A stretch of DNA of 64,000 nucleotides from an uncultured delta proteobacterium. Lineage in GTDB: Bacteria > Desulfobacterota > Desulfobacteria > Desulfobacterales > UBA2156. The stretch is taken from positions 672,001-736,000 of the forward strand of contig CAVTQK010000021.1 in assembly GCA_963736855.1 (NCBI GenBank). Reading direction: 5' to 3'. The translations under genes and the position numbers were made by a program. Below the pieces are notes generated by a model. It worked only from the letters and a program-made list of their open reading frames with translations. It did no database searches and was not told where the DNA came from. This document shows positions 1 through 64,000 of this stretch, piece by piece (the stretch's first letter is position 1; each line of letters begins with the position of its first letter).

Positions 1-665
1 GGAAAACCCGGGATGGTGTGGTCCACCGGGCAAAGATCATCCAGACGCAGACACCCGTGAATCCGGGGAGTTCCGGCGGGCCTCTATTTAATGATCAGGG
101 GCAGTTGATCGGAATCAATTCTTTTGTCAGGACAGGTACCGAGGGATTGAACTATGCGGTGGCCGTGGATGAAATTAAAGCCTTTTTATCGGAAAAAATC
201 GTTCATGACACCGTTCCGCCACAGGTGAGCGGTAAGATTCGGTGCAGCGAAGCCTATGATTCCACAGGAGAGGGATGGAATAATATTCTGGGCTGCTATT
301 TCGCCGGAAGAAAACCTCCCCCGGATTTTTGGTCTGTATTGCCTTCTGCAGATGGACCCGCACTGTATGTATTGTTTGACTCTCACAAAGACGGGCTGAT
401 TGATACGCTTATCACCAGCGAGGAAAATGAATGGTTGAAAATGGCCTATTTTATGGACAAGGATTGTGATGGAATCATCGATTTAATCGGACTCCAGAAT
501 AGCGGTGAACACGACATTTCAAGCTATAAAAAACCACCAAAAAGAATTACGCTCTTGGAATTGGCGGGGGAGTTTGCAGACGCCATCAGACAGAAAAAGA
601 TCCCTTATCCCGGGCTCAAACTTCTGCCGCTGATCGTAATCGTTCACCCAGACTCAGCCGTTTAA
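1..665 (+). CDS. Trypsin-like (S1C/HtrA-type) serine protease, 5'-truncated by window edge, with C-terminal Dx[DN]xDG-like acidic loops
   Basis: IQTQTPVNPGSSGGPLFNDQGQLIGINSF matches the trypsin-2 catalytic Ser region. C-terminal DSHKDGLID and DKDCDGIID resemble Ca-binding loops. The N-terminal His/Asp part is not in the window. Confidence 0.75.
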   Translation, partial: KTRDGVVHRAKIIQTQTPVNPGSSGGPLFNDQGQLIGINSFVRTGTEGLNYAVAVDEIKAFLSEKIVHDTVPPQVSGKIRCSEAYDSTGEGWNNILGCYFAGRKPPPDFWSVLPSADGPALYVLFDSHKDGLIDTLITSEENEWLKMAYFMDKDCDGIIDLIGLQNSGEHDISSYKKPPKRITLLELAGEFADAIRQKKIPYPGLKLLPLIVIVHPDSAV

Positions 666-706
666 AGCGGGTCAGCGGTATGCTTTCTAAAAAAGGAACG
701 AACCCT

Positions 707-3700
707 ATGCGCCTCTTTCGCGGGTTTATTACCATTCTGATGGTATCCCTGCTTTGTGCTCTTTCCCCTGGATTCGCTTATCTTGAGGAAAGCGATTCTA
801 ATGCCATAGACAGGTTGGTTGCCGATGTGGAACTCCTCGAGAGGGAAGGCAAATATATCGAGGCGATTTCCGCAGCACAGGAAGTCTTGGAATTGGAACA
901 AAAGACCTACGGTTCTGAAAGCCTTCAGGTTGCCGGAACGTTGCATTGGATCGGCAGGCTCTACGAGCAGATGGGAAGCCAGGCCGATTCCATCCAATTT
1001 TTCAGGAAATCTTATGATATTTATAGCACAGCCCTTTCTAAAGATCCGGATCAAATAAAAGACCCCCATGTCCTGATTGATGTCGGCACACTGTGCGTGC
1101 GATTCAAAGACCATTCAAAGGCGGAGCGCTATCTCTCGCTGGCGCTGAGGATAAGAGAGGAAAAATTGGGGCCGGATCATCCCGATGTGGGTAACGTGAT
1201 AGCCCATCTGGCCTATTTATACGAGAACATGGGTGATCGGGAAAAGGCGCTGTCCCTGTACCAAAGATCCCTGCAAATTGCCGAAAAAGCCCATGGCCCG
1301 GATCATCCTCAAGTCGCGGACTACCTGTGGTCATTGGCCGGGTTTTATCAAGAAACACGGCAATGCTCACTGAAGCCTTGCCGCTTTTAAAAAGACTCCT
1401 TGCGATCAAAATGAAATCGGTGGGCGAAAATCATCCCGAAGTCGGCAATGTCTACAACGCATTGGCTTGGGCTTATATGGATATCGGCGATTTTGAAAAC
1501 GCGGAAACTTGCTACAAGGAGTCTTTAAAAATAATCGGCCGCCACTTTGGCGATGAAAACGCCATGACAGGTACTGTCTTGATCAACCTGGCATTTCTTT
1601 ACGAAAAGCAAAACAAATATGAAAAAGCCGGCGAGCATTACGAAAAAGCGCTTGAGATCAATGAAAAAGCGCTGGGCGCTGAAAGTGAAAAGGTGAGATT
1701 GGATCGAAAGTATCTGGCGTTCTTTTTAAAAAAACACGGCGATTTTGAAAAAGCGCTCCCCTTGCTCAAAAAAACTCTGGTTGTCGAGGAAGAAAAGTAC
1801 GGACCGGAGTCTCAGCAGTTGGCAGGACGTTGAGTGAATTGGCCGAGGTTTATAAAAACCTTCGCAGACTATCATCATGCCAAAGACCTTTATGTGCGGT
1901 TGTTGAAAATAGAAGAAAAGATCCTGGATCCAAAAGATACCCGTCTGGCAATGGACCATGAATGACATAGCCCTTTGCCATTACGATCTTGGCAATCTTT
2001 CAGAAGCAAAAGCCTTTTACGAACGATCCCACGATTTGATTACTGAGTCGCTAGACAGTCTTCACCCGAATCTTCAACCAGCATTGCAAGGGCTGGCCCT
2101 GGTCTGTGAGCGCATGGGTGATTACAAAACAGCGGAGACTCACTTAAAAGCCTCGCTGGATATCAGCAAAAATGCCTTTGGACCTGAGCACCCCTCTTTT
2201 GCCTCAGCGTTAAATAGTCTCGCATCGTTTTTTAAAAGAATCGGGGATTATCCCAAAGCAGAATCCACTTATAAAAAAGCTTTGGAAATACAGGGAAAAG
2301 CAACGGGAACGGAATCGTTGGAATATGCGGACTCTTTATTATCCCTTGGTTTTTATTATCAAACAATTGGAGATTATAAAAAATCAGAGAGTTTTTTCAA
2401 ACAAGCATTGAAGCTTCGGGAAAATCTCTTTGGAAAAGACCATCCGCATGTTGCAGACGCTCTGAATACACTGGCTTCTCACTATGGATTCTTAGGTAAT
2501 CTGGATGAGGCCCTGACCTGTGCCGCAAGAGCCCTTGAAATAAATGAAAGGAATTTGCCTGATAATCATCCGAAAAAGGCTGACAGCTATAAAGCCATGG
2601 CTAATATTTACACTTACAAAAGGGAATTTGAAAAAGCAGATCTGTATTTGAAAAAAGCTTTAGAGGTTACGGAAAAAGCATTCGGCTCCGGGCATCCCCG
2701 GGTTGCGCATTGCCTTGTTGATCTAGGAGGGCTCAAGAAGGCATCTGGAAATTATGATCAGGCCGAACAATTTTACAAACGGGCAGTTCAAATCGTTGAA
2801 AATAAATTTGGTCAGGATTCTTTGGACGTGACCCACCCGCTGTTTTTTTTGGCGAGTGCGTATCGTTTTTCGGGTAAAAATAGCGAGGCGCTTGAACTGC
2901 TCGAACGTATCGCGCGGATCAAGCAAACAGCTTTTGGCGACATTCATCCGGAATTGTCCGCGGCTTTCTACCAGCTTGCTGAATGCTACGATGCCATGGG
3001 CCGGACGGAAACCGCTTTTCAATATTTTAAAAAATCCCAGGAAATCGACAACACAATTCTAGAAAAAGTGATCGGATGGATGCCGGAGGAACAGCAGATC
3101 GCTTTTCTGTTAAAAAACAGGACACGCTTGTCCACTTATCTGCTTTATCTTGCAGCCCACTTTAGAGAACGATAATCGTGAAATCCGTGCGTTTTTAGAT
3201 ATATGGTTCAAAAGAAAAGGGATGTCCCTGGAAGCTCAAAGGCGGAACCGGGAAGCACTGATCGTTCAGGACAGCGTTGAGGCAAAGCAAATATTTCAGG
3301 AAATTTCCGCCGTCAGTTCAAAAATATCAAATTTGCTGTTCAGCGGACCGGGTGAGACTCCGCCGGATGTTTACCGGAAAAAAATACAGGCTTTTGAAAG
3401 TGCAAGAGAAAGCCTGGAATCCAGGCTCATCAATTTGAGCCGTGCGTTGGTGTTGGAAAAGCAGGAGGCCGAGGTTGATTGTGATACAATCATCAGTTCA
3501 CTTCCGAAAAACGCTGTGCTTTTGGAATTCGTCGCAACTCCAACAGTGTTGTCGTTTGCAAAGGACGAGGACAAAGAACTTCAGAAGGGCCATTACTTTG
3601 CTTTCATATTGTTTCCCGGCATGCCGGACAAGGTCCGTTGGAGTTACCTCGGCCGTGCATATGGGATCGATCAAAAGGTGGCTTCCCTGCGACGGGAAAT

Positions 3701-4778
3701 TGCGACAATGGGAAAAAATGCCGAGAAACTTTCCCGCGAGCTTTACGATATTGTATTTGCGCCGATTGAAAAAAAACTGGGCGAAACCAAAGAGATATTC
3801 ATATCCCCGGACGGCAATCTGAACCTGGTCCCTTTTGAGGTTCTGGTAGATAAAAACGGGAGATATCTCATCGAAAAATATACGTTTAATTATTTATCCG
3901 CTGCAAGGGAGCTGGTTCGTTTTGGGAAAGTCGAAGCTAAAAATGAAACAGCCGTCCTGATAGGCGACCCGGATTTCGATCTGACCCCCGATCAAAAAAA
4001 GCCATACCTGGCGAAACAGGGCTTGACGCGGACAGAAGCTTCCGGGATCAGCATGCGCTCTCCGGACATGAAGTCGCTTCATTTTAGCAGGCTGCCGGGG
4101 GCCAAGGATGAATTGGAAGAAATAAACCGTATCCTGAAAGACCACTTTCAATCGGAGTCTTACACCGGCCTCGATGCGCTCGAAGAAACGCTTAAAAAGA
4201 AAAGTCGTCCGAAGATGCTTCATCTTGCCACCCATGGCTTTTTCATGGAAGATGTTGAATATGACGGCGCCGGGGATCCCTATTCGAATGAAAGCTTGGC
4301 GTCGAAGCCGGAATTGGACAGGCATATCCTCAGCAGGCCGATGCTACGCTCGGGATTCGTACTTGCCGGTGCAAACAATGCAGAAAAATTACATGATGAA
4401 AACATGGAGGACGGAGTTGTCACTGCGGAAGAAATCCAGGGGCTTAATCTCTGGGGAACCGATATGGTTGTTCTTTCGGCATGCAATACGGGCCTCGGGG
4501 AAGTTCAGACGGGTGAAGGGGTGTTCGGTTTGAGGCGCGCGTTTTCAATGGCAGGCGCAAAAAGCCTGATTATGAGCATGTGGAATGTGCCGGATAAGGA
4601 AACAAAGGAATTGATGGTGGCTTTTTATAAGAACGTCATGTCAGGGAAAATGAACCGGTGCCAGGCTCTCAGACAGGCGGCCCTGGCTGAGATGAAAGTC
4701 GCAGAGGAACGTTACGGCAGCCCCTATCCCTTTGTCTGGGGCGCATTTGTCTTTATCGGAGACCCAGGATCATATTAA
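707..4778 (+). CDS. Large TPR-repeat + CHAT (caspase-like) protease with N-terminal signal peptide; broken by about 5 frameshifts (assembly error or pseudogene)
   Basis: ORFs 680-1390, 1327-1833, 1958-3175 and 3150-4778 carry kinesin-light-chain-type TPRs (GPDHPDV, GPEHPSFA, GKDHPHVA). They end in a CHAT domain with LHLATHGFF and VVLSACNTG (His/Cys dyad) and YPFVWGAF. TPR sequence continues across the breaks in other frames (about 1356, 1815, 1862, 1954, 3167). Confidence 0.85.
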
Positions 4779-4879
4779 CTGAAAAAGCGATGAAAACAGC
4801 CCTCATGTTAAGGATTTCTCGCTCAAGCCGAGCACTGAATCTTGATCATTCGTTGCACTCGTATAATTTTAAAAGCTGA

Positions 4880-5245
4880 GGGGTAGAACCCGAAAATACA
4901 ATCCGGATCGGTACCGGTCCAGATTACGAGCGGGTCGTCATGGACACCAAATGGAAAATTCCAGGTGACGGTAGACCAGGGGATGCTGATTTGCAGCAAA
5001 TGCACTCATTCAATATCCAATTCGGTGCCCAACGAAGTCTTCTTCTTTATCCGAAAGCCGGCAGCCAAGCGGATATTCAAGGAAGATTTTCCAAAGGCAA
5101 AGCACTTCCGCCATCTTTTGACCACAACTGTGAAATGGTGTTTCTTGATCTTTTCGAAGGCAATAAATTACGACGCGATCTTGGGCAAGATCTTGTCGCG
5201 ATGCTTAGAAGTTCGGGCAGGCAGTCCAATCCATTGCATGGATAA
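4880..5245 (+). pseudogene. mcrC: C-terminal remnant of McrC-family PD-(D/E)xK restriction nuclease
   Basis: VVMDTKWK...DADLQQM...LLLYP matches the McrC C-terminal motifs (DTKWK, DLxQM, LLYP). There is an in-frame TGA at 4877-4879 and no N-terminal part or mcrB. Confidence 0.6.
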
Positions 5246-5419
5246 AATCCCAAAAAGACGCCAAACTAAAATTCCCCCATGACTTTTCAACGATAACATC
5301 CTTTCCCATTTGAAGTCCGCATTCGTTTAGTTCCCTTGGCGAGGCGCTTTCTCTCGTCCAAAGAATCAAATTTTATGTGATTATTTGTAATAAAATAATA
5401 TTTTTTGTAAGATTTTTTC

Positions 5420-5448
5420 TTGACACCTGGGATTCGGTCATTTATAAT
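5420..5448 (+). promoter_or_regulatory. Consensus sigma70 promoter
   Basis: TTGACA (5420-5425), 17-bp spacer, TATAAT (5443-5448). RBS AGGAGG lies upstream of ATG 5475. Confidence 0.85.
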
Positions 5449-5460
5449 AATAATGACCGA
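5434..5460. promoter_or_regulatory. Palindromic operator candidate bracketing the -10 box
   Basis: TCGGTCATT-N9-AATGACCGA is a perfect 9-bp inverted repeat. Confidence 0.65.
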
Positions 5461-5474
5461 CAGAAGGAGGTGTT

Positions 5475-6395
5475 ATGCCCGAAGAAATCATGATGAACAC
5501 CAAGCAGGTTGCCAAGTATTTGGGGGTTCATGAGAAGCAGGTCTATTCCTTAGTCAGATCCAAACGGATCCCTTCCACCAAAATCACCGGGAAGTGGGTT
5601 TTTCCCAAGAGACTCATTGACGAATGGATCGAGACCCATGCAAGACAGCGGCTTGAAAATGCCAGGGAGAGGAGCAGCCGCATGGGTGGAGCCCTGCTCG
5701 CATGCGGCAGCAATGATCCGATCCTCGACATGCTCCATACCACCATGAAAAAAGTCCATCCGGAATTCCTGATCTTATCGGCGAATACGGGAAGTACCGA
5801 AGGATTAAAGGCTTTGAACAGCGGCTTCACGGATCTGGCCTGGTCCCACCTTCTGGATCCTAAAAGCGGACAATACAACATTCCATTCCTCCCCATCTAT
5901 CTCCCCGATGTTAAAGCGGTGGTTGTGAACCTTTTTCACAGGGAGTTAGGGTTGATCATGGCTCCTGGGAACCCATTCGGCATCCAGGGTTTTGAGGATC
6001 TGAGCAAAAAGGGGGTCCGATTGATCAACCGCCAGGAGGGGTCGGGCACAAGGGTACTACTGGATCATCATCTCAAACAGGCAAAGATCCCTTCTTCCAA
6101 GATCGAGGGATATGACAAAGAGGTCTATACACACTTCGAGGTCGGCCTTTCAATCCTCTCAAAGGAGGCAAATGCAGGAATCGCCACCATCGCCATCGCC
6201 AAACTCCTGGGCTTACCTTTCATTCCCATCGCCCAAGAGAGTTTTGATATGATCCTCGAACAAAAAACATTTTTCCACAAAGGGATTCAGGCCTTTATTG
6301 AGGTTCTGAATTCAAGAGAGTTCCGACAAAAGGTAGAACCCTTGGGGGCCTATGATTTTAAAGATTCCGGAAAAATCGTCTATTCCGCCAATTGA
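5475..6395 (+). CDS. Excisionase-type HTH + periplasmic-binding-protein-fold transcriptional regulator (TaoR-like, Mo/W responsive)
   Basis: N-terminal MNTKQVAKYLGVHEKQVY...KITGKWVFP HTH_17 motif. PBP domain with GSND, GSTEGL and INRQEGSGTR. It heads the tup operon. Confidence 0.8.
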   Translation: MPEEIMMNTKQVAKYLGVHEKQVYSLVRSKRIPSTKITGKWVFPKRLIDEWIETHARQRLENARERSSRMGGALLACGSNDPILDMLHTTMKKVHPEFLILSANTGSTEGLKALNSGFTDLAWSHLLDPKSGQYNIPFLPIYLPDVKAVVVNLFHRELGLIMAPGNPFGIQGFEDLSKKGVRLINRQEGSGTRVLLDHHLKQAKIPSSKIEGYDKEVYTHFEVGLSILSKEANAGIATIAIAKLLGLPFIPIAQESFDMILEQKTFFHKGIQAFIEVLNSREFRQKVEPLGAYDFKDSGKIVYSAN

Positions 6396-6411
6396 TGAAA
6401 GGAGGTTATTG

Positions 6412-7277
6412 ATGAGAGAGATGAAGAAGTGGTTTTTTCTAGGAATCGTCTGTTTGTTGTGCGCTTGCGCAACCGCGGCCAATCTGGGAGGAAGCAAGTT
6501 TGTTCTTCTTTCCAGCACCATCGGACCCATTGATGCGGGTGTGGTGGATGTTTTGGAGACCGCTTTTGAGAAGGAAACCGGAATCCGGGTGCGCCATGTG
6601 GGATCAGGGACCGGAGCGGCGCTCGACCTGGCCCGCAAAGGGCAGATCGATCTGGTCATGGTTCACGCCAAGGCTCTTGAAGAGAAGTTCGTGGCAGAGG
6701 GATTCGGAACCGAACGGTTCGATCTGATGTACAATGACTTTGTCATCGTCGGCCCTCCGAATGATCCGGCAGGGATCAAAGGCCTGAAGCTGGCCGGAGA
6801 TGCCTTGAAAAAGATTGCGGAAAAGGGCGCGCCCTTCATCAGCCGCGGGGACAAGTCAGGGACCCATGTGGCGGAAATGGATCTTTGGAAAAACGCAGGC
6901 ATCAAACCATCCGGCTCCTGGTACCAGGTCTACGAAAAAGGCTCCACAGGAAATGCCCCAACCCTGAAGTACACGGATGAGAAGTCGGCCTACACGGTCA
7001 TGGACCGGGCGACCTTCCTGACCCTCCAGAAACAGATCAAACTGGTGATTCTGGTGGAAAAGGACGAGGCGCTGCTCAACTTCATCAGCCTGATCCCGGT
7101 AAACCCGAAGAAGTTTCCGAAGGCCAACTACCAGGATGCCATGGCTTTCGTGAAATGGCTCACCTCCCTGAAAAGGGCCAGAAAATCATCAGGGAATTTG
7201 GAAAGGACAAATACGGGAGTCCTCTCTTTTTCCCCAACTCTAAGGAGTGGCGACAAACCCAGGGCGGAAAAAGCTAA
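6412..7277 (+). CDS. tupA: Tungstate ABC transporter substrate-binding protein, atypical paralogue (frameshift near 7166)
   Basis: GSGTGAAL, DLVMVHA, MYNDFVIVGP, SRGDKSGTH. The natural C-terminus (PEKGQKIIREFGKDKYGSPLFFPN...TAA 7275-7277) is in a shifted frame after a C run. Confidence 0.8.
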
Positions 7278-7304
7278 TGCATCTTTTTGAAGGGAGGAAA
7301 AGTG

Positions 7305-8159
7305 ATGAAGAAGTTATGTTATGTATCGTTCATATTTTTGGGACTTCTCGCACTAGTCACGGCATGGGCTCTGTGAGCCCAGGCCCAGGAGAAGACTCTC
7401 ATCCTGGCTACCACGACCAGCACACAGGACACAGGGCTTTTGGATGTCCTGATCCCCATCTTTGAAAAAAAGACGGGCTACTTTGTAAAGACCATTGCCG
7501 TGGGCTCCGGGCAGGCCATGACCATGGGCCAAAAGGGGGAGGCGGACGTGCTGCTGGTCCATTCTCCTGCGGCAGAGAAGAAGTTCATGGATGACGGATT
7601 CGGGGTCAGCCGAAGGCTCGTCATGCACAATGACTTCGTTCTGGTGGGGCCTGCTGAAGATCCGGCCAAGATCAAAGGGCTGAAATCCGCAGCAGAGGCC
7701 CTCAAGAAAATTGCCTCAACCCAGGCGCTGTTCCTGTCGAGGGGAGACAACTCCGGGACCCATGCAAAAGAAAAGGATGTCTGGAAAGTGGCAGAGGTGA
7801 AGTATGAAGGCGAGAAGTGGTATCAACAGACCGGCCTCGGAATGGGGCAGACCCTGAATGTGGCGGCTGAAAAGAAGGGCTACACGCTTACCGATCGCGG
7901 GACCTATCTGGCCTTGGCAAAAAACATGAAGCTGGGCATTCTTGTTGAAGGGGATGCCGTGCTCCTCAACATTTACCATGTCATGGAAGTCAACCAGGCC
8001 AAGTGGCCCAAAGTGAACATTGCGGCGGCAAAAGCTTTTGCGGATTTCATGGTCTCCAAGGAAACTCAGGAGATCATCAAGACCTTCGGCGTGGACAAAT
8101 ATGGATCTCCTCTCTTCTTCCCGGATGCGGGCAAGAAGGTGGAGGATTTGGGGAAGTAG
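7305..8159 (+). CDS. tupA: Tungstate ABC transporter substrate-binding protein, canonical (in-frame TGA at codon 24)
   Basis: ATG 7305 with GGAGG RBS is in frame with ORF 7440-8159. A signal peptide, TGA at 7374-7376, then ILATTTSTQDTGLL (TTTS signature) and SRGDNSGTH. Confidence 0.85.
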
Positions 8160-8858
8160 ATGGATCTGATTCTTGAAGGAATAAAGAAGGCTTTCTGGCT
8201 TCTGGTCACGTTTGATCCGGAGGTATTGGGGATCACGCTCCTTTCCCTGAAGGTTTCAGGAACTGCTACGCTGATCAGTCTCGTACTGGGTATATCGGTG
8301 GGGGCCAGTGTGGCCCTCACCCGTTTCCCAGGCCGCAGAGTTGCGGTAAGCCTGATCAACACGGGCATGGCGCTTCCACCTGTGGTAGTAGGCCTCTTCG
8401 TCACCATCTTCCTCTGGAGAAACGGACCCCTCGGAGTCTTGGGAATCCTTTACACGCCTCTGGCCATGATCATCGCCCAGGCGGTTATCGCAACGCCCAT
8501 CGTCACGGGTATCACGTTGGCCGCGGTTCAACAGCTTCCGGGAAAGCTTCGTCTTCAGATTCTCGCTCTCGGCGCCACCCGCCTCCAAATGGTCTGGATT
8601 CTGGTCAAGGAGGCCAGACTCTCCCTGCTTGCGGCGGTCATGGCAGGATTCGGAGGGGTGATTTCAGAGGTCGGGGCATCCATTATGGTCGGTGGTAACA
8701 TTAAAGGGTACTCCCGCGTTCTCACCACTGCTACGGTCATGGAAACGGGCCGGGGTAATTTCGATGTGGCTATCGCTCTCTCCATTATCCTGCTCTTGCT
8801 CGCCTATTTGATCAACCTGGTGCTTACTCAGGTACAACAGCGCGAGAGGCCGCGGTGA
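8160..8858 (+). CDS. tupB: Tungstate ABC transporter permease
   Basis: Hydrophobic protein with ALPPVVVGL, SEVGASIMVGGNI and RVLTTA motifs, in operon position. Confidence 0.9.
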   Translation: MDLILEGIKKAFWLLVTFDPEVLGITLLSLKVSGTATLISLVLGISVGASVALTRFPGRRVAVSLINTGMALPPVVVGLFVTIFLWRNGPLGVLGILYTPLAMIIAQAVIATPIVTGITLAAVQQLPGKLRLQILALGATRLQMVWILVKEARLSLLAAVMAGFGGVISEVGASIMVGGNIKGYSRVLTTATVMETGRGNFDVAIALSIILLLLAYLINLVLTQVQQRERPR

Positions 8859-9964
8859 CCGCTTCGACGCCGGTCTTTGAGGCCAGGGACCTCCAGGTCA
8901 TCAAGGGAGGGTCTCTGATCCTTAAAATCCCATCCTTTGCCGTCTCAGAAGGGGAAATTCTTGTCCTCATCGGTCCGAACGGTGCCGGGAAAAGCACCCT
9001 TCTTCAAGCCCTTTCCGCCCTGTTAAAGCCCACCCGCGGATACATCTTTTTCAGGGGCCAAAAAATCGGTACGGATATTCCCCTGCTCGAGTATCGTAGA
9101 AGGCTTGCCATGATCCTCCAGGAACCTCTTCTCTTTGATACGACGGTATTCAACAACGTTGCGAGCGGCCTGAAAATCCGGGGCATGAGAAGGAATGAAA
9201 TCGAACCGATTGTGGAAAGGGCTTTGAAGCGCTTCGGAATTGCTCACCTGAAGGATCGTTCTGCGCGAACCCTTTCAGGAGGGGAGGCCCGGAGGGTCAG
9301 CCTTGCACGGGCCTTCGCCACGGATCCTGAGATTCTCCTTCTGGATGAGCCCTTTTCAGCCCTTGATCCGATCATGCGGGAGACACTGATCGAGGATCTG
9401 GAACATGTCCTTCGGGAGACCGGAATTACCACCATTTTTGTCACCCACGACCGCATGGAAGCTCTTCGGCTTGCCACCCGGCTTGGTGTGATGCATGCCG
9501 GAGAGATCCTCCAGACCGGCTCACCGGAAGAGGTCATGAATCACCCTGTGAATGAATTTGTCGCTTCTTTGGTGGCGGTTGAAAACATCCTCAAGGGAAA
9601 GGTGATCCGAAGAAACGGCAGGACTTTCTTTGCCTCCGTATCCGGGCAGGAAATCGAAGGGATCGGAGATGTCGGTTTAGGGGAGGAGGTTTCGCTTTGC
9701 ATCCGACCTGAAAACGTGACCCTCTCACCGGTTGGGTCAGGAACCACGGCGACGATGACTAAAATGTTTCCAGGAACGGTCGAGAAAATTACACCGATCG
9801 GTTATTACAGAAAGGCTCAGCTCAACTGCGGATTCCCTCTGGTGGCCTATGTCACCAACCCTTCTTTCAACGATCTCTCTTTGAAGAAAGGGGTGAAAGT
9901 GCTCGCCTCTTTCGACACCATGGCCATTCATGTGATCAGAGAAAGGGCCCCGATTGATCCATGA
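8855..9964 (+). CDS. tupC: Tungstate ABC transporter ATPase with C-terminal TOBE domains
   Basis: Walker A GPNGAGKS, LSGGE, LLLDEPF, VTHD. Overlaps the tupB stop codon. Confidence 0.9.
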   Translation: MTASTPVFEARDLQVIKGGSLILKIPSFAVSEGEILVLIGPNGAGKSTLLQALSALLKPTRGYIFFRGQKIGTDIPLLEYRRRLAMILQEPLLFDTTVFNNVASGLKIRGMRRNEIEPIVERALKRFGIAHLKDRSARTLSGGEARRVSLARAFATDPEILLLDEPFSALDPIMRETLIEDLEHVLRETGITTIFVTHDRMEALRLATRLGVMHAGEILQTGSPEEVMNHPVNEFVASLVAVENILKGKVIRRNGRTFFASVSGQEIEGIGDVGLGEEVSLCIRPENVTLSPVGSGTTATMTKMFPGTVEKITPIGYYRKAQLNCGFPLVAYVTNPSFNDLSLKKGVKVLASFDTMAIHVIRERAPIDP

Positions 9965-9996
9965 TGAATCGGCCGGTTCATTTGCGCCGGCACCAT

Positions 9997-10263
9997 TTAT
10001 TGTGAGGTGGTTTGCGATCCAACAGACGATTCGGTTTTATGAATCAATCTATCTTTTTGCCTTTTTCCGGTCAGCGTTCCGCTTCCTAACAAGGTAACAA
10101 TATAAAATACAACCCCCAATGCCGCTAGGATCGCCAACAGCTTAAACATGGATTTTCTTCTGAAAATTATCAGAAGGGATATGGCGACAATGAATATAAC
10201 AGCGATAACGATATTATTCTGAACCAAGTAGACCACTTTATCCAGCAATTCAACAAATCCCAT
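9997..10263 (-). CDS. Small two-TM membrane protein
   Basis: 88-aa ORF with two hydrophobic helices and a GGAG RBS upstream. Confidence 0.55.
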   Translation of the reverse strand: MGFVELLDKVVYLVQNNIVIAVIFIVAISLLIIFRRKSMFKLLAILAALGVVFYIVTLLGSGTLTGKRQKDRLIHKTESSVGSQTTSQ

Positions 10264-10553
10264 TTCTCTTCTCCAAAAAGAAAAAGGCCTGTTTTATCCT
10301 CATAGAAAATGCAGAGAGCAAAAGATGTGCCAACTCATAGTATACAATGTGTATTATTATTAAATAGTTACATGAATCTGTCGGCTTTAACAAACGGAAC
10401 TTTGTTCGAATTGCATACAAAGGAGCCGAAATTGCAACTTTTTCTGTGCAGTGGGTTGGAATATCCTTTAAAGCGCTTTTGCCATGGTACGCATTTGCAG
10501 GATGTATTTCAGAGGTAATGTGCCTTCAACGAAATCCACTCCATCCGGAGCCA

Positions 10554-11114
10554 TCACCGCTGAAGGCGCTGAAAGAAAAAAAAGGCCAGAAGGACCATGC
10601 CGTGGCGAATTTCCTTTTTTTCGATGAGATCTTCTATTTCTGAAAGCGGCACCCTGACAATCTCCATATCTTCCCCGGCATCCCACTTTTCAGTTCGGAC
10701 ACGCCGGACCCCCCGTGCAAGGTAAAAAATCCCCTTGTTGTCGAGGATTGCCGGTTGCGGAAAGGTGTCCCCCATTTCAATGAAGGTCGCCGCGTCGTAT
10801 CCGGTCTCTTCCAAGAGCTCGCGGCGGGCGGCAGTCTCCGGAGACGGATCTTCGGCATCCACAATCCCTCCCGGCAGCTCCAGGAAGATGGATTCCTGGC
10901 CGTGCCGATATTGGCGCACCATGACGACTTCATTCTCCTGGGTCAAGGGAAGAACCATGACCCAGTCGGCACATCGAATCGCATGAACATTCAAAATCTT
11001 CCCGGTCCTTGGCGAACGAGCTTTCTTTTCCTCCACATCAAATATTCGTCCATTATAGACCGTATTCCTCTGAAGGATCTCCCAGTCTTGCAAAATTTTA
11101 TTTTCACCCGTCAT
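10554..11114 (-). CDS. NUDIX hydrolase (ADP-ribose pyrophosphatase-like)
   Basis: RQYRH...LELPGG...AARRELLEETG Nudix box. Confidence 0.9.
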   Translation of the reverse strand: MTGENKILQDWEILQRNTVYNGRIFDVEEKKARSPRTGKILNVHAIRCADWVMVLPLTQENEVVMVRQYRHGQESIFLELPGGIVDAEDPSPETAARRELLEETGYDAATFIEMGDTFPQPAILDNKGIFYLARGVRRVRTEKWDAGEDMEIVRVPLSEIEDLIEKKEIRHGMVLLAFFFFQRLQR

Positions 11115-12193
11115 TCGGACCTGCTTTCGACTCCCCGGTGCAAATCTTCCGCTTTTTCTTCTCGAGATTTCTGACCGATATCAGTTCCGCCATTATGCTT
11201 ACCGAGATCTCCTCCGGTGTTTGAGCGCCAATCTCCAGGCCGATGGGACAATGCACCCGGGCAAGTATATCATCGCTCACCCCTTCCTGCCTCAGGGACG
11301 TATAAATTGTGTCACGCTTACGGCGGCTTCCGATCATACCGATATATTTCGGATTTGTCCTTAGCGCCTCCCGAAGAACCGTCCGATCATGGATATGACC
11401 ATGGGTGACGATCACGATATAAGAATCCGGTGTGACGGTGATTTTATCGAATGCTTCCGAGAACGCATCCACCCGAATCTCATCGGCTGTCGGAAAGCGT
11501 TCAGCGTTGGCAAAGTCCTTCCGGTCATCGATCACCACCACCCGAAATCCCACCTGTGCTGCCAGGGAACATACGAATAAAGAAACGTGGCCGGCCCCGA
11601 AAAGAAACAGCACTTCCTGGGGTGACACAGGTTCAACGAAAAGGTTGCCGGCTTCGGTTTCAACGAGTCGTGAAGAATCCACCGAGAGGAATGCTTTCAC
11701 CCTGGATATATCCAGACCTTCGATTGCGCCGAAAATCGATTGATCTTCCTGAACCAAAATCCGGCATGCAGGGTCATGGGCCGGGATACCCTCATCGAGT
11801 CGTGTAATGATCACACCACGCCGTCCCTCCATTGCCATCCGGCCAAGCTCTGAAAAGATTTCCCGCGTTTTGATATTCTCTCCTGAAACAGGCTCCAGGT
11901 AAATATCCACCACACCCCCGCAAAGCATTTCCATCTCCGGCGCTATCTTTTCCGTAAAGGGCAAGTTTCATGATCACAGAACGCTGATTCCTCATGACCT
12001 CCCTTGCCCTTTCCATGACCAGGTGCTCCATCCGGCCTCCCCCGATGGTCCCCAGGATGGATCCATCCTCCAGGATGAGGCACCGTGTTCCCGTGCTTCG
12101 GGGTGTGGATCCCTTTTGTCTTATAATCCTGGCGATGACAAGGCGTTGACCGGATTCCAAAATCCGGCTGACTTCGGAAAAAATGCCCTTCAT
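11104..12193 (-). CDS. xdhC: XdhC/CoxI family Mo-cofactor maturation protein (frameshift about 11945)
   Basis: KGSTPR...GTIGGG in ORF 11792-12229. LCGG, LFGAGHV, YIGMIGSRRK and PIGLEIGAQTPEEI in ORF 11104-11964. Confidence 0.9.
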
Positions 12194-12209
12194 CGATTTA
12201 CCCTGTTTG

Positions 12210-12986
12210 TTAGATATCGTGGCATTCATGAATTTCAGGATCAGGCAAAAGTCTCCCGATAATGGCGCGGCGCAACAAGGAGCATTTCATTTCTCTTAGC
12301 AAAGCAACGACCTCCCGACCGTTCGAGACCACTTTCGACGTATCGGCTTTGTTGAGAAAAGCCACCGCGGCCGCTTCTTTCGGGCATCCTTTCAGGATCC
12401 CTTCCGGATGCGCCAAAACCTTTGCCAGTGATGCAGCCGAAATCGGTTTTTCCATGGAAAGGCCGGTGATTGATGCAAAGCGTTCAGGCCTGAATACGTT
12501 GGACTCATTGAGGGGTTTGCCGATGACATCTATGCCCAAAATTCCGATAACCCATCCGGAGCTTTCGGGGATCACCGGTTCATGGGGAGCCGGTGCTTTT
12601 ACGGGACGTTGGGCTGCACCGTCCGCCTCCACGACGATCCATTGAAACGCTCCGGAAGCAGCTATGGAATCGATGAACGAAGGCTGAAAACCGACCAGCT
12701 TCCCTTGTGAGGAAATTTCTCTTGCAGCGGCAAAGAGAATCCTCGGGTAAGCCTTTGTGCATCGGGCGCTATTCAAAATGTCTTTGATATCAGAAGAAAT
12801 AATGATCCGACGAGCATCATCGGCTCCGGGTATGCGGACCTTTGTGGTCGTGGTGGCCAATACCGAAGCGCCGGAAGCTTCGAGTTCTTTGGCAAGGCAA
12901 AACATCAGGGTTGTCTTTCCTCCGGCTCCGACCAGGCTGATCACACCACCGCCGGAAATAGCCATTGCATGGGTAAGGTCCCCCAT
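12210..12986 (-). CDS. yqeC: Selenium-dependent hydroxylase accessory protein YqeC
   Basis: SLVGAGGKTT, TTTTK, VEADGA, KAPAPHEPVIP. The start ATG overlaps the yqeB stop (TGATG). Confidence 0.9.
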   Translation of the reverse strand: MGDLTHAMAISGGGVISLVGAGGKTTLMFCLAKELEASGASVLATTTTKVRIPGADDARRIIISSDIKDILNSARCTKAYPRILFAAAREISSQGKLVGFQPSFIDSIAASGAFQWIVVEADGAAQRPVKAPAPHEPVIPESSGWVIGILGIDVIGKPLNESNVFRPERFASITGLSMEKPISAASLAKVLAHPEGILKGCPKEAAAVAFLNKADTSKVVSNGREVVALLREMKCSLLRRAIIGRLLPDPEIHECHDI

Positions 12987-13801
12987 CAGCTTTCTCTTCC
13001 CGTGTTGTAGGCCCGGCAAACAACCTCCAGAACTGATCCCGCAACGGCCCTGGCCTTGTCGGAGAGTGTAAAGCAATATTCTACGCAACCCCTTGGATCG
13101 ATATCGCCCAGTTTGAGTCCCTTTGTTACTACCGCACCCGGACGAAGCAGTCCCCGGATTACGCCGTCAATGGATGCTCGGATGATTTCCCCGCCGACCT
13201 CGGCCACCGCTTCCCCCTTTTGAACCCGGTCACCGATAGCGCGTTCTGTTCGAAAAGTCCCTTCGATAGGAGCCCTCAGCACTCTTTCTTTTGTAAACCC
13301 GCCGATGTTTCCCGGAACACCGGTATTCTCCGAAGCGCGCCCTTTTGTGAAAATCCTCCCCAGATCATGCCCCCTCTGGGTCTCGATGACGAAATGAACA
13401 TCGACCCCTGCAATAAACCCCGGGCCCAGCCCGATGGCCAATGGGGCATCCTGAATACCCGTCCCGAGGTTTTTTTTCGCCAAAATCGCATCAACAATCC
13501 CGTGGGGTCTTAAACAGGTCACACTTTCCCAAGAAGGATCAACAATAACGGGGATCCTGTCGGATGCCCACGTCCTGTAAATATCCGCTGCGTTGTCGGC
13601 CAATACTCCTTCAATCCCTTCTACCGTGTGGCGTTTTTCGTAGACCGCTTCACAAAAGCAAACCCCTCTGCGTACTGCCAGGGGTTTTTCGATCTCCATC
13701 ATGAAGAGTTTCCGGATACGAGCTGAAAAAAGCCTCCAGGCCACTGCGCTGGCCATCTCCCCGGCCCCCTTGATCCCGATGACCAGATCCTCAAGTCCCA
13801 A
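12986..13801 (-). CDS. yqeB: Selenium-dependent molybdenum hydroxylase system protein YqeB
   Basis: IKGAGEMAS, AVRRGV, DAILAKKNLG, GLGPGF, ETQRGHDLGR, KLGDIDPR, SDKARAV. Confidence 0.9.
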   Translation of the reverse strand: MGLEDLVIGIKGAGEMASAVAWRLFSARIRKLFMMEIEKPLAVRRGVCFCEAVYEKRHTVEGIEGVLADNAADIYRTWASDRIPVIVDPSWESVTCLRPHGIVDAILAKKNLGTGIQDAPLAIGLGPGFIAGVDVHFVIETQRGHDLGRIFTKGRASENTGVPGNIGGFTKERVLRAPIEGTFRTERAIGDRVQKGEAVAEVGGEIIRASIDGVIRGLLRPGAVVTKGLKLGDIDPRGCVEYCFTLSDKARAVAGSVLEVVCRAYNTGRES

Positions 13802-13805
13802 TATT

Positions 13806-15810
13806 TTATCCTTCCTTCTGCAATACGATGGCCGTCCGGGAAGGAAGATAGAGGCTCAATACTTCACCGACTTGGCTGTCCATGGTGACATGCACCTCAT
13901 CCGGTTTCAGGCGTCCGTGTCCGCCGAAACAGGCGGCATCGCTGTCGAGTATCATTTTATATCTTCCGACTGGAGCATAAAATTTATAAGCATAATAGGA
14001 AGTTAAATGATGAAAATTAAAGCAGAACAATAAATTTTTACGCATGAAAATGATGATCTTTTCATGGTCATGTTCCTTAAGAAGCCGGATGGATTTCGCT
14101 CCAAAAAGACGCATCCTTTTAGCCAGTTGAACCATATCTCGATCGAATTTCCCAAGCTGATGGTATTTCAGACCCGGGTCGTCGGCCAGGCGCCATTGCC
14201 GCCTGGCAAAGCGAAACGACCAGGCGTTTCCTTCCCGAGGAAAATCGATCCACTCGGGATGCCCGAACTCATTTCCCATAAAATTGAGGTAACCGTCTCC
14301 TGCGGTCGCTAGTGTGATGAGCCGGATCATTTTATGCAGTGCCACCCCCCGGTCCACGGACAGGTGGTTGTCATCCACACGCATGTGTTCATAGATAGCC
14401 GAGCCGATGAGGCGAAAAAGGAGGGTCTGGTCTCCCACCAGGGCTTGATCGTGGGATTCGGCGTAGCTGATGGTTTTTTCTTCGGGCCTCCGGTTGTTCA
14501 ATTCATGCCAGAGGCGCCCCATGGGCCATGCTTCATCCGGGAAGTCCTTGGTAAGCCGGATCCACAGATCCGGAACCCCCATGGCAAATCGGAAATCGAA
14601 CCCATAGCCCCCTTCTTCAATGGGTGCAGCCAGGCCCGGCATCCCCGAGACATCCTCCGCAATGGTAATTGCCTGGGGCCGAACCTCATGGATCACCTTG
14701 TTGGCCAGGGCCAGATAGGTCAAGGCATCTTCATCCACCGAATCATTGAAGTAGTCCGCATAGGAAGTGAAGTCTTTTCGCCATACCGTGGTGCAGATAG
14801 AGCATGCTGGTGACCCCGTCGAATCGGAATCCGTCCACCCGGAACTCATCGAGCCAATACCGGCAATTGGAAAGGAGGAAATGGAGAACCTGGGGTTTGC
14901 CGTAGTCGAAACAACGGGACCCCCATGCCGGATGGACCCCATGGGGGCCCTGGTGAAAATATTGATATTCCGTTCCATCGAAACGGCTCAGCCCTTCCAC
15001 TTCATTGGGTGCCGCATGGGAATGAACAAGATCCATAAGCACCGCCAACCCCTCTCCGTGGGCCATATCGATGAGGTATTTCAAGTCCTCCGGGGTTCCA
15101 AACCGAGAAGAAGGGGCGAAAAAACTCGAAACCTGGTAACCGAATGAGGCATAATAAGGGTGCTCGGGAATAGCCATGAGCTGGATGGCATTGTAACCTG
15201 CCCTGACGATCCGCGGGATCACTCTCTCGGTAAACTCCACATAGGTCCCGATCCGCTCCTCCTCCTGAGCCATCCCCACATGGGCCTCGTATATCAAGAA
15301 CGGCTCGGACGGGGCTGAAAAATTAGGATGCCGCCATGAATATGGCGAATCGGGCCTCCAGACCTGGGCATTGAAGATCAATGTCACGGGGTCCTGAATC
15401 ACGCGGCGAACATAGGCTGGAATACGATCCCCGCTTCCACCGGGCCAGTGCATGCGAAGACGATAGAGGCTTCCATGATTCAGGAGATCAGCCGGCATCC
15501 GGATTTCCCAGTGGCCGTCCGGATGTATGCGATTTAAGGCAAACTCTTGCTTTTCAGACCAGCCGGTTAAATCCCCGATAAGATAGACCGCCTCGGCATG
15601 GGGCGCCCACTCCCTAAAAATCCACTCTCCTTTTCTGAAATGCAGCCCAAAATATTCATGCCCGGCGGCAAAATCGATCAGAAGCGATTTTTTCTGGGTG
15701 AGCTCGATTTCTTTCTGAAGGACGGCTTCGCTGCGCTTTCTTAAGTGTTCCTCGAAGGGCTTTAAGTAAGGATCTTTTTTCAGCAGCAGGGCGCTTTGAG
15801 GCTCTTTCAT
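13806..15810 (-). CDS. glgB: 1,4-alpha-glucan branching enzyme, GH13 (frameshift about 14776)
   Basis: FREWAP, IYEAHVG, FGYQV and GFRFDGVTSM in one ORF, continued by IAEDVSG, YAESHDQ and LNFMGNEFGHPEW in the overlapping ORF. Confidence 0.92.
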
Positions 15811-17332
15811 TTACGCGTACGGGTTGATCAGGGGACGTTGGAGCATCTTTTCATAAAGTGCGATGTATTGACGTGCGCTTTCCGCATGGGTGAATGTCTC
15901 GGCACTCTCCTTCATGATCCTTTGCAATTGCTTTTTCTTTTGGCGTGTATCCATGACAAAGAAATTCATGGCCTGATCGATGGCCCAGAGCAATCCGTTG
16001 GCATCATAGGTTTCGAACAGAAAGCCGTTTCCGGTGCTCTGCTCCGGGTTCAGATGAACAAGTGTATCCCGAATCCCGCCGGTCTTGTGGGCTACGGGCA
16101 GAGAACCGTAGATGGGAGCGATCATCTGGGGAAGTCCGCAGGGTTCAAACAGGGACGGCATCAGGATGAAGTCCGAAGCCGCATAACCCAGATGTTCCAG
16201 GCGCTCGGAAAAATCACAGACCGAAACACGCCGCTCAAAGCCATGGAATGCTGTAATCCCTCTGAACACCTGCTGAAAGTCTCCGTTGGCCACAAAAAGG
16301 ATCTCCAGGTTCTTATCCCAGTATTTCGAGATCACATGGTAGAAAATGTCCGCCAGGAGTCGGCACCCTTTTTGAATGGGGTCCAGCCGGGAGGGCCAGA
16401 AAAACAGTGGGGCGTTTTCATCCTCGATGAGTCCCAGCATCTTCTGCAATGCCGTTTTGTTTTTCTTCTTTCCGGTGATGCAGTCTTTGGGAGTATAGGT
16501 TCTGACCAGGTAGGGATCGGCCTTGGAGTTGAAGGCCGGATCCGGCGCGTTTAAAATGCCTACTGCACAGCCGGCGTGATACTTGTGGGCCAACTCGGCA
16601 CGCAGAGCGTTGGATACAAACGCGTGTCTTCCCTCTACAATTTCCCTGAGAAAGGACGGGCTGACCACATTCACGAAATGGGCGGCAAATACACCGGTTG
16701 CGAGGAAGTCCACCCAGTTGTTTTCGCGCGCATTTTCATAGCTATGGGGCTGATGCTCGAAATACAGATGCTTCCAGAAATATGCCGCATCAATGCCGCG
16801 ATCCTCGATGTGCGCCAACGTGCTTTTGACCGTATGAACATTGTGGATGGTAAACAAGCAGGGAATCCCCATCTGTCGGGCCATGGGGGGGATTAGCCCG
16901 GTCATCCAGTCGTTGCAGTGAATCAGGTCGGGCTCCACTCGGGGAACAACGTTGTTGATGACCTCTCTTTGGAACGCCAGAGAGAGTTTAGTGTTTTCCT
17001 GGCCGTAATCGGAATAGACGTGGTCCAGGTAAAAAAAAGCCCGATCCTCTGCGAGATGAACACGGTCATCGGGCATGATCCTTCGAATCGCCCGTTGCTC
17101 CTCCTGTAAAAAAGGAGCCAGACGATCCTTGAACAGAGAACGATAATTCGGAAGTGCCACGTGGACATCGGCACCTTCTTGAGAAAAGCGCACTGATGAG
17201 GGCAGCCGACACATCGGCAAGCCCTCCCGCCTTGGCGGTCAAGCAGTTGGAAAGGTCTCCCATCCGATCGGGAAGATAAGTAACCTCCGGGGTGACGATG
17301 AGGACCCTGGGGTTTTTAGGAGTCATCTGCAA
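15811..17332 (-). CDS. glgA: Glycogen/starch synthase GT5 (frameshift about 17180)
   Basis: KAGGLADV in ORF 17066-17332. IHCNDW, FTIHN, SRL..QKG and PSLFEPCGL in ORF 15811-17220. Confidence 0.9.
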
Positions 17333-17351
17333 TTCCTATTCAGGCTATCGA

Positions 17352-19892
17352 CTACGCCCAACGGATGAGACCGGTCATGAATTTTTCGAGGTTATCCCCT
17401 TTTGGAAAAGCCCTTGCCGTAAAACCGAACCGCCCGGTTTCCTTACATTCCACGGAACATTGATAAAAATACACTCTGTTGTCTCGGTTTTCAACCACCT
17501 GCATGGGCTCTCCCATTCCACCGACCACCTGGTCGGTTGACTTGAGATTGCCATAATAAAGCTCCACGACCACCTCTTCCGGAGTCAGCTCTCCCAGGTT
17601 CACCTCGCATACCACCTGGAGTTTCTCACCGACTCTGAGAGGCATCCCGGATTTCTGTACCGGCGGTTTGATCTGGACTTGACCCCACAGGGCCTGGAGT
17701 CGGTTTCGCTGTTTGACCTTCTGGCGTGCTCTCTCGCATCCGTCCGCCGTCAAGCTCCGAGAGTTATCCATAGCCGGCAGGTAAAACTGTGACTCGTACT
17801 TGTTCACCATACGATGGGTGCAGAACTCTGAGACAGCCATCTTCATGGACTCCTTCATCATCCCGATCCATCGTTTGGGCGCTTCTCCGTTTTTTCGCTC
17901 ATAAAAACAGGGGATCACCTCATACTCCAGCAAATTGTAAAGGGCTCGGCTTTCCACCGAATCCTGATAAGTGAGATCCGCGTACTCCTCTCCGTGGCCG
18001 ATGACCCAGCCTCTTTCCGGCCTAAACCCCTCGTTCCACCAACCGTCCAATATACTGACGTTCAAAACCCCATTGGCTGCCGCTTTCATACCGGAGGTCC
18101 CACTGGCCTCCAAGGGACGACGGGGGTTATTGAGCCATACATCGGCACCCTGAGTGAGGTGTCTGGAGATATAAATGTCATAATCCTCAAGGAATACGAA
18201 GCGGTTCCGAACAGAGGGACGCTGTGCAAACTGAAACAGTTCCTTGATGAAATTTTTCCCCTCATCATCCTTGGGGTGAGCCTTTCCCGAAAAGATGAGC
18301 TGGACCGGATGTCGATCATTGTTTAACATTTTTTCCAGTCGATCCGGGTCTTTCAGAAGAAGGGTTGCCCTCTTATAGGCGGTGAAACGCCGGGCAAAGG
18401 CAATGGTTAGAATATCGGCGTCCAGAACCGACTCTGCTTGTTCCATGACGGCTCTGGGGGCGTTTCGGCGCGTGTGCTGGTAGATTAAGCGGTTTCTACA
18501 AAAGCGTACCAGACGGCTGCGGCTCAATTCCCGAGACCGCCAGAGTTCGTCGTCATATATGCCGTCGATACGGTGATACCGGTCGCTGTTCCAGGTTTTC
18601 AGGTACCATTCGGGACCCAGGTACCGATCAAAAAGCATGGCGTTTTCGATGGAAATCCATGAAGGAATGTGCACGCCGTTGGTGATGTGGGTAATGGGCA
18701 CTTCATCCACTATCCAGCCGGGCCAGACATGGGACCACATACGTCGCGCCGTACGTCCGTGGAGTTCGCTGACGCCGTTTTTATACATGGACATGCGAAG
18801 GCCCAAAACGAACATGGACATTTTACCCGAAGGTTCTGATTGGCCCCAGGAAATGATTTGTTCTGCCTTAACCCCCAGGGACTCTTCCATGGGGATCATG
18901 TAAGGCTTCACTTCTTCAACCGGGAATTCGTCATGGCCGGCGGCTACCGGCGTGTGGGTGGTAAATACCGCTGTCCTGGCACCGATTTCCATGGCGGTAG
19001 CAAGATCCACGCCTCGCTGCGTCATGATTTGGCGCAGATGCTCGATGCCGGCAAACGCGGCATGCCCTTCGTTCATATGGACCAGGGTGGGAATGATACC
19101 CATGGCTTCCAGCGCCCTAAGGCCTCCGAAACCCAACAGCACCTCCTGGGCCAGCCGGATAGTTGAATGACTTGCATACAACCTGGCGGTGATCTTCCGG
19201 ATTTCCGGTGAATTTTCCGGAACATCCGTATCCAACAAAATCAAAGAGATGCGGCCGATCTGAATATGCCATACGGCCGCAATAATCTTGCACTTCGCCC
19301 CGACCACAGAGATTCGGATTTCTTCCCCGTCTTTTCCCCGAACCCTTTCGATGGGCAGATGTGAAAGCTCAATGGCCGGATACTCTTCCTGTTGCCATCC
19401 TCCCTGGTCGAGAAACTGTCTGAAATACCCTTCCTGGTAAAGCAATCCCACACCGATGAGCGGAACCTTAAGGTCCGAAGCAGCCTTCAAGTGATCCCCG
19501 GCCAGTACCCCAAGACCCCCTGCAAAAAGCGGCATGCTTTCATGGATTCCGAATTCCATCGACAGATAGGCGATGGTTTCTCCCTTATGATAGGGTTCAC
19601 GATGGTTCTGCAGAATCGAATCGACCTCTTTGTTGAACTGATCTTTCACCCGATCCATATGGGCCATGAATGCATCGTCTTCGGCCAGTTCGTTCCAACG
19701 GGCCTGGGATATCAGGGAAAAAAAGGCGATCGGATTTCGATTCGACTTTCCCCAGAGTCCCTGGTCGATGCGACGGAAGAGTTCGATGGCATCCAGATGC
19801 CAGCACCACCACAGGTTTCGGGAAAGTGTCTCCAGAAAAGCCAGCGGTTCCGGCATGGCGGGAAAGACTTGAAACATTTGAAATCGGTTCAC
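17352..19892 (-). CDS. glgP: Alpha-glucan phosphorylase
   Basis: MEFG, GGLGVLAGD, HMNEGH, ITNGVH, ARRFTAYKR, EASGTSGMK (PLP lysine). Confidence 0.95.
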   Translation of the reverse strand: MNRFQMFQVFPAMPEPLAFLETLSRNLWWCWHLDAIELFRRIDQGLWGKSNRNPIAFFSLISQARWNELAEDDAFMAHMDRVKDQFNKEVDSILQNHREPYHKGETIAYLSMEFGIHESMPLFAGGLGVLAGDHLKAASDLKVPLIGVGLLYQEGYFRQFLDQGGWQQEEYPAIELSHLPIERVRGKDGEEIRISVVGAKCKIIAAVWHIQIGRISLILLDTDVPENSPEIRKITARLYASHSTIRLAQEVLLGFGGLRALEAMGIIPTLVHMNEGHAAFAGIEHLRQIMTQRGVDLATAMEIGARTAVFTTHTPVAAGHDEFPVEEVKPYMIPMEESLGVKAEQIISWGQSEPSGKMSMFVLGLRMSMYKNGVSELHGRTARRMWSHVWPGWIVDEVPITHITNGVHIPSWISIENAMLFDRYLGPEWYLKTWNSDRYHRIDGIYDDELWRSRELSRSRLVRFCRNRLIYQHTRRNAPRAVMEQAESVLDADILTIAFARRFTAYKRATLLLKDPDRLEKMLNNDRHPVQLIFSGKAHPKDDEGKNFIKELFQFAQRPSVRNRFVFLEDYDIYISRHLTQGADVWLNNPRRPLEASGTSGMKAAANGVLNVSILDGWWNEGFRPERGWVIGHGEEYADLTYQDSVESRALYNLLEYEVIPCFYERKNGEAPKRWIGMMKESMKMAVSEFCTHRMVNKYESQFYLPAMDNSRSLTADGCERARQKVKQRNRLQALWGQVQIKPPVQKSGMPLRVGEKLQVVCEVNLGELTPEEVVVELYYGNLKSTDQVVGGMGEPMQVVENRDNRVYFYQCSVECKETGRFGFTARAFPKGDNLEKFMTGLIRWA

Positions 19893-19989
19893 GGTGAGAT
19901 TTCCATCCTCCTGCTCAAAATTTTAAATTTATAATTTATCAGGTCTGCTTCGGATAAACAACCTTAAAAAAGGAGAAATCTAGCATGGA

Positions 19990-22900
19990 TTAAACCTCAT
20001 TGAGTTTTACCCAGACGCGAACCCATTCGCTGATCCCCCATGCCTGCGCATCGCATCCGCGCTGGGCATGGGGGAAATCGCCGTCAACAATCTCCGGCAT
20101 ATGCCCGACACATCCCCGGTTCAACAGGCGCATGACACTTGAAAGCCAGGCTGCGGCAGCGGCTTTTCCCGTCTCTTGATAGACCATGGCATACGCTTCG
20201 CAAAAGGATGGAAACTGCCAGGTCCATCCTGTGCCGTTGTGATAGGCTGGCTTTCGCCGGGTGTCTTCATCCCCCTCGTATCGCCCCTGATAGGGCCGAT
20301 GGGGATCGTTGAGCAGTCGGCCCTGATAAACAACGCTAAGGGGCCTTTCCAGTGTTCGATCCGCCAAGCTCCGGATAGCACCCGGCACCAGGAGCTCCCG
20401 ACAGGCGTTCAGGGTCCCGACAGCAGTTTTTAGGTCTTGAACCAAGCCCAGGGTAATCGAAAAAAGCTGGTTGGGTCGAAGTGCATCGTCCTGTTCGGCG
20501 TGGTTAGCCCCTTTCCCCGGTTTCCCGTGAAGGCAATCGGATAGATATCCCTTTTCCTGGAGCGCAAATAACCGGTGAACGGAGGTGCGTACTTGCCGAG
20601 CCAAGTCCTTAAAGCGCTTTTTCTCTTTTGAAGGAGCGATTTGAAAAAGAAAGGCCAGGGCGGCATACCATAGCGCCTGGATCTCAATGGGATACCCTTG
20701 TCTCGGGGTCCCGGCCGGGTAATTGGTATCCATCCAGGTAAAATGAGCCGGGCTGAAAATCAACCCGGTTTCATCATCCATCCGGATTCCGTTTGGCGTG
20801 CCCCGAATATAGGCCTTTGCAATGGAAAGTAAAATTTCTCTTACGGTTCTGTCCCCGCAGACCGTTTTCAGGAAACGAGAACTTTTTTCAGCCTGCATCA
20901 AATCCCTGCACGCCACGGCAAACCATAAGGGAGCATCCGACGTGTCCCGATTGGCCGGTCCTTGTTCACCGATCATGTTGGGCAGCGTCCCCTGGGACTC
21001 AAACCGGCCGAACTGATAGAGGATGGATCGTGCGGCATCGAGCATCCCAGCCGCAATGAGCCCACGGCTGAAAATCAGGGAATCACGTCCCCAGTCCAGA
21101 AACCACGGATATCCAGCAATCACCGTCTTTCCCTGGTCCCTCTCGACGATATAATGATCCATGATTCGGATCATTTGCCCCAACAGGCTTTTTTCTTTCA
21201 GATCCTGGCTGAGTTTCTCTTCTGTATTTTTGCGTAATATGTTCTCGCCACCCGAATCCGGCTTATTCTTTAAAGGTCCAGCCTCACCGATCAGCGTCAC
21301 CCCCTGCCCGCCTTTGAGCTTGGCGGTAAAGTAACCCGGACTGAACAGATCGGAATTCGGATCCTGCCCGCGCTGAGCCTCCTGGAATCGATGAACCATA
21401 TAGTGCCACTCCGGTTCGTGTACATAACGTCCGGAAAAAATTTTCATGGATAGAACATGGTGCCCGTCCGGCTGAAAAAGAAACCCTTCGGCTTGAGGCG
21501 TAACCGCCTGCGGCCAGTGGTGCTCAGGCCCCATAAAGGCCTTAATGACATCGTGGCAGGACCGGCTTTCGATGTCCGGCCTTAAAATGAGAGTCACCGG
21601 TTCGTCATCCGAAAGGCCGCCACCACCTTCCACGGATTGTTCCCTGATAATGACCATCCGGGTCTGGTTTTGACCGTCCAGCATGGAAAGTGCGATACGG
21701 ACCGTTACATGCTTCCCCAAACCGGTGGGGACTTTAAATCGCCAAACGCCCTTGAATGGGTCCTCCAATCGAAATGAATCCATGCAGGTGGCGCTGATTT
21801 CCTGCGAGTAGTCCTGGAACACGATCCACCCCCGACACCGAGACCATAGGATCCATCGGTCCGAAGGTCGCTTTGGATTAAGGTTTGCCGCCAGAAGCGC
21901 ATCGTATCGGCTGGTCAGCTTTCCCCATTCTACCGGAGCCCGCAGCATCCCACCGCAACCGTTCGTGGTCAAAAAATACGGGGGTGTGTTGAAGTCCAAA
22001 TCCTTCCGCCGGAGCGCTATTTTCAAGGATGCTGCCTCCGGTCGACTCAGGTATAGCAAAGGAGCTTCCATCCGTTTGGCACCTTCCGGCAAATAGACGG
22101 AAAGGTGTAGTATGTACGGCATATGATGCCGGGGTGCAGGCAAGGGTGTAAAAAGGGCGAACCGGCCTCCGCCCGGACCCGGAAGGCTGTCTTCTACCGC
22201 CACCACGCGCATCCCCCGTTTGATCAGTACTCGGAAATGGGCCGGTGCCCAGACCAGCAGAAAATGTCCCGGAGGAAGCATCACTTCCCGGTTAAGATCC
22301 TGGGGCCATCTCCAGGGAATGATCCGGGATTCGGTCTTTTGAGGGTTCAAGCTCCGACAAAACTCCTCGGGATCTTTACGAAACTCCGCAACGGCTGCAT
22401 CCACATTCATGTCACCCAGGTCCACATCCCCGTTAAAATGGTGCCACACATCAAGAACCTTTGCCCTCAGGCGTTGGAAAACGATGCGTTCCGGTTCCAG
22501 CAAGTTTTCTTTTCTCTCCGATTCAATGAGTGTGTGATCATCGAAATCATCGGAAAAACAAAGCACTTGACCCGGATCCAGGTCAAACTCGGCCCACTCC
22601 TCCCTGACCCGGATATGGACTTTTTTTCCGGTGAGCAAATCTAGAAGTGTGTCCCCTTTCATAGAGGCTTCGGCACGTTTCCACCGGGCGTAAGCGGATT
22701 TGTGATCGTCCAGGTTGGCCACAATCAAAAGCCTTTTATCTGTGGAGGGATGGAAGCGGCATATAACAAGGCAGTTTCCTTGACCTCCTTGAATCATCCT
22801 CAGTCGGACGTCGTCGAAAAACGCGGGGTGCTTTCTGAGAATGCATGAAAGCCTTGCGATTTCCGCCGTCTGATTGGGAGAACCGCCCCAGTTAAGGGAT

Positions 22901-24300
22901 CGGGCCTCATGGACGTCGATCTTTTCACGGGCATACCACTCTACACCATTGGCAAACGCAAATCCGCCCTGGTGAGAAAGGAGGGCGCAGAGGGCTGTCC
23001 GCATCTTTGCCCAAACTGTGGATCGGGAGGCCAACCGGTTATTATCGTGAGTTTCCGCATAATGGACCAGGATCCCATCGCTTTTTGAAATCTCGAATAC
23101 ACCGGGAAGATATCCCTCAATCTGATGTCGGTCGTAATTCTGGAAGAGTTCCGAATAAGCCCAATTGAAATTGGCCAAATTGAGCAGATCACGGGTGACC
23201 GATATTTTACCACCCAATCCTTCAAGGAAGAAAAGAGAATCGGGAAACTGCTCCCGCACTACCGCCACCAGATATCTCCAGGCCGTCACCGAGATCATAT
23301 ACCCGGCATCGCATCGGAATCCGTCCACACCCCGCTGGCACCAGGTCAAGAAGACCCCGCCCATGTATTCCCACAACCTCTTTTTGGAGTAATCCAGCTT
23401 GGTGAGATCTTCCCATTGCACACCCCAGGCGCCCGGTACCTCGATGAGGCCGTCTTCGGTGCGGCTCAGCCACTCCGGATGCGTATCATGAAGAATAGCC
23501 GCCCATCCGGTGTGATTGATGGCGATATCGAGGATCAGCTTAGCCCCCCGTGCATGGATGGCATCGACAAGTTCCATAAATTGTTCCGTGGGTGTGGCCT
23601 TTGGATCGAATTTGGCCAGAGACGGATCTACTGTAGTAAAGCTCAGTGCAGCATACGGGCTTCCGAATCGCCCCATCCGTCTATAGGTTGTGGGGGTCGG
23701 GTTAATGGGAAGCAGTTGAATAAACCGGCATCCCAGCTCGCCGATGATGAAGTCAAGATGGGAAATCAAATCCCTGAAAGTCCCTGAAGGTGGAATGACC
23801 GAAAATCCCGCACGGTCCAGCCTCTGAACATCGGCATCCGCTTCCGGACTGAAAAAACCGCCGCTGATATTAGGCCCGAACTGGCGCACAAAGGCGTTGT
23901 AAATCGTGTTGGCACAGACCGTGTCGGCCGGTTCCACATTAACGGAGAGGTTGTCTCCTGCCGGCCAGACAGGATCCAGGGTCGATGCGGGAAGGAAAAA
24001 CGCTTTGGCCTCGAAATGCCCCACTTCACAGATCGGGAGGGTGATTTTGAACCGACCGCCATCCAACGGCGTCATCGGAATATCGAACCAATCCTGGGCA
24101 AGAGGCGGCTCGTTGAAGTGCACCTCCCGGATGGTCTCCCTTCTCATTCTGTCGGCATGGCCGATGTTGGTTCGCAGGTATGCCTTTCCTTGCTCAGGTC
24201 TTGGAAGGGTTAAGAAAACCATCAGGGTATCCCCCCTGAATTTAACCATCCGCGTACCCGGTGTGGGATCCTGTTCAACAAAAATCGGTTCCGGATTCAC
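19990..24300 (-). CDS. Glycogen debranching enzyme fusion (GH13 alpha-amylase domain + amylo-alpha-1,6-glucosidase domains)
   Basis: DGFRCDAG, LEGLGG and ETHDN (GH13 triad). TTNGCGG, IAGYPWFLDWGRD, TWMD, RPNQ, YHNG and QAW (GDE_C). Start set at GTG 24300 with a GGAG RBS. Confidence 0.85.
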   Translation of the reverse strand: MNPEPIFVEQDPTPGTRMVKFRGDTLMVFLTLPRPEQGKAYLRTNIGHADRMRRETIREVHFNEPPLAQDWFDIPMTPLDGGRFKITLPICEVGHFEAKAFFLPASTLDPVWPAGDNLSVNVEPADTVCANTIYNAFVRQFGPNISGGFFSPEADADVQRLDRAGFSVIPPSGTFRDLISHLDFIIGELGCRFIQLLPINPTPTTYRRMGRFGSPYAALSFTTVDPSLAKFDPKATPTEQFMELVDAIHARGAKLILDIAINHTGWAAILHDTHPEWLSRTEDGLIEVPGAWGVQWEDLTKLDYSKKRLWEYMGGVFLTWCQRGVDGFRCDAGYMISVTAWRYLVAVVREQFPDSLFFLEGLGGKISVTRDLLNLANFNWAYSELFQNYDRHQIEGYLPGVFEISKSDGILVHYAETHDNNRLASRSTVWAKMRTALCALLSHQGGFAFANGVEWYAREKIDVHEARSLNWGGSPNQTAEIARLSCILRKHPAFFDDVRLRMIQGGQGNCLVICRFHPSTDKRLLIVANLDDHKSAYARWKRAEASMKGDTLLDLLTGKKVHIRVREEWAEFDLDPGQVLCFSDDFDDHTLIESERKENLLEPERIVFQRLRAKVLDVWHHFNGDVDLGDMNVDAAVAEFRKDPEEFCRSLNPQKTESRIIPWRWPQDLNREVMLPPGHFLLVWAPAHFRVLIKRGMRVVAVEDSLPGPGGGRFALFTPLPAPRHHMPYILHLSVYLPEGAKRMEAPLLYLSRPEAASLKIALRRKDLDFNTPPYFLTTNGCGGMLRAPVEWGKLTSRYDALLAANLNPKRPSDRWILWSRCRGWIVFQDYSQEISATCMDSFRLEDPFKGVWRFKVPTGLGKHVTVRIALSMLDGQNQTRMVIIREQSVEGGGGLSDDEPVTLILRPDIESRSCHDVIKAFMGPEHHWPQAVTPQAEGFLFQPDGHHVLSMKIFSGRYVHEPEWHYMVHRFQEAQRGQDPNSDLFSPGYFTAKLKGGQGVTLIGEAGPLKNKPDSGGENILRKNTEEKLSQDLKEKSLLGQMIRIMDHYIVERDQGKTVIAGYPWFLDWGRDSLIFSRGLIAAGMLDAARSILYQFGRFESQGTLPNMIGEQGPANRDTSDAPLWFAVACRDLMQAEKSSRFLKTVCGDRTVREILLSIAKAYIRGTPNGIRMDDETGLIFSPAHFTWMDTNYPAGTPRQGYPIEIQALWYAALAFLFQIAPSKEKKRFKDLARQVRTSVHRLFALQEKGYLSDCLHGKPGKGANHAEQDDALRPNQLFSITLGLVQDLKTAVGTLNACRELLVPGAIRSLADRTLERPLSVVYQGRLLNDPHRPYQGRYEGDEDTRRKPAYHNGTGWTWQFPSFCEAYAMVYQETGKAAAAAWLSSVMRLLNRGCVGHMPEIVDGDFPHAQRGCDAQAWGISEWVRVWVKLNEV

Positions 24301-24637
24301 ATTATCTCCCAATTCAAAGCGCTCTTTTCTCTTTGAAGGTGCTCCAAAAACATGCGTGAAAACCTTATCATCCACTCTCTTTGATATCAAGAGTCCGGAA
24401 TAATCTTCTGGAACCGATGCAAAACACAATACAAGAAAAACGCTTGTTCATTTTTTCCGTTTTGACAGAATTTCAAGATAAGGAGTTGGCGGCATTTGAC
24501 TCTAATAAATAATACGGGAAAGATTGATCAACGATGACAAACCGAAGAGAGTTTCTCAAGGAGATCCTTGCAAAGGGAGTGGTGATTCAGAAACGGGGGG
24601 CTTATGGATTTTCAATTTTCTAAAGGCAACTCTGCTT

Positions 24638-26095
24638 TCAAACTTGGTAACTTCTTTGTACCGCCCCCCATTTCTCTTGCGCGGTGGTGTTCTCACCCCA
24701 GGTATCAGCTCGTTCAGCAAAATTACTGACGACGCGAAAAGCTTCTTCACCGGTATTTACGATCGTGTAAATATAGAGGTCTTTTTCTGATATCGCACCC
24801 GCTTTTTCATATAACACTTTGTGATGATAATCATGGATCGGGTCCCAATACCGGTTGCGGATCAAAACGATCGGCATAGGATCGATCTTCTTAGTCTGGA
24901 TCAAAGTCAAGACTTCATAAAAAAGATCGAGTACTCCCGCACCGCCCGGGAAGTACACGATACCGTAATTCGTATGTTCGACAAGCGCAATCTTCTGAGA
25001 GAAGATATCGTGGAAATTGCAACAGGTATCCGTGTCAGTCTCGCATCCTTCATTATCTTTATAGTAATTGAACGCGAATAGCCTGGCCTCCGGGTGGTCG
25101 GCAAACCGCGCACCTCGGGCAATCGCCTCGGATATGGTATAATTATTACGATATAATAGAGAGATCCCCTTCTGCGCAAGTTTGAATGCCAGATCCTGAG
25201 CTTCGTTGTAGGAATGAGCGTCTTTTCTGATGTGCTGGCCGCCGATGATGCTGATCGTCCGCTCGATATTCGTTCGATTAATCAGAACTGCCGCGGTATA
25301 GAGTTCTCCGATCGCTCTCTCCGCCCAACTATCTTTGATCTTTTTCAATAGGTACTGCAAATGTGCCTTGGTATCTATTTGTTTCTCCATGACTTTAAAA
25401 TAGCGTAATACTTGTTCCGGAGTGTTAAGCAAAACAAAGTTTTTGCCTATAGGCTTACGGATAAGCGGAATCTGATCGTGGTGCGCGATGGACTCTTGAC
25501 GCAGCTTTTCCAGATACCACAACCAGAACGAATAAAACTCTCTATCCAATAATATGATTGGTGCGGTATCTTTCTCTTCTTTGTCTTTTAAAATGAGCCG
25601 CTCAAAAAACTCAGCCATAGTCCCGTATCCGCCGGGTGCGGCAATGAAGGCGTTGCTGAAATAACGGAAAGTCATTTCTCGCGAAAAGAAATAATCAAAC
25701 ATAAACGTCTGGGTCGCAAAGGGATTCACTTTCTGTTCTTTAGGCAGTTCGATCCCCAAAGCGATCGATTCCGCTCCGCTTGCTCTTCCTCCTCTATTTC
25801 CAGCCTCCATAATACCCGGGCCACCGCCGGTGATGATTATCGCTCCCAGTTCTTTCGCTAAATAGAGTGCGGCTTTATATGCTTTTTCGTACATCTGCAT
25901 ACCGAAAACGACTTTGGGATCTTTTATATCCGCAGCCGGGTCGTCGAAAGCTTTAAACCGAGCTGATCCATAGATCGCAATTCGCAACGCCACAGTCGGA
26001 TTTTGCCGTAAGTATTCATAAAACAGCATCAACTCTTCCAGAGCTTTTTCCAGATTAAGGAATCGATAGCGCTTAAGAGCATTATTATTCTGCAT
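24638..26095 (-). CDS. Tandem two-domain LOG/SLOG family nucleotide-processing protein
   Basis: Domain 1 has GSAR, TGGGPGIMEAGN and PGGYGTMAE. Domain 2 is degenerate (IIGGQH, PGGAGVLDL, IQTKKIDPMPIVL). Confidence 0.8.
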   Translation of the reverse strand: MQNNNALKRYRFLNLEKALEELMLFYEYLRQNPTVALRIAIYGSARFKAFDDPAADIKDPKVVFGMQMYEKAYKAALYLAKELGAIIITGGGPGIMEAGNRGGRASGAESIALGIELPKEQKVNPFATQTFMFDYFFSREMTFRYFSNAFIAAPGGYGTMAEFFERLILKDKEEKDTAPIILLDREFYSFWLWYLEKLRQESIAHHDQIPLIRKPIGKNFVLLNTPEQVLRYFKVMEKQIDTKAHLQYLLKKIKDSWAERAIGELYTAAVLINRTNIERTISIIGGQHIRKDAHSYNEAQDLAFKLAQKGISLLYRNNYTISEAIARGARFADHPEARLFAFNYYKDNEGCETDTDTCCNFHDIFSQKIALVEHTNYGIVYFPGGAGVLDLFYEVLTLIQTKKIDPMPIVLIRNRYWDPIHDYHHKVLYEKAGAISEKDLYIYTIVNTGEEAFRVVSNFAERADTWGENTTAQEKWGAVQRSYQV

Positions 26096-26269
26096 CGGCG
26101 AGAAATTGGATAAGAGGTTGGGGATTTTCGAATGGATTTTTTACAATCATGAATTGTGTTTCACAATAATCTGCACACCAAAATATGGAAACGCACAATG
26201 GTTATGACTTATGTATTTTCGATTATCCGAAGGCGAATTCACTGTCAATTAGAATTGTGTCGTCAAGAT

Positions 26270-26413
26270 ATCGGCGGTGGACCCCTCTTTAGATAGTTGA
26301 AAATTCACAAGCTACAACAACTGCAGGTTCCTATATCTTGGGGTGCAGATGATGGCAAAACACAATTTATATTTGCATTTAACACAACCGTAAAAAAGCG
26401 ACTTTCTGCTATC
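26270..26413 (+). mobile_element. IS91-family 3' end/oriIS-like remnant, copy 1
   Basis: ATATCTTGGGGTGCAGA...AAAACACAATT...AAAAAAGCGACTTTCTGCTATC is homologous to the segment downstream of the transposase remnant at 28.9-29.0 kb. Confidence 0.6.
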
Positions 26414-26801
26414 AGTCCATAGTGTGCCACCATTTCATGCAAAATATATTGTTCGGCTTATACGGATGCGTCCCCTCAATCACTTCAACCCCTGCTTTTG
26501 CCTTTATCTTCTTTATTATCGTCTCGCTATAGGGGCAATGATCGACAATGCATGGGCCGATGTGAACCTTAGTCACCTTTTCATTCATCGGTTTGTTCCA
26601 GAGATTAATCTGAGCAAGCCGAGTGACAATGGTTGCTCCGGGGCAGTCTCCGCAATTCAAAAGCCCTATCATCTGTGCATCCGAATCCTTGTATCTGGCA
26701 AACTCTCCCTCTCTCCGATTAAACCCGACCATGCAGCGGCTGCAACCGATACAGACATCATCCATTGCTTTTTTACAGCCAACAATCAGAATTTTTTCCA
26801 T
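26412..26801 (-). CDS. CGGC domain (Cys-rich metal/redox) protein
   Basis: IVGC...CIGCSRC...NCGDCPG...HIGPC...HCP...EGTH, with GGAGG RBS. Confidence 0.85.
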   Translation of the reverse strand: MEKILIVGCKKAMDDVCIGCSRCMVGFNRREGEFARYKDSDAQMIGLLNCGDCPGATIVTRLAQINLWNKPMNEKVTKVHIGPCIVDHCPYSETIIKKIKAKAGVEVIEGTHPYKPNNIFCMKWWHTMD

Positions 26802-27039
26802 CCTATTCCTCCTTGAAATTTACTTATGTTTATTCCTTGTTGGGCATGATCTGGCCATATGTGCATGATCTGGCCATAATTGTATTCGCGGTTGCTTTGA
26901 TAAATAACATCTCTGCATAGATTCAATCCGTGTGCCGTAAATGCCGGGAGTTTTGCTTTTTAACATATTCCCTTGCCTGTCTCCAATCCAAATTTTAGCT
27001 TTTTATAAACCTAAATGGAGCGATTCGGGTTTTTTATTG

Positions 27040-27468
27040 AGAAAACATGTCTCCCAATTGATCTGAAACGACTCCCCAGGCCAGTCGCCCGTGCCCCGTC
27101 TTTGATTGAATTTCCGACATATGACGATGCCTTCCCGCCTTCCATCGATGATTACGTCGCCTACCCAGTCTCCCCCATGGATGCTTTCTCTTAAAAAAAA
27201 CCGGTCGGCGCTGACTCGCCCTGCCTGTGCGATGCACCTGTCTGCGTCGCGAACGCGACAGGCAGGCACAGACAGGTGGCCTATGCCCAAATTGGCCAAA
27301 ATAACGGCCTCTTGCCGATAAAATTCCGATTGACAGCACGTCACCTTCGGATTATTGAAAAACCATACACCATGACAACTGTGGGTTTCCATATCTTGGA
27401 GTGCAGATTACGGTGAAACACAATTCATTCTCGCTCTTGAACCGTCCACAAAAAAACGGGTCCTTATC
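27040..27468 (+). mobile_element. IS91-family transposase 3' tail plus oriIS-like end, copy 2
   Basis: Aligns by eye with about 28670-29041 (TGATTGAAT..ACATATGA, ATGGATGC..AAAAACCGGTCGGCGCTG, TTGACAGC, ATATCTTGGAGTGCAGA, AAAAAACGGGTCCTTATC). Confidence 0.7.
27220..27276. repeat. Nested palindromic hairpin element (CCTG[C/T]CTG...CAG[G/A]CAGG inside a second copy)
   Basis: Outer CCTGCCTGTGCGATGCA...CACAGACAGG, inner CCTGTCTGCGTCGCGAACGCGACAGGCAGG (27237-27266). It is absent from the homologous site near 28835. Confidence 0.75.
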
Positions 27469-27674
27469 AATTTATCACATGAATCTTGCACGTTTTTTTT
27501 AAATTTCCTTGCAAGAAATTTTTTTGCACGGATAGATTGGTGATTCAGCGAAGCATACGGGACCGCGAGATAGAAAATATTCGGATTGAATTTCAATATT
27601 GACAACACGGGGTTAGGCGGACAGATTGAATTGAGGTCATCGTAAAATCAAACTTTTAAAAAAAGGAGATAAAC

Positions 27675-28085
27675 ATGATTCGAAAAGCAACGTATAAACT
27701 TCGCGTGACACGAAGGGAGGCGCTCTACGTGCACGATGAACCCGATCATTCTCTGATGCTTGTCGAAATGGAAGGTGAACCGCTGCATTACGAGGTGGGC
27801 ATCGCCGGAGAATTCGTCTCCCGGCGCAGCGTCAATTTCCATGACCGCATTAAAGGCACCGGGTCCATGCAGGGCTATGCGGTGACCAACTTCCAGTACG
27901 GTTCAGTGTTCAGCCGTTTTGAGGGGCATCGCGATGGTGAATCCAGGGTCACAACAGGTAAGTGGAAAACATACAAGGGCACCGGAAAGCTGGCAGCAAT
28001 CAAAGGCGAGGGGACATTCACGGTCATCCTGGGAAAGGCTTCAAATGAGTTCATACTCAACATGGAAGGAAACTACGAACTCTGA
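27675..28085 (+). CDS. Hypothetical beta-barrel protein (DUF3224/allene-oxide-cyclase-like)
   Basis: Strong AAGGAG RBS, TTGACA upstream, and a C-terminal GTGKLAAIKGEG motif typical of this barrel group. Confidence 0.6.
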   Translation: MIRKATYKLRVTRREALYVHDEPDHSLMLVEMEGEPLHYEVGIAGEFVSRRSVNFHDRIKGTGSMQGYAVTNFQYGSVFSRFEGHRDGESRVTTGKWKTYKGTGKLAAIKGEGTFTVILGKASNEFILNMEGNYEL

Positions 28086-28119
28086 TCGATCCGCGTGAAT
28101 AGGGATACATTTTTACCGC

Positions 28120-29041
28120 CCTTTCCGTAAAAGACGGCATTTTTGCCCTTCCTGTCATCAGAAGCGCGTGGTGGAATTCGTTGAATGGCAATGCGGCAAT
28201 ATCATCAAGCCGTGCCGCCTGTCTGCGTGCGGCGCACAGTCAGGCACCGGAATCTGGTGATGAGTATTCCGAAGATCCTCAGAGATATTTTTTCTATAAC
28301 CGGAAGCTGTTATCCGAGTTAAGCCGCTGCGGGTGGGAAAGTCTGAAGAGCTGTTTCAGTGTCGTTTCACGGGATTCGAAGGCGGTCCCCGGCTCTGCCA
28401 TCGCCATTCATTAACGCTCTGAAGCATCTTGCCGCCATGACCTACCATGTTCTGCAGTTACCTATCCTACGGCAGACGCAAAAAAGTCGGAACGGACGGG
28501 ATTGTCCCCTGCCTGCTCGAACAGGAAACGACCGATGTTCAGTTCCGGAAAAATTGGTCACGCCTGATTCAAAAAATATATGAGGTCGATCCCCTGGTCT
28601 GCCCTAAGTGCCGGGGAAAAATGCGGGTGGTTACATTCATCGAAGATCCGGACGTAATCAAAAAAATACTCAAACACTTGAACTTATGGGATCCGAAACG
28701 ACCGGAAAGGCTCGTCGACCATGCCTCGCCTCTGATTGAATCCCCAACATATGATGACCCCGTTACAGCCTTCCACAGACGGTTACCGTCGCCGACCCGG
28801 TTTATCTCATGGATGCTTACTCCTAAAAACCGGTCGGCGCTGCTCCGTTGGAATATACCCAAATCGGCCGAGATAATGACCTTTTGCCGATGAAAACCCG
28901 TTTGACAGCTCACCCGTCTTTTGTTAATTAAAAACACATCCGCCACGACACCTGTATGTTCCCATATCTTGGGGTACAGACAATGGTAAAACACAATTCA
29001 TCCTCACCATTGATCCGTCCGCAAAAAAGCGACTTCTAATC
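28120..29041 (+). mobile_element. Internally deleted IS91-family (Y2 rolling-circle) transposase remnant plus oriIS-like end, copy 3
   Basis: Fragments KRRHFCPSCHQKRVVEF (Zn-binding), HR..SIPKILR/YFFYNRKLLSELSRCGWESLK and NWSRLIQKIYEVDPLVCPKCRGKMRV..IEDPDVIKKILKHL. Ends at AAAAAAGCGACTTCTAATC. Confidence 0.85.
28218..28244. repeat. 27-bp hairpin element inserted in the transposase remnant
   Basis: CCTGTCTGCGTGCGGCGCACAGTCAGG. Removing it restores AVP-HR of the transposase reading. Confidence 0.7.
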
Positions 29042-29091
29042 AAAAATATTTTCGTGTGGTTCGTGTGTTTAGTGGTTGAAAGATTTGTGAT

Positions 29092-29772
29092 ATGAAAACA
29101 GACACCCCCATCGAAATCATCGCCGATGACCGGGAGCAGAAAAGCGATGTCATCCGGTTGTTATCTGAGATTGACAATGTCGATGTTCAGATAGGACGGC
29201 TTTCTATTGGCGATTATAAGATCGATAACCGGCTGATTGTGGAAAGAAAGACATTAAAAGACTTTGCCATATCCATTATCGATGGCAGGTTGTTCAAGCA
29301 ATCGATTCGCCTGACTAATTCCCATCTGAAAGGGGTAATGATACTTGAAGGTTCAGCCAAAGACACCGCTGATTTGGGCGTGACCAGAGAGGCCATGCAG
29401 GGCGCATTGATTACCATTTCAGTGTTATTGGGGATTCCGGTTTTACGGGCAATTGATGCCACCGAAACGGCAAAGCTCATGGTGTATATGGCGCAACAGA
29501 TTAAACGCATAGCCAATGACGGCATTCAACGGCAGGGATATCGACCCAAGAGCAAACGAAAGCGGCAGCTTTACATCTTGCAGGGATTGCCGGGAATTGG
29601 CTATGAAAGAGCCGTCCGACTTCTGGATGCCTTCGGCAGTGTGGAAGGGGTTGTTTCCGCAAGCAGTGAAGAATTACAGATTATAGATGGCATAGGCGAA
29701 AAGATTGCTGAAAAGATCAAATGGGCGGTTAGCGAACAGATTTTACCCTATGGTTTTATTGACAAAAACTAA
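29092..29772 (+). CDS. ERCC4/XPF-family structure-specific nuclease with C-terminal tandem HhH
   Basis: ADDRE, GDY, VERKTLKD (ERKxxxD), IDGRL..Q, LPGIG and IDGIG HhH motifs. Confidence 0.9.
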   Translation: MKTDTPIEIIADDREQKSDVIRLLSEIDNVDVQIGRLSIGDYKIDNRLIVERKTLKDFAISIIDGRLFKQSIRLTNSHLKGVMILEGSAKDTADLGVTREAMQGALITISVLLGIPVLRAIDATETAKLMVYMAQQIKRIANDGIQRQGYRPKSKRKRQLYILQGLPGIGYERAVRLLDAFGSVEGVVSASSEELQIIDGIGEKIAEKIKWAVSEQILPYGFIDKN

Positions 29773-29847
29773 TATATCGGCTCTGTAAGTGCTTTATGAG
29801 AATAAATACAGTGGTATTAAATTATTATCCGGGAGTCAAAAAAAGAT

Positions 29848-31773
29848 ATGTTGAAGCAACATCTGAAAAAGTACTTCGGATTTGATTCGTTTTTAAAGGG
29901 GCAGGAAGGGGTCATTCAAAGAATTCTGGATGGGAATTCCGCGGTTGCCATCTTCCCTACCGGAGCAGGTAAATCTTTGTGTTATCAATTACCGGCTATG
30001 ATGCTTCCCGGTTTAACCCTGGTGGTATCTCCCCTGTTGTCCCTGATGAAGGATCAACTGGATTTTCTGCTGGAAAACCATATTCCCGCCGCGCGTCTGG
30101 ATTCCACCCTTGATAAGGCTGAATATAACGCTGTTCTTGAAAGGGCCAAAAACAATGAATTGAAAATCCTGATGATATCCGTTGAACGGTTTAAAAATGA
30201 ATGCTTTCGTTTCCATCTAGAACGGATGAACGTTTCCCTGCTGGTTATTGACGAAGCCCATTGCATTTCCGAGTGGGGGCACAATTTCAGGCCGGAGTAC
30301 CTGAAACTACCGAATTATCAAAAGGAATTCAAAATCATGCAAACTTTACTGCTCACTGCAACCGCGACAAAGCCGGTCATTGATGATATGTGTGCAAAAT
30401 TCAACATTCCCAAAAAAAATGTATCAGTTACCGGTTTTTATCGAAACAATCTGTTTATTCAAATTACACCGATTGGCACATCCGAAAAAAAGCAATACCT
30501 GCTAAAGCGTATTCTTGAAACACCCGACGCATCCATGATTGTCTATGTAACCCTTCAAAAAACAGCCGAAGCGGTTTCGGATTTTCTTCGCGAAAACAAC
30601 ATCAACTCCCACGCATATCATGCCGGAATGGAAAATAAGGAACGAGAACTGATCCAAAACCGGTTTATGGAAGGAACGGTCTCCTGTATCGTTGCCACTA
30701 TTGCCTTCGGGATGGGCATCGATAAGAAAGACATCCGCAGGATTATTCACTACGATTTGCCCAAATCGATTGAAAACTACAGCCAGGAAATCGGACGATC
30801 CGGAAGAGATAAAAAGCCTGCATTGTGCGAAGTTCTGGCCAATCGGGACAACATCCATATTCTGGAAAATTTTATCTATGGGGATACACCGGAAAAGCAA
30901 TCGATTGTTCAGTTGCTTCAAACCATAAAGAAAAATCCGGGCTTTGTATGGGAAATAAGGGAAATGAGGCTTTCAAATGACCTGAATATCCGGTTGCTGC
31001 CCTTGAAAACGTTATTGGTTTATCTTTCCATGGAAAAGATTATCCGTCCCAAACTTTCATACTTTGAATTCTATTCCTTCAAGTACAGGACAGAACCGGA
31101 AAATATTATCAACCGGTTTGAAGGGGAAAGGAAACAGTTTGTACAATCGGTCATCAACCACTGTTTTACCAAGAAAGTATGGACGGATGTGGATATTCAA
31201 GCCGTTATAAACAGCTACCATACGGATCGGGAGCGAATTCTCGCCGCGTTGGATTACTTCGACGAGAAGGGCTGGATCGAACTTCAAGCCAGACAGTCCG
31301 TGGAAGTGTATGATATTTTAACCCAGGCCTTTGATATCGAAACTGTAACCAATAAAATGTTTTCCCTGTTTAAAAAGAAGGAGCAACTTGAAATTCAAAG
31401 AATTCATCACATGATCCACTTTTTCGAAAGTGATACATGTGTCAGTAAAAAGCTTGCCGGATATTTCGGGGAGCACCTGGAGAAGGAGCGCTGTGGTCAT
31501 TGCTCTTTTTGTAAAAGCGGAAAAGCGGTGTTAATTCAAAATACCGAATTGAAGCCGATTGCTCATTTCGATTTTAAAACGATTATCCATGAATTTAAAA
31601 ATGCTATAAGAGATCAATTTTCAGACACCAGTTTAACAAAATTTCTCTGCGGGATTTACACACCGGTTTTTTCCAGTTTAAAAATCAAAAACCTGTCCTA
31701 TTTCGGTGTTCTTGAAAATTATCATTTTATGGAGGTACAAAACTGGGTTAAAGATCAAATGAAGTTACAATAA
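29848..31773 (+). CDS. RecQ-family DNA helicase with Zn-binding motif and no obvious HRDC domain
   Basis: PTGAGKSLCYQ, DEAHCISEWGHNFRPEY, LTATA, ATIAFGMGIDK, QEIGRSGRD, YFGE...CGHCSFC. Confidence 0.92.
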   Translation: MLKQHLKKYFGFDSFLKGQEGVIQRILDGNSAVAIFPTGAGKSLCYQLPAMMLPGLTLVVSPLLSLMKDQLDFLLENHIPAARLDSTLDKAEYNAVLERAKNNELKILMISVERFKNECFRFHLERMNVSLLVIDEAHCISEWGHNFRPEYLKLPNYQKEFKIMQTLLLTATATKPVIDDMCAKFNIPKKNVSVTGFYRNNLFIQITPIGTSEKKQYLLKRILETPDASMIVYVTLQKTAEAVSDFLRENNINSHAYHAGMENKERELIQNRFMEGTVSCIVATIAFGMGIDKKDIRRIIHYDLPKSIENYSQEIGRSGRDKKPALCEVLANRDNIHILENFIYGDTPEKQSIVQLLQTIKKNPGFVWEIREMRLSNDLNIRLLPLKTLLVYLSMEKIIRPKLSYFEFYSFKYRTEPENIINRFEGERKQFVQSVINHCFTKKVWTDVDIQAVINSYHTDRERILAALDYFDEKGWIELQARQSVEVYDILTQAFDIETVTNKMFSLFKKKEQLEIQRIHHMIHFFESDTCVSKKLAGYFGEHLEKERCGHCSFCKSGKAVLIQNTELKPIAHFDFKTIIHEFKNAIRDQFSDTSLTKFLCGIYTPVFSSLKIKNLSYFGVLENYHFMEVQNWVKDQMKLQ

Positions 31774-31808
31774 AAAAATCATTGAAAGTTTAAAACATCA
31801 ATTTTCCT

Positions 31809-34184
31809 ATGGCAAAAACAAAAATACAAAAAGCAAAAAGAAAAAGCAAAATAAAAACCCACCGGAAAACAGCGGTTGCATCTGTTCGATCAGAAAAAGC
31901 AGACTTTTATTATTGGGAATATGAAAGCTATTTTGAATCCAGGAACCTCGATAAGGCGTTGGCAAATTTAAAAAAGGCTATCAAGATTCAACCCAACAAT
32001 GCGATGTTTCTTGAACAAATGGTTCGACTGGGTTTCGCAATGGATAACAATGATGTTCAATTGTCCGGGCTTTCAGCGCTTTATGAAAGCGGGCAAATGG
32101 AAAAGGACTATTTGCTGTTTTATTTAGACTCCCTGATCATAGGCAAAAAATATCTGCTGGCCTTAAATATTGCAGAGAAATTGCTGTCCCAGCTTGACAA
32201 AATGAAGGTTAAAAACAAACTGAAACTCAGGAAAGCAATCATACAGAATAAGGAATACTGTCAGTATCATCTGAAAATCGAGCGTATACTGAAAACTGCA
32301 CCTGAAAAAGCCCATCAAAAACCTTCGTCACCAAAAAAGGAGAAACCAGGTTATTTATCTTCAAAGCCTGTTCCTCAGGAACACAAAGTGGGGAAAATAT
32401 CAAACCTTCCACTCATCAAACCAGATCATCATGAAAAGAAAAATCCTGTTCAGGATATTCCGGTTACTTTTCTCCTTGATGAAAATTCTTTTATACTTCC
32501 TTTTTCTAATAATCAGTTGATGACTTATTCACAATATGAACTGGCTCTGGAAGGGCATTGCATTCGGTTCAGAGATTCGTATGAGAACCTGATCTGTCTC
32601 AACAGTCTGCATAACATTCAGTCTCTCTGGTATCAGGAAGAAACGGCAAGAAAGGTTCTGAAAAGCTTTCGGGGCCGCGCCCTTCTGTCCGACGAAGTGG
32701 GATTGGGAAAAACCATCGAAGCCCTTATCATTTTAAAAGAATATATCAAAAGAGGCATTGTTAAAAATGCCTTGATCCTGACCCCTGCAACCCTTGTCAG
32801 CCAGTGGCAGGAAGAGTTGCAGACCAAATTCGGGCTTTATTTTTCATCTACCGATGACCCAGATTTTCATAAAAAGGGAGTACAATTTTGGGAAGCCCCT
32901 TACATCCTTGCCTCTATTAATCAAGCCAAATCCAAACGAAATTACGATGAGGTTATCCAAAGAGAGTATGACATGGTGATTATAGATGAAGCGCACCATT
33001 TTAAAAATAAAAATACACTGAGCTGGAAACTTGCCAATTCCCTAAAAAAGCGATTTCTTCTTTTGTTAACAGCAACACCGGTGGAAAATAACCTGATGGA
33101 GCTTTATAATATCATCACCCTGTTAAAGCCCGGCCAGTTGAAAACCGCATCGGCATTTCGCAAGGAATTTATGACCAGAGGCGACCCCACCGGACCTCAA
33201 AACCGCAGCCGGTTGAAGGAACTACTGGGTCAGGTAATGATTCGGAATACTAGGGCTCTGGCGCAAGTCGGTATTCCCCCAAGGTTTGCACAGACTCTGC
33301 GGATAAAATCTGGGGCAAACGAAAGAATGTTATACACCCGGATTACGGATCTGGTTTTGCATGTTCATAAAGCTGATGGTAACAGCGGGAACACGCTTTT
33401 GCTTAAAAATCTACTTGCTGAAGCCGGCTCATCTCCCAGAGCGGTGGAACTGACTTTACAACGCGTTCTTTCTAAAAGAGATTTTTTGTGGGATTATGAA
33501 AAAGAGATAAAAGCTATTCATAATTTATGCCGTACTATGGGGGATACGGAAAAAAATAAGGCATTGCACCATCTCATCACATCAACCAATGGAAAAAAAA
33601 TCATTTTCGTTAAATACCTTGGAACTCTGGATCATATATCAGAATTCTTATCCTGGAATAATTTTTCCCATGTTATTTTCCATGGGGGAATGAATCACGT
33701 TCAAAAGGATGAAGCCATCAACATCTTTCGTGAAGAAAAAGATCTCCTCATTACAACAGAAATCGGCGGCGAGGGACGGAATCTTCAATTCTGCCACCAG
33801 ATGATCAATTATGATCTTCCCTGGAATCCCATGAAAATTGAACAAAGGATCGGCAGAATCCACCGTCTCGGACAGAAAAATGAGGTGATGATTTATAATT
33901 TATGTGCAGCAGATAGTATTGAGGATTACATTCTGGATATTCTGGACCGGAAAATCAACATGTTTGAAATGGTTATCGGTGAGATTGATATGATTATAGG
34001 TCGCATCCAAGAGGAAAAGGAATTTCCCGATATGGTATACGATATCTGGATAAATGCAGCATCCGATATCGAGCGAAAACAAGGTTATGACCAGCTTGCC
34101 ATACAACTGAAACGGTCTAAGGAACAATACGAGAAGACCAAAATTCTGGACCAAAAGCTTTTTGGAGAAAATTTTGAACTTTAA
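31809..34184 (+). CDS. SNF2-family helicase/ATPase (YqhH-like) with N-terminal TPR-like region
   Basis: LSDEVGLGKT, IDEAHH, LTATP, GGEGRNLQF, YDLPWNP..EQRIGRIHRLGQ. Confidence 0.92.
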   Translation: MAKTKIQKAKRKSKIKTHRKTAVASVRSEKADFYYWEYESYFESRNLDKALANLKKAIKIQPNNAMFLEQMVRLGFAMDNNDVQLSGLSALYESGQMEKDYLLFYLDSLIIGKKYLLALNIAEKLLSQLDKMKVKNKLKLRKAIIQNKEYCQYHLKIERILKTAPEKAHQKPSSPKKEKPGYLSSKPVPQEHKVGKISNLPLIKPDHHEKKNPVQDIPVTFLLDENSFILPFSNNQLMTYSQYELALEGHCIRFRDSYENLICLNSLHNIQSLWYQEETARKVLKSFRGRALLSDEVGLGKTIEALIILKEYIKRGIVKNALILTPATLVSQWQEELQTKFGLYFSSTDDPDFHKKGVQFWEAPYILASINQAKSKRNYDEVIQREYDMVIIDEAHHFKNKNTLSWKLANSLKKRFLLLLTATPVENNLMELYNIITLLKPGQLKTASAFRKEFMTRGDPTGPQNRSRLKELLGQVMIRNTRALAQVGIPPRFAQTLRIKSGANERMLYTRITDLVLHVHKADGNSGNTLLLKNLLAEAGSSPRAVELTLQRVLSKRDFLWDYEKEIKAIHNLCRTMGDTEKNKALHHLITSTNGKKIIFVKYLGTLDHISEFLSWNNFSHVIFHGGMNHVQKDEAINIFREEKDLLITTEIGGEGRNLQFCHQMINYDLPWNPMKIEQRIGRIHRLGQKNEVMIYNLCAADSIEDYILDILDRKINMFEMVIGEIDMIIGRIQEEKEFPDMVYDIWINAASDIERKQGYDQLAIQLKRSKEQYEKTKILDQKLFGENFEL

Positions 34185-35238
34185 TACCGGCTATTCACTG
34201 GAACAATTTGCCATTCGTTTCTTTGAGTCAAACGGCGCTGAGATAGAAAAATGTCCCGATGGACTGGAAATCCTATTGCCCGAGGAACTTGCCTTGCGGT
34301 TAAATACGCCTGAATACCTGCGCATTCCAACAGGAAAAGATGTTGAAGGTGCACAGGAAAAATTTACACTCCATTATGGCTCTTCCCTTCTTGAAAAAAT
34401 GGTGGATGCAGCTTGTAGGAACGTACCACTGATTCGATGCCGCCTGAATTTCAATTATATTAAACGCGAGGGATTCGACCGGTTGATTCAGGATCAGTTT
34501 GTTTTTCACAATGCCGCAGGTAAGGTACAAAGTACAGCCGAAGTGCGAACCGAATATCTGCTATTAAACTGCCGGTATTTGGCTCAAAGCGATGAACAAA
34601 AAGAAGGGCTTGTTGCCCTCACATTCAATCTTGAATCCGGTGCGCAAGTTTCAAATATGGACAGGATGATCAACACCGTTGATAAAACATTTGAGACAGA
34701 TTCCAAACAAATCCTTCTGGAAGATCGAAAGATTAATGCGGTGTTGACATGGGTTCAACGTCATGCGGGACGGATCCTTGGAAGTGAAATCAAACCTTTT
34801 CAGGAAAGCATGAACAGAAGATATCAACGGGATGTGGCGAACCTTGAAGAATATTATGAAGACTTGAAGAAGGAAATGGAGGAAAATTTAAAGCGTTCAG
34901 GTCTTTCGGATCAACTGATTTCGGACCGTAAAGCAAAAATTAGTATGATTCCGAATGAATTGGAGATGAAAAAAGAGGACCTCTTTAATAAATACAGCAT
35001 CCGGGTCAAACTTGATCTTTGCGGCGGCATATATATCCGAACACCGGCGATGAAGATATTGTACCAGATATCCTTTGGCAAGAAACAAAGGCAGTTATCG
35101 ATGATATTCAACCCTGTCACCAAATCGTTGGATCCTCTGGTCTGCGAAGGTTGCGGCGACAGCACATTCAACATCAGTTTCTGTAAACATCTTCATACCC
35201 TTTGTCCTGTATGCAGAGGAAATTGTCCGGTTTGCTGA
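34174..35238 (+). CDS. YqhG-like SNF2 partner protein with coiled coil and C-terminal Cys/His Zn finger
   Basis: Overlaps the SNF2 stop. TTG 34174 follows GGAG. Contains LEEYYEDL coiled coil and CEGC...C..LH.LC..C...CPVC. Confidence 0.65.
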   Translation: MNFNTGYSLEQFAIRFFESNGAEIEKCPDGLEILLPEELALRLNTPEYLRIPTGKDVEGAQEKFTLHYGSSLLEKMVDAACRNVPLIRCRLNFNYIKREGFDRLIQDQFVFHNAAGKVQSTAEVRTEYLLLNCRYLAQSDEQKEGLVALTFNLESGAQVSNMDRMINTVDKTFETDSKQILLEDRKINAVLTWVQRHAGRILGSEIKPFQESMNRRYQRDVANLEEYYEDLKKEMEENLKRSGLSDQLISDRKAKISMIPNELEMKKEDLFNKYSIRVKLDLCGGIYIRTPAMKILYQISFGKKQRQLSMIFNPVTKSLDPLVCEGCGDSTFNISFCKHLHTLCPVCRGNCPVC

Positions 35239-35362
35239 ACAAGTTCAACATTTACTGTTCGAAAGGAAACAAGGTCGTCTAAGTACTTTCAATCACCTCA
35301 AGTAATAGAGAGTCGGATTAACCGGGTGTCATTTTAATAGTCATTGAAACATTTACCTTTAC

Positions 35363-36061
35363 ATGATCGCCAGGGAGTCAACCCGACGGATTCACCAGAT
35401 GGTTTCAATGAACGCCAAACAACCTACCGCCGGCATCATCCTGGCCGCAGGCATGTCCCGGCGATTGGGGCAACCCAAACAGCTTTTGCGTTTTCAAGGC
35501 AGGTTCATCTTAGAAAATGTCTTGGAAAACGCCTTGGCCTCCCGACTGAACACCGTGATCCTGGTCTTGGGACATCAGGCTCAAAAAATTATTAAGGTTC
35601 TCGGTGTAAAGCTGGATCACCCGCGTCTTAAAATGATCGTCAATCGTCGATACCGGGAAGGCTTAAGCAGTAGCCTTCGCGCCGGCCTTCGGGAGGTGAT
35701 AGAATTTCCTTCGGTGATGTTTCTCCTGGGAGATCAACCCTGGATCAATAATCAGCTCATCAATCTACTGCTGGATCGATTCCGGAAGTCTGAAAAAGAT
35801 ATCTGCGTGCCGGTTTATCAAGACAGAAGAGGTAATCCGGTCATTTTCAGTCGGCGGTTTTACGACACCCTCATGAAGATCGAAGGGGATATCGGCGCCC
35901 GGGAGGTCATCGCTTCCAACCTCCGGGATGTTCTCGAGGTGGAGGTATCCGATCCGGACGTCTTTTTCGACATCGATACGTTCTCGGACCTTGAAACCTT
36001 GAATGCGATACAGACCCCCCGCCCTTTATCGGCCAATGAATCAGACAGGGAAGAAGTTTGA
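35363..36061 (+). CDS. mocA: Molybdenum cofactor cytidylyltransferase (MocA-like); start may be ATG 35408
   Basis: GIILAAGMSRRLGQPKQLL, GLSSSL, LGDQP, GNPV, GDIGAR, DIDT. Adjacent to an XDH-family enzyme that would use MCD. Confidence 0.85.
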   Translation: MIARESTRRIHQMVSMNAKQPTAGIILAAGMSRRLGQPKQLLRFQGRFILENVLENALASRLNTVILVLGHQAQKIIKVLGVKLDHPRLKMIVNRRYREGLSSSLRAGLREVIEFPSVMFLLGDQPWINNQLINLLLDRFRKSEKDICVPVYQDRRGNPVIFSRRFYDTLMKIEGDIGAREVIASNLRDVLEVEVSDPDVFFDIDTFSDLETLNAIQTPRPLSANESDREEV

Positions 36062-36087
36062 CCCCCCGAATAAGCGGCAAGTAAAAC

Positions 36088-38415
36088 CTATTCCTCGATA
36101 ATGCAGGCTTCGCCCGGATCCTTCCCGACCTGACGACCGCAGAGGTCGATCCCTTGTTTTTCCCGGATGGCCGCCAGAATCCGTTCGGGGGTCATAGGGA
36201 GATCCTTGATCCGAACACCCGCAGCATCATAAATCGCGTTGGCGATGGCCGGGGCCGTGGGGACGCACCCGGGCTCCCCGATCCCTTTGGCGCCGAAGGG
36301 ACCGTCCGGATCATGGGACTCCAGCACCGGAGCTTTCATGGGAACCACGTCTTTGGCCGTCAGGATCTTGTAATCCCGAAAATTGGGGTTCATGCATTGG
36401 CCCTTCTCCAAGACGATCTGTTCGGTGAGGGCATACCCGATCCCCATCATGACGCCCCCGTACACCTGCCCTTCCAGGAGCATGGGGTTGATGGCTTTAC
36501 CCACATCATGGGCCGCGACGTATTTGAGAATTTTGACCTTACCGGTTTCTTCATCAACCTTCACCCGTACGCCATGAACGCCGAAGGTGTACGTCATGGA
36601 GAGGTTTCCCCGAAAATCCCTCCCCAAGTTTTCGTTGGCCGGATCATAGAAGTATTCCGCCATGAGCATACGGCCGTTTGCTGAAAAGTGTGCTTTCCGG
36701 AGAAGCTTACCGAATTCGATTTTCCTGGAGTCATCCTCCATGGAGCATATATTTCCATCCCTCAAAATAAGCTTTTCGGCCGGAATATTCAGAGCCTTGG
36801 ATGCCGTCTCCAGAATCTGTTCCTTGATTTTTTTGGCAGCCCCGAGAGCCGAATTGCCGGCGACGAAAGTGGTCCGGCTGGCATGAGCACCCACATCCCA
36901 GGGGCAGATATCCGTATCGGTGTGGATCACATGGGTATCTTCCAGGGAAAGGCCGAGTTCTTCCGCCACAATCTGGGCGATGACCGTATCCGAACCCTGC
37001 CCCATATCCGAAGCGCCCGTAAAAATATTGACTTTCCCGAAATCGTCCACCTTGATGATCGTGCCGCACCCATCGGATTTATAGACCCGGGCCCCGCCGC
37101 CGACATGGATCAATGAAGCGATCCCCACACCCTCTCCCTTTTCTTTGGGCCGGCCCATGTCCAGCTCTCTTGCCACGGCATCGATGCACTCCTTGAGGCC
37201 GCAGGAAGTAATCTTGAAATTCTGCGGTGAAACGTATCCACTCTCATTGGCATTGATCTTTCTGAAGGAAACCGGGTCGATCCCGGCCGCTTCGGCGAGC
37301 ATATCCATAGCGCTTTCGATGGCAAAGGTCGCCTGTGGATTTCCATAACCCCGCATGGCCTGGGAATACGTGTTGTTGGTGTAAACACACTTGGCTTCGT
37401 ACCGGACGTTGGGTACCTTGTAGAGCGTCGTGATGGGCATCATCATCACCGATGGCGTGGTGGCCCCCCACGATGTATAAGCGCCGTTGTCGAGAATCAT
37501 GGAAATGTCCCTGAACAGAAGCCTCCCCTCCTTGTCGCAACCCTGGGCGATGTGCATGATTGCGGGCTGTCGCGTCGATGTGGCGATGAATTCTTCCTGC
37601 CGATCAAAGACGACCTTAACGGGTTTTCGGGTTTGACGCGCCAGAAGAATCGCGATGTACTCATATGCGTAGGTATCGAGTTTGCTCCCGAAGCCGCCCC
37701 CAATGACGGGTTTGATCACCCGGACCCGGCGGTTTTTAAGGCCCATCGCCTCCAGTGCTTCAATGAAATCCTTCTGAGCCAGGGATGGAATCTGGGTGTT
37801 GGTATAAATAGTCAGGTTGTCGGCGAAATCAAACCACGCTAAAGCGCCGGAAGTTCCCATGCAACAATGGGTCACCCAGGTGGTGCAAAAACGATCCTCG
37901 ATGATGTGTGCAGACCGGTTTCGGGCTTCATCCACATTACCGTAATGCAGTTTCCATGGCATCTTCAAGATGTTTGTCTTGTGCTCCTCATGAAGCAGGG
38001 GGGCATCCTCCCGCATGGCCGCCACCGGATCGAAGACTCCCGGAAGAGCCTCATAGGTGACCTCGATGAGGCTCAATGCCTCCTCGGCGATATCCCGATC
38101 GATGGCTGCCACTGCCGCCACCTCATCCCGGTAGGAACGAACTTTCCCAGCCTTGAGGGGCCGGTTGTCTTTATAAACACCGAGCTTGATTTCAGGAATA
38201 TCGTATCCCGTAAGTACAGCCCGAACACCGGGAAGCTTTTTCGCTCTGGAGGTATCGATGCGGACGATTTTTGCGTGCGGGTATTTGCTGTACAGGATCT
38301 TTCCATAAAGCATCCCGGGCACTTTCACATCCTGGATATACTGGCTGCGGCCTGTGGCCTTATCCATTGCGTCGAGTTTCGGAACGCTTTTTCCAACGGC
38401 ATGAAACTGGTTCAT
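36088..38415 (-). CDS. Xanthine dehydrogenase-family molybdopterin-binding large subunit (candidate indoleacetate hydroxylase subunit)
   Basis: GGGFGSK, AMRGYGNPQ, MGQG, ASRTT, GQVYGG, GAKGIGE (catalytic Glu). Confidence 0.92.
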   Translation of the reverse strand: MNQFHAVGKSVPKLDAMDKATGRSQYIQDVKVPGMLYGKILYSKYPHAKIVRIDTSRAKKLPGVRAVLTGYDIPEIKLGVYKDNRPLKAGKVRSYRDEVAAVAAIDRDIAEEALSLIEVTYEALPGVFDPVAAMREDAPLLHEEHKTNILKMPWKLHYGNVDEARNRSAHIIEDRFCTTWVTHCCMGTSGALAWFDFADNLTIYTNTQIPSLAQKDFIEALEAMGLKNRRVRVIKPVIGGGFGSKLDTYAYEYIAILLARQTRKPVKVVFDRQEEFIATSTRQPAIMHIAQGCDKEGRLLFRDISMILDNGAYTSWGATTPSVMMMPITTLYKVPNVRYEAKCVYTNNTYSQAMRGYGNPQATFAIESAMDMLAEAAGIDPVSFRKINANESGYVSPQNFKITSCGLKECIDAVARELDMGRPKEKGEGVGIASLIHVGGGARVYKSDGCGTIIKVDDFGKVNIFTGASDMGQGSDTVIAQIVAEELGLSLEDTHVIHTDTDICPWDVGAHASRTTFVAGNSALGAAKKIKEQILETASKALNIPAEKLILRDGNICSMEDDSRKIEFGKLLRKAHFSANGRMLMAEYFYDPANENLGRDFRGNLSMTYTFGVHGVRVKVDEETGKVKILKYVAAHDVGKAINPMLLEGQVYGGVMMGIGYALTEQIVLEKGQCMNPNFRDYKILTAKDVVPMKAPVLESHDPDGPFGAKGIGEPGCVPTAPAIANAIYDAAGVRIKDLPMTPERILAAIREKQGIDLCGRQVGKDPGEACIIEE

Positions 38416-38434
38416 AACTTCCCCGCTTTCTTAT

Positions 38435-38947
38435 TTACTGCTCCTCTTCGGCCTGCCAGGCCACCACTTTCACCTTTTCCTCGGCTTTACTGCTCACCGA
38501 CCGTATCGAATCGATGATCTGGACATACCCCGTACACCTGCAGATGTTCCCGGAAATGGCATCCTTGATTTCTTCTTCTCCGGCAGTAAAGTTTTCGTCC
38601 AAAAGAGCTTTGGCCGACAAAATCATTCCGGGCGTGCAAAAACCGCACTGAATCCCTCCGTGTTCCACGAAGGCTTTTTGAAGCGGGTGCAGGGCGCCAT
38701 CGGGCAGGGCCAGCCCTTCGATGGTCAAGACCGTCTTTCCGTCAATCTCAGCCGCCAGGTAAAGACAGGAGTTTACAGCCATTCCATCCACAAGGACGGT
38801 GCATGCTCCGCATTCTCCGCTGCCGCACCCTTCCTTGGTGCCCTGAAGTCCCAGCTCTTCACGGATCAGATGCAGGAGTGTCCAGTGATCTTCGATGCGC
38901 ATCTGCGTCTCGGTGCCGTTTAAAGTGAAGGAAACGGTTCGTTCCAT
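38435..38947 (-). CDS. XDH-family 2x[2Fe-2S] small subunit
   Basis: GTKEGCGSGECGACTV, QCGFCTPG, NICRCTGY. Confidence 0.95.
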   Translation of the reverse strand: MERTVSFTLNGTETQMRIEDHWTLLHLIREELGLQGTKEGCGSGECGACTVLVDGMAVNSCLYLAAEIDGKTVLTIEGLALPDGALHPLQKAFVEHGGIQCGFCTPGMILSAKALLDENFTAGEEEIKDAISGNICRCTGYVQIIDSIRSVSSKAEEKVKVVAWQAEEEQ

Positions 38948-38965
38948 GAATGGCCCCCCATAATG

Positions 38966-39856
38966 TTAATGCGGTGTTTGTGTCTGTTGAACCCGTTCCA
39001 TTGCCTTTTGTCCCATTCGTTTGACTAAAATGCCCACCATTTCCCGGCGATACCAGGCCACACCACGGATGCTGTCCCGGACCTTCGATTCCCGGGCCGC
39101 AATCCTCCCCGCTTCTTCCAGAGTCATTTCATCGATCGGTCTCCCGGTTAAAAATGCCTCAGCTTCGGTAGCTCTCATAGGTGTCGGCGCCGCCACCCCC
39201 AGGGCGATGCGGGCTTTTGTGCATGTTCTCAGGTCCTCCTTCAGGGAAAGAACAACCCCGACTCCCAGGAGCGGGAGTTCCATGGCTTCTCTTCTCCCGA
39301 ACTTAAGATAGGCGCTTCCCGTTCTGGGGAGCAACGGCGGAACAACGATCTCGGTGAGGATTTCACCGGTTTCCAGGTCGCATTGTCCGGGTCCGAGAAA
39401 AAACCGCAGCAGGTCCATGGACCGTTCCCCTTTGGGTCCGTGGATATTGACCCGGGCGTCCAGAGCAACCAAAGGAACGGCGCCGTCCGCCGACGGGACC
39501 GCATTGACGAGGTTGCCGCCGATCGTTGCCACGTTCCGTATCTGAACCGATCCGATGTTTTTGACCGCATCATGGAGAATGGGGTATCGCACCTGCACCG
39601 TCTTGGATGTTTCGATGCGCCGGTGGGTGACAAAAGCGCCGATATAGAGCTCACCATTCTCCGGGTTGAAAAGCGGTCGATCCGGACACAGGATATGTTT
39701 TAAAGAAATGAGATAATCCGGGAAAATCTTTTTTTCTTTGATTTTGAGCAAAATATCCGTTCCGCCGGCGATGTATCTGGCCCGTTCTCCATGGGAAACA
39801 TACATGGAGACGGCCTCATCCAAGGACTTGGGAACCATGTAAGCGAATCGTCTCAT
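38966..39856 (-). CDS. XDH-family FAD-binding medium subunit
   Basis: IAGGTD, IRNVATIGGN, PSADG. No Cys-rich 4Fe-4S insertion. Confidence 0.93.
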   Translation of the reverse strand: MRRFAYMVPKSLDEAVSMYVSHGERARYIAGGTDILLKIKEKKIFPDYLISLKHILCPDRPLFNPENGELYIGAFVTHRRIETSKTVQVRYPILHDAVKNIGSVQIRNVATIGGNLVNAVPSADGAVPLVALDARVNIHGPKGERSMDLLRFFLGPGQCDLETGEILTEIVVPPLLPRTGSAYLKFGRREAMELPLLGVGVVLSLKEDLRTCTKARIALGVAAPTPMRATEAEAFLTGRPIDEMTLEEAGRIAARESKVRDSIRGVAWYRREMVGILVKRMGQKAMERVQQTQTPH

Positions 39857-39880
39857 TTCAACCTCGTCAGTTCTTCTCGT

Positions 39881-41173
39881 TTACTGCCCACGCTCATCGA
39901 AAACCCGCTTCGATTTCCTTTCGGATCTCGGGAGGCACCCGCAATCCATCAAATCAACTCTGCAGCTGACCATCAACTGCTTCTTGACTGCATCGCTGAT
40001 TTTTCTGGAAAGATCGGCCTTCAGGGCATCCGGGACACCTGCCTGGCATTCAACCTTTAGGGTCATATAATCCTTTCCGTCTTCCTCCCGTTTTAAAAGG
40101 ACCTGGTATTCACAGCTCACCCCGGAGATTTGTGACAGCATCTGATCGAATTGGCCGGGGTAGATATTCACACCCCTGAAGATGATCATATCGTCGGATC
40201 GACCCAGGATTCTTCCGTGCAAGGGGAGAACGTTCCCGCAGGAGCAAGGTCGGTCGATCCTTTGGACCAGGTCCCGGGTCCGGTATCGGATCAGAGGAGA
40301 GGCTTCCTTATATAATGTGGTGACGACCATTTCTCCGGTTTCTCCATCCGCCACCGGCTCAAGAGTATCCGGATCCAAAATCTCTAAAATGTAATAATCG
40401 GCCCAGTAGTGGATCCCCTCATGTTTGAAACAATCGAGTCCGGTCCCGGGCCCGTATAGCTCGGTCATGCCGGTGATATCAAACATGTCCTCTAATCCCA
40501 TGAGCTCCCGGATCCTTTTTCTCATGGCGTCCCCGCTTCGCTCGGATCCGAAAATCATTCTCTTCAGCGCGATCTTCCCCTTAAGTTTTCTGCGATCGAT
40601 TTCCTCGGCCATCAAGAGTCCCATGGAAGCGGTGCAACATATGACGGTGGATTGAAGATCTTCCAGGAATTGACACTGCATGTCGATGTTGCCGGGCCCT
40701 ATGGGAATGGCCAAGGCGCCGATCCGCTCGCATCCCAATTGAAAACCGACTCCGGCCGTCCAGATGCCGTAGCCCACTGCGATCTGAACCCGGTCCATGG
40801 GAGTGACCCCCGCCATCTCGTAGCACCGGGCAAAGATGTGCTTCCAATCGTCGATGTCTTTTTGTGTGTAGGCAAGGATCTTTTTCTTTCCCGTGGTTCC
40901 GGAAGAGGCATGGATGCGAACCACTCGTGACTCGGGGACCGAAAGGAGGGGAAACGGATATCCCTCTTTCAGATCATCTGCGGTAGTAAACGGCAAGCGC
41001 TTCAGGTCATCGAAGGATCGGATGAAATCAGGTCTAACACCCGCCTTATCCAGCCGCTTTTTATAAAATGGGGATCCGTTATAGGCATGGGCGACCGTCC
41101 ATCTCAGGCGTTCCAGTTGGTGTGAGTGCAGCGCTTCAAGATTTTCGAATTTCGGCATGAAAGTCTCGGTCAT
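39881..41173 (-). CDS. paaK: Phenylacetate-CoA ligase family aryl-acetate CoA ligase
   Basis: HASSGTTG, YGIWTAGVG, GMTE, IRYRTRD, GRSDDM..RGVN. Confidence 0.88.
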   Translation of the reverse strand: MTETFMPKFENLEALHSHQLERLRWTVAHAYNGSPFYKKRLDKAGVRPDFIRSFDDLKRLPFTTADDLKEGYPFPLLSVPESRVVRIHASSGTTGKKKILAYTQKDIDDWKHIFARCYEMAGVTPMDRVQIAVGYGIWTAGVGFQLGCERIGALAIPIGPGNIDMQCQFLEDLQSTVICCTASMGLLMAEEIDRRKLKGKIALKRMIFGSERSGDAMRKRIRELMGLEDMFDITGMTELYGPGTGLDCFKHEGIHYWADYYILEILDPDTLEPVADGETGEMVVTTLYKEASPLIRYRTRDLVQRIDRPCSCGNVLPLHGRILGRSDDMIIFRGVNIYPGQFDQMLSQISGVSCEYQVLLKREEDGKDYMTLKVECQAGVPDALKADLSRKISDAVKKQLMVSCRVDLMDCGCLPRSERKSKRVFDERGQ

Positions 41174-41276
41174 CCCTTCAATCTCCTCTTTCACTCAAAA
41201 TGTCCCGCGCTATTTTTCACCCGGCAGGAAGCGAATCCGGTAAGCCGTCCTTCCCGTTTTCGATCATTTGAGTTCT

Positions 41277-42998
41277 TTATGTTTTCCGACTATTTCGCAG
41301 GGTTTTGGTCCCTTCGAGATCCGGTTCCCAAGTCTTCGGGTCGATCACGACCCCGTAGTCCTGCTTTGCCCCTTCAATGCTCACATAACCGCGTTCGACA
41401 TCTCTTTTAACCAGGTCCAGTTCTCTTTCGAACGGATTCCCGTATCCTCCCCCGCCGGCACTATAAAAAGCAAGGACATCACCCGGATCGCAAAAGGTGA
41501 GGCCGCTGGGGTCTGCCGGATCCCCGTTTTTTAAAAACCGGGCCTTGGCTCCCGCTTGACCCCCGAAAATCCCCTGGGGCGCATACCGGAACCGGCCGGC
41601 CTGAACCGCAATCGTGACCTGTCCCTGGGGCGCCTTTTCATCATCCGGAATCCGGATTACCATCCTTCGCCCCAGGCCGCCGCGACGTTTTCCGGGGCCT
41701 CCGGAATCACAAACCAGTTCTCTCGCTTCCACAATCAGCGGGGTGTCGCTTTCGAAGATTTCAACGGGTGTATTCGCACCGTTGGCCGGAAAAATGGCAC
41801 AATGATGGCCGTCCATCCGGTTGCTTGCACCCAATCCGCCCCCTCTGATGATCATGGTGTGCCAGGGTTTTCCGTCATGTCTTTTCCCATAAAAGATGTT
41901 GGTCTGGGCCGGGGTTCCGCCGCTGTCGGTGATGATGCGATCCGGTGCTGCCTTGGAAAGGGCGCGAAAGACCATCTCGGTCATAAAATGACCGATCTGC
42001 ATACGGGCGGCAACCGCCGCCGGAAAACGACAATGAACCACCGATCCTTCCGGCGCCGTCATCCGGACCGGCCGGATGGCCCCCTCATTAATCGGAATCT
42101 CCGGATCAAAAGCGCTTTTGATGGCCATAAATACATACGCATAGGTAAAATTGAAGACCACGTTGACTCCCCAGTCCACCTGCGGAGAAGTGCCGTCAAA
42201 ATCCACCGATATATCGTCCCCATCCACTGAGACACACAGCTTGATGTCGATGTCTTTCCGCTTGCCCGCCCCTTCGATCCGGCCTTCATAGGGATACTTC
42301 CCATCCGGTATTTTTGAGATGGCTTCCCGCATGCTTTTTTCAGTGCGCTCGATGATCTCATCAGCCAGATCGTCCAGGTTGTCCAGTTTTTCATCCTGAA
42401 GCATTTCGATGATTTTTTTGGAACAGACATGGTTGGCGGCCACCTGACTCCGGATGTCCCCGACCACCTCCTTGGGCGTCCTCACGTTCCATCGGATCAT
42501 GTTCAGGACTCCTTCGTTGAGAACTCCTGCATCGTAGAGCTTCAACGGCGGGATAAATAGACCCTCTTCATAGACTTCCCGGTTATCGGAGGAGACCCTC
42601 CCCCCGATGTCTGAATGGTGAAAAACGCAGGCGGTAAAAGCCACGGGCCTTCCCTGGTAAAAAATGGGGCTTAAAACACATACGTCGTTAAGATGTCCGG
42701 CCAGAAGCCATGGGTCGTTGACGATAAAAACATCCCCTTCCCGGTATTGGTCCAAGGGAATAGATCGTACGATTTTTTTGACCCCCAACGCCATGGCACC
42801 GGCCTGCCCCGGGGTGCAGAAGGTCCCCTGGACGAGTTCCTGACCGCGGCTGTCCGTAAACATACAGGTATAATCATGGGCATCCCGAAGAAGACTGGAA
42901 AAGGCCGTGCGGGAAACGGATGCGTCGGCCTCGTCCACGATGGAGACCAGACGGCGCCAGAGGATCTCAAGGGTGATGGGATCAAAAGGTTTCGGCAT
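41277..42998 (-). CDS. Hydantoinase B/oxoprolinase family subunit
   Basis: DPITLEI, RTAFS, NDPW..GHLND, HHSDIGG, EEG, NTPVE, DSGGPG, GGGGYG. Start ATG 42998 overlaps the hydantoinase A gene. Confidence 0.92.
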   Translation of the reverse strand: MPKPFDPITLEILWRRLVSIVDEADASVSRTAFSSLLRDAHDYTCMFTDSRGQELVQGTFCTPGQAGAMALGVKKIVRSIPLDQYREGDVFIVNDPWLLAGHLNDVCVLSPIFYQGRPVAFTACVFHHSDIGGRVSSDNREVYEEGLFIPPLKLYDAGVLNEGVLNMIRWNVRTPKEVVGDIRSQVAANHVCSKKIIEMLQDEKLDNLDDLADEIIERTEKSMREAISKIPDGKYPYEGRIEGAGKRKDIDIKLCVSVDGDDISVDFDGTSPQVDWGVNVVFNFTYAYVFMAIKSAFDPEIPINEGAIRPVRMTAPEGSVVHCRFPAAVAARMQIGHFMTEMVFRALSKAAPDRIITDSGGTPAQTNIFYGKRHDGKPWHTMIIRGGGLGASNRMDGHHCAIFPANGANTPVEIFESDTPLIVEARELVCDSGGPGKRRGGLGRRMVIRIPDDEKAPQGQVTIAVQAGRFRYAPQGIFGGQAGAKARFLKNGDPADPSGLTFCDPGDVLAFYSAGGGGYGNPFERELDLVKRDVERGYVSIEGAKQDYGVVIDPKTWEPDLEGTKTLRNSRKT

Positions 42999-45129
42999 GG
43001 CATCCTCCCTTTCCCTTTTCCAGATCGATCCATATAAAACCGTAATCGTCCACAACAGCGGCAGCATCTTCTCCGAGGATGATGGTGGACTCCTTTTCTT
43101 CGATGATGGCCGGGCCCCCGAATGAAGCTCCTGGGAAAAGCCGCATCCGGTCGTAGACCGCAAAAGGAATGAATTGCCTCTTGTTGACGGAAAAGGCATT
43201 GCGCTCCCCCTTAATGCACGCCGTAAGATTCGTTTTTCGAATTTGCAGCTTCGGGATGTGAAAGGGGGGCTGGGGAATCTGTGCCCGAACTTTAAAGGTG
43301 ACAAACTCCACCGGCGTTTCCGGGTAGGTTCGGCCGTATAGCTTTCGATAGCTGTCATCGAAAAGCCTTCGAATCTCCTCCTTGGAAAAATGGAAAAAGG
43401 GCTTTCTTTCAATAACGAGATCCGTCTCGGACCCCTGGCCGATAAAACGCATGCTCAAGACGCGCTGAAAAAGAATTTCCTCCTGTTTCCCGGCCGATTG
43501 CAGAACCGCCTCGCCGTCTTTTTCCATTCCTGAAAAAAGCTGTTCCACCTCTTGGAAATCGGCGATATCCATTCTCACCCGGTGGCTGCGGGAAAGATCG
43601 AAGGCAATCGGTGCCGTAAAAAACCCGAGGGCCGACCCCACGCCGGCCAACGGCGGAACCAGAATACGGGGGGCCCCGATCTTTTTGGCCAAACCGTAGG
43701 CATGAACCGGCCCGGCGCCGCCAAAGGCCAGGATCAGGACCACCTGCGGGTTTCCCCCCTTTTCCGCGATGTGGGTCTTGGCCGCCGCCGCCATGGTTTC
43801 ATTGATCAGATCATGGATTCCGAAAGCCGCTTCCAACGCCGTCGTGCCGAGCGGAGACGCAATCCTCTCTGTAATGGCTGCTTCAGCCGATGCTTTGTCC
43901 AACGGCATGGTACCGCCCAGAAAATAATCGGGATCCAGGTAACCGAGGACCAGGTCAGCGTCCGTTACCGTCGGTTCCATGCCGCCCCTTTGATAGCAGA
44001 CCGGCCCGGGATCGGCCCCGGCACTATCCGGACCCACCTGGAGAAGCCCCATCCGGTTTATCCTGGCTATGCTGCCGCCTCCGGCTCCGATCTCCATCAG
44101 GTCCACAACGGGAACCTGAATGGGCAGGCCGCTCCCTTTTTTAAAACGCTGGACACGCCCCACCTCGAAAGTGGAAACCAGTCCGGCACGGCCCTTTTGA
44201 ATCAGGCAGGATTTGGCCGTGGTTCCCCCCATGTCAAAACAGAACATGTCTTCCACCTTGAACATCTTCCCGTAATGCTGGGAAGCGATTACCGCTGCCG
44301 TGGGGCCCGATTCGATGATCCGAACCGGAAAGGCCTGGGCCGTCTCCACGGAAGTGATCCCGCCGCTGGAAAGCATTATGTAAAGCTTTCCGCCAAACCC
44401 GACCTGTCGCATCCTTAGGATAAGTTTTTTCAAATACTTTTCGGTGATCGGTTTGACATAGGCATTGGTCACCGTGGTGGAGGTCCGCTCATATTCGCGG
44501 ATTTGAGGAAGGACTTCAAAGGACGTGGAAAGAAACAGATCCGGGGCCTTTTCTTTTACGATCTCCTTGATACGTATTTCGTGAATCGGATTTTCAAAAG
44601 AGTTGATGAGACAAACCGCCAGGGACTCCATGCCCATGTCCAGCAGTTCCTTGAGCACCGCTTCCGCTTGGGCATCTTCCAGGGGTTTGAGAATGCGTCC
44701 GTCGCAGGCAATCCGTTCCCGGATTTCTTTACGGAAGGACCGGGGCACCAGAGGTTCTGGGTATTCGGAGAAAATATCGTAGGCATCATACCGGAGTTCC
44801 CGGCCCAGTTCCAATACGTCCTTGAACCCTTCGGTGGTCATCAATCCGGTTTTAGCCCCTTTTCGCTCGATGATGGCATTGATGACCAGCGTGGTCCCAT
44901 GGATAATCTCTTCCAGGTTCGACATAAATCCGGGATGTTGATCCAGAAGTTGGGATACGCCGTATTCCACCGCTTCCGAAGGGTCCACCGGGGTGGTTAG
45001 GCATTTATAGACGTAAAACCGTCCGGTTTCGTCATCAACCAGCACAAAATCGGTGAAGGTTCCCCCGATATCGCAACCCAATCGATAACGGCCATGGGGC
45101 GATGCGCTTTCAGGATTCATAAGACGCAA
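42982..45129 (-). CDS. Hydantoinase A/oxoprolinase family ATP-binding subunit
   Basis: DIGGTFTD, HGTT, EYERTST, ESGP, DMGGTT, GAGGGS, SAGADPGP, FGGAGP. Confidence 0.93.
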   Translation of the reverse strand: MRLMNPESASPHGRYRLGCDIGGTFTDFVLVDDETGRFYVYKCLTTPVDPSEAVEYGVSQLLDQHPGFMSNLEEIIHGTTLVINAIIERKGAKTGLMTTEGFKDVLELGRELRYDAYDIFSEYPEPLVPRSFRKEIRERIACDGRILKPLEDAQAEAVLKELLDMGMESLAVCLINSFENPIHEIRIKEIVKEKAPDLFLSTSFEVLPQIREYERTSTTVTNAYVKPITEKYLKKLILRMRQVGFGGKLYIMLSSGGITSVETAQAFPVRIIESGPTAAVIASQHYGKMFKVEDMFCFDMGGTTAKSCLIQKGRAGLVSTFEVGRVQRFKKGSGLPIQVPVVDLMEIGAGGGSIARINRMGLLQVGPDSAGADPGPVCYQRGGMEPTVTDADLVLGYLDPDYFLGGTMPLDKASAEAAITERIASPLGTTALEAAFGIHDLINETMAAAAKTHIAEKGGNPQVVLILAFGGAGPVHAYGLAKKIGAPRILVPPLAGVGSALGFFTAPIAFDLSRSHRVRMDIADFQEVEQLFSGMEKDGEAVLQSAGKQEEILFQRVLSMRFIGQGSETDLVIERKPFFHFSKEEIRRLFDDSYRKLYGRTYPETPVEFVTFKVRAQIPQPPFHIPKLQIRKTNLTACIKGERNAFSVNKRQFIPFAVYDRMRLFPGASFGGPAIIEEKESTIILGEDAAAVVDDYGFIWIDLEKGKGGCHAETF

Positions 45130-45145
45130 TCCTCGGTTCTATGCG

Positions 45146-46774
45146 TTAAAAGATGCTCGGTTCTTCCCATACCCCGAAGACATCCATGAATACACCCGTC
45201 ATTTCTCCCACCGTAGCGTATGCCTTGCAGCAGGCCACCAGACCGGGCATCACGTTCTTGCCGGTGGCCGCGCTTTTTTTCAAGGCTTTCAGGGTGCCGA
45301 CCACTTCCCGGTTGTTTCTTTCCTTTCGAAGAGCCTTGAGGCTTTTGATCTGTTTTTTCGCCCAGCCCTCATCGTATTCGTGGAGTTCCACTTCAGGATG
45401 CTCTCCCTCCGTGTACTTGTTGACGCCCACCTTGATGATTTCCCGGTTCTGGAGCCCTTTTTCGAACTCATACGCCTGTCGGCTCACTTCTCTCTGGATG
45501 GCTCCCGCAGCGACGGCCCGAACCATCCCGCCCATCTCCTGAATCCGTTGCATCTCTTCGAGGATCTTTGCTTCCATTTGTTTGGTGATGCTTTCGACGA
45601 AGTATGAACCGGCCAACGGGTCCACGGTGTCCCGCAGCCCCACCTCTTCCATGAGGATCTCCAGGGTCCTTAAAGAAAGCAGGGCCGCCCGGGGTGTGGG
45701 AATGGTAAAGGCTTCGTCAAAGGAGCATAGCGCCGTGGTCTGGGCTCCGCCGAGCGCGGCGGCCAGCGCATAGTAAGCGCTTCTGATAATGTTGTTCTCC
45801 GGCTGTTCCTTGGTCAGACCGCTCCCCCCGCCTCCGAAAAGGCCCCTCAGGAAAAGGTTTTTCTTGTTCCTGACGCCGTAATCCTCTGTCAGCATCCTGG
45901 CCCAGAGCTTGCGTGCCGCCCGGAACTTGGCCACCTGTTCCCAGAGATTTCCGAAGACGTTGAGATTGAAGGAAAACCTCCCCACGAATTCCTCGGGTGA
46001 AAGGCCCCGGGCCGCTACATTATCGATATAGGCTCTGGCGATTTCCAATGCACAGGCGATTTCCTGGGCCGGGGTCGCACCCGATTCCCGGATATGATAT
46101 CCGCAAACACTCACCGGGTTACAGCGAGGCAACTCCTTTACCGCATATTCGATGCAGTCCCCCACCAGCCGGACCGCCGGTTCCACGGGGAATATCCATG
46201 CCCCGCGACCGACCATTTCCTTCAAGATATCATTTTGAGGAGTGGCGCTGATAGCCTCCTTGGCATAACCGAATTTTTCTGCCGCTGCCTGATACATCGC
46301 CAGCATGACGGTGGCATTGGCGTTGATGGTCAACCCGGATCCGATACGATCAAAGGGGATGCCTTTGAAGGCAATCTCGAAGTCCCTGAGAGAATCCACG
46401 GCCATCCCGACCCGTCCGACTTCCCCTTCCGCCCTCGGGTCATCGGAATCGAGCCCCATCTGGGTGGGAAGGTCGAAGGCCACATTCAACCCGGTCTGAC
46501 CGTGGGAGATCATCCACCTGAACCGCTCGTTGGTCTCCTTGGGAGTACCAAAACCCGTATACTGCCTCGTAGTCCACGCCCGGCTCCGGTATCCGCCGGG
46601 ATGGATACCCCGCGTGAAAGGGAATTCCCCTGGATCTCCCAGGTCTTTTTGATAATCAAAGCCCACGGCATCGAGGTCTTGCGGTCCGTAGCATGTCTTG
46701 ACCCGGATGCCGCTCTGATAGATCACCTCTTTGATGGCGTCCTTCTCGTCCCGAACATATTTTGCCACACCCAT
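45146..46774 (-). CDS. B12-dependent acyl-CoA mutase, substrate-binding subunit (atypical active site)
   Basis: PGEFPFTRG, RQY, AFDLPTQMG, QNDILKE, GYHIRE, KFRAAR, DPLAGSY. Confidence 0.93.
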   Translation of the reverse strand: MGVAKYVRDEKDAIKEVIYQSGIRVKTCYGPQDLDAVGFDYQKDLGDPGEFPFTRGIHPGGYRSRAWTTRQYTGFGTPKETNERFRWMISHGQTGLNVAFDLPTQMGLDSDDPRAEGEVGRVGMAVDSLRDFEIAFKGIPFDRIGSGLTINANATVMLAMYQAAAEKFGYAKEAISATPQNDILKEMVGRGAWIFPVEPAVRLVGDCIEYAVKELPRCNPVSVCGYHIRESGATPAQEIACALEIARAYIDNVAARGLSPEEFVGRFSFNLNVFGNLWEQVAKFRAARKLWARMLTEDYGVRNKKNLFLRGLFGGGGSGLTKEQPENNIIRSAYYALAAALGGAQTTALCSFDEAFTIPTPRAALLSLRTLEILMEEVGLRDTVDPLAGSYFVESITKQMEAKILEEMQRIQEMGGMVRAVAAGAIQREVSRQAYEFEKGLQNREIIKVGVNKYTEGEHPEVELHEYDEGWAKKQIKSLKALRKERNNREVVGTLKALKKSAATGKNVMPGLVACCKAYATVGEMTGVFMDVFGVWEEPSIF

Positions 46775-46777
46775 TTT

Positions 46778-47182
46778 CTATCCCCCATTGACCAAAGACT
46801 GAATGGAGCTGGTGATTTCGGAAAACGGCGTTCCTCCGGGAAAAACAGCGGCCACACCGATCTCTTTCAACGGATCGATATCCTTTTTGGGGATCACCCC
46901 GCCGACGACCACTTTGATGTCTTCCATTTCTTCCTGTTTCAAACGGGAAATCAGCCTCCGGCTGATGGACAGGTGCGCGCCGGTCATGATACTCAACCCG
47001 ATCACATCCACCGATTCTTGAATCGCCGTGTGAACGATCTGATCGATGCTCTGATGAAGACCGGTATAAGTGACCTCCATGCCTGCATCCCGCAGCGCCA
47101 GGGCGACGATTTTAGCCCCCCGGTCATGCCCGTCCAGGTCGGGCTTGGCGATGAGCACCCGTATCCTTCTTCTTGCTTCCAT
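46778..47182 (-). CDS. Cobalamin-binding subunit of acyl-CoA mutase
   Basis: DGHDRG (DxHxxG), GLS..GAH, GGVIP. ATG 47182 with GAGGT RBS. Confidence 0.93.
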   Translation of the reverse strand: MEARRRIRVLIAKPDLDGHDRGAKIVALALRDAGMEVTYTGLHQSIDQIVHTAIQESVDVIGLSIMTGAHLSISRRLISRLKQEEMEDIKVVVGGVIPKKDIDPLKEIGVAAVFPGGTPFSEITSSIQSLVNGG

Positions 47183-47260
47183 TACTGATACCTCATTTTG
47201 ATTGATTCTCCCCAACGGCTTCATTTCTTCCGACGTTCCAGTCCGCTCGTCTTATGCCGA

Positions 47261-47971
47261 TCACGCCAGAGTATGATCCTCATCAAAAGCTTCAACGACG
47301 GCGGTACAACCGCGCACAATGTGATCTTTCACCAGCCGTTCCACTCCTTCGGCATCCCGTTGCCGGATATGTTCGAGCATCCGTTTGTGGTCGTCATTGC
47401 TCACCGAAGCCAATATTTCATTTCGCAAAATGATCCGCCGGAAGCGAAAAATCTGGTCACGCAGCTCGTTGATCATCTTGATGAGCCTGGGGCTGCGGCT
47501 TAGAGCATAGAGCAGATCATGGAACTCCGTGTTGATCCGGGTCAGAGCGTCCAGATCTTTTCGAGCCAGAAAACGTTCATATTCGGCAATCTTTTGCTGC
47601 AGCGGGATCAGTTCTTTTTCCTTATGTTGGATCGCGGAAAGCCTCGCAGCGTAGCTTTCAAGGACCCCCCGGATGCCGAAGGTCTCTTCGATGTCTTCCC
47701 GGCTTAAGCCTAAAACCTTGAAGCCGCCCCGGGGGAGCCTTTTCAGAAGCCCTTCCTGTTCCAGTTTGTGGATCGCCTCTCTAACCGGTGTTCGGCTGAT
47801 TCCCATGGCCTCGGCAATCCGGCTTTCCACCATCCGGCTTCCCGGCCCGATGTTCCCCCTCACGACGGCCTGTCTCAGGTTTTCGAAAACACGATCCCCT
47901 AACGATTTCCTTTCGTAAAAACGGTGCAGGGGCTTCAGGTCAAACGCTTCGTCAATATCAATGCGATCCAT
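47261..47971 (-). CDS. GntR-family (FCD) transcriptional regulator
   Basis: ESRIAEAMGISRTPVREA wHTH, NTEFH and DH..I..H FCD motifs. Confidence 0.92.
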   Translation of the reverse strand: MDRIDIDEAFDLKPLHRFYERKSLGDRVFENLRQAVVRGNIGPGSRMVESRIAEAMGISRTPVREAIHKLEQEGLLKRLPRGGFKVLGLSREDIEETFGIRGVLESYAARLSAIQHKEKELIPLQQKIAEYERFLARKDLDALTRINTEFHDLLYALSRSPRLIKMINELRDQIFRFRRIILRNEILASVSNDDHKRMLEHIRQRDAEGVERLVKDHIVRGCTAVVEAFDEDHTLA

Positions 47972-47982
47972 TTGCCATCCTT

Positions 47983-49116
47983 TTACAGACCGGCCCATCG
48001 GGCGATATTGGTCTGGAGGACTTCATGGGTACCCCCACCGTTTAACAGGAAACGACTGTCGCGGTAGTAACGTTGCACAGGATATTCCATGGAATACCCA
48101 TACGCCCCAAAGATACGGGTCGCTTCGTCAGCCGCCTTACAGGCCGCTTCGGTGGCGAAATATTTGGCCATGGTGGCCTCTTTGAGGCATGGGATTTGGT
48201 TGTCGATCATCTTGGTCGCCTGGTAAGTGAGCAATCGGGCAGCTTCCAGTTCGGTGGCCATGATGGCGACCTTGGACTGGATGAGCTGATACTGGGCGAT
48301 GGGACGGCCGAAGGCGACCCGCTCTTTGGCATAGCGGATGGAATCGGTCATGGAGGCTCTCAGCAAGCCAACGGCCAAAGCTGCCGTCATGGCTCGGATT
48401 TCAGAAAGGATGGACATGAGGTTGTTCAGTCCCTCCCCTTCCTGGCCCAGCATGAATTCCGGTGGAATGTGCACATTGGTGAAGGCTACCTCGGACATCT
48501 GGGTCGTCCGGGTTCCCAGGAGTTCAAAGGGAGCGCTCACCGAAACCCCCGGCATCTCCCGGGGTATAAAAAAGAAATTGAGTCCCCTCAGCTTCTTAGC
48601 CGGATCGGTCTGGCACAGGACCGTATAAAAATCAGCGATGGGGCCATTGGTCACCCAGGTCTTCATCCCATTGACCACAAACCCGTCCTTGGTCCGCTGG
48701 GCCAGAGTGGTCACTGCGCCCAGGTCCGAACCGGCTTCAGGCTCGGTCAGACAAAAGCACGGGATCTTTTCGCCCCTCATGGCAGGGAGGAAATACTTTT
48801 CCCGCATTTCTTCCGTTCCGTAATGAAAAAGAAAGTTCGTACCCATCAGGCACTGCATGGCGGTGATGGCGGCAAAGCTCATGAGACCTACGGCCAGCTC
48901 CTCACAGATAATGCAATACAAAGTGGTGTTCCCGCCGCTGCCTCCCTTGTCCCTGGGATACCGAATTCCAAAGACCCCCATTTTCGCCACTTTCTGGAAC
49001 AGTTCTGCGGGAAATTCCCCTGAAGCATCCACCTGTTGCGCCTTGGGAATCACTTCCTTCTCCACAAAACGAGCCATGCTTTCCCGGATAAGATTTTCAG
49101 GGTTGGACCGAATCAT
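47983..49116 (-). CDS. Acyl-CoA dehydrogenase
   Basis: FCLTEPEAGSD, NGMKTWVTNG, RVAFGRPI..YQ, FGAYGY, YYRD, GGT.E. Confidence 0.93.
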   Translation of the reverse strand: MIRSNPENLIRESMARFVEKEVIPKAQQVDASGEFPAELFQKVAKMGVFGIRYPRDKGGSGGNTTLYCIICEELAVGLMSFAAITAMQCLMGTNFLFHYGTEEMREKYFLPAMRGEKIPCFCLTEPEAGSDLGAVTTLAQRTKDGFVVNGMKTWVTNGPIADFYTVLCQTDPAKKLRGLNFFFIPREMPGVSVSAPFELLGTRTTQMSEVAFTNVHIPPEFMLGQEGEGLNNLMSILSEIRAMTAALAVGLLRASMTDSIRYAKERVAFGRPIAQYQLIQSKVAIMATELEAARLLTYQATKMIDNQIPCLKEATMAKYFATEAACKAADEATRIFGAYGYSMEYPVQRYYRDSRFLLNGGGTHEVLQTNIARWAGL

Positions 49117-49174
49117 ATCACGCGTTCTCCTTTCGGCTCTTAAGCCGATCGTATGAATGTCTGAATACGGACAC

Positions 49175-50362
49175 TCATTTGTTTGTCGATTTGAGCTGCC
49201 GGATCATTTCCGGAACGATTTCATGAAGGTCGCCCACGATCCCCCAGTCGGCCACCTGGAAGATGGGAGCACGGGGATCCTTATTGACGGCGATGATGTA
49301 CCGGGAATTCATCATGCCGGCCCGATGCTGGATGGCTCCGGAAACCCCGCAGGCAACGTAAATCTCCGGGCGCACCGACTTGCCTGTCTGCCCCACCTGA
49401 TTTTCCTGGGAGATCCAGCCTTCCTCCACAGCCACCCGGGTCCCGGCCACTTCACCTCCCATGAGATCCGCCAGTTCTCTGAGGGCATTGAATCCCTCGG
49501 CATCCCCCACGCCCCGACCTCCGGCCACGATGACCTTGGCTTCCGTAATATCGGTTCCCTTTTTCCGCTCCTGAATCGTTTCCAGGACTTTGACCCCGAT
49601 TCGGGATTCGGCAATCCGCACGCGATGACGGACGACGACTCCCTTCTTATCCGGTGTCGAAATCGCCGCCATGACGCCGGGCCGGACCGTGGCCATCTGG
49701 GGGCGGGAATACCGGTTGGCGATGGTCGCCATGACATTGCCGCCGAAAGCAGGCCGGGTCTGCAGCAGGATTTTTTCCTTGGAATCAATGGCCAACTCCG
49801 TACAATCAGCCGTGAGGCCGCAACCTACACGCCGGGAGATCCGGGGCGCGAGATCCCGCCCGAGATGAGAAGCCCCCAACAGCAGAATATTCGGTTTATA
49901 GGCCTTTACCAGCTCTTCCACCACATCGGCGTAAGCGGTGGTCCGGTATTGCGTCAATGCCTTGTGCTGCACAAGATAGACCTTGTCCGTTCCATATCGG
50001 ATCAGGGTTTGCGCCAGGTTCGAGACCTGGTACCCGGCTAAAATGGCGCAGACTTCCTGTCCCAGCTCCTGTCCCAGTTCCTGGGCTTTTCCTAAGAGTT
50101 CGAGGGAAACACGGTTCAATTGACCGTTGCGCTGCTCTGCAAAGACCCATACCCCCTGATGGTCCGAGAAATCCGGAATCGTTTTGGGTTCGGCATCCGA
50201 ACGCAAAGCCTTGGCCCTGCAGACTTCCAGGCAGGCGCCGCATGTCGTGCATCGATCCAGAATATGGGCTTTGCCGTCCTTGATTTCGATGGCACCGTAT
50301 GGACAGGCCTTGAGGCACAGTCTGCATCCGTCACAAAGATCCTTTTCCACCCAGACGACCAT
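49175..50362 (-). CDS. etfA: ETF alpha subunit with N-terminal 2x[4Fe-4S] ferredoxin domain
   Basis: [12 protein letters not shown] and [37 protein letters not shown]. Confidence 0.93.
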
Positions 50363-50378
50363 ATTGTTCTTTTTCCTT

Positions 50379-51206
50379 TCACAATTCGCATGTGGACGCG
50401 AAAGCCTTGCAGGCGGTGGCCCCTTCGCTTTCTTTCAGTTTTCGGATCAGCTCCCTGACAACGGTCTCCTTGCTCCCTTCCAGGATCTTTCCTTCCCGCT
50501 TGAACTTGGGGGCAAAGGTACGGATCACATGGGTCAGAGACCCTTCCAATCCCACTTGCTGAGTCTTGACGCCGATGTCCGCCGCGTTCCAGATCTGAAT
50601 GGGCGCTTTTTCACGGCACGCCCAGAGCAATCGTTCCACCCGGGGGAATCGCGGGTTATTCATTTCCCCGATGACGGTGATCAGTGCGGGAATCCGACAT
50701 TGGAGACGTTCATAGCCGTCTTCCAACCTCCGTTTGACCGTGATCTGTTTTGGGCTCACCGCTTCGATGTCGAACACATAGGTGGCCTGAGGAATCCCAA
50801 GCCAGTCGGCCACCTGGGGTCCGATCTGGGCCGTGTCCCCGTCAATGGCCTGCCGGCCGCTGAAGACGAGGTCAAAATGGCCGACCTTCCTGATCGCCAT
50901 GGACAGGGTGAAAGAAGTGGCCCAGGTGTCGGCTCCGGAAAAAGCCCGGTCCGTAAGCAGAATCCCTGCATCGGCCCCCATGCCGAAGGCTTCCGATATC
51001 ACATCGATGGCCTGCACGGGCCCCATGGAAACAACCGTCACTTTTCCGCCGAACCGTTCCTTGAGGACCAGGGCCGCTTCCAAGGCATGGGTATCATCCG
51101 GGTTCATGATGCTTTTCAGCCCTTCACGAATGAGATTTCCGGTCTTGGGGTCCAACTTGACTTCCGTAGTATCCGGCACCTGCTTGATCAATACGATGCT
51201 GTCCAT
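50379..51206 (-). CDS. etfB: ETF beta subunit
   Basis: IKQVPD, NPDD, MGP, DRAFSGADTWATS, GRQAIDGDTAQIGP. Confidence 0.93.
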   Translation of the reverse strand: MDSIVLIKQVPDTTEVKLDPKTGNLIREGLKSIMNPDDTHALEAALVLKERFGGKVTVVSMGPVQAIDVISEAFGMGADAGILLTDRAFSGADTWATSFTLSMAIRKVGHFDLVFSGRQAIDGDTAQIGPQVADWLGIPQATYVFDIEAVSPKQITVKRRLEDGYERLQCRIPALITVIGEMNNPRFPRVERLLWACREKAPIQIWNAADIGVKTQQVGLEGSLTHVIRTFAPKFKREGKILEGSKETVVRELIRKLKESEGATACKAFASTCEL

Positions 51207-51230
51207 AGGTATCTTCCTGAATAAACTTGT

Positions 51231-52424
51231 TTAGATAATCCCTCTTGTTTTCAGCCCTGCGATGGCCTCTTGAGAATATCCCAGGGCCTCGGAAAGGATC
51301 TTTTGGTTGTGTTCCCCGAAGCGGGGAGGAAAAGACAATTGCCGATCGTTTTGCATCATAAATTCCGTCAGGTAAGGGGACGGTGCGAGGGTGACGCGCA
51401 TATCCGTGACAGGATCCTGAGTATACAGGAGACGGCGTTGCACCAGGGGATCTTCGCAGACCTCTTTGATGCTTTGTATCTTGCTGATGGGTACTGTTAT
51501 GGCCTTGAAAAGATCGATCAACGCCTCGGAGGTCTGCTGGACGGTGACGGCCTCGATTTCTCTGTTGAGGCGCACCACTTCCTTTATTCGGCCGGCATTC
51601 TTCTCATACTCCGGCCGGTCCAGAACTTTGAAAATCTTCTGGGAGACCATGGATTTCCATTGGCGATCGTTTCCCACGGCCAGATAAATGTACCCGTTCT
51701 GTGTCCGATACACGGAAACCGGGGAAAAAAACTCGTGGGTGTTCCCTCTTCGGGCGATCCTTCTCTTTAAGATATCCCTCATGGTGATAGGAACGATGAG
51801 CCAGGAAACCGATGACTCAAACATGGACTGATGGATGCAGGAACCTTGACCGGTTTTTTCCCGGATTAAAAGCGCCTTCATCAGCCGGCCGTAGGAGTGT
51901 TCACTCGTCCCCATATCCGGCAGGGGGATCCCCGTCACCTGGGGGGGGCCGTCGGCTTCCCCGGTCATCTCCATAAGTCCGGATCGGGCCTGGAGTATGG
52001 GATCATAAGCCGCTTCGTTGCTTTCCGGACCGAAGCCGGTAACTCCCAGCCAGATGATATCCTTTTTAATGGATTTCAAAGTGTCGTAGTCGATGCCCAG
52101 CTTGGTGTAGCTCTTCGGGAGCTGATTGGTGGCAAAGATATCGACATTCAGTTTTTCGATGAGAGAATGAAAAATGGCCCGACCTTCCGCTTCACCGAGG
52201 TTCAGGGTCATAGATTCTTTGCCGGCATTGATGCAAAGAAAATAGGCATTCATCCGCTCTTCCCCCAGGATGTTCTCCCCCACCCATCGGTTCGGATCTC
52301 CGTAGACCGGGTGTTCGAGCCTGATGACCCGAATGCCGTCTTGGACCAGACGAAATGTCAGATACGGCAATACAGTGGCCTGCTCCAGAGACAGCATGGT
52401 CAGGTTCTTAAAAAGATTCATCAT
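51231..52424 (-). CDS. Family III (CaiB/BaiF) CoA transferase
   Basis: GDPNR, NAGKES, TGFG, AYDPILQARSGLM, PLPD (catalytic Asp region), PRFGEHN. Confidence 0.88.
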   Translation of the reverse strand: MMNLFKNLTMLSLEQATVLPYLTFRLVQDGIRVIRLEHPVYGDPNRWVGENILGEERMNAYFLCINAGKESMTLNLGEAEGRAIFHSLIEKLNVDIFATNQLPKSYTKLGIDYDTLKSIKKDIIWLGVTGFGPESNEAAYDPILQARSGLMEMTGEADGPPQVTGIPLPDMGTSEHSYGRLMKALLIREKTGQGSCIHQSMFESSVSWLIVPITMRDILKRRIARRGNTHEFFSPVSVYRTQNGYIYLAVGNDRQWKSMVSQKIFKVLDRPEYEKNAGRIKEVVRLNREIEAVTVQQTSEALIDLFKAITVPISKIQSIKEVCEDPLVQRRLLYTQDPVTDMRVTLAPSPYLTEFMMQNDRQLSFPPRFGEHNQKILSEALGYSQEAIAGLKTRGII

Positions 52425-52673
52425 ATTCTCTCCTTTCCGAAGACAAATAGCCTGGGCCGTGCATTTTTCAGGATGTAGTCAAGTTCAGGTTCGGCCAGAC
52501 GAAAATTGACCAGTATAAAAAATTCCCCAATCCAGGCGGAAACCATGTAAATTCACAGAAACTCCGGATAACTGATAAACTCTTCTTGAAATCGGATGGC
52601 TGTTTTCTGAGGATGCAATTCACTCCAGCGTTGCACCCACCAGGCGATGTTCATGGACTTGATCATCGGTTAT

Positions 52674-52688
52674 TGTATACTGTATACA
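52674..52688. promoter_or_regulatory. Candidate GntR operator upstream of the catabolic operon
   Basis: TGTATAC-T-GTATACA is a perfect inverted repeat. Minus-strand TTGACT at 52703-52698 could be the -35 box. Confidence 0.55.
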
Positions 52689-52888
52689 GATCAACCAAGT
52701 CAACTAGAAGATCTCTGCCTTACGGAAACGAGCGGGTTGACATTCTCCCCCGGCTCCCGTTATGAAGCAAAAGACTTATTTTTTATGCGGTCGGAGCATT
52801 GAAGACACATATCCATCGTTCAGAACTATCGTTTGGCGTCTTTAAACAATGGCCCTGCATTGGGAGGTCGTTTTGAATAAGCGTCTTT

Positions 52889-53878
52889 GTGGGCATTTTC
52901 CACATGCAAAATCCAATTCATGACCAAATCCGCCAACGCGCGGCCGAATACCTGTCGGATTCCGCTACAGGCACCGAACTGAAAATCCTCACCGACACCA
53001 GTGATTTTTTCGCTGTGGACTATGGAACCGTCATTTTATTAAACACCAAAGGCTACCTGGTACGTCAAAATGCCAAGGAGGGAAGGTTCGGCATCGACGA
53101 GCAAGAAAAATTCTGGGTCAAACGCGCCGTCGATCTTGAAACGGGGCAGCGAAAGATCATCAAACTCGTTTTTCATGAACGTTTTACGGCCCACGTGGGA
53201 GACATTGCCTTCGAATGTTTTCGAAGCCCTCACAAGGAGGCTCGCATATTAGGCCTGGTGGGCTCCCACGCTAATTTCATGCACGGTTACGCCGCGGCCG
53301 ATGATGCCGGGAACACGGTCCGCGTCATCGACTTCATCTACGGCAAACCCCTCTCCGCCTCGATTGAAGAATTAAACTGCCCCCATGATGTTTTTTTTCA
53401 TCAGCATTTTCCGGCTGTGCTGGATTCTTTTCTGGCATGCGTAGAAGCCATCCGCTTCCTTCATGATCACGGTGAAAAACACGGCGATATTCGACGGGAT
53501 CATATCCTCATCGATCATGAAAGCGGCATTTACCGTTGGATCGATTTCGATTTCAATTACCAGCACCGTGAAAACATCTACGGATACGATCTCTTCGGGC
53601 TGGGAAACATCCTGATCTTTCTGGTGGGTCGGGGTGATGTGCTTCTTCCGAATCTGAAAGTCGAGAATCCTCAGGCTTTCCACCATCTGAGAGAAGAGGA
53701 CCTCAACATCGTCTTTCACCATCGGGTGGCGAATCTGAAAAAGATCTACCCTTACATTCCGGAAAAGCTCAACCGAATCCTGCTCTATTTCTCAAAGGGT
53801 GCCGGCCGATTTTACGACCATACACGACAAGTCCTGGAAGATCTCAACGACTATCGTGCAAGCCCGGGGAGCGCCTAA
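52889..53878 (+). CDS. Protein kinase-like fold protein
   Basis: KIIKL, HGDIRRDHILI catalytic loop, WIDFD, DLFGLG. Confidence 0.75.
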   Translation: MGIFHMQNPIHDQIRQRAAEYLSDSATGTELKILTDTSDFFAVDYGTVILLNTKGYLVRQNAKEGRFGIDEQEKFWVKRAVDLETGQRKIIKLVFHERFTAHVGDIAFECFRSPHKEARILGLVGSHANFMHGYAAADDAGNTVRVIDFIYGKPLSASIEELNCPHDVFFHQHFPAVLDSFLACVEAIRFLHDHGEKHGDIRRDHILIDHESGIYRWIDFDFNYQHRENIYGYDLFGLGNILIFLVGRGDVLLPNLKVENPQAFHHLREEDLNIVFHHRVANLKKIYPYIPEKLNRILLYFSKGAGRFYDHTRQVLEDLNDYRASPGSA

Positions 53879-53953
53879 AATGCACCGACTGCTTCCCAAA
53901 GTCTGTGCCGGTATACTTAAACATCCCGTCCATCCCATATTCAGGAGACGCCC

Positions 53954-54424
53954 ATGAATGCCCATGACCGTTGCTACAACAAAAACGTTCTCATTGCCGT
54001 TGATACTTCCGAAAACGCCCGTCGTGCAGTGTGTTACGTGGCACAGCTCCTCGAAGGAAACGCTGCCTTCACCATCACCCTCATGCATGTGATCAATGAG
54101 CCGGAAGAAGACTATTTTTCAAGCCCCGTCGAACAGGCAAAATGGGTCCGGGAATACCGGCAAAAGATCGATGCCGTTATGAACGACTATGAGCAGATTC
54201 TGATTCAGGCCGGGTTCGCATCATCCGCCATCTTCAAAAACGTCTTCACCCGGTTCTGCCCGTCTCTGGCCGAATGTATCCTCACGGAACAGAATAAACT
54301 GGCCTATGACACTGTTGTGGTGGGACGCCAGGGGTTGTCCCGAAGCGAAGAGTTCCTTTTTGGAAGCGTATCGAGTAAAATCGTCACCCACGCCAAAAAC
54401 TGCACAGTATGGGTGGTCTCCTGA
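53954..54424 (+). CDS. Universal stress protein
   Basis: VLIAVDTS, VVGRQG, FGSVSSKIV, VWVV. Confidence 0.9.
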   Translation: MNAHDRCYNKNVLIAVDTSENARRAVCYVAQLLEGNAAFTITLMHVINEPEEDYFSSPVEQAKWVREYRQKIDAVMNDYEQILIQAGFASSAIFKNVFTRFCPSLAECILTEQNKLAYDTVVVGRQGLSRSEEFLFGSVSSKIVTHAKNCTVWVVS

Positions 54425-54586
54425 CCAAAAGCTTCAGACCACGCCGTTTCATTCCATTGCAACATTTCTCCTTGACAAGGATTCTTTTCACTGGATACAG
54501 ATGTGATTGTACCCGTGCCGTTTGGATTTTTCAGAAAAACCTGACGCCCATCATGTCTGACCTGCATACAAAAAAAGGAAGGTGCG

Positions 54587-56611
54587 ATGCACTTCGACAC
54601 TCGGTTCTACCCTACCGCCTTTAATCCTTTGTTGATCACACCGTCCCGACCGCTTCCGAAAAAAATCGCCGTCGTCGGCGCAGGGACCATCGGTCCCGAC
54701 ATCGGCTATTATCTGAAAAGCGCCTTGCCTGAAAGCATCTTATACTTGGTGGACGTCGTAGAGGCACCCCTGAAAGCCGCTGAAAAGCGACTCGCCGGCT
54801 ATGCGCAAAAAGCCGTCGAAAAGAAAAAGATGACCCCTGAACAGGCCCAGGCCGTCTGCGCCAACATCGTCTATACCCTCGATTACGATCAGATCACAGA
54901 GTGCGAATTGATCATCGAAGCGGCCACCGAAGCCATCCCTCTAAAACAGCGCATCTTCGCCGCCATCGAGGAACGCGTCAAAGATACGGCCATCATCACC
55001 TCCAATACCAGTTCCATACCGGCGGACCGCCTCTTTTTACACATGAAGCACCCCGAAAGGGCGACGGTCACCCATTTCTTCGCACCGGCCTGGCACAGCC
55101 TGCCGGTGGAAGTGATCCGCTGGGAACGGGTCAGCCCGGAGGTTTTGGATTATCTCTTCTGGTTTTTCGCAAAAACCGGAAAATCCCCTATCCTCACGGC
55201 CGACGCCATTTGTTTCGTGCTGGACCGCATCTTCGACAACTGGTGCAATGAAGCGGCCTATCTCTTAAACACAGCATCCGCCAGCCAGATCGACAAAGTG
55301 GCCGAGGAATTTGTGTTCGCCGGACCCTTTTTTGTGCTGAACATGGCCAACGGAAACCCCATCATCATCGAAACCAACACCCTCCAAATGGAAGAAGGAG
55401 CCCACTATCTGCCGGCCCCGATCCTCACCTCAGTCGACCGCTGGAAGACTCACCGGCCGGGAACAGAGGTTCGGATGTCTGAAACCGTCCTTCAACAGGT
55501 CCGGGACCGGCTGCTGGGGATCCTATTTTCCCAATCCTTTGATATCATCGATCGTCGAATCGGTACCATGGAAGATGTCAACTTCGGATGTCAGGTGGCC
55601 CTCGGATTCCGCAAGGGACCCCTGGATATCATGAAGGACCTGGGAGAGGAAACGGTGAACCGGGTTATGGAACGTTTCCGCACCGAAAGACCGGGGTTCC
55701 CCCAGCCTAAAAAACCTGTTTCGGCCTATCAGGATTTTCGCCGCTACATCCTCATCGATGAACAGAACGGCGTGCAAATCCTGACCTTGCGCCGTCCCCA
55801 GGCCCTCAACGCCCTCAACGATGAGATATTGGATGAGCTGCTGAGCGTCCTCAGAATGGGTTCCGAGAATCCTTCCGTGGAGGGATTCGTCCTCACCGGG
55901 TACGGCACGGGGGCGTTTTCAGCCGGCGCCGAAATCGGTAAATTTCCACAGATGCTCGGCGACAAAACCGCTTCCATGCAATATGCCAAAGACTGCGCCA
56001 AGGTTCAGCGGTTTCTCGATGGAATGGAAAAGCCCGTGGTGGCGGCGCTTAACGGCCTGGCCTTGGGCGGCGGCCTGGAACTTGCCATCCGCTGCCACGG
56101 CATCGTGGCCTTGAAAAACGCCAGGCTTCAGTTTCCCGAAATCACCCTCGGGATCCTCCCGGGCATCGGCGGCTGCATCGTTCCTTATCGAAAATGGCCT
56201 CAGGGAGCAACGGCTTTCAACGACATGATTCTTTCGGGACGGGCGCTCTCTGCATCCGATGCCGCCGGAATCGGCGTCGTAGACCATATGGCGGATACCT
56301 ATCCGGAAATGATCCGAACCGCCGTTCAGATGGCAAGGACCCTTAAAGGCGCCATTCGTCGAATCCCGGATGCCCCTGTCGATATGCCGGAGATCCGGAT
56401 TCCGGAGCCGCCCGCGGCGGGAAATCTCCATTTGAGCAAAGAGGCGGTAGCCATTGCCGCCAAAACCATCCGGGAAGGGGCTGCCTGTTCATCGCTTGCT
56501 CAGGCACTGGAAAAAGGGTATGAAGGATTTGGGGAGATCGCCTGCACCCAAGCGGCCAAGGAAGGAATTTCCGCCTTTTTGGAAAAAAGAAAACCGTCGT
56601 TTCAGCGTTGA
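54587..56611 (+). CDS. 3-hydroxyacyl-CoA dehydrogenase / enoyl-CoA hydratase fusion (dehydrogenase N-terminal)
   Basis: VVGAGTIG, EAATE, SNTSS, HFF, followed by RPQALNAL, FSAGA, ALGGGLELA and PEITLGILPG. Confidence 0.92.
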   Translation: MHFDTRFYPTAFNPLLITPSRPLPKKIAVVGAGTIGPDIGYYLKSALPESILYLVDVVEAPLKAAEKRLAGYAQKAVEKKKMTPEQAQAVCANIVYTLDYDQITECELIIEAATEAIPLKQRIFAAIEERVKDTAIITSNTSSIPADRLFLHMKHPERATVTHFFAPAWHSLPVEVIRWERVSPEVLDYLFWFFAKTGKSPILTADAICFVLDRIFDNWCNEAAYLLNTASASQIDKVAEEFVFAGPFFVLNMANGNPIIIETNTLQMEEGAHYLPAPILTSVDRWKTHRPGTEVRMSETVLQQVRDRLLGILFSQSFDIIDRRIGTMEDVNFGCQVALGFRKGPLDIMKDLGEETVNRVMERFRTERPGFPQPKKPVSAYQDFRRYILIDEQNGVQILTLRRPQALNALNDEILDELLSVLRMGSENPSVEGFVLTGYGTGAFSAGAEIGKFPQMLGDKTASMQYAKDCAKVQRFLDGMEKPVVAALNGLALGGGLELAIRCHGIVALKNARLQFPEITLGILPGIGGCIVPYRKWPQGATAFNDMILSGRALSASDAAGIGVVDHMADTYPEMIRTAVQMARTLKGAIRRIPDAPVDMPEIRIPEPPAAGNLHLSKEAVAIAAKTIREGAACSSLAQALEKGYEGFGEIACTQAAKEGISAFLEKRKPSFQR

Positions 56612-56753
56612 CAAAGAAAAGACCTGAAAGCACCCATTCTCTGTCGGCGAGCCGGCAGTGACGCGTTTATTTTCAATCCGTCGGGGGAAGGGTCGGTAGA
56701 ACAAGCAAACATCGCCGACCCAATCAAGCACCATCGAATCAAAAGGAGGATTT

Positions 56754-58130
56754 ATGCAGGTCAAGAAGATTTTTTTACCCGAGTCTGAGTTGCCGCGTCA
56801 ATGGTACAATATCGCCGCAGACATGCCTACACCCTTAGAGCCTCCGCTTCACCCGGGAACCGGGCAGCCCGTGGGACCCGACGACCTGGCTCCCATCTTC
56901 CCCATGCCCCTCATCGAGCAGGAAGTCAGCCGGCAGCGGTTCATCGACATACCCGAACCTGTCTTGGAAAAATACCTCATCTGGAGGCCGACTCCCATGT
57001 ATCGGGCCTTCAACCTGGAAAAACACCTGGGAACACCTGCAAAAATCTATTTCAAAAATGAAGGGGTCAGCCCGGCAGGAAGCCACAAGCCCAACACCGC
57101 ACTGGCTCAGGCTTATTACAATAAGATCAGCGGCACCAAGAAGATCACAACGGAAACCGGCGCCGGCCAGTGGGGAAGCGCCCTGGCCATGTGCTGCTGC
57201 CTCTTCGGACTGGAATGCAAAGTCTACATGGTGAAAGTGAGCTTCCAGCAGAAACCCTATCGCCGGCTCATGATGGAAACATGGGGCGCCAAGTGCATCG
57301 CCAGCCCCAGCACCGAAACCAATGCGGGACGAAAAATTCTTGAAAAAAATCCGGATTCCCCCGGTAGTTTGGGGATCGCCATCAGCGAGGCAGTGGAAGC
57401 GGCTGTCTTGGATAAAGACACCAAATACTCCCTGGGCAGCGTGTTGAACCATGTGTTACTGCATCAAACCGTCGTCGGTCAGGAAGCCCAAAAACAAATG
57501 GCTCTGTTCGGGGATTACCCGGATGTCGTCATCGCCTGCGCCGGCGGCGGAAGCAATTTCGCCGGTTTGTCCTTTCCGTTCATCCGGGATAAAATCCACG
57601 GCAAGAAGGTGGAAATCCTTGCGGTGGAACCGGCCTCTTGTCCCACCATGACCCGGGGGCCCTTTGCCTATGACTTCGGCGACACCGTGCAGATGACACC
57701 GTTGTTGCCCATGCACACTTTAGGCCACGGCTTTATCCCTGAGCCGATCCACGCCGGCGGCCTACGATATCACGGAATGGCACCGCTGGTCAGTCAGTTA
57801 ATCCTGGACAAGCTGATCACACCGATCGCTGTTCCCCAACTGGAAACCTTCGAAGCAGGCCTGACTTTTGCCCGGACGGAAGGTTTCATCAGCGCCCCGG
57901 AAACGAATCATGCGATAGCGGTGCTCATCCGCGAAGCCAAGAAGGCCAAGGAAGAAGGAAAACAAAAGGTACTCCTGCTCAACTGGAGCGGTCACGGATT
58001 GGTGGACATGGCTGCCTACGAGGCCTATCTCACCGGCAGGCTTAAAAATTATGAGCTCCCGCAGGAAGAGATCAATCGCGCCCTGGCCGAAATCGCGCCC
58101 TTACCGAAGCCCAGACAGTACAAGAAATGA
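56754..58130 (+). CDS. trpB2: Stand-alone tryptophan synthase beta, TrpB2 type
   Basis: WYNI, GSHKPN (PLP Lys), [30 protein letters not shown]. 458 aa, with no trpA nearby. Confidence 0.92.
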
Positions 58131-58194
58131 TAATCTCCTTTCGATCACGCCTCTCGGAGATGGTACTCCTCCGGGAGGCAAACGAAAGCCCGAT

Positions 58195-58479
58195 ATGACC
58201 CAAAAAATCACACCCCCTGAGGACGACTTCAAGATCCGCTGCCGAAAACTCGGTCATCAAATATTCTTTTCATACTGCCGAAGTGAAAACCGGGGACTCC
58301 CCTGTCCCGAAACGATAGACTGCTGGCACATCCATTTCCAAGTTCAAAATTACCTGGAACAAGAACTCACTCCAGAGGAATGGAATAAGGCATTTGCCTC
58401 CCGCTCGAAGCCAAAAGTGATGACCCTATTAGACCTGATCGAACAAGCCAGGGCTTCAAAGGAAGAAGGATCCAGATGA
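58195..58479 (+). CDS. Small Cys/His-containing hypothetical protein
   Basis: CRKLGH..YC..LPC...CW pattern. Its stop overlaps the iorA start (ATGA). Confidence 0.65.
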   Translation: MTQKITPPEDDFKIRCRKLGHQIFFSYCRSENRGLPCPETIDCWHIHFQVQNYLEQELTPEEWNKAFASRSKPKVMTLLDLIEQARASKEEGSR

Positions 58480-60332
58480 AAGAGGCGTTTTTGCTCGGAA
58501 ACGGTGCCATCGCCCTGGGACTCCTGGAAGGCGGGTGCCAAGTGGTCACCTCTTACCCCGGAACCCCCAGTTCGGAAATATTACCCGAGATCGTCCACCT
58601 GATTAATACCGAAAATCTGAAGACCTATGCGGAATGGTCCACCAATGAAAAGGTGGCCTTCGACAATGCCTATGCCGCGGCCATTTCCGGGAAACGGGCC
58701 GCCTGCTGTATGAAGCAGGTGGGTTTGAACGTCGCGGCGGACTCACTGATGAGCGCCGCCTACCTGGGCACCACTGGAGCGCTGGTCATCATCTCCTGCG
58801 ACGATCCCGGTCCGCATTCTTCCCAGACCGAGCAGGATACGCGGATGATGGCACGGCTTGCCAAGGTCCCGGTGCTGGATCCCTCCACTCCTAAAGAAGC
58901 CCGGGAGATGGCAGCACTTGCCCTGGACCTCTCCGAAGAGTTCCGGATCCCGGTGATTTTAAGGCCCGGCATCCGGGTCTGTCATGCCAGGCAGAACTTT
59001 CAGTGGGAACCTCTTTCCATAAGAAACAAATCCGCAGTTTTTGAAAAGAACCCCGCACGGTGGGCGGCAACCCCCCGGTTTCGATACCTTCTCCATCAGG
59101 AGCTGAACCAAAAACTCATTCAAATATCCAAAAAATTTGAACGATTAAAAACTATTAACAAACATAACCTCATTAAAAACAGGAAATATCCTCTGGGGAT
59201 CGTGGCGGGGGGTGTCCCCTATTCCATTGTTCGGGACCTTCTTACCGAAAATCAGCGGGAGGATATCCCCGTCCTTAAACTGGGTGCACCCTATCCTTTC
59301 CCGGAAAAGCCGGCGAAACAATTCTTGAGAGCCTGTAAAAAAGTGCTGGTCCTGGAAGAAACCGATACTCTCATCGAATACTTCCTCAGGGATCGAAAAA
59401 AGGTCCTGGGGAGGCTTTCCGGCCATGTTCCCACGGAAGGAGAACTGGTTCCCCAGGCCATTTCGCGGGTGATCCAACGAGTCCTAACGGATCTGGGCAT
59501 CGATCCGATGGAGGTCTCAGAAAACACCGAGGCTCAGGAGCTGGTTCGGAGTCTCAACCTTCCGATCCGAAAACCCACACTTTGCCCGGGTTGCCCGCAT
59601 CGGGCATCCTTTTTCGCCATCCGCAAAGCACAATCCAAGGCGATCTTCACTTCCGACATCGGCTGTTACACCCTTGGCATGAACCTCGGCGCCGTCGATA
59701 CCTGCCTGGACATGGGAGCCGGAATCACCATGGCCTCCGGATTCTTTCATGCTTTTGCCCAGGACGGGGTCGAACAACCCATTGTGGCCACCATGGGGGA
59801 TTCCACCTTTTTCCATTCAGGTACCGCCGGCCTTTTAAACGCAGTCTACAACGGGTCCCGGTTCATCCTGGTGCTGCTGGATAACGAAACGACGGCCATG
59901 ACCGGGATGCAACCCACCCCGGCTCTGGGCATCCGTGCCGACGGAAGCCAAGGCAAATCGATTCCCCTGGAAAGGGTCGTAGCGGGTTGCGGCGTGGACT
60001 TCATCGAAGTGGTGGATCCCTATGACATCAAGGCCATGACCGCCCTCTTGAAGAAGGCTAAAGCGTACGTCACGAGTCCGGATGGAGGGATCGCCGTTAT
60101 CATCGCCAGACACCCCTGCGTCATTGCCTATCGGGACCGGGCGATCCCGAAAAGAATACCCGTCACCGTCACCGACGACTGCGACGAGTGCGGGTTCTGC
60201 CATGAACGTTTCGAATGCCCGGCCTTATTCAAAGACCCGGAAATCGGACATACCGCTGTCAACAAATCCATCTGCGCCGAATGTGGGGTCTGTATACAGG
60301 TCTGCCCCAAGGGCGCCATTGTGGGCGTGTGA
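58476..60332 (+). CDS. iorA: Indolepyruvate:ferredoxin oxidoreductase alpha subunit
   Basis: LLGNGAIA, YPGTPSSE, NEKVA, MKQVGLNVA, SSQTEQD, CPGCPH, DIGCY, GDSTF, TAMTG, C-terminal 2x[4Fe-4S]. Confidence 0.93.
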   Translation: MKEAFLLGNGAIALGLLEGGCQVVTSYPGTPSSEILPEIVHLINTENLKTYAEWSTNEKVAFDNAYAAAISGKRAACCMKQVGLNVAADSLMSAAYLGTTGALVIISCDDPGPHSSQTEQDTRMMARLAKVPVLDPSTPKEAREMAALALDLSEEFRIPVILRPGIRVCHARQNFQWEPLSIRNKSAVFEKNPARWAATPRFRYLLHQELNQKLIQISKKFERLKTINKHNLIKNRKYPLGIVAGGVPYSIVRDLLTENQREDIPVLKLGAPYPFPEKPAKQFLRACKKVLVLEETDTLIEYFLRDRKKVLGRLSGHVPTEGELVPQAISRVIQRVLTDLGIDPMEVSENTEAQELVRSLNLPIRKPTLCPGCPHRASFFAIRKAQSKAIFTSDIGCYTLGMNLGAVDTCLDMGAGITMASGFFHAFAQDGVEQPIVATMGDSTFFHSGTAGLLNAVYNGSRFILVLLDNETTAMTGMQPTPALGIRADGSQGKSIPLERVVAGCGVDFIEVVDPYDIKAMTALLKKAKAYVTSPDGGIAVIIARHPCVIAYRDRAIPKRIPVTVTDDCDECGFCHERFECPALFKDPEIGHTAVNKSICAECGVCIQVCPKGAIVGV

Positions 60333-60347
60333 TACCAGGAAGAGAAA

Positions 60348-60929
60348 ATGGAGACCGTCAACTTCATACTGAGCGGGCTGGGCGGACAGGGAATCCTTTT
60401 TTTGACCAAGGTGCTGGCTCAATGCGCCCTGGATCGGGGAGTCCCGGTTTTAGGGGCGGAAACCCACGGAATGGCCCAGCGCGGCGGGTCGGTAGTATCA
60501 CATCTAAAAATCGGTAACGTGGAAAGCAGCCTGGTGCGTGAGGGGACCGCTCATTTTCTGTTATCCCTCGAGGAAAACGAAGCCTACCGAGGCATCCCCT
60601 TTTTAGCCAAACATGGAAAGCTTTACGTCAACGCTTCCGGTGATTCCTTTCCGAAAGAGACCGTAAGGCTTTTCTTTGAAAAGATGAATATTGCCTTCCA
60701 CGCGTTGCCTGTGGGAAAAATCGCCTTCGAACTGGGTGCGCCGCTCGCCGCCAACTCCGGACTTTTAGGGTTGTTTGCCGCCTTTGATGGCGTCCCCTTC
60801 GCACGGGAAGAAATCCGGGAAAACATTGAACGATTCAGCCCGAAACCGTTCCGAAGTCTCAACGTGAAGGTCTTCGACTCCTGCCGGCAAAAAGCGATCT
60901 CGTCGGGGCTGACGAATGACCGGCTATAA
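60348..60929 (+). CDS. iorB: Indolepyruvate:ferredoxin oxidoreductase beta subunit
   Basis: GLGGQG, ETHGMAQRGGSV. Follows iorA. Confidence 0.92.
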   Translation: METVNFILSGLGGQGILFLTKVLAQCALDRGVPVLGAETHGMAQRGGSVVSHLKIGNVESSLVREGTAHFLLSLEENEAYRGIPFLAKHGKLYVNASGDSFPKETVRLFFEKMNIAFHALPVGKIAFELGAPLAANSGLLGLFAAFDGVPFAREEIRENIERFSPKPFRSLNVKVFDSCRQKAISSGLTNDRL

Positions 60930-60961
60930 ACGATCCGTCTTTCAACGCATCGGGAAAGGAA

Positions 60962-61222
60962 ATGTCGATGCCGATCTATGAATATCTTTGCAGTGATTGC
61001 AAGAAGACCACGGAAATCCTGGTCGCCCTGTCTGACAAACCCCCGGTCTGTCCGTCATGCGGAGGCACCCGGCTTGAAAAGCTCCTCTCGGCACATTCCG
61101 CATATTCCGGAGCCCATCGAAATCGGGTCCCCGGCCATTCGGACACAACCTGTTGCGGGTCCTCTCCGGGTGCGGCGTCATGCGCCGGGCCGGGAAGCTG
61201 CTGCGGGAAAAAGGAGGGATAA
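60962..61222 (+). CDS. FmdB-family zinc ribbon protein
   Basis: MPIYEYLCSDC...CPSCG..LEKLLS with a Cys-rich tail. Confidence 0.85.
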   Translation: MSMPIYEYLCSDCKKTTEILVALSDKPPVCPSCGGTRLEKLLSAHSAYSGAHRNRVPGHSDTTCCGSSPGAASCAGPGSCCGKKEG

Positions 61223-61597
61223 CCATCCGCATCCCAGTTGTTGTGTAATACAACCCACCTGTAGTTTTACTGTTGCACTTCGCGGATCCTGTCTTAGTTT
61301 CTGGTCAGCCACAAAGTGGTATAAGAAATCGTGATCCGATGATGCTCTCTCTGAGACCCAAACTGAGCGATTTTTCACAATAAAATCCCACCCGGAGATA
61401 GTTGGATTGTGGTATATAAAGGTTGCAAAGCCAATTACTACCCAATCACAAAACAAACCCAACGGGTGGAAGTGAATTCGATGGCACTCGTCGGCACCTG
61501 GAAGCGCTTTCAGCGGGCGATCTTTTGCCGGCCGTTCTATGAGAGCCGCCAAATGCTGAAAGAACCATATATAAGAATCAAATAATGGAGGGAAAAA

Positions 61598-62116
61598 ATG
61601 AAAAAACTTTCTTTAATCCTTATAACCGGTTTTATGTTTTTGGTGATTCCATCAACCGTAAATCCTGTTTTTGCAGGAAGTGAAAAGTTCGATGAAAAAA
61701 TGCTGCCGATTCTTGCGGAATATCTTAAAATGGCAGACATGCTTGCTTCAGATAAGACAGAAGGAGTTGCCGATGCTGCGAAAAGAATTGAAGGTCTTGC
61801 CGGGAGCGTTTCATCTTCTCTTGTAACAGGTGAACATGCATCCCATTACAAGAGTATTCCAGGAAACATTTCAGACGGGGCAAAAAAAATGATTCAGGCA
61901 AAAGAGATAGCCGGCATGCGTTCAGCCTTTGTGAGTTTATCCAAGCCTGTTGTGATGTGGGCCGCCATGTCAAAGCCGTCAGGAATAAATGTAGTTTATT
62001 GCCAGGGGGATCCCGGGTCATGGCTGCAAAAGGGAGCGGTAATCCGCAACCCATACAATGGATCCAAAAAGCTTGCATGCGGAGATATAATTTCAGGACC
62101 TGATGCAAAAAAATAA
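61598..62116 (+). CDS. Exported heavy-metal-associated protein (DUF3347-like)
   Basis: Signal peptide, EYL...LASD, YC...WLQ..IRNPY.GS..LACG. Lies upstream of a Cus-like operon. Confidence 0.7.
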   Translation: MKKLSLILITGFMFLVIPSTVNPVFAGSEKFDEKMLPILAEYLKMADMLASDKTEGVADAAKRIEGLAGSVSSSLVTGEHASHYKSIPGNISDGAKKMIQAKEIAGMRSAFVSLSKPVVMWAAMSKPSGINVVYCQGDPGSWLQKGAVIRNPYNGSKKLACGDIISGPDAKK

Positions 62117-62139
62117 TATAATCCGGCAGGGAGGATCCC

Positions 62140-63438
62140 TTGAAAGTAAATATAATTTTCAGGCTTTTCGTTATATTGATGCTGCTGTTTTCCGTTTATT
62201 CCGGAAACAGCGATGCTTCCGACAAGCCGGAAGACGGTTTATTGGCGCCGCCTGTTGAAGAGCTTGTTGCCGAAGCGCTTGAGAAGTCGCCTGCTGTCGG
62301 GGCCGCCCGCTCAAGGTTTGCCGCATCAAAGGAGCTTGTTGAACCTGCTTCAGCTCTTCCCGACCCTGAGCTTGAATTTTTACTTGAGGAAAATATACGC
62401 TCTGTTTCGTCGCCGGTTTTCGTAAAAGGAGAGATTGTATTGAAGCAGGAATTTCCCTTTCCGGGAAAGCGCTCTCTGAAGAAAAAAACTGCCGGCGCAG
62501 AATCGGAGATGGAATTTGCCGGCCTTGTTGACATTGAAAGGCAGGTTACAAGGGATATTCGCATCGTTTATGCCAGACTCTATGCGCTTGACAACGAAGC
62601 CGGGGCTCTTGATGTCGCAAGAGAGCTTATAAAAATGCTGGAGGCAACGGCTGGCGTTCGTTATAGCACAGGCGAAGGAGAGCAGGAATCACAGATAAAG
62701 GCCCAGCTTGAATCATCCCGCATCCTCGAACGGATGGCAGATATCGCAGCTGAGCGAAAGGAAACGGCAGCCGGATTAAACAGGCTGCTTGGCCGCTCTG
62801 GCAATTTCTCGGTGGGAAAAATTATTTCACTTCCCGCAGTTTCTTTGCGGCAGGAAGGATTACAGAGGCTGGAAGAGCTTGCCCATGCAAACGCCCCGGC
62901 TCTTTTTTTGAAAAAAGCCGCCGTAAAAGCTGCGGAATACAGGCTCGAAGCAGCCGACCTTGATTTCTGGCCGGATTTTTTCGCGGGAGTCGGAATAGGT
63001 TTTGACGATGAATATGATCCTATGGCTCTTCTCTCCTTTGGACTTACTCTTCCCCTATGGCAAAACAGTAAACAAAAGCCCCTTAAACGAGCTGCAGCGC
63101 ATAAGTTTGACGAAGCCAGAAAAAATCTTAAAGAAATTGAAACGGCTGTTAGTTCGGAAATCGCCGTTCTTATTGCCCGGTGGAACCGGGACCACGAACA
63201 GATCACACGGTACAGGGATGCTATTATCCCCCAGACTAGCGCAGCCCTCAATTCGGCGCGCTCTTCCTATCTCGCGGGTCGCGCAGATTTTTCAGTCGTT
63301 ATTGAGGATTATAGGTTATGGCTTGATGCAAGAACACAGCTTGCCCGGCGCGAAGCGGATAGATTCATCACCTGGGCCGGATTTGATGCCCTGACAGCCC
63401 CTTTCCTGTCGGATGAAAAGAAAGGAGAATTGCCGTGA
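62140..63438 (+). CDS. TolC-family outer membrane efflux protein (CusC-like)
   Basis: Signal peptide, LPDP, QEFPFPGK, LPLW, helical repeats, YLAG..DF. Confidence 0.85.
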   Translation: MKVNIIFRLFVILMLLFSVYSGNSDASDKPEDGLLAPPVEELVAEALEKSPAVGAARSRFAASKELVEPASALPDPELEFLLEENIRSVSSPVFVKGEIVLKQEFPFPGKRSLKKKTAGAESEMEFAGLVDIERQVTRDIRIVYARLYALDNEAGALDVARELIKMLEATAGVRYSTGEGEQESQIKAQLESSRILERMADIAAERKETAAGLNRLLGRSGNFSVGKIISLPAVSLRQEGLQRLEELAHANAPALFLKKAAVKAAEYRLEAADLDFWPDFFAGVGIGFDDEYDPMALLSFGLTLPLWQNSKQKPLKRAAAHKFDEARKNLKEIETAVSSEIAVLIARWNRDHEQITRYRDAIIPQTSAALNSARSSYLAGRADFSVVIEDYRLWLDARTQLARREADRFITWAGFDALTAPFLSDEKKGELP

Positions 63439-64000
63439 AGATAATCAATTATTCATGCAGGTGGAAAATCCTTTTTATCATTATCATTTTATTTTCCGTA
63501 TTTTTGTGGGCCTGCGCCGAAAAAGATAAGTCTGCCGGAGAACAAAAAGCAAAGGCGGAAAAACCTGCAAAGGTGGAAAGGAAAATACTTTTCTACCGCA
63601 ACCCGATGGATCCATCGATAAGCTCTCCTGTTCCCGCCAAGGATGAGATGGGGATGGATTATATACCCGTTTATACCGACGAGGTATCTCCGCCTGAAGA
63701 AAAAGAGGTTAAGGGGCTTGCAACTGTTACAATTGATGAAAAAGGAATACGTCTTGCCGGCATTCAGACTGCGGAAGCTGTGAAACAGAAGCTGGAGGGA
63801 GATATCAGGGCCGTGGGCCTGGTAAAGGCCGACGAGACCCGCATGCGCCATGTCCACACGAAAAATTCAGGGTGGATAGAGAAACTTTACGTAAACACAA
63901 CCGGTCAGCTTGTTAAAGCCGGCCAGCCTCTTTTGACCATCTACTCGCCGCAACTTCTTGCAAGCCAGGAGGAATTTCTGCGTGCCCGCGAAAACGCCAT
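63435..64000 (+). CDS. RND efflux periplasmic adaptor (CusB-like), 3'-truncated by window edge
   Basis: Read manually from GTG 63435: FYRNPMDP...KDEMGMDYIPVY metal-binding motif, GWIEKLY, IYSPQL. Confidence 0.85.
   Translation, partial: MKIINYSCRWKILFIIIILFSVFLWACAEKDKSAGEQKAKAEKPAKVERKILFYRNPMDPSISSPVPAKDEMGMDYIPVYTDEVSPPEEKEVKGLATVTIDEKGIRLAGIQTAEAVKQKLEGDIRAVGLVKADETRMRHVHTKNSGWIEKLYVNTTGQLVKAGQPLLTIYSPQLLASQEEFLRARENA

What the first reader, a model, noticed from the sequence alone, without database searches (positions are those of the whole stretch)
35363..60929. Anaerobic indole-3-acetate (iaa-type) catabolic gene set in a strict anaerobe, extended with an entry module
Seen in sequence: a tight minus-strand operon (CoA transferase III, etfB, Fd-etfA, acyl-CoA dehydrogenase, GntR, B12 mutase small and large subunits, hydantoinase A/B, PaaK-type ligase, XDH-family M/S/L subunits), with mocA downstream and an HADH/ECH fusion on the divergent side. 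Established knowledge: this combination defines the anaerobic indoleacetate pathway of Azoarcus/Aromatoleum, with Mo-enzyme hydroxylation to 2-oxo-IAA, ATP-dependent lactam opening to (2-aminophenyl)succinate, CoA activation, B12 rearrangement and beta-oxidation to 2-aminobenzoyl-CoA. Inference: the same chemistry operates here in an obligate anaerobe, with added ETF, TrpB2 and IorAB. No thiolase or binding protein is in the window, and the substrate could be a related N-heterocycle.
Basis: partly seen in the sequence, partly recalled or inferred. Interest (0 to 1): 0.85.

Follow-up and report, generated by a model that had tools for sequence, protein, structure and literature searches.

The report
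Indole-compound breakdown regulon, sulfate reducer
This is a sulfate-reducing bacterium's version of the known oxygen-free pathway that breaks down the plant hormone indoleacetate, and comparison with related genomes suggests it also captures free indole by first building it into tryptophan, which would be an undescribed way to eat indole without oxygen.

Summary
All listed genes are present and intact. The host is a Desulfobacterales sulfate reducer (dsrA, bamB, oah, had). Mutase, acyl-CoA dehydrogenase (GGG motif), Mo enzyme, CoA transferase and HADH/ECH are orthologues of an iaa-type reference cluster, so the core is the indoleacetate pathway. Such operons with ETF in strict anaerobes are already in print (PMC8360864). 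Two parts are not orthologous: the ligase (PaaK type) and the hydantoinase pair (separate clade). I found in no paper searched: (1) a palindrome, TGTATAC-N-GTATACA (window 52674-52688), perfect in 28 of 36 iaa-positive versus 5 of 155 other Desulfobacterales genomes; (2) the same site heads trpB2, serA, serC and iorAB, even on separate contigs; (3) trpB2 lies beside iorA in 16 of 22 iaa-positive versus 2 of 41 other genomes, and beside serA in 8 of 25 versus 2 of 95. Best reading: indole + phosphoserine to Trp (TrpB2), to indolepyruvate, to indoleacetyl-CoA (IorAB), to 2-aminobenzoyl-CoA. No Trp aminotransferase is in the regulon, serA/serC are unlinked in this genome, and a biosynthetic-salvage reading remains open. 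No expression or enzyme data. The scan had not noted this elsewhere.

The parts
52674..52688 (.). Palindromic operator TGTATAC-T-GTATACA, probable site of the cluster's GntR/FCD regulator, between the divergent coaT and kinase-usp-hadh-trpB2-iorAB runs
   Evidence: Only perfect copy in the 3.9-Mb genome; only match in the window even with 3 mismatches; perfect copies in 28 of 36 iaa-positive and 5 of 155 other genomes, reversed control 2 of 191. Binding by GntR is inferred.
51231..52424 (-). CoA-transferase family III, IaaL orthologue (intramolecular CoA shift on aminophenylsuccinyl-CoA)
   Evidence: PF02515; best own-genome hit of the reference CoA transferase, 37%
50379..51206 (-). EtfB
   Evidence: PF01012
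49175..50362 (-). EtfA with N-terminal 2x[4Fe-4S] ferredoxin domain; candidate electron acceptor of the IaaF orthologue
   Evidence: PF01012, PF00766, Fer4; role inferred from PMC8360864
47983..49116 (-). Acyl-CoA dehydrogenase, IaaF (benzylmalonyl-CoA dehydrogenase) clade, GGG in place of YEG
   Evidence: Motif LLNGGGTHE; GGG in 115 of its 120 nearest hits; 44% to the reference enzyme; one clade with it, SH-aLRT 99, quick tree
47261..47998 (-). GntR/FCD regulator
   Evidence: PF00392 + PF07729; seen in 67 of 80 mutase loci
46778..47224 (-). B12-binding small mutase subunit (IaaG-like)
   Evidence: PF02310; 43% to reference
45146..46774 (-). Large mutase subunit (IaaH-like)
   Evidence: 55% to reference; shares GGGG, QTTALC and SFNxNV signatures that MCM, HCM-like and other mutases lack, tree support 1.0; keeps the Tyr and Arg of dicarboxylate mutases (alignment to human MCM)
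42982..45129 (-). ATP-dependent lactamase alpha subunit (hydantoinase A family), not the reference clade
   Evidence: PF01968/PF05378; 33% to the reference HyuA; separate clade
41277..42998 (-). Lactamase beta subunit (hydantoinase B family), not the reference clade
   Evidence: PF02538; 30% to reference; motifs DAHD/HLND/FHHSD against EAKD/NQND/GHQAD in the reference
39881..41194 (-). PaaK-fold arylacetate-CoA ligase; candidate indoleacetate-CoA ligase, not an IaaB orthologue
   Evidence: TIGR02155 402 bits, under its cut-off of 646; PDB best hits are PaaK; distinct from the genome's own PaaK; no hit in reference cluster
38966..39856 (-). Mo-hydroxylase FAD subunit
   Evidence: PF00941; 37% to reference
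38435..38947 (-). Mo-hydroxylase 2Fe-2S subunit
   Evidence: PF01799; 47% to reference
36088..38415 (-). Mo-hydroxylase large subunit (IaaK-like; C2 hydroxylation of the indole ring)
   Evidence: 50% to reference; groups with it, support 0.97, apart from the genome's other XDH-family enzymes
35363..36061 (+). MocA-like Moco cytidylyltransferase, convergent
   Evidence: TIGR03310 183.9 bits, cut-off 186.45; same convergent position in several relatives
52889..54424 (+). Kinase-like gene and Usp gene; lineage-specific insert, probably not part of the pathway
   Evidence: Pkinase weak, PF00582; absent in L013, L020
54587..56611 (+). 3-hydroxyacyl-CoA dehydrogenase / enoyl-CoA hydratase fusion (IaaP-like)
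   Evidence: PF02737 + PF00378; 54% to reference
56754..58130 (+). TrpB2, stand-alone tryptophan synthase beta; proposed indole entry
   Evidence: TIGR01415 and NF009057 over cut-off; PLP-lysine motif SHKPN and Arg338 in HAGGLRYHG kept
58195..58479 (+). Conserved 94-aa four-Cys ORF that travels with trpB2; function not known
   Evidence: No Pfam; only hypothetical Thermodesulfobacteriota clusters in the Atlas; behind trpB2 in many relatives, with or without iaa genes
58476..60332 (+). IorA, indolepyruvate:ferredoxin oxidoreductase alpha
   Evidence: TIGR03336 639.9 bits, cut-off 650.9; all 10 genomes with a copy at 66% or more identity carry the iaa mutase
60348..60929 (+). IorB
   Evidence: PF01558, IOR_beta family below cut-off
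5475..13801 (.). Mo/W support genes 22 kb away: Tup-like ABC uptake (+), split xdhC, yqeC, yqeB (-); probable maturation of the Mo enzyme
   Evidence: yqeB, yqeC over cut-off; these genes adjoin the iaa cluster in L022, L155, L180

Best explanation
The locus is the core of a GntR-controlled regulon by which a sulfate reducer funnels indolic compounds into indoleacetyl-CoA and degrades it to 2-aminobenzoyl-CoA. Lower pathway (orthology shown, chemistry taken from Aromatoleum): indoleacetyl-CoA is hydroxylated at C2 by the Mo enzyme, the lactam is opened with ATP by HyuAB, the CoA transferase shifts CoA, the B12 mutase gives (2-aminobenzyl)malonyl-CoA, the GGG dehydrogenase oxidises and decarboxylates it with Fd-ETF as acceptor, the HADH/ECH fusion and an unlinked thiolase (G000:C21:63789-65000) release acetyl-CoA and 2-aminobenzoyl-CoA, which goes to the class II reductase route (bamB-F, had, oah elsewhere). 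Three entries (all inferred): free indoleacetate through the PaaK-fold ligase; tryptophan through a general aminotransferase and IorAB; free indole through TrpB2, which joins it to O-phosphoserine supplied by SerA and SerC. My odds: lower pathway 0.85; Trp entry by IorAB 0.7; bulk indole entry by TrpB2 0.5.
For: Orthology: best-hit test against a canonical-order reference cluster L122/L123 puts 10 of 12 enzyme genes' best own-genome hits in the window; trees and signatures for ACAD, mutase, XdhL. Host has dsrA over cut-off, a BamB fragment matching 4z3w at E 2e-195, oah and had over cut-off, MeaB- and epimerase-like genes. Linkage in a 191-genome order sample: mutase-trpB2 within 30 kb in 14 of 34, mutase-iorA in 13 of 23, control mutase-trpB1 in 0 of 21; trpB2-iorA within 6 kb in 16 of 22 iaa-positive against 2 of 41 others; trpB2-serA 8 of 25 against 2 of 95; iorA-serA 12 of 22 against 1 of 43. 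Loci fetched afterwards added short, ACT-less-length SerA (314-321 aa) beside trpB2 in G844, G898, G903 and SerC beside trpB2 in G039, G895, G934, G966. Operator: of 35 iaa-positive genomes whose trpB2 region I read, 13 have the site within 350 bp of the trpB2 start and 10 at the head of a same-strand run holding trpB2; in G039, G895, G934, G966 it lies between serC and trpB2, and in G840 between trpB2 and iorA, with no core gene beside it. None of 6 non-iaa trpB2 regions without an IaaP-like neighbour has it. TrpB2 enzymes use O-phospho-L-serine and bind indole tightly (statements in PMC11917138, passages). IOR-type enzymes make indoleacetyl-CoA from indolepyruvate (PMC13290082, passages). 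Electron count of the loop closes at 8 [H] per indole to 2-aminobenzoate + CO2 (my arithmetic). No tnaA found in the genome, so indole would come from outside.
Against: No enzyme, growth or expression data. In this genome serA (C15:355000) and serC (C15:44667) are unlinked and have no operator copy even at 4 mismatches; the phosphoserine link comes from relatives only. No aromatic aminotransferase was seen at any operator site I read; nine class I/II aminotransferases lie elsewhere. 12 of 35 iaa-positive genomes have no site at trpB2, four of them although they have sites elsewhere. trpB2 is near-universal in the order (164 of 191), and 15 of 36 iaa-positive genomes showed no TrpB1, so there it must also make Trp for protein; the serA beside it is often the only match at E 1e-60. 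A true trpD follows iorB convergently in families f12 and f19. The one strict anaerobe grown on indole formed oxindole, isatin and anthranilate (PMC6221969, passages), which is another route. The loop costs about 3-4 ATP equivalents against roughly -270 kJ/mol for indole oxidation with sulfate (recalled constants), a tight budget. Kin are not independent, so the Fisher values overstate. Position tables were cut at 150 rows for trpB2 and serA. The lactamase and ligase are not the reference orthologues.
Confidence: 0.55

Rival explanations
1. Core is indoleacetate catabolism, but TrpB2, SerA/SerC and IorAB are co-regulated for tryptophan supply: TrpB2 salvages traces of indole and IorAB runs backwards (reductive carboxylation of indoleacetyl-CoA). 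Indole is not a growth substrate by this route.
For: TrpB2 is the only beta subunit found in 15 of 36 iaa-positive genomes; trpD adjoins the module in f12 and f19; the genome's other iorAB sits beside a PaaK (C15:701729-705593), an arrangement I recall as used for aryl-acid salvage; indole salvage by TrpB2 is published for Thermococcus (cited in PMC11085991); energy budget is tight.
Against: 21 of 36 iaa-positive genomes, this one included, have TrpB1. Moving serA and serC under the catabolic operator, short SerA forms without the regulatory C-terminal region, and V4R/XylR-type regulators beside serA-trpB2 in G042 and G902 fit high flux better than the small demand of protein synthesis (inference).
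Confidence: 0.25
2. Indole is degraded directly (indole, oxindole, isatin, isatinate) and IorAB acts on 2-aminophenylglyoxylate to give 2-aminobenzoyl-CoA; a second XDH-family enzyme seen in many relatives does the hydroxylations; TrpB2 is a bystander.
For: Oxindole, isatin and anthranilate are the reported intermediates in Desulfobacterium indolicum (PMC6221969). A second XDH trio adjoins the cluster in f12, f19, f69 and several Syntrophaceae/Desulfomonilaceae loci, and adjoins trpB2 in non-iaa G015.
Against: The window has no second XDH and the genome's two other XDH large subunits do not group with that clade. It does not explain serA and serC under the same operator.
Confidence: 0.08
3. 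The cluster acts on a related heterocycle or substituted indole (for example a ring-substituted indoleacetate or another fused lactam), which would explain the different lactamase and ligase.
For: HyuA/HyuB form their own clade with different active-site motifs; only 4 of 36 iaa-positive genomes carry the reference-type HyuA, as an extra module with its own ABC transporter and ligase; PMC8360864 lists three IaaF paralogues in one Desulfocarbo genome; GGG also occurs in unrelated ACADs.
Against: Mutase, ACAD, Mo enzyme, CoA transferase, HADH/ECH and thiolase are all reference orthologues, and the linked TrpB2 and IorAB are indole-specific families.
Confidence: 0.12

Closest known systems
iaa operon of Aromatoleum aromaticum EbN1 / A. 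evansii (iaaABCDEFGHIJKLMPQR; gene list in PMC9613470, passages; IaaB, F, GH, L, M roles in PMC8360864)
   Same: Orthologous mutase, GGG dehydrogenase, Mo enzyme, CoA transferase, HADH/ECH and (unlinked) thiolase; GntR regulator; a 2-mismatch copy of the palindrome lies at the gntR start of the stand-in reference L122.
   Different: PaaK-fold ligase in place of the ~500-aa AMP ligase; lactamase from another clade; added Fd-ETF; different gene order; TrpB2 and IorAB attached; thiolase and binding protein unlinked. Compared through a stand-in (G329), not the Aromatoleum sequences.
Predicted iaa operons of strict anaerobes (Desulfatiglans anilini, strain NaphS2, Desulfocarbo indianensis, Ferroglobus placidus) in PMC8360864
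   Same: iaaF orthologue plus dedicated ETF in a sulfate reducer. The window is very likely of this group.
   Different: The parts I read do not mention TrpB2, SerA/SerC, IorAB, an operator or a non-orthologous lactamase. I could not read the 2012 and 2016 primary papers or the 2014 Ferroglobus paper, which may describe IOR as a Trp entry (recalled).
Indole salvage through tryptophan in Bifidobacterium (PMC11085991) and TrpB2 salvage in Thermococcus kodakarensis (cited there)
   Same: Outside indole is joined to a serine unit by TrpB and moves on through Trp.
   Different: There the product is indolelactate or protein Trp; here the route would feed complete ring degradation and energy metabolism.
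Caprolactamase CapAB / 5-oxoprolinase family
   Same: Closest NCBIfam and PDB relatives of HyuAB: ATP-dependent lactam hydrolysis.
   Different: Far below the CapAB cut-offs (543 and 271 bits against 1000); own clade.

Membership tests
iaa (anaerobic indoleacetate) gene cluster | IaaF-clade acyl-CoA dehydrogenase with GGG in place of YEG | tested here: met
   GGG alone is not unique to the clade.
iaa (anaerobic indoleacetate) gene cluster | Two-subunit B12 mutase of the IaaGH clade | tested here: met
   55% and 43% to the stand-in; shared signatures; support 1.0
iaa (anaerobic indoleacetate) gene cluster | Three-subunit Mo hydroxylase of the reference clade | tested here: met
   37/47/50%; large subunit groups with the stand-in at 0.97; the small subunit alone is not discriminating (47% against 45% for a paralogue)
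iaa (anaerobic indoleacetate) gene cluster | Family III CoA transferase IaaL and HADH/ECH fusion | tested here: met
   Best own-genome hits, 37% (next 25%) and 54% (next 29%); no tree built for these two
iaa (anaerobic indoleacetate) gene cluster | Reference-type ATP-dependent lactamase pair | tested here: not met
   Same family, other clade: 33%/30%, different motifs; reference type (53-54%) in only 4 of 36 iaa-positive genomes
iaa (anaerobic indoleacetate) gene cluster | IaaB-type indoleacetate-CoA ligase | tested here: not met
   Window ligase is PaaK-fold; stand-in ligase has only generic 31-35% hits in the genome
iaa (anaerobic indoleacetate) gene cluster | Thiolase of the reference type in the cluster | tested here: inconclusive
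   Absent from the window; orthologue at G000:C21:63789-65000, 46% to stand-in, 70% to a cluster-linked thiolase of L068; no operator directly before it
iaa (anaerobic indoleacetate) gene cluster | Binding protein IaaM | not tested
   None in the window; no reference sequence in the stand-in; TRAP systems adjoin the cluster in many relatives
iaa (anaerobic indoleacetate) gene cluster | Induction by and growth on indoleacetate | not testable with these tools
   Needs a culture or RNA data
TrpB2 (stand-alone, O-phosphoserine-dependent tryptophan synthase) | TIGR01415/PRK12391 over cut-off, outside the trp operon, PLP lysine and active-site Arg | tested here: met
   trpA and a frameshifted trpB1 are on C8, trpD on C9. 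That this Arg sets phosphoserine use is recalled, not from a call.
TrpB2 (stand-alone, O-phosphoserine-dependent tryptophan synthase) | Activity with O-phosphoserine and indole | not testable with these tools
   Needs an assay
Indolepyruvate:ferredoxin oxidoreductase IorAB | TIGR03336 / TIGR03334 over cut-off | tested here: inconclusive
   Alpha 639.9 against 650.9; beta 112 against 205.8: IOR family, substrate not fixed by sequence
Sulfate reducer with class II benzoyl-CoA pathway | dsrA, bamB, had, oah in the genome | tested here: met
   bamB is in three frames in this assembly, which also splits gyrA

The most novel reading that the evidence does not exclude
Many Desulfobacterales degrade free indole by a 'build-to-break' loop: a GntR regulon (TGTATAC-N-GTATACA) turns on SerA/SerC and TrpB2 to condense indole into tryptophan at catabolic flux, IorAB converts the keto acid to indoleacetyl-CoA, and a deltaproteobacterial iaa variant with its own lactamase clade, PaaK-fold ligase and either IaaF+ETF or a decarboxylase+dehydrogenase pair finishes it. 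This would be a gene-level pathway for anaerobic indole degradation, and a biosynthetic enzyme used as the activating step of a catabolic route.
Probability: 0.45. Interest if true: 0.82.

Novelty: new variant of a known kind. Interest (0 to 1): 0.62.

Why it matters
A 2018 review calls the mechanism of anaerobic indole degradation 'a black box' (PMC6221969, passage). If the regulon reading holds, it names enzymes for it, and each step can be assayed with expressed proteins. The mutase marker is in 36 of 191 sampled Desulfobacterales genomes (20 of 116 genera) and in loci titled Syntrophaceae, Desulfomonilaceae, Desulfarculaceae and Desulfobacula, so indole and tryptophan breakdown in anoxic sediments may be far more common than the few cultured examples imply. 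The dedicated Fd-ETF also offers the electron acceptor that could not be found for IaaF of Aromatoleum (PMC8360864). If only the core holds, the finding is an expected member of an already predicted group and of modest interest.

Tried and rejected
Aromatoleum's own Iaa sequences could not be reached: plasmid search gave only generic ACADs at 40% or less; the 50% representatives and cluster look-ups held no named IaaF; none of 120 hits had the primer-encoded ends; a 400-genome family sample around G329 held no second cluster. I used L122/L123 as stand-in. Ebenau-Jehle 2012 and the 2014 Ferroglobus paper are not held; the 2016 IaaB/IaaL paper was not looked up; supplements of PMC9765128 hold no iaa gene names. 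I first took a 240-aa ORF beside trpD for TrpC; it is an ABC/AAA-type ATPase. Three AFOR genes tested were not BamB before the C17 copy was. Class I benzoyl-CoA reductase: only one HGD-D gene in the genome, not pursued. Sigma-70 promoter and terminator scan was not informative. The careful ACAD tree did not finish; the quick tree is cited. Trees are FastTree on hand-picked rows. No fold or complex prediction was run. Earlier findings of the scan: none on look-alike DNA or by words, one unrelated note. Literature searches for the TrpB2/IOR/iaa link or the operator found nothing; the library lacks most subscription papers.

Full report
Observation. The window is G000:C21:672001-736000. The minus-strand run from the CoA transferase (52424) to the Mo-enzyme large subunit (36088) is tight. 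mocA is on the plus strand and converges on it. On the divergent side lie a kinase-like gene, a Usp gene, the HADH/ECH fusion, trpB2, a 94-aa four-Cys ORF and iorAB. GC is 54-56% across most of the cluster against 49% for the contig. The order is conserved in relatives: among 80 loci fetched with the mutase, the neighbours recur in 39 to 75. In G001, G002, G004 and G006 an AMP-ligase gene stands where the window has only kinase and Usp, so this lineage seems to have lost it.

Host. Nearest named relatives are Desulfobacterales / Deltaproteobacteria bins. The genome has dsrA, a bamB in three frames followed by bamC-F-like genes, had and oah, five classical thiolases, MeaB- and epimerase-like genes, trpA with a frameshifted trpB1, and no tnaA match (100% complete by markers). 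The assembly also splits gyrA, so I read these frameshifts as indel errors. 'Strict anaerobe' is fair; cytochrome bd-like genes are present.

What is known. PMC8360864 (parts 1, 3 and 4 of 6 and reference passages read) shows that IaaF oxidises and decarboxylates benzylmalonyl-CoA, that all IaaF-class enzymes carry GGG for YEG, that activation to indoleacetyl-CoA by IaaB comes first, and that predicted iaa operons of Desulfatiglans anilini, other sulfate reducers and Ferroglobus placidus contain an extra ETF. So an iaa set with ETF in a strict anaerobe is in print. PMC9613470 (passages) gives the gene list; PMC11659651 (passages) confirms the two activities of IaaL. The letters for thiolase (A), lactamase (C, E), Mo enzyme (IJK) and HADH/ECH (P) are recalled, not from a call.

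Orthology. I could not fetch Aromatoleum sequences. A 400-genome sample of another phylum gave one cluster, G329, in the order gntR, thiolase, 508-aa AMP ligase, hyuA, hyuB, ACAD, mutase small, mutase large, Mo enzyme M/S/L, CoA transferase, HADH/ECH. Its ACAD begins and ends like the protein encoded by the published iaaF primers, and relatives at 79-80% are named benzylmalonyl-CoA dehydrogenase by JGI. I used it as stand-in. Its proteins find their best own-genome hits in the window: mutase 55/43%, Mo enzyme 37/47/50%, HADH/ECH 54%, ACAD 44%, CoA transferase 37%, HyuA/B 33/30%; the thiolase hits C21:63789-65000 (46%); the ligase has no clear orthologue. The ACAD joins the stand-in in a GGG clade (SH-aLRT 99, quick tree, 67 rows), though GGG also occurs outside it. 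The mutase shares three sequence signatures with the stand-in that six other mutases lack and keeps the Tyr/Arg pair of dicarboxylate mutases while losing the HxQT motif, which fits a bulky aryl substrate (inference). XdhL groups with the stand-in. In contrast, HyuA and HyuB form their own long-branched clade with different putative active-site motifs; the reference type occurs in 4 of 36 iaa-positive genomes, as an extra module with ABC transporter and ligase beside the window-type pair. The ligase is PaaK-fold and distinct from the genome's own PaaK. The cluster is therefore a variant: it works like iaa, but fails two membership features.

The entry module. In 191 Desulfobacterales genomes of at least 90% completeness, the mutase orthologue is in 36, trpB2 in 164, IorA-like in 70, SerA in 176. 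From the listed positions (trpB2 153 genomes, iorA 70, serA 141): mutase-trpB2 within 30 kb in 14 of 34 (eight families), mutase-iorA 13 of 23, mutase-serA 6 of 26, control mutase-trpB1 0 of 21; two genomes have mutase and trpB2 far apart on one contig, most others are on different contigs. trpB2-iorA within 6 kb: 16 of 22 iaa-positive against 2 of 41 others; trpB2-serA 8 of 25 against 2 of 95; iorA-serA 12 of 22 against 1 of 43. Both a close (75% or more) and a generic (60-69%) TrpB2 type, and both a close and a 47-51% IorA type, are linked, which points to more than one recruitment. SerA and SerC were identified by Pfam and NCBIfam. Loci fetched after this count added further serA or serC neighbours of trpB2. 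TrpB2 enzymes are O-phosphoserine-dependent and bind indole tightly (PMC11917138, passages; title only of the primary paper), so serA and serC are the expected supply genes.

The operator. The intergenic region holds TGTATACTGTATACA at 52674-52688, the only perfect copy in the genome. Perfect copies occur in 28 of 36 iaa-positive and 5 of 155 other genomes; the reversed pattern in 2 of 191. Two of the five exceptions have trpB2, the site and an IaaP-like gene together and are probably fragments of the same system; two lie at a different GntR gene and one before a sigma-54 activator, so the motif is a GntR-type site, not unique to this system. It precedes coaT in most loci where the operon start was seen. 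Of 35 iaa-positive genomes whose trpB2 region I read, 13 have it (0-1 mismatch) within 350 bp of trpB2, 10 at the head of a run holding trpB2 (the window among them), and 12 not at all. Where it lies between hadh and trpB2 it could serve hadh only; but in G039, G895, G934 and G966 it lies between serC and trpB2, in G840 between trpB2 and iorA, and in G029 just before trpB2. In family f29 three separate loci (core, serA-iorAB, serC/trpB2) each carry a copy. I found no paper on this site for this system.

Mechanism. Shown: gene content, orthology, linkage, shared site. Taken from established knowledge: the lower pathway. Inferred: that GntR binds the site; that IorAB runs oxidatively to give indoleacetyl-CoA (precedent PMC13290082, passages); that TrpB2 feeds indole in bulk (precedent for indole to Trp to indolelactate in PMC11085991, passages). 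Net loop: indole + 3-phosphoglycerate to indolepyruvate; to indoleacetyl-CoA + CO2; to 2-aminobenzoyl-CoA + acetyl-CoA + CO2; acetyl-CoA + CO2 back to the C3 unit. The electron balance closes; the ATP cost is high for a sulfate reducer, so co-metabolism with a C3 donor is possible.

Against. No aminotransferase for Trp in the regulon; serA and serC unlinked and without site in this genome; TrpB2 is the sole beta subunit found in 15 of 36; trpD adjoins the module in two families; the cultured indole-degrading sulfate reducer shows oxindole and isatin (PMC6221969, passages); phylogenetic dependence; cut tables; no expression data. Primary papers of 2012, 2014 and 2016 and their supplements were not seen and may already note IOR or TrpB2 beside iaa.

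Verdict. Real; core already predicted; new variant. The regulon that joins TrpB2, SerA/SerC and IorAB to the iaa core is the part worth following. Interest 0.62.

Noticed in passing
L154:4599-6164 and neighbours; L157, L159, L162, L164, L206, L219, L220, L225: Lineages whose operon lacks IaaF+ETF instead have an MmdA-like carboxyltransferase (521 aa) plus a YEG acyl-CoA dehydrogenase behind the same operator. Of 67 loci or genomes with the operon start seen: 37 IaaF/ETF only, 15 carboxyltransferase only, 0 both, 15 neither within the DNA held. Candidate two-step replacement of IaaF (decarboxylase, then dehydrogenase).
   Followed up: partly
L172, L173, L017, L019, L139, L152, L055: A second module at the cluster end in a few genomes: reference-type HyuA and HyuB split around an ABC transporter, a glyoxalase-like gene and a divergent PaaK-like ligase.
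   Followed up: partly
L147:5464-7871, L155, L194, L053, L075: A second XDH trio with a saccharopine-dehydrogenase-like gene and a class III aminotransferase recurs beside the cluster and beside trpB2, also in non-iaa G015; some copies have the operator. Possibly a tryptamine/indoleacetaldehyde entry.
   Followed up: partly
G000:C21:56894-72631 (L116): The reference-type thiolase sits in a locus with a single HGD-D gene, an activase, an ADP-forming ligase, two AMP ligases, a Liv-type ABC transporter and an ACAD; may hold the missing uptake step.
   Followed up: partly
G000:C21:667898-668617; L147:12480-13220: A 240-aa ABC/AAA-type ATPase recurs beside trpB2 or trpD in several relatives; this genome's copy (58%) lies 4 kb before the window.
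   Followed up: no
L124:13564-14808, L185:12910-15084: V4R/XylR-N plus LuxR-type regulators precede serA-trpB2 modules that lack the GntR site; a second way to sense an aromatic inducer.
   Followed up: no
L208, L209: In family f29 the operator also heads an ACAD-etfB-etfA operon whose ACAD has VEG, not GGG.
   Followed up: no
window 11104-13801: yqeB and yqeC (selenium-dependent Mo hydroxylase markers) with a split xdhC; they adjoin the iaa cluster in some relatives, so the Mo enzyme may carry a labile selenium.
   Followed up: partly
window 18-4778: Trypsin-like, TPR-repeat and CHAT (caspase-like) ORFs, in several pieces, probably frameshifted in the assembly.
   Followed up: no
window 29092-35238: Lower-GC (40-47%) block: ERCC4/Hef-like nuclease, RecQ-like helicase, SNF2 helicase and YqhG-like gene; weak hits to DISARM/Dpd models below cut-off; possible defence island.
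   Followed up: no
window 13806-24429: Glycogen metabolism genes (split branching enzyme, synthase, phosphorylase, amylase/debranching fusion).
   Followed up: no
G000:C21:811928: A one-mismatch copy of the palindrome far from the cluster; target not examined.
   Followed up: no

Follow-up and report, generated by a model that had tools for sequence, protein, structure and literature searches.

A trpB2-iorAB module beside a predicted indoleacetate-breakdown operon in an uncultured delta proteobacterium, and a possible entry of indole through tryptophan

The window analysed here is a stretch of 64,000 nucleotides from the genome of an uncultured delta proteobacterium, hereafter referred to as G000. 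It holds five genes on the plus strand, in the order HADH/ECH, trpB2, a small Cys gene, iorA and iorB, with gaps of 142, 64, -4 and 15 bp. The first-pass annotation had described these genes as co-oriented, with short or overlapping junctions and no trpA, and this description is borne out. The single trpA match of the genome is located on contig C8, beside a trpB1, and this is the separate trpAB that the annotation had suggested looking for. A contig from an independent sequencing run covers the segment from the upstream kinase-like and Usp genes through HADH/ECH into trpB2, and another covers trpB2, the Cys gene and iorA. Scans for promoters (9 found, 5.4 expected) and terminators (22 found, 13.4 expected) were uninformative.

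The first gene of the module (54587-56611) encodes a fused 3-hydroxyacyl-CoA dehydrogenase/enoyl-CoA hydratase, with Pfam domains 3HCDH_N and ECH_1. It is likely a side-chain β-oxidation enzyme of the indoleacetate (iaa) pathway, and we take it to be IaaP. The second gene (56754-58130) encodes a stand-alone tryptophan synthase β-2, TrpB2, which scores above the cut-offs of NF009057 and of TIGR01415 (646.8 bits against 518.85), while the TrpB1 model TIGR00263 gives 158 against 392. The motif GGL-R-YHG, seen in an alignment with structures 4QYS and 6HUL, is found in all 83 TrpB2 rows surveyed across the order. Its arginine, which is tied to the use of phosphoserine by TrpB2, takes the place of the TrpB1 aspartate; TrpB1 of this genome reads GLDY. 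TrpB2 enzymes accept O-phospho-L-serine as substrate and bind indole tightly. Our protein resembles known TrpB2, described as an O-phospho-L-serine-dependent, indole-scavenging synthase (Busch 2014; Hettwer and Sterner 2002, as quoted in an excerpt of PMC11917138), in its family score, in the lack of an adjoining trpA and in its closest structures in the Protein Data Bank, 6HUL, 4QYS and 6HTE.

The third gene, which ends at 58479 and whose start is more likely 58195 than 58051, encodes a 94-residue Cys-rich protein of unassigned function, for which searches of Pfam and NCBIfam gave no family. Similar proteins in the Atlas are hypothetical proteins of Thermodesulfobacteriota, and a C-x-C-x-CW pattern is present in 84 of 84 tblastn hits. 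The pairing of trpB2 with this gene occurs in 52 of the 63 iaa-positive genomes and also in 15 of the 20 iaa-negative ones; we therefore rejected it as a pathway-specific part and regard it as a generic trpB2 neighbour across the order. IorA (58476-60332) and IorB (60348-60929; PF01558) are the α and β subunits of an indolepyruvate:ferredoxin oxidoreductase (IOR)-type enzyme. IOR models rank first for both, with scores that lie just below the cut-off for IorA (TIGR03336, 639.9 against 650.9 bits) and below it for IorB (TIGR03334, 112 against 205.8). The two-subunit architecture is that of IOR from amino-acid-oxidising anaerobes and M. maripaludis; IorA differs from known IOR in its sub-threshold score and in belonging to a clade found in iaa genomes only.

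Divergent from the module, an iaa-type operon runs on the minus strand from 52424 down to 36088. The annotation had placed the module next to it; the operon is there, although a kinase-like and a Usp gene (52889-54424) separate the two. The operon comprises, in its reading direction, a family III CoA-transferase (IaaL-like, PF02515; 51231-52424), EtfB and EtfA, the latter with an N-terminal ferredoxin domain (49175-51206, profile matches), an acyl-CoA dehydrogenase (47983-49116), a GntR/FCD regulator assigned by domain match (IaaR-like; 47261-47998), a split B12-dependent mutase (IaaGH-like; 45146-47224), hydantoinase-like A and B subunits (41277-45129, with the true start of B near 43000), a PaaK-family CoA ligase (IaaB-like; 39881-41194) and the M, S and L subunits of a xanthine-oxidase-family molybdoenzyme (36088-39856), the last four assigned by family matches. 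We take the hydantoinase pair to be IaaCE-like and the molybdoenzyme to be IaaIJK-like; both reportedly belong to the iaa cluster, as said to have been described by Ebenau-Jehle in 2012. A remnant of an acyl-CoA ligase gene (52430-52666, minus strand; tblastn identity of 54% over 111 of 535 residues) precedes the operon. This gene is intact in five congeners (G001, G002, G004, G006, G010) and deleted in G000. Near the C-terminus, the dehydrogenase carries the segment RFLLNGGGT, in which GGG replaces YEG as in IaaF-type enzymes (compared with excerpts of PMC8360864).

On the strength of this gene content, with ligase, CoA-transferase, split mutase, hydantoinase pair, molybdoenzyme and GntR regulator in a single operon, we predict that it serves the oxygen-free breakdown of indoleacetate. 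The iaa cluster is known in Aromatoleum aromaticum and predicted in Desulfatiglans anilini, strain NaphS2 and Ferroglobus placidus, with ETF genes in the operons of strict anaerobes (excerpts of PMC8360864). The ligase, CoA-transferase, split mutase, GGG-motif dehydrogenase, regulator and ETF of that cluster are all found here. In the excerpts of that source, entry is by uptake and IaaB, and trpB2, IOR, serA and serC are not named. Another difference from the known cluster is that a thiolase is missing from the operon at this locus. The thiolase of the cluster is presumably IaaA; a 68% match to the thiolase of related gene islands is found 650 kb away, at C21:63810, and 11 of 80 related loci have one.

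The association of trpB2 with iaa genes extends across the order. Among 201 genomes sampled evenly, trpB2 is present in 176. A count by hand places it no more than 5 kb from iorA in 17 of 35 iaaC-positive but only 4 of 141 iaaC-negative genomes, so that the co-localisation foreseen by the first-pass annotation is observed. A second, overlapping survey compared the 5 kb around trpB2 in 63 iaa-positive and 20 iaa-negative genomes. Several of the surveyed genomes are close kin, and the counts are not independent. At least one marker was found in 48 of 63 iaa-positive genomes, iorA in 28 and an HADH orthologue (at least 60% identity) in 23, against 0 of 20 iaa-negative genomes in each case. Fifteen iaa genomes have no marker near trpB2. 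Eight (G068-G072, G074, G077 and G083) lack both a linked trpB2 and the dedicated IorA clade, which suggests that the two come as a module. That clade, at 60% identity or more, is matched in 12 of the 201 genomes, all with iaa genes, and in 18 genomes of one survey, 16 of which also have a marker beside trpB2. Outside the phylum, 150 genomes gave four new IaaC-like matches at 45-48%, none of them in an iaa cluster, and a TrpB2 match was missing in three of these four genomes. An earlier survey, from 2007, saw no conservation of the genes around trpB2 except in trp operons (excerpts of PMC1854888).

In a quick tree, the iaa-linked TrpB2 proteins form two clades parted by a branch with 100% support, in addition to those of G055 and G012, and the starred branches require at least five label changes. 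Two IorA clades, placed by FastTree only and with long branches, pair with the two TrpB2 clades in differing combinations. By these trees, iaa loci recruited TrpB2 from two separate clades and IorA from two. A chance neighbourhood inherited within one lineage could draw on the close kinship of several genomes and on the 15 of 63 iaa genomes without a link. It is nevertheless largely refuted already and hardly credible, given the varied gene orders, the two clades of each protein, a common DNA motif and the count of 0 in 20 controls.

This motif is a palindrome, TGTATAC-N-GTATACA, which in iaa genomes precedes iaaL, HADH, trpB2, serA, serC and iorA. Upstream of the iaa operon, at 52674-52688, it is perfect (TGTATAC-T-GTATACA) and is a predicted operator; this is the only perfect copy in the genome and the only site in the window with three mismatches or fewer. 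The GntR/FCD regulator is the likely candidate to bind it. The motif occurs within 5 kb of trpB2 in 27 of the 63 iaa-positive genomes and in none of the 20 iaa-negative ones. Of 69 trpB2 upstream regions taken from iaa genomes, 16 carry it immediately before the gene, against 0 of 20 controls; in congener G003 it lies 218 bp before trpB2. At 54472-54499, on the plus strand before the HADH-trpB2-iorAB unit, a conserved TTGACA box is followed by a copy with four mismatches (54485-54499). The site at this position is perfect in G002, G003 and G004 and identically eroded in G000 and G005. Because its operator copy is eroded, the unit in G000 has likely escaped the iaa regulator.

Genes for phosphoserine supply are also found near trpB2. 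Within 5 kb, serA (passing TIGR01327) is present in 26 of 63 iaa-positive genomes, serC (passing TIGR01364) in 10 and either in 30, against 0 of 20 iaa-negative genomes each time. Both make the co-substrate of TrpB2 and have no role in the breakdown of imported Trp or indoleacetate, which favours an entry of indole. The island copies are mostly the sole canonical ones (serC in 2 of 2 cases, serA in 4 of 5), and appear mostly moved rather than duplicated. In five genomes trpB2 occurs as a neighbouring pair; the second copy is always immediately preceded by serA and, in four of the five, immediately followed by serC. In seven genomes a gene for a V4R/XylR_N-LuxR regulator precedes serA-trpB2. 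In G000, serA and serC are on another contig, lack the motif and are not linked to trpB2.

We propose the following route, to which we give an even chance. TrpB2, while also serving biosynthesis, would make Trp from free indole and phosphoserine; a predicted aminotransferase would convert Trp to indolepyruvate; IorAB would oxidise this to indoleacetyl-CoA, which would enter the iaa enzymes for ring opening. IOR-type enzymes produce indoleacetyl-CoA, and IaaB, IaaL, IaaGH and IaaF act on indoleacetyl-derived CoA esters. We infer indolepyruvate as the substrate of IorAB, the oxidative direction, and a net catabolic flux from indole through TrpB2 and IorAB. The C3 carrier might be recycled from acetyl-CoA through pyruvate and 3-phosphoglycerate to phosphoserine, and the amino group might cycle between Trp and SerC. 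The wider claim, that sulfate-reducer relatives mineralise indole by alkylating C3 through TrpB2 and recycled phosphoserine, with IOR giving the CoA ester without a ligase before iaa ring opening, and that this was assembled at least twice, we rate at slightly below even. An estimate with assumed turnover and uptake, by which the route takes 1-25% of cell protein, shows only that it is not absurd. Adjacency, serA/serC, the motif and repeated recruitment speak for the activation of indole through Trp that the annotation had suggested; the sole synthase of the congeners, the lack of an aminotransferase at the module and the eroded motif speak against it. So do the deleted ligase gene and the unlinked serA/serC of G000 and, in relatives, the relocation rather than duplication of serA/serC, the iaa genomes without a marker near trpB2 and the close kinship of several genomes.

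The annotation had also called for an aromatic aminotransferase, and none was found at the module or travelling with it in the relatives surveyed. A class I aminotransferase is adjacent in eight loci, in the opposite orientation. G000 has 16 PF00155 matches; a 52% candidate, a class I aminotransferase at C20:105054-106232, does not carry the motif. SerC itself, using Trp as amino donor, is possibly the missing enzyme.

TrpB2 also has a place in biosynthesis. TrpB1 was not found in five of five congeners (94-98% complete), in which trpB2 is the only synthase β gene found; in G002 and G004 trpA ends the trp operon. This indicates that TrpB2 is the biosynthetic enzyme there, with no dedicated catabolic copy, and that it probably doubles in biosynthesis. 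Part of what the annotation would have counted against its reading, trpB2 as the only Trp synthase, thus applies to the congeners and not to G000, which carries trpEGDCF and trpA-trpB1 away from the module. The frameshifts in its trpB1 are missing from near-identical contigs and are likely assembly errors for that reason, in which case TrpB2 would be spare in G000.

These data could also be read as Trp salvage: with indolic compounds at hand, the cell would spare its own biosynthesis. TrpB2 would then take up indole, and IOR would work in the reductive direction, turning indoleacetyl-CoA and CO2 into indolepyruvate and on to Trp, with a small anabolic flux. M. maripaludis is cited as feeding aryl acids into aromatic amino acid synthesis through IOR (excerpts of PMC4162585). 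The sole synthase of the congeners fits salvage, as do trpD near the module in G022, G029, G057 and G144, and an operator loss in G000 and G005 that would suit a housekeeping need. Two genomes of one genus, G181 and G242, retain trpB2-iorA-iorB and an IaaB-like ligase (followed by TRAP in G181) without the ring-cleavage genes searched for (iaaC was found in neither, and iaaG not in G181), which also fits. We still consider salvage unlikely, since Trp biosynthesis hardly needs serA/serC under a catabolic motif or tandem trpB2, a promoter region is common to the module and the β-oxidation gene in 23 of 63 genomes, and the dedicated IorA clade is found in iaa genomes only.

Equally, IOR might only funnel imported Trp into the iaa route, with a housekeeping trpB2 that mops up stray or toxic indole and allows no growth on it. 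IOR-type enzymes of amino-acid-oxidising anaerobes yield indoleacetyl-CoA from indolepyruvate (bioRxiv 10.64898/2026.01.29.702580), and a gut IOR homologue performs this conversion; almost every genome sampled in the order (176 of 201) has trpB2, and in 8 of 80 loci iorAB lies directly before iaaL, apart from trpB2. This reading leaves serA/serC unexplained, and a marker adjoins trpB2 in 16 of the 18 genomes that carry the dedicated IorA clade. Moreover, making Trp from phosphoserine during Trp degradation would make sense only with indole as the substrate; otherwise the cycle would be futile. A tryptophanase that could free indole was not found in G000, and we discarded it as an indole source; the best PF01212 match, of 386 residues, is probably a threonine aldolase. 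We regard Trp catabolism alone as improbable.

For anaerobic indole breakdown, including that by Desulfobacterium indolicum, oxindole, isatin and anthranilate are the reviewed intermediates (excerpts of PMC6221969), and these count against a route through Trp. A molybdoenzyme would hydroxylate indole to oxindole and isatin, an IOR-type enzyme would decarboxylate 2-aminophenylglyoxylate to 2-aminobenzoyl-CoA, and TrpB2 would be incidental. Substrate and likely end product, activated anthranilate, are those of our proposal, which differs in adding a side chain first; according to the same excerpts, the oxindole route hydroxylates C2 of free indole directly. Many islands hold a second molybdoenzyme, but G000 has no close orthologue of it (the best match reaches 36-38%). 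A class III aminotransferase often accompanies this enzyme, which points to a feeder for an amine or aldehyde, and serA, serC and trpB2 remain unexplained. For this locus we find the oxindole route very unlikely.

In the literature searched, we found no description of a catabolic route from indole through Trp to indoleacetyl-CoA. A precedent is given by bifidobacteria, in which a synthase β puts outside indole into Trp that is later catabolised, and serine synthesis is required (excerpts of PMC11085991 and PMC12672768). In these excerpts the enzyme is TrpB with serine, indole-3-lactate is excreted with the ring intact, and IOR and iaa genes have no part. The known role of TrpB2 is biosynthesis or salvage, whereas here trpB2 is tied to catabolic genes. 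If the proposed route is true, a biosynthetic enzyme would carry out the activating step in catabolism, which would give TrpB2 a second role, and an unsubstituted heteroaromatic ring would be activated by a new chemistry. In sediments, aquifers and wastewater, the arrangement trpB2-serA/serC-iorAB would then mark the removal of indole. The present copy suggests how the module can become uncoupled from its regulator. A review from 2018 described the way in which indole is degraded anaerobically as a black box (excerpts of PMC6221969); this locus supplies genes, intermediates and a candidate operator, which make the question testable.

Five genes follow one another on the plus strand: a HADH/ECH gene (54587-56611), trpB2 (56754-58130), a Cys-rich ORF of 94 amino acids (58195-58479), iorA (58476-60332) and iorB (60348-60929). 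They are separated by 142, 64, -4 and 15 bp, which bears out the co-oriented module with short or overlapping junctions described in the first-pass annotation, and their order is backed by contigs of another sequencing run in two overlapping spans. TrpB2 scores above the TIGR01415 cut-off. IorA is 11 bits below the TIGR03336 cut-off and IorB is well below its cut-offs; models of indolepyruvate:ferredoxin oxidoreductase (IOR) rank first for both. The opposite strand carries an operon of the type used for anaerobic indoleacetate breakdown (iaa), which encodes a CoA-transferase, EtfBA, an acyl-CoA dehydrogenase, GntR, a split B12 mutase, a hydantoinase pair, a PaaK-like ligase and a three-subunit molybdoenzyme. 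The acyl-CoA dehydrogenase has GGG in place of YEG, the form in most family members, and GGG is reported as the signature of IaaF (PMC8360864). Downstream of the module, segment 60962-64000 contains a gene for an FmdB-type zinc ribbon protein, followed by genes of the DUF3347 and TolC types and by an open ORF; together they resemble a metal efflux unit, and conservation with the module is absent. Segment 29848-35238 consists of consecutive genes for a RecQ-like helicase, a SNF2 helicase (weak DISARM DrmD match, below cut-off) and a YqhG-like protein, a possible defence or repair island.

The proposed co-location of trpB2 and iorAB with iaa clusters holds across the order. An even sample of 201 genomes, at least 90% complete, had matches to IaaC in 36, TrpB2 in 176 and IorA (E<=1e-150) in 82. 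By hand count, 17 of the 35 iaaC-positive genomes with trpB2 have it no more than 5 kb from iorA, versus 4 of the 141 iaaC-negative ones; the 17 do not include G012, G126 and G130, iaa genomes whose adjacent iorA is below threshold. Of the four iaaC-negative cases, G254 has an iaa operon truncated where its contig stops, and G246 (90% complete) has the putative operator described below, HADH and serA, with no iaaC or iaaG found; G181 and G242 are the real exception. IorA matches of at least 60% identity occur in 12 of the 201 genomes, all with iaa genes. A second, overlapping survey covered 40 relatives and 50 of 80 loci, picked for longer contigs with four already seen omitted; those 80 ranked highest among 533 found by a scan that was incomplete, and the counts exclude G090, whose gene is partial, and any genome lacking trpB2. 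Since many contigs are short, a miss is not an absence. Within 5 kb of trpB2 the 63 iaa-positive genomes have iorA in 28, serA in 26, serC in 10 (either in 30), HADH in 23, a ligase in 13, the operator in 27 and any of these in 48, versus none of the 20 iaa-negative genomes in every case. The Cys gene is near in 52/63 and 15/20, respectively. Eight iaa genomes have neither a trpB2 with such neighbours nor an IorA of the window's clade. Given the counts of the two surveys, an arrangement by chance is very unlikely.

The putative operator, TGTATAC-N-GTATACA, emerged when upstream regions were searched for dyads without guidance. It precedes the CoA-transferase gene in 46-47 of 69 regions, HADH in 20 of 28, trpB2 in 16 of 69 (0/20 controls), iorA in 8 of 49, serA in 4 of 33 and serC in 3 of 10. 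The motif comes after a TTGAC box and shares bases with the likely -10, as would be expected of a repressor site, and the GntR protein is its predicted binder. The genome under study, G000, has one perfect copy (52674-52688), upstream of the iaa operon. Upstream of HADH, the site is perfect in G002, G003 and G004, while G000 and G005 share four identical mismatches and keep the TTGACA box despite this erosion. The acyl-CoA ligase gene adjoining the CoA-transferase is only a remnant in G000 (52430-52666); it belongs to the long-chain acyl-CoA ligase family and is whole in congeners, where the motif lies some 19 bp ahead of it. Because the HADH-side motif is eroded, the trpB2-iorAB unit of this lineage has likely lost control via this motif. 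A kinase-like gene (weak Pkinase match) and a Usp gene (52889-54424) separate the module from the iaa-type operon. G000, G002 and G005 have the pair between their two copies of the motif, and G001, G003 and G004 lack it at this place; it is apparently an insertion. Another copy with one mismatch (G000:C21:811928) is upstream of a PF14196 gene.

A quick IQ-TREE run without bootstrap, on 83 TrpB2 rows with alignments of at least 400 aa, put the linked copies in one clade with G000 and in a second that lies within housekeeping copies, besides linked copies in G055 and G012; a 100% branch divides the two clades. Two IorA clades combine differently with these groups. Five genomes have trpB2 in tandem, the second copy preceded by serA in 5/5 and followed by serC in 4/5. 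A V4R/XylR_N-LuxR regulator, a candidate indole sensor, is upstream of serA-trpB2 in seven genomes; among three scanned, XylR_N was above cut-off in two and V4R in two. Such regulators directly precede serA-trpB2(-serC) at L150:8931-10175, L144:5145-6962 and L145:11914-14085. In one TrpB2 clade, a 240-aa AAA-type ATPase (L018:8902-9639 and relatives) often adjoins trpB2-Cys, and its G000 orthologue (60%) is just outside the window (C21:667907). In iaa islands (L018:1764-8169, L143, L171, L189, L244), a second molybdoenzyme recurs together with a saccharopine-dehydrogenase-like gene and a class III aminotransferase, with the motif upstream in G003; this unit may feed tryptamine or an aldehyde into indoleacetate.

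The G000 assembly is 100% complete and in 25 contigs. C9 carries trpEGDCF (Pfam identifies four of the genes, and trpG is deduced from the gap) and, as the first-pass annotation had wanted checked, a separate trpA-trpB1 lies on C8, inside a 56-61% GC patch. This trpB1-trpA (L001:230-2241) stands behind a GntR/UTRA regulator, apart from trpEGDCF, and is likely a lateral gain, since no searched congener has trpB1. The assembled trpB1 is frameshifted; it is likely intact, because near-identical contigs of two other runs (X1, X3), about 95% alike and possibly from another strain, lack the three single bases at the breaks. TrpB1 was found in none of the five congeners and trpA in two, where it closes the trp operon, so the module's TrpB2 is also their biosynthetic enzyme; trpB2 as sole tryptophan synthase, named earlier as counter-evidence, applies in part to these congeners and probably not to G000. 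A salvage role is further suggested by G181 and G242, which keep trpB2-iorAB with a ligase that shares 58% identity with its IaaB-like counterpart and yielded none of the ring-cleavage genes sought, in line with the reductive salvage reported for M. maripaludis (cited in PMC4162585). Against the linkage to iaa genes elsewhere, salvage is an unlikely explanation. The G181 run, trpB2-iorA-iorB-ligase-TRAP (L227:8825-18159; no motif, iaaC or iaaG found), recurs in G242 and probably G137, and is possibly a pure salvage operon.

Phosphoserine is made by serA and serC, neither of which acts in the breakdown of imported tryptophan or indoleacetate. Nothing points more strongly to high TrpB2 flux while the iaa genes are on than the recruitment of these two genes, which also makes a module for tryptophan catabolism only improbable. 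On the other side, the island serA and serC are mostly sole copies in their genomes. In G000, the one canonical serC and one serA are both on C15, where an aldehyde:ferredoxin oxidoreductase-family gene is directly 3' of serC (L214:8662-11632). With serA/serC unlinked to trpB2 and the motif eroded, G000 illustrates the case less well than many of its relatives do.

In the simplest route, TrpB2 would convert indole to tryptophan, tryptophan would give indolepyruvate, and IOR would form indoleacetyl-CoA, whose ring opening via the iaa pathway, the source of the remaining later steps, would yield 2-aminobenzoyl-CoA and acetyl-CoA. The steps at IaaB, IaaL, IaaGH and IaaF follow that pathway as reported (PMC8360864). 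TrpB2 enzymes are described as using O-phospho-L-serine and binding indole tightly (cited in PMC11917138), IOR-type formation of indoleacetyl-CoA is reported for a gut enzyme (bioRxiv 10.64898/2026.01.29.702580), and indole flux through tryptophan, dependent on serine synthesis, for bifidobacteria (PMC11085991, PMC12672768). For our organism, we infer the direction and substrate of IOR, and growth on indole. A result against the route concerns the aminotransferase that it calls for: among the loci compared none is conserved in the module. G000 has 16 class I/II aminotransferase matches and three IOR-type loci, and a genome search gave no tryptophanase match. Degradation via oxindole has in its favour the published intermediates of anaerobic indole breakdown (oxindole, isatin and anthranilate; PMC6221969); it leaves serA, serC and trpB2 unexplained and is very unlikely here.

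By title or listing, we found no open-access paper joining TrpB2 to IOR or iaa genes; Schuhle 2016, which reportedly compares iaa clusters of sulfate reducers, could mention these neighbours. The module is a real, conserved entry module to the iaa pathway, probably co-regulated with it. With its adjacency conserved and serA/serC recruited in relatives, activation of indole through tryptophan is the best reading, one to which we give about an even chance.
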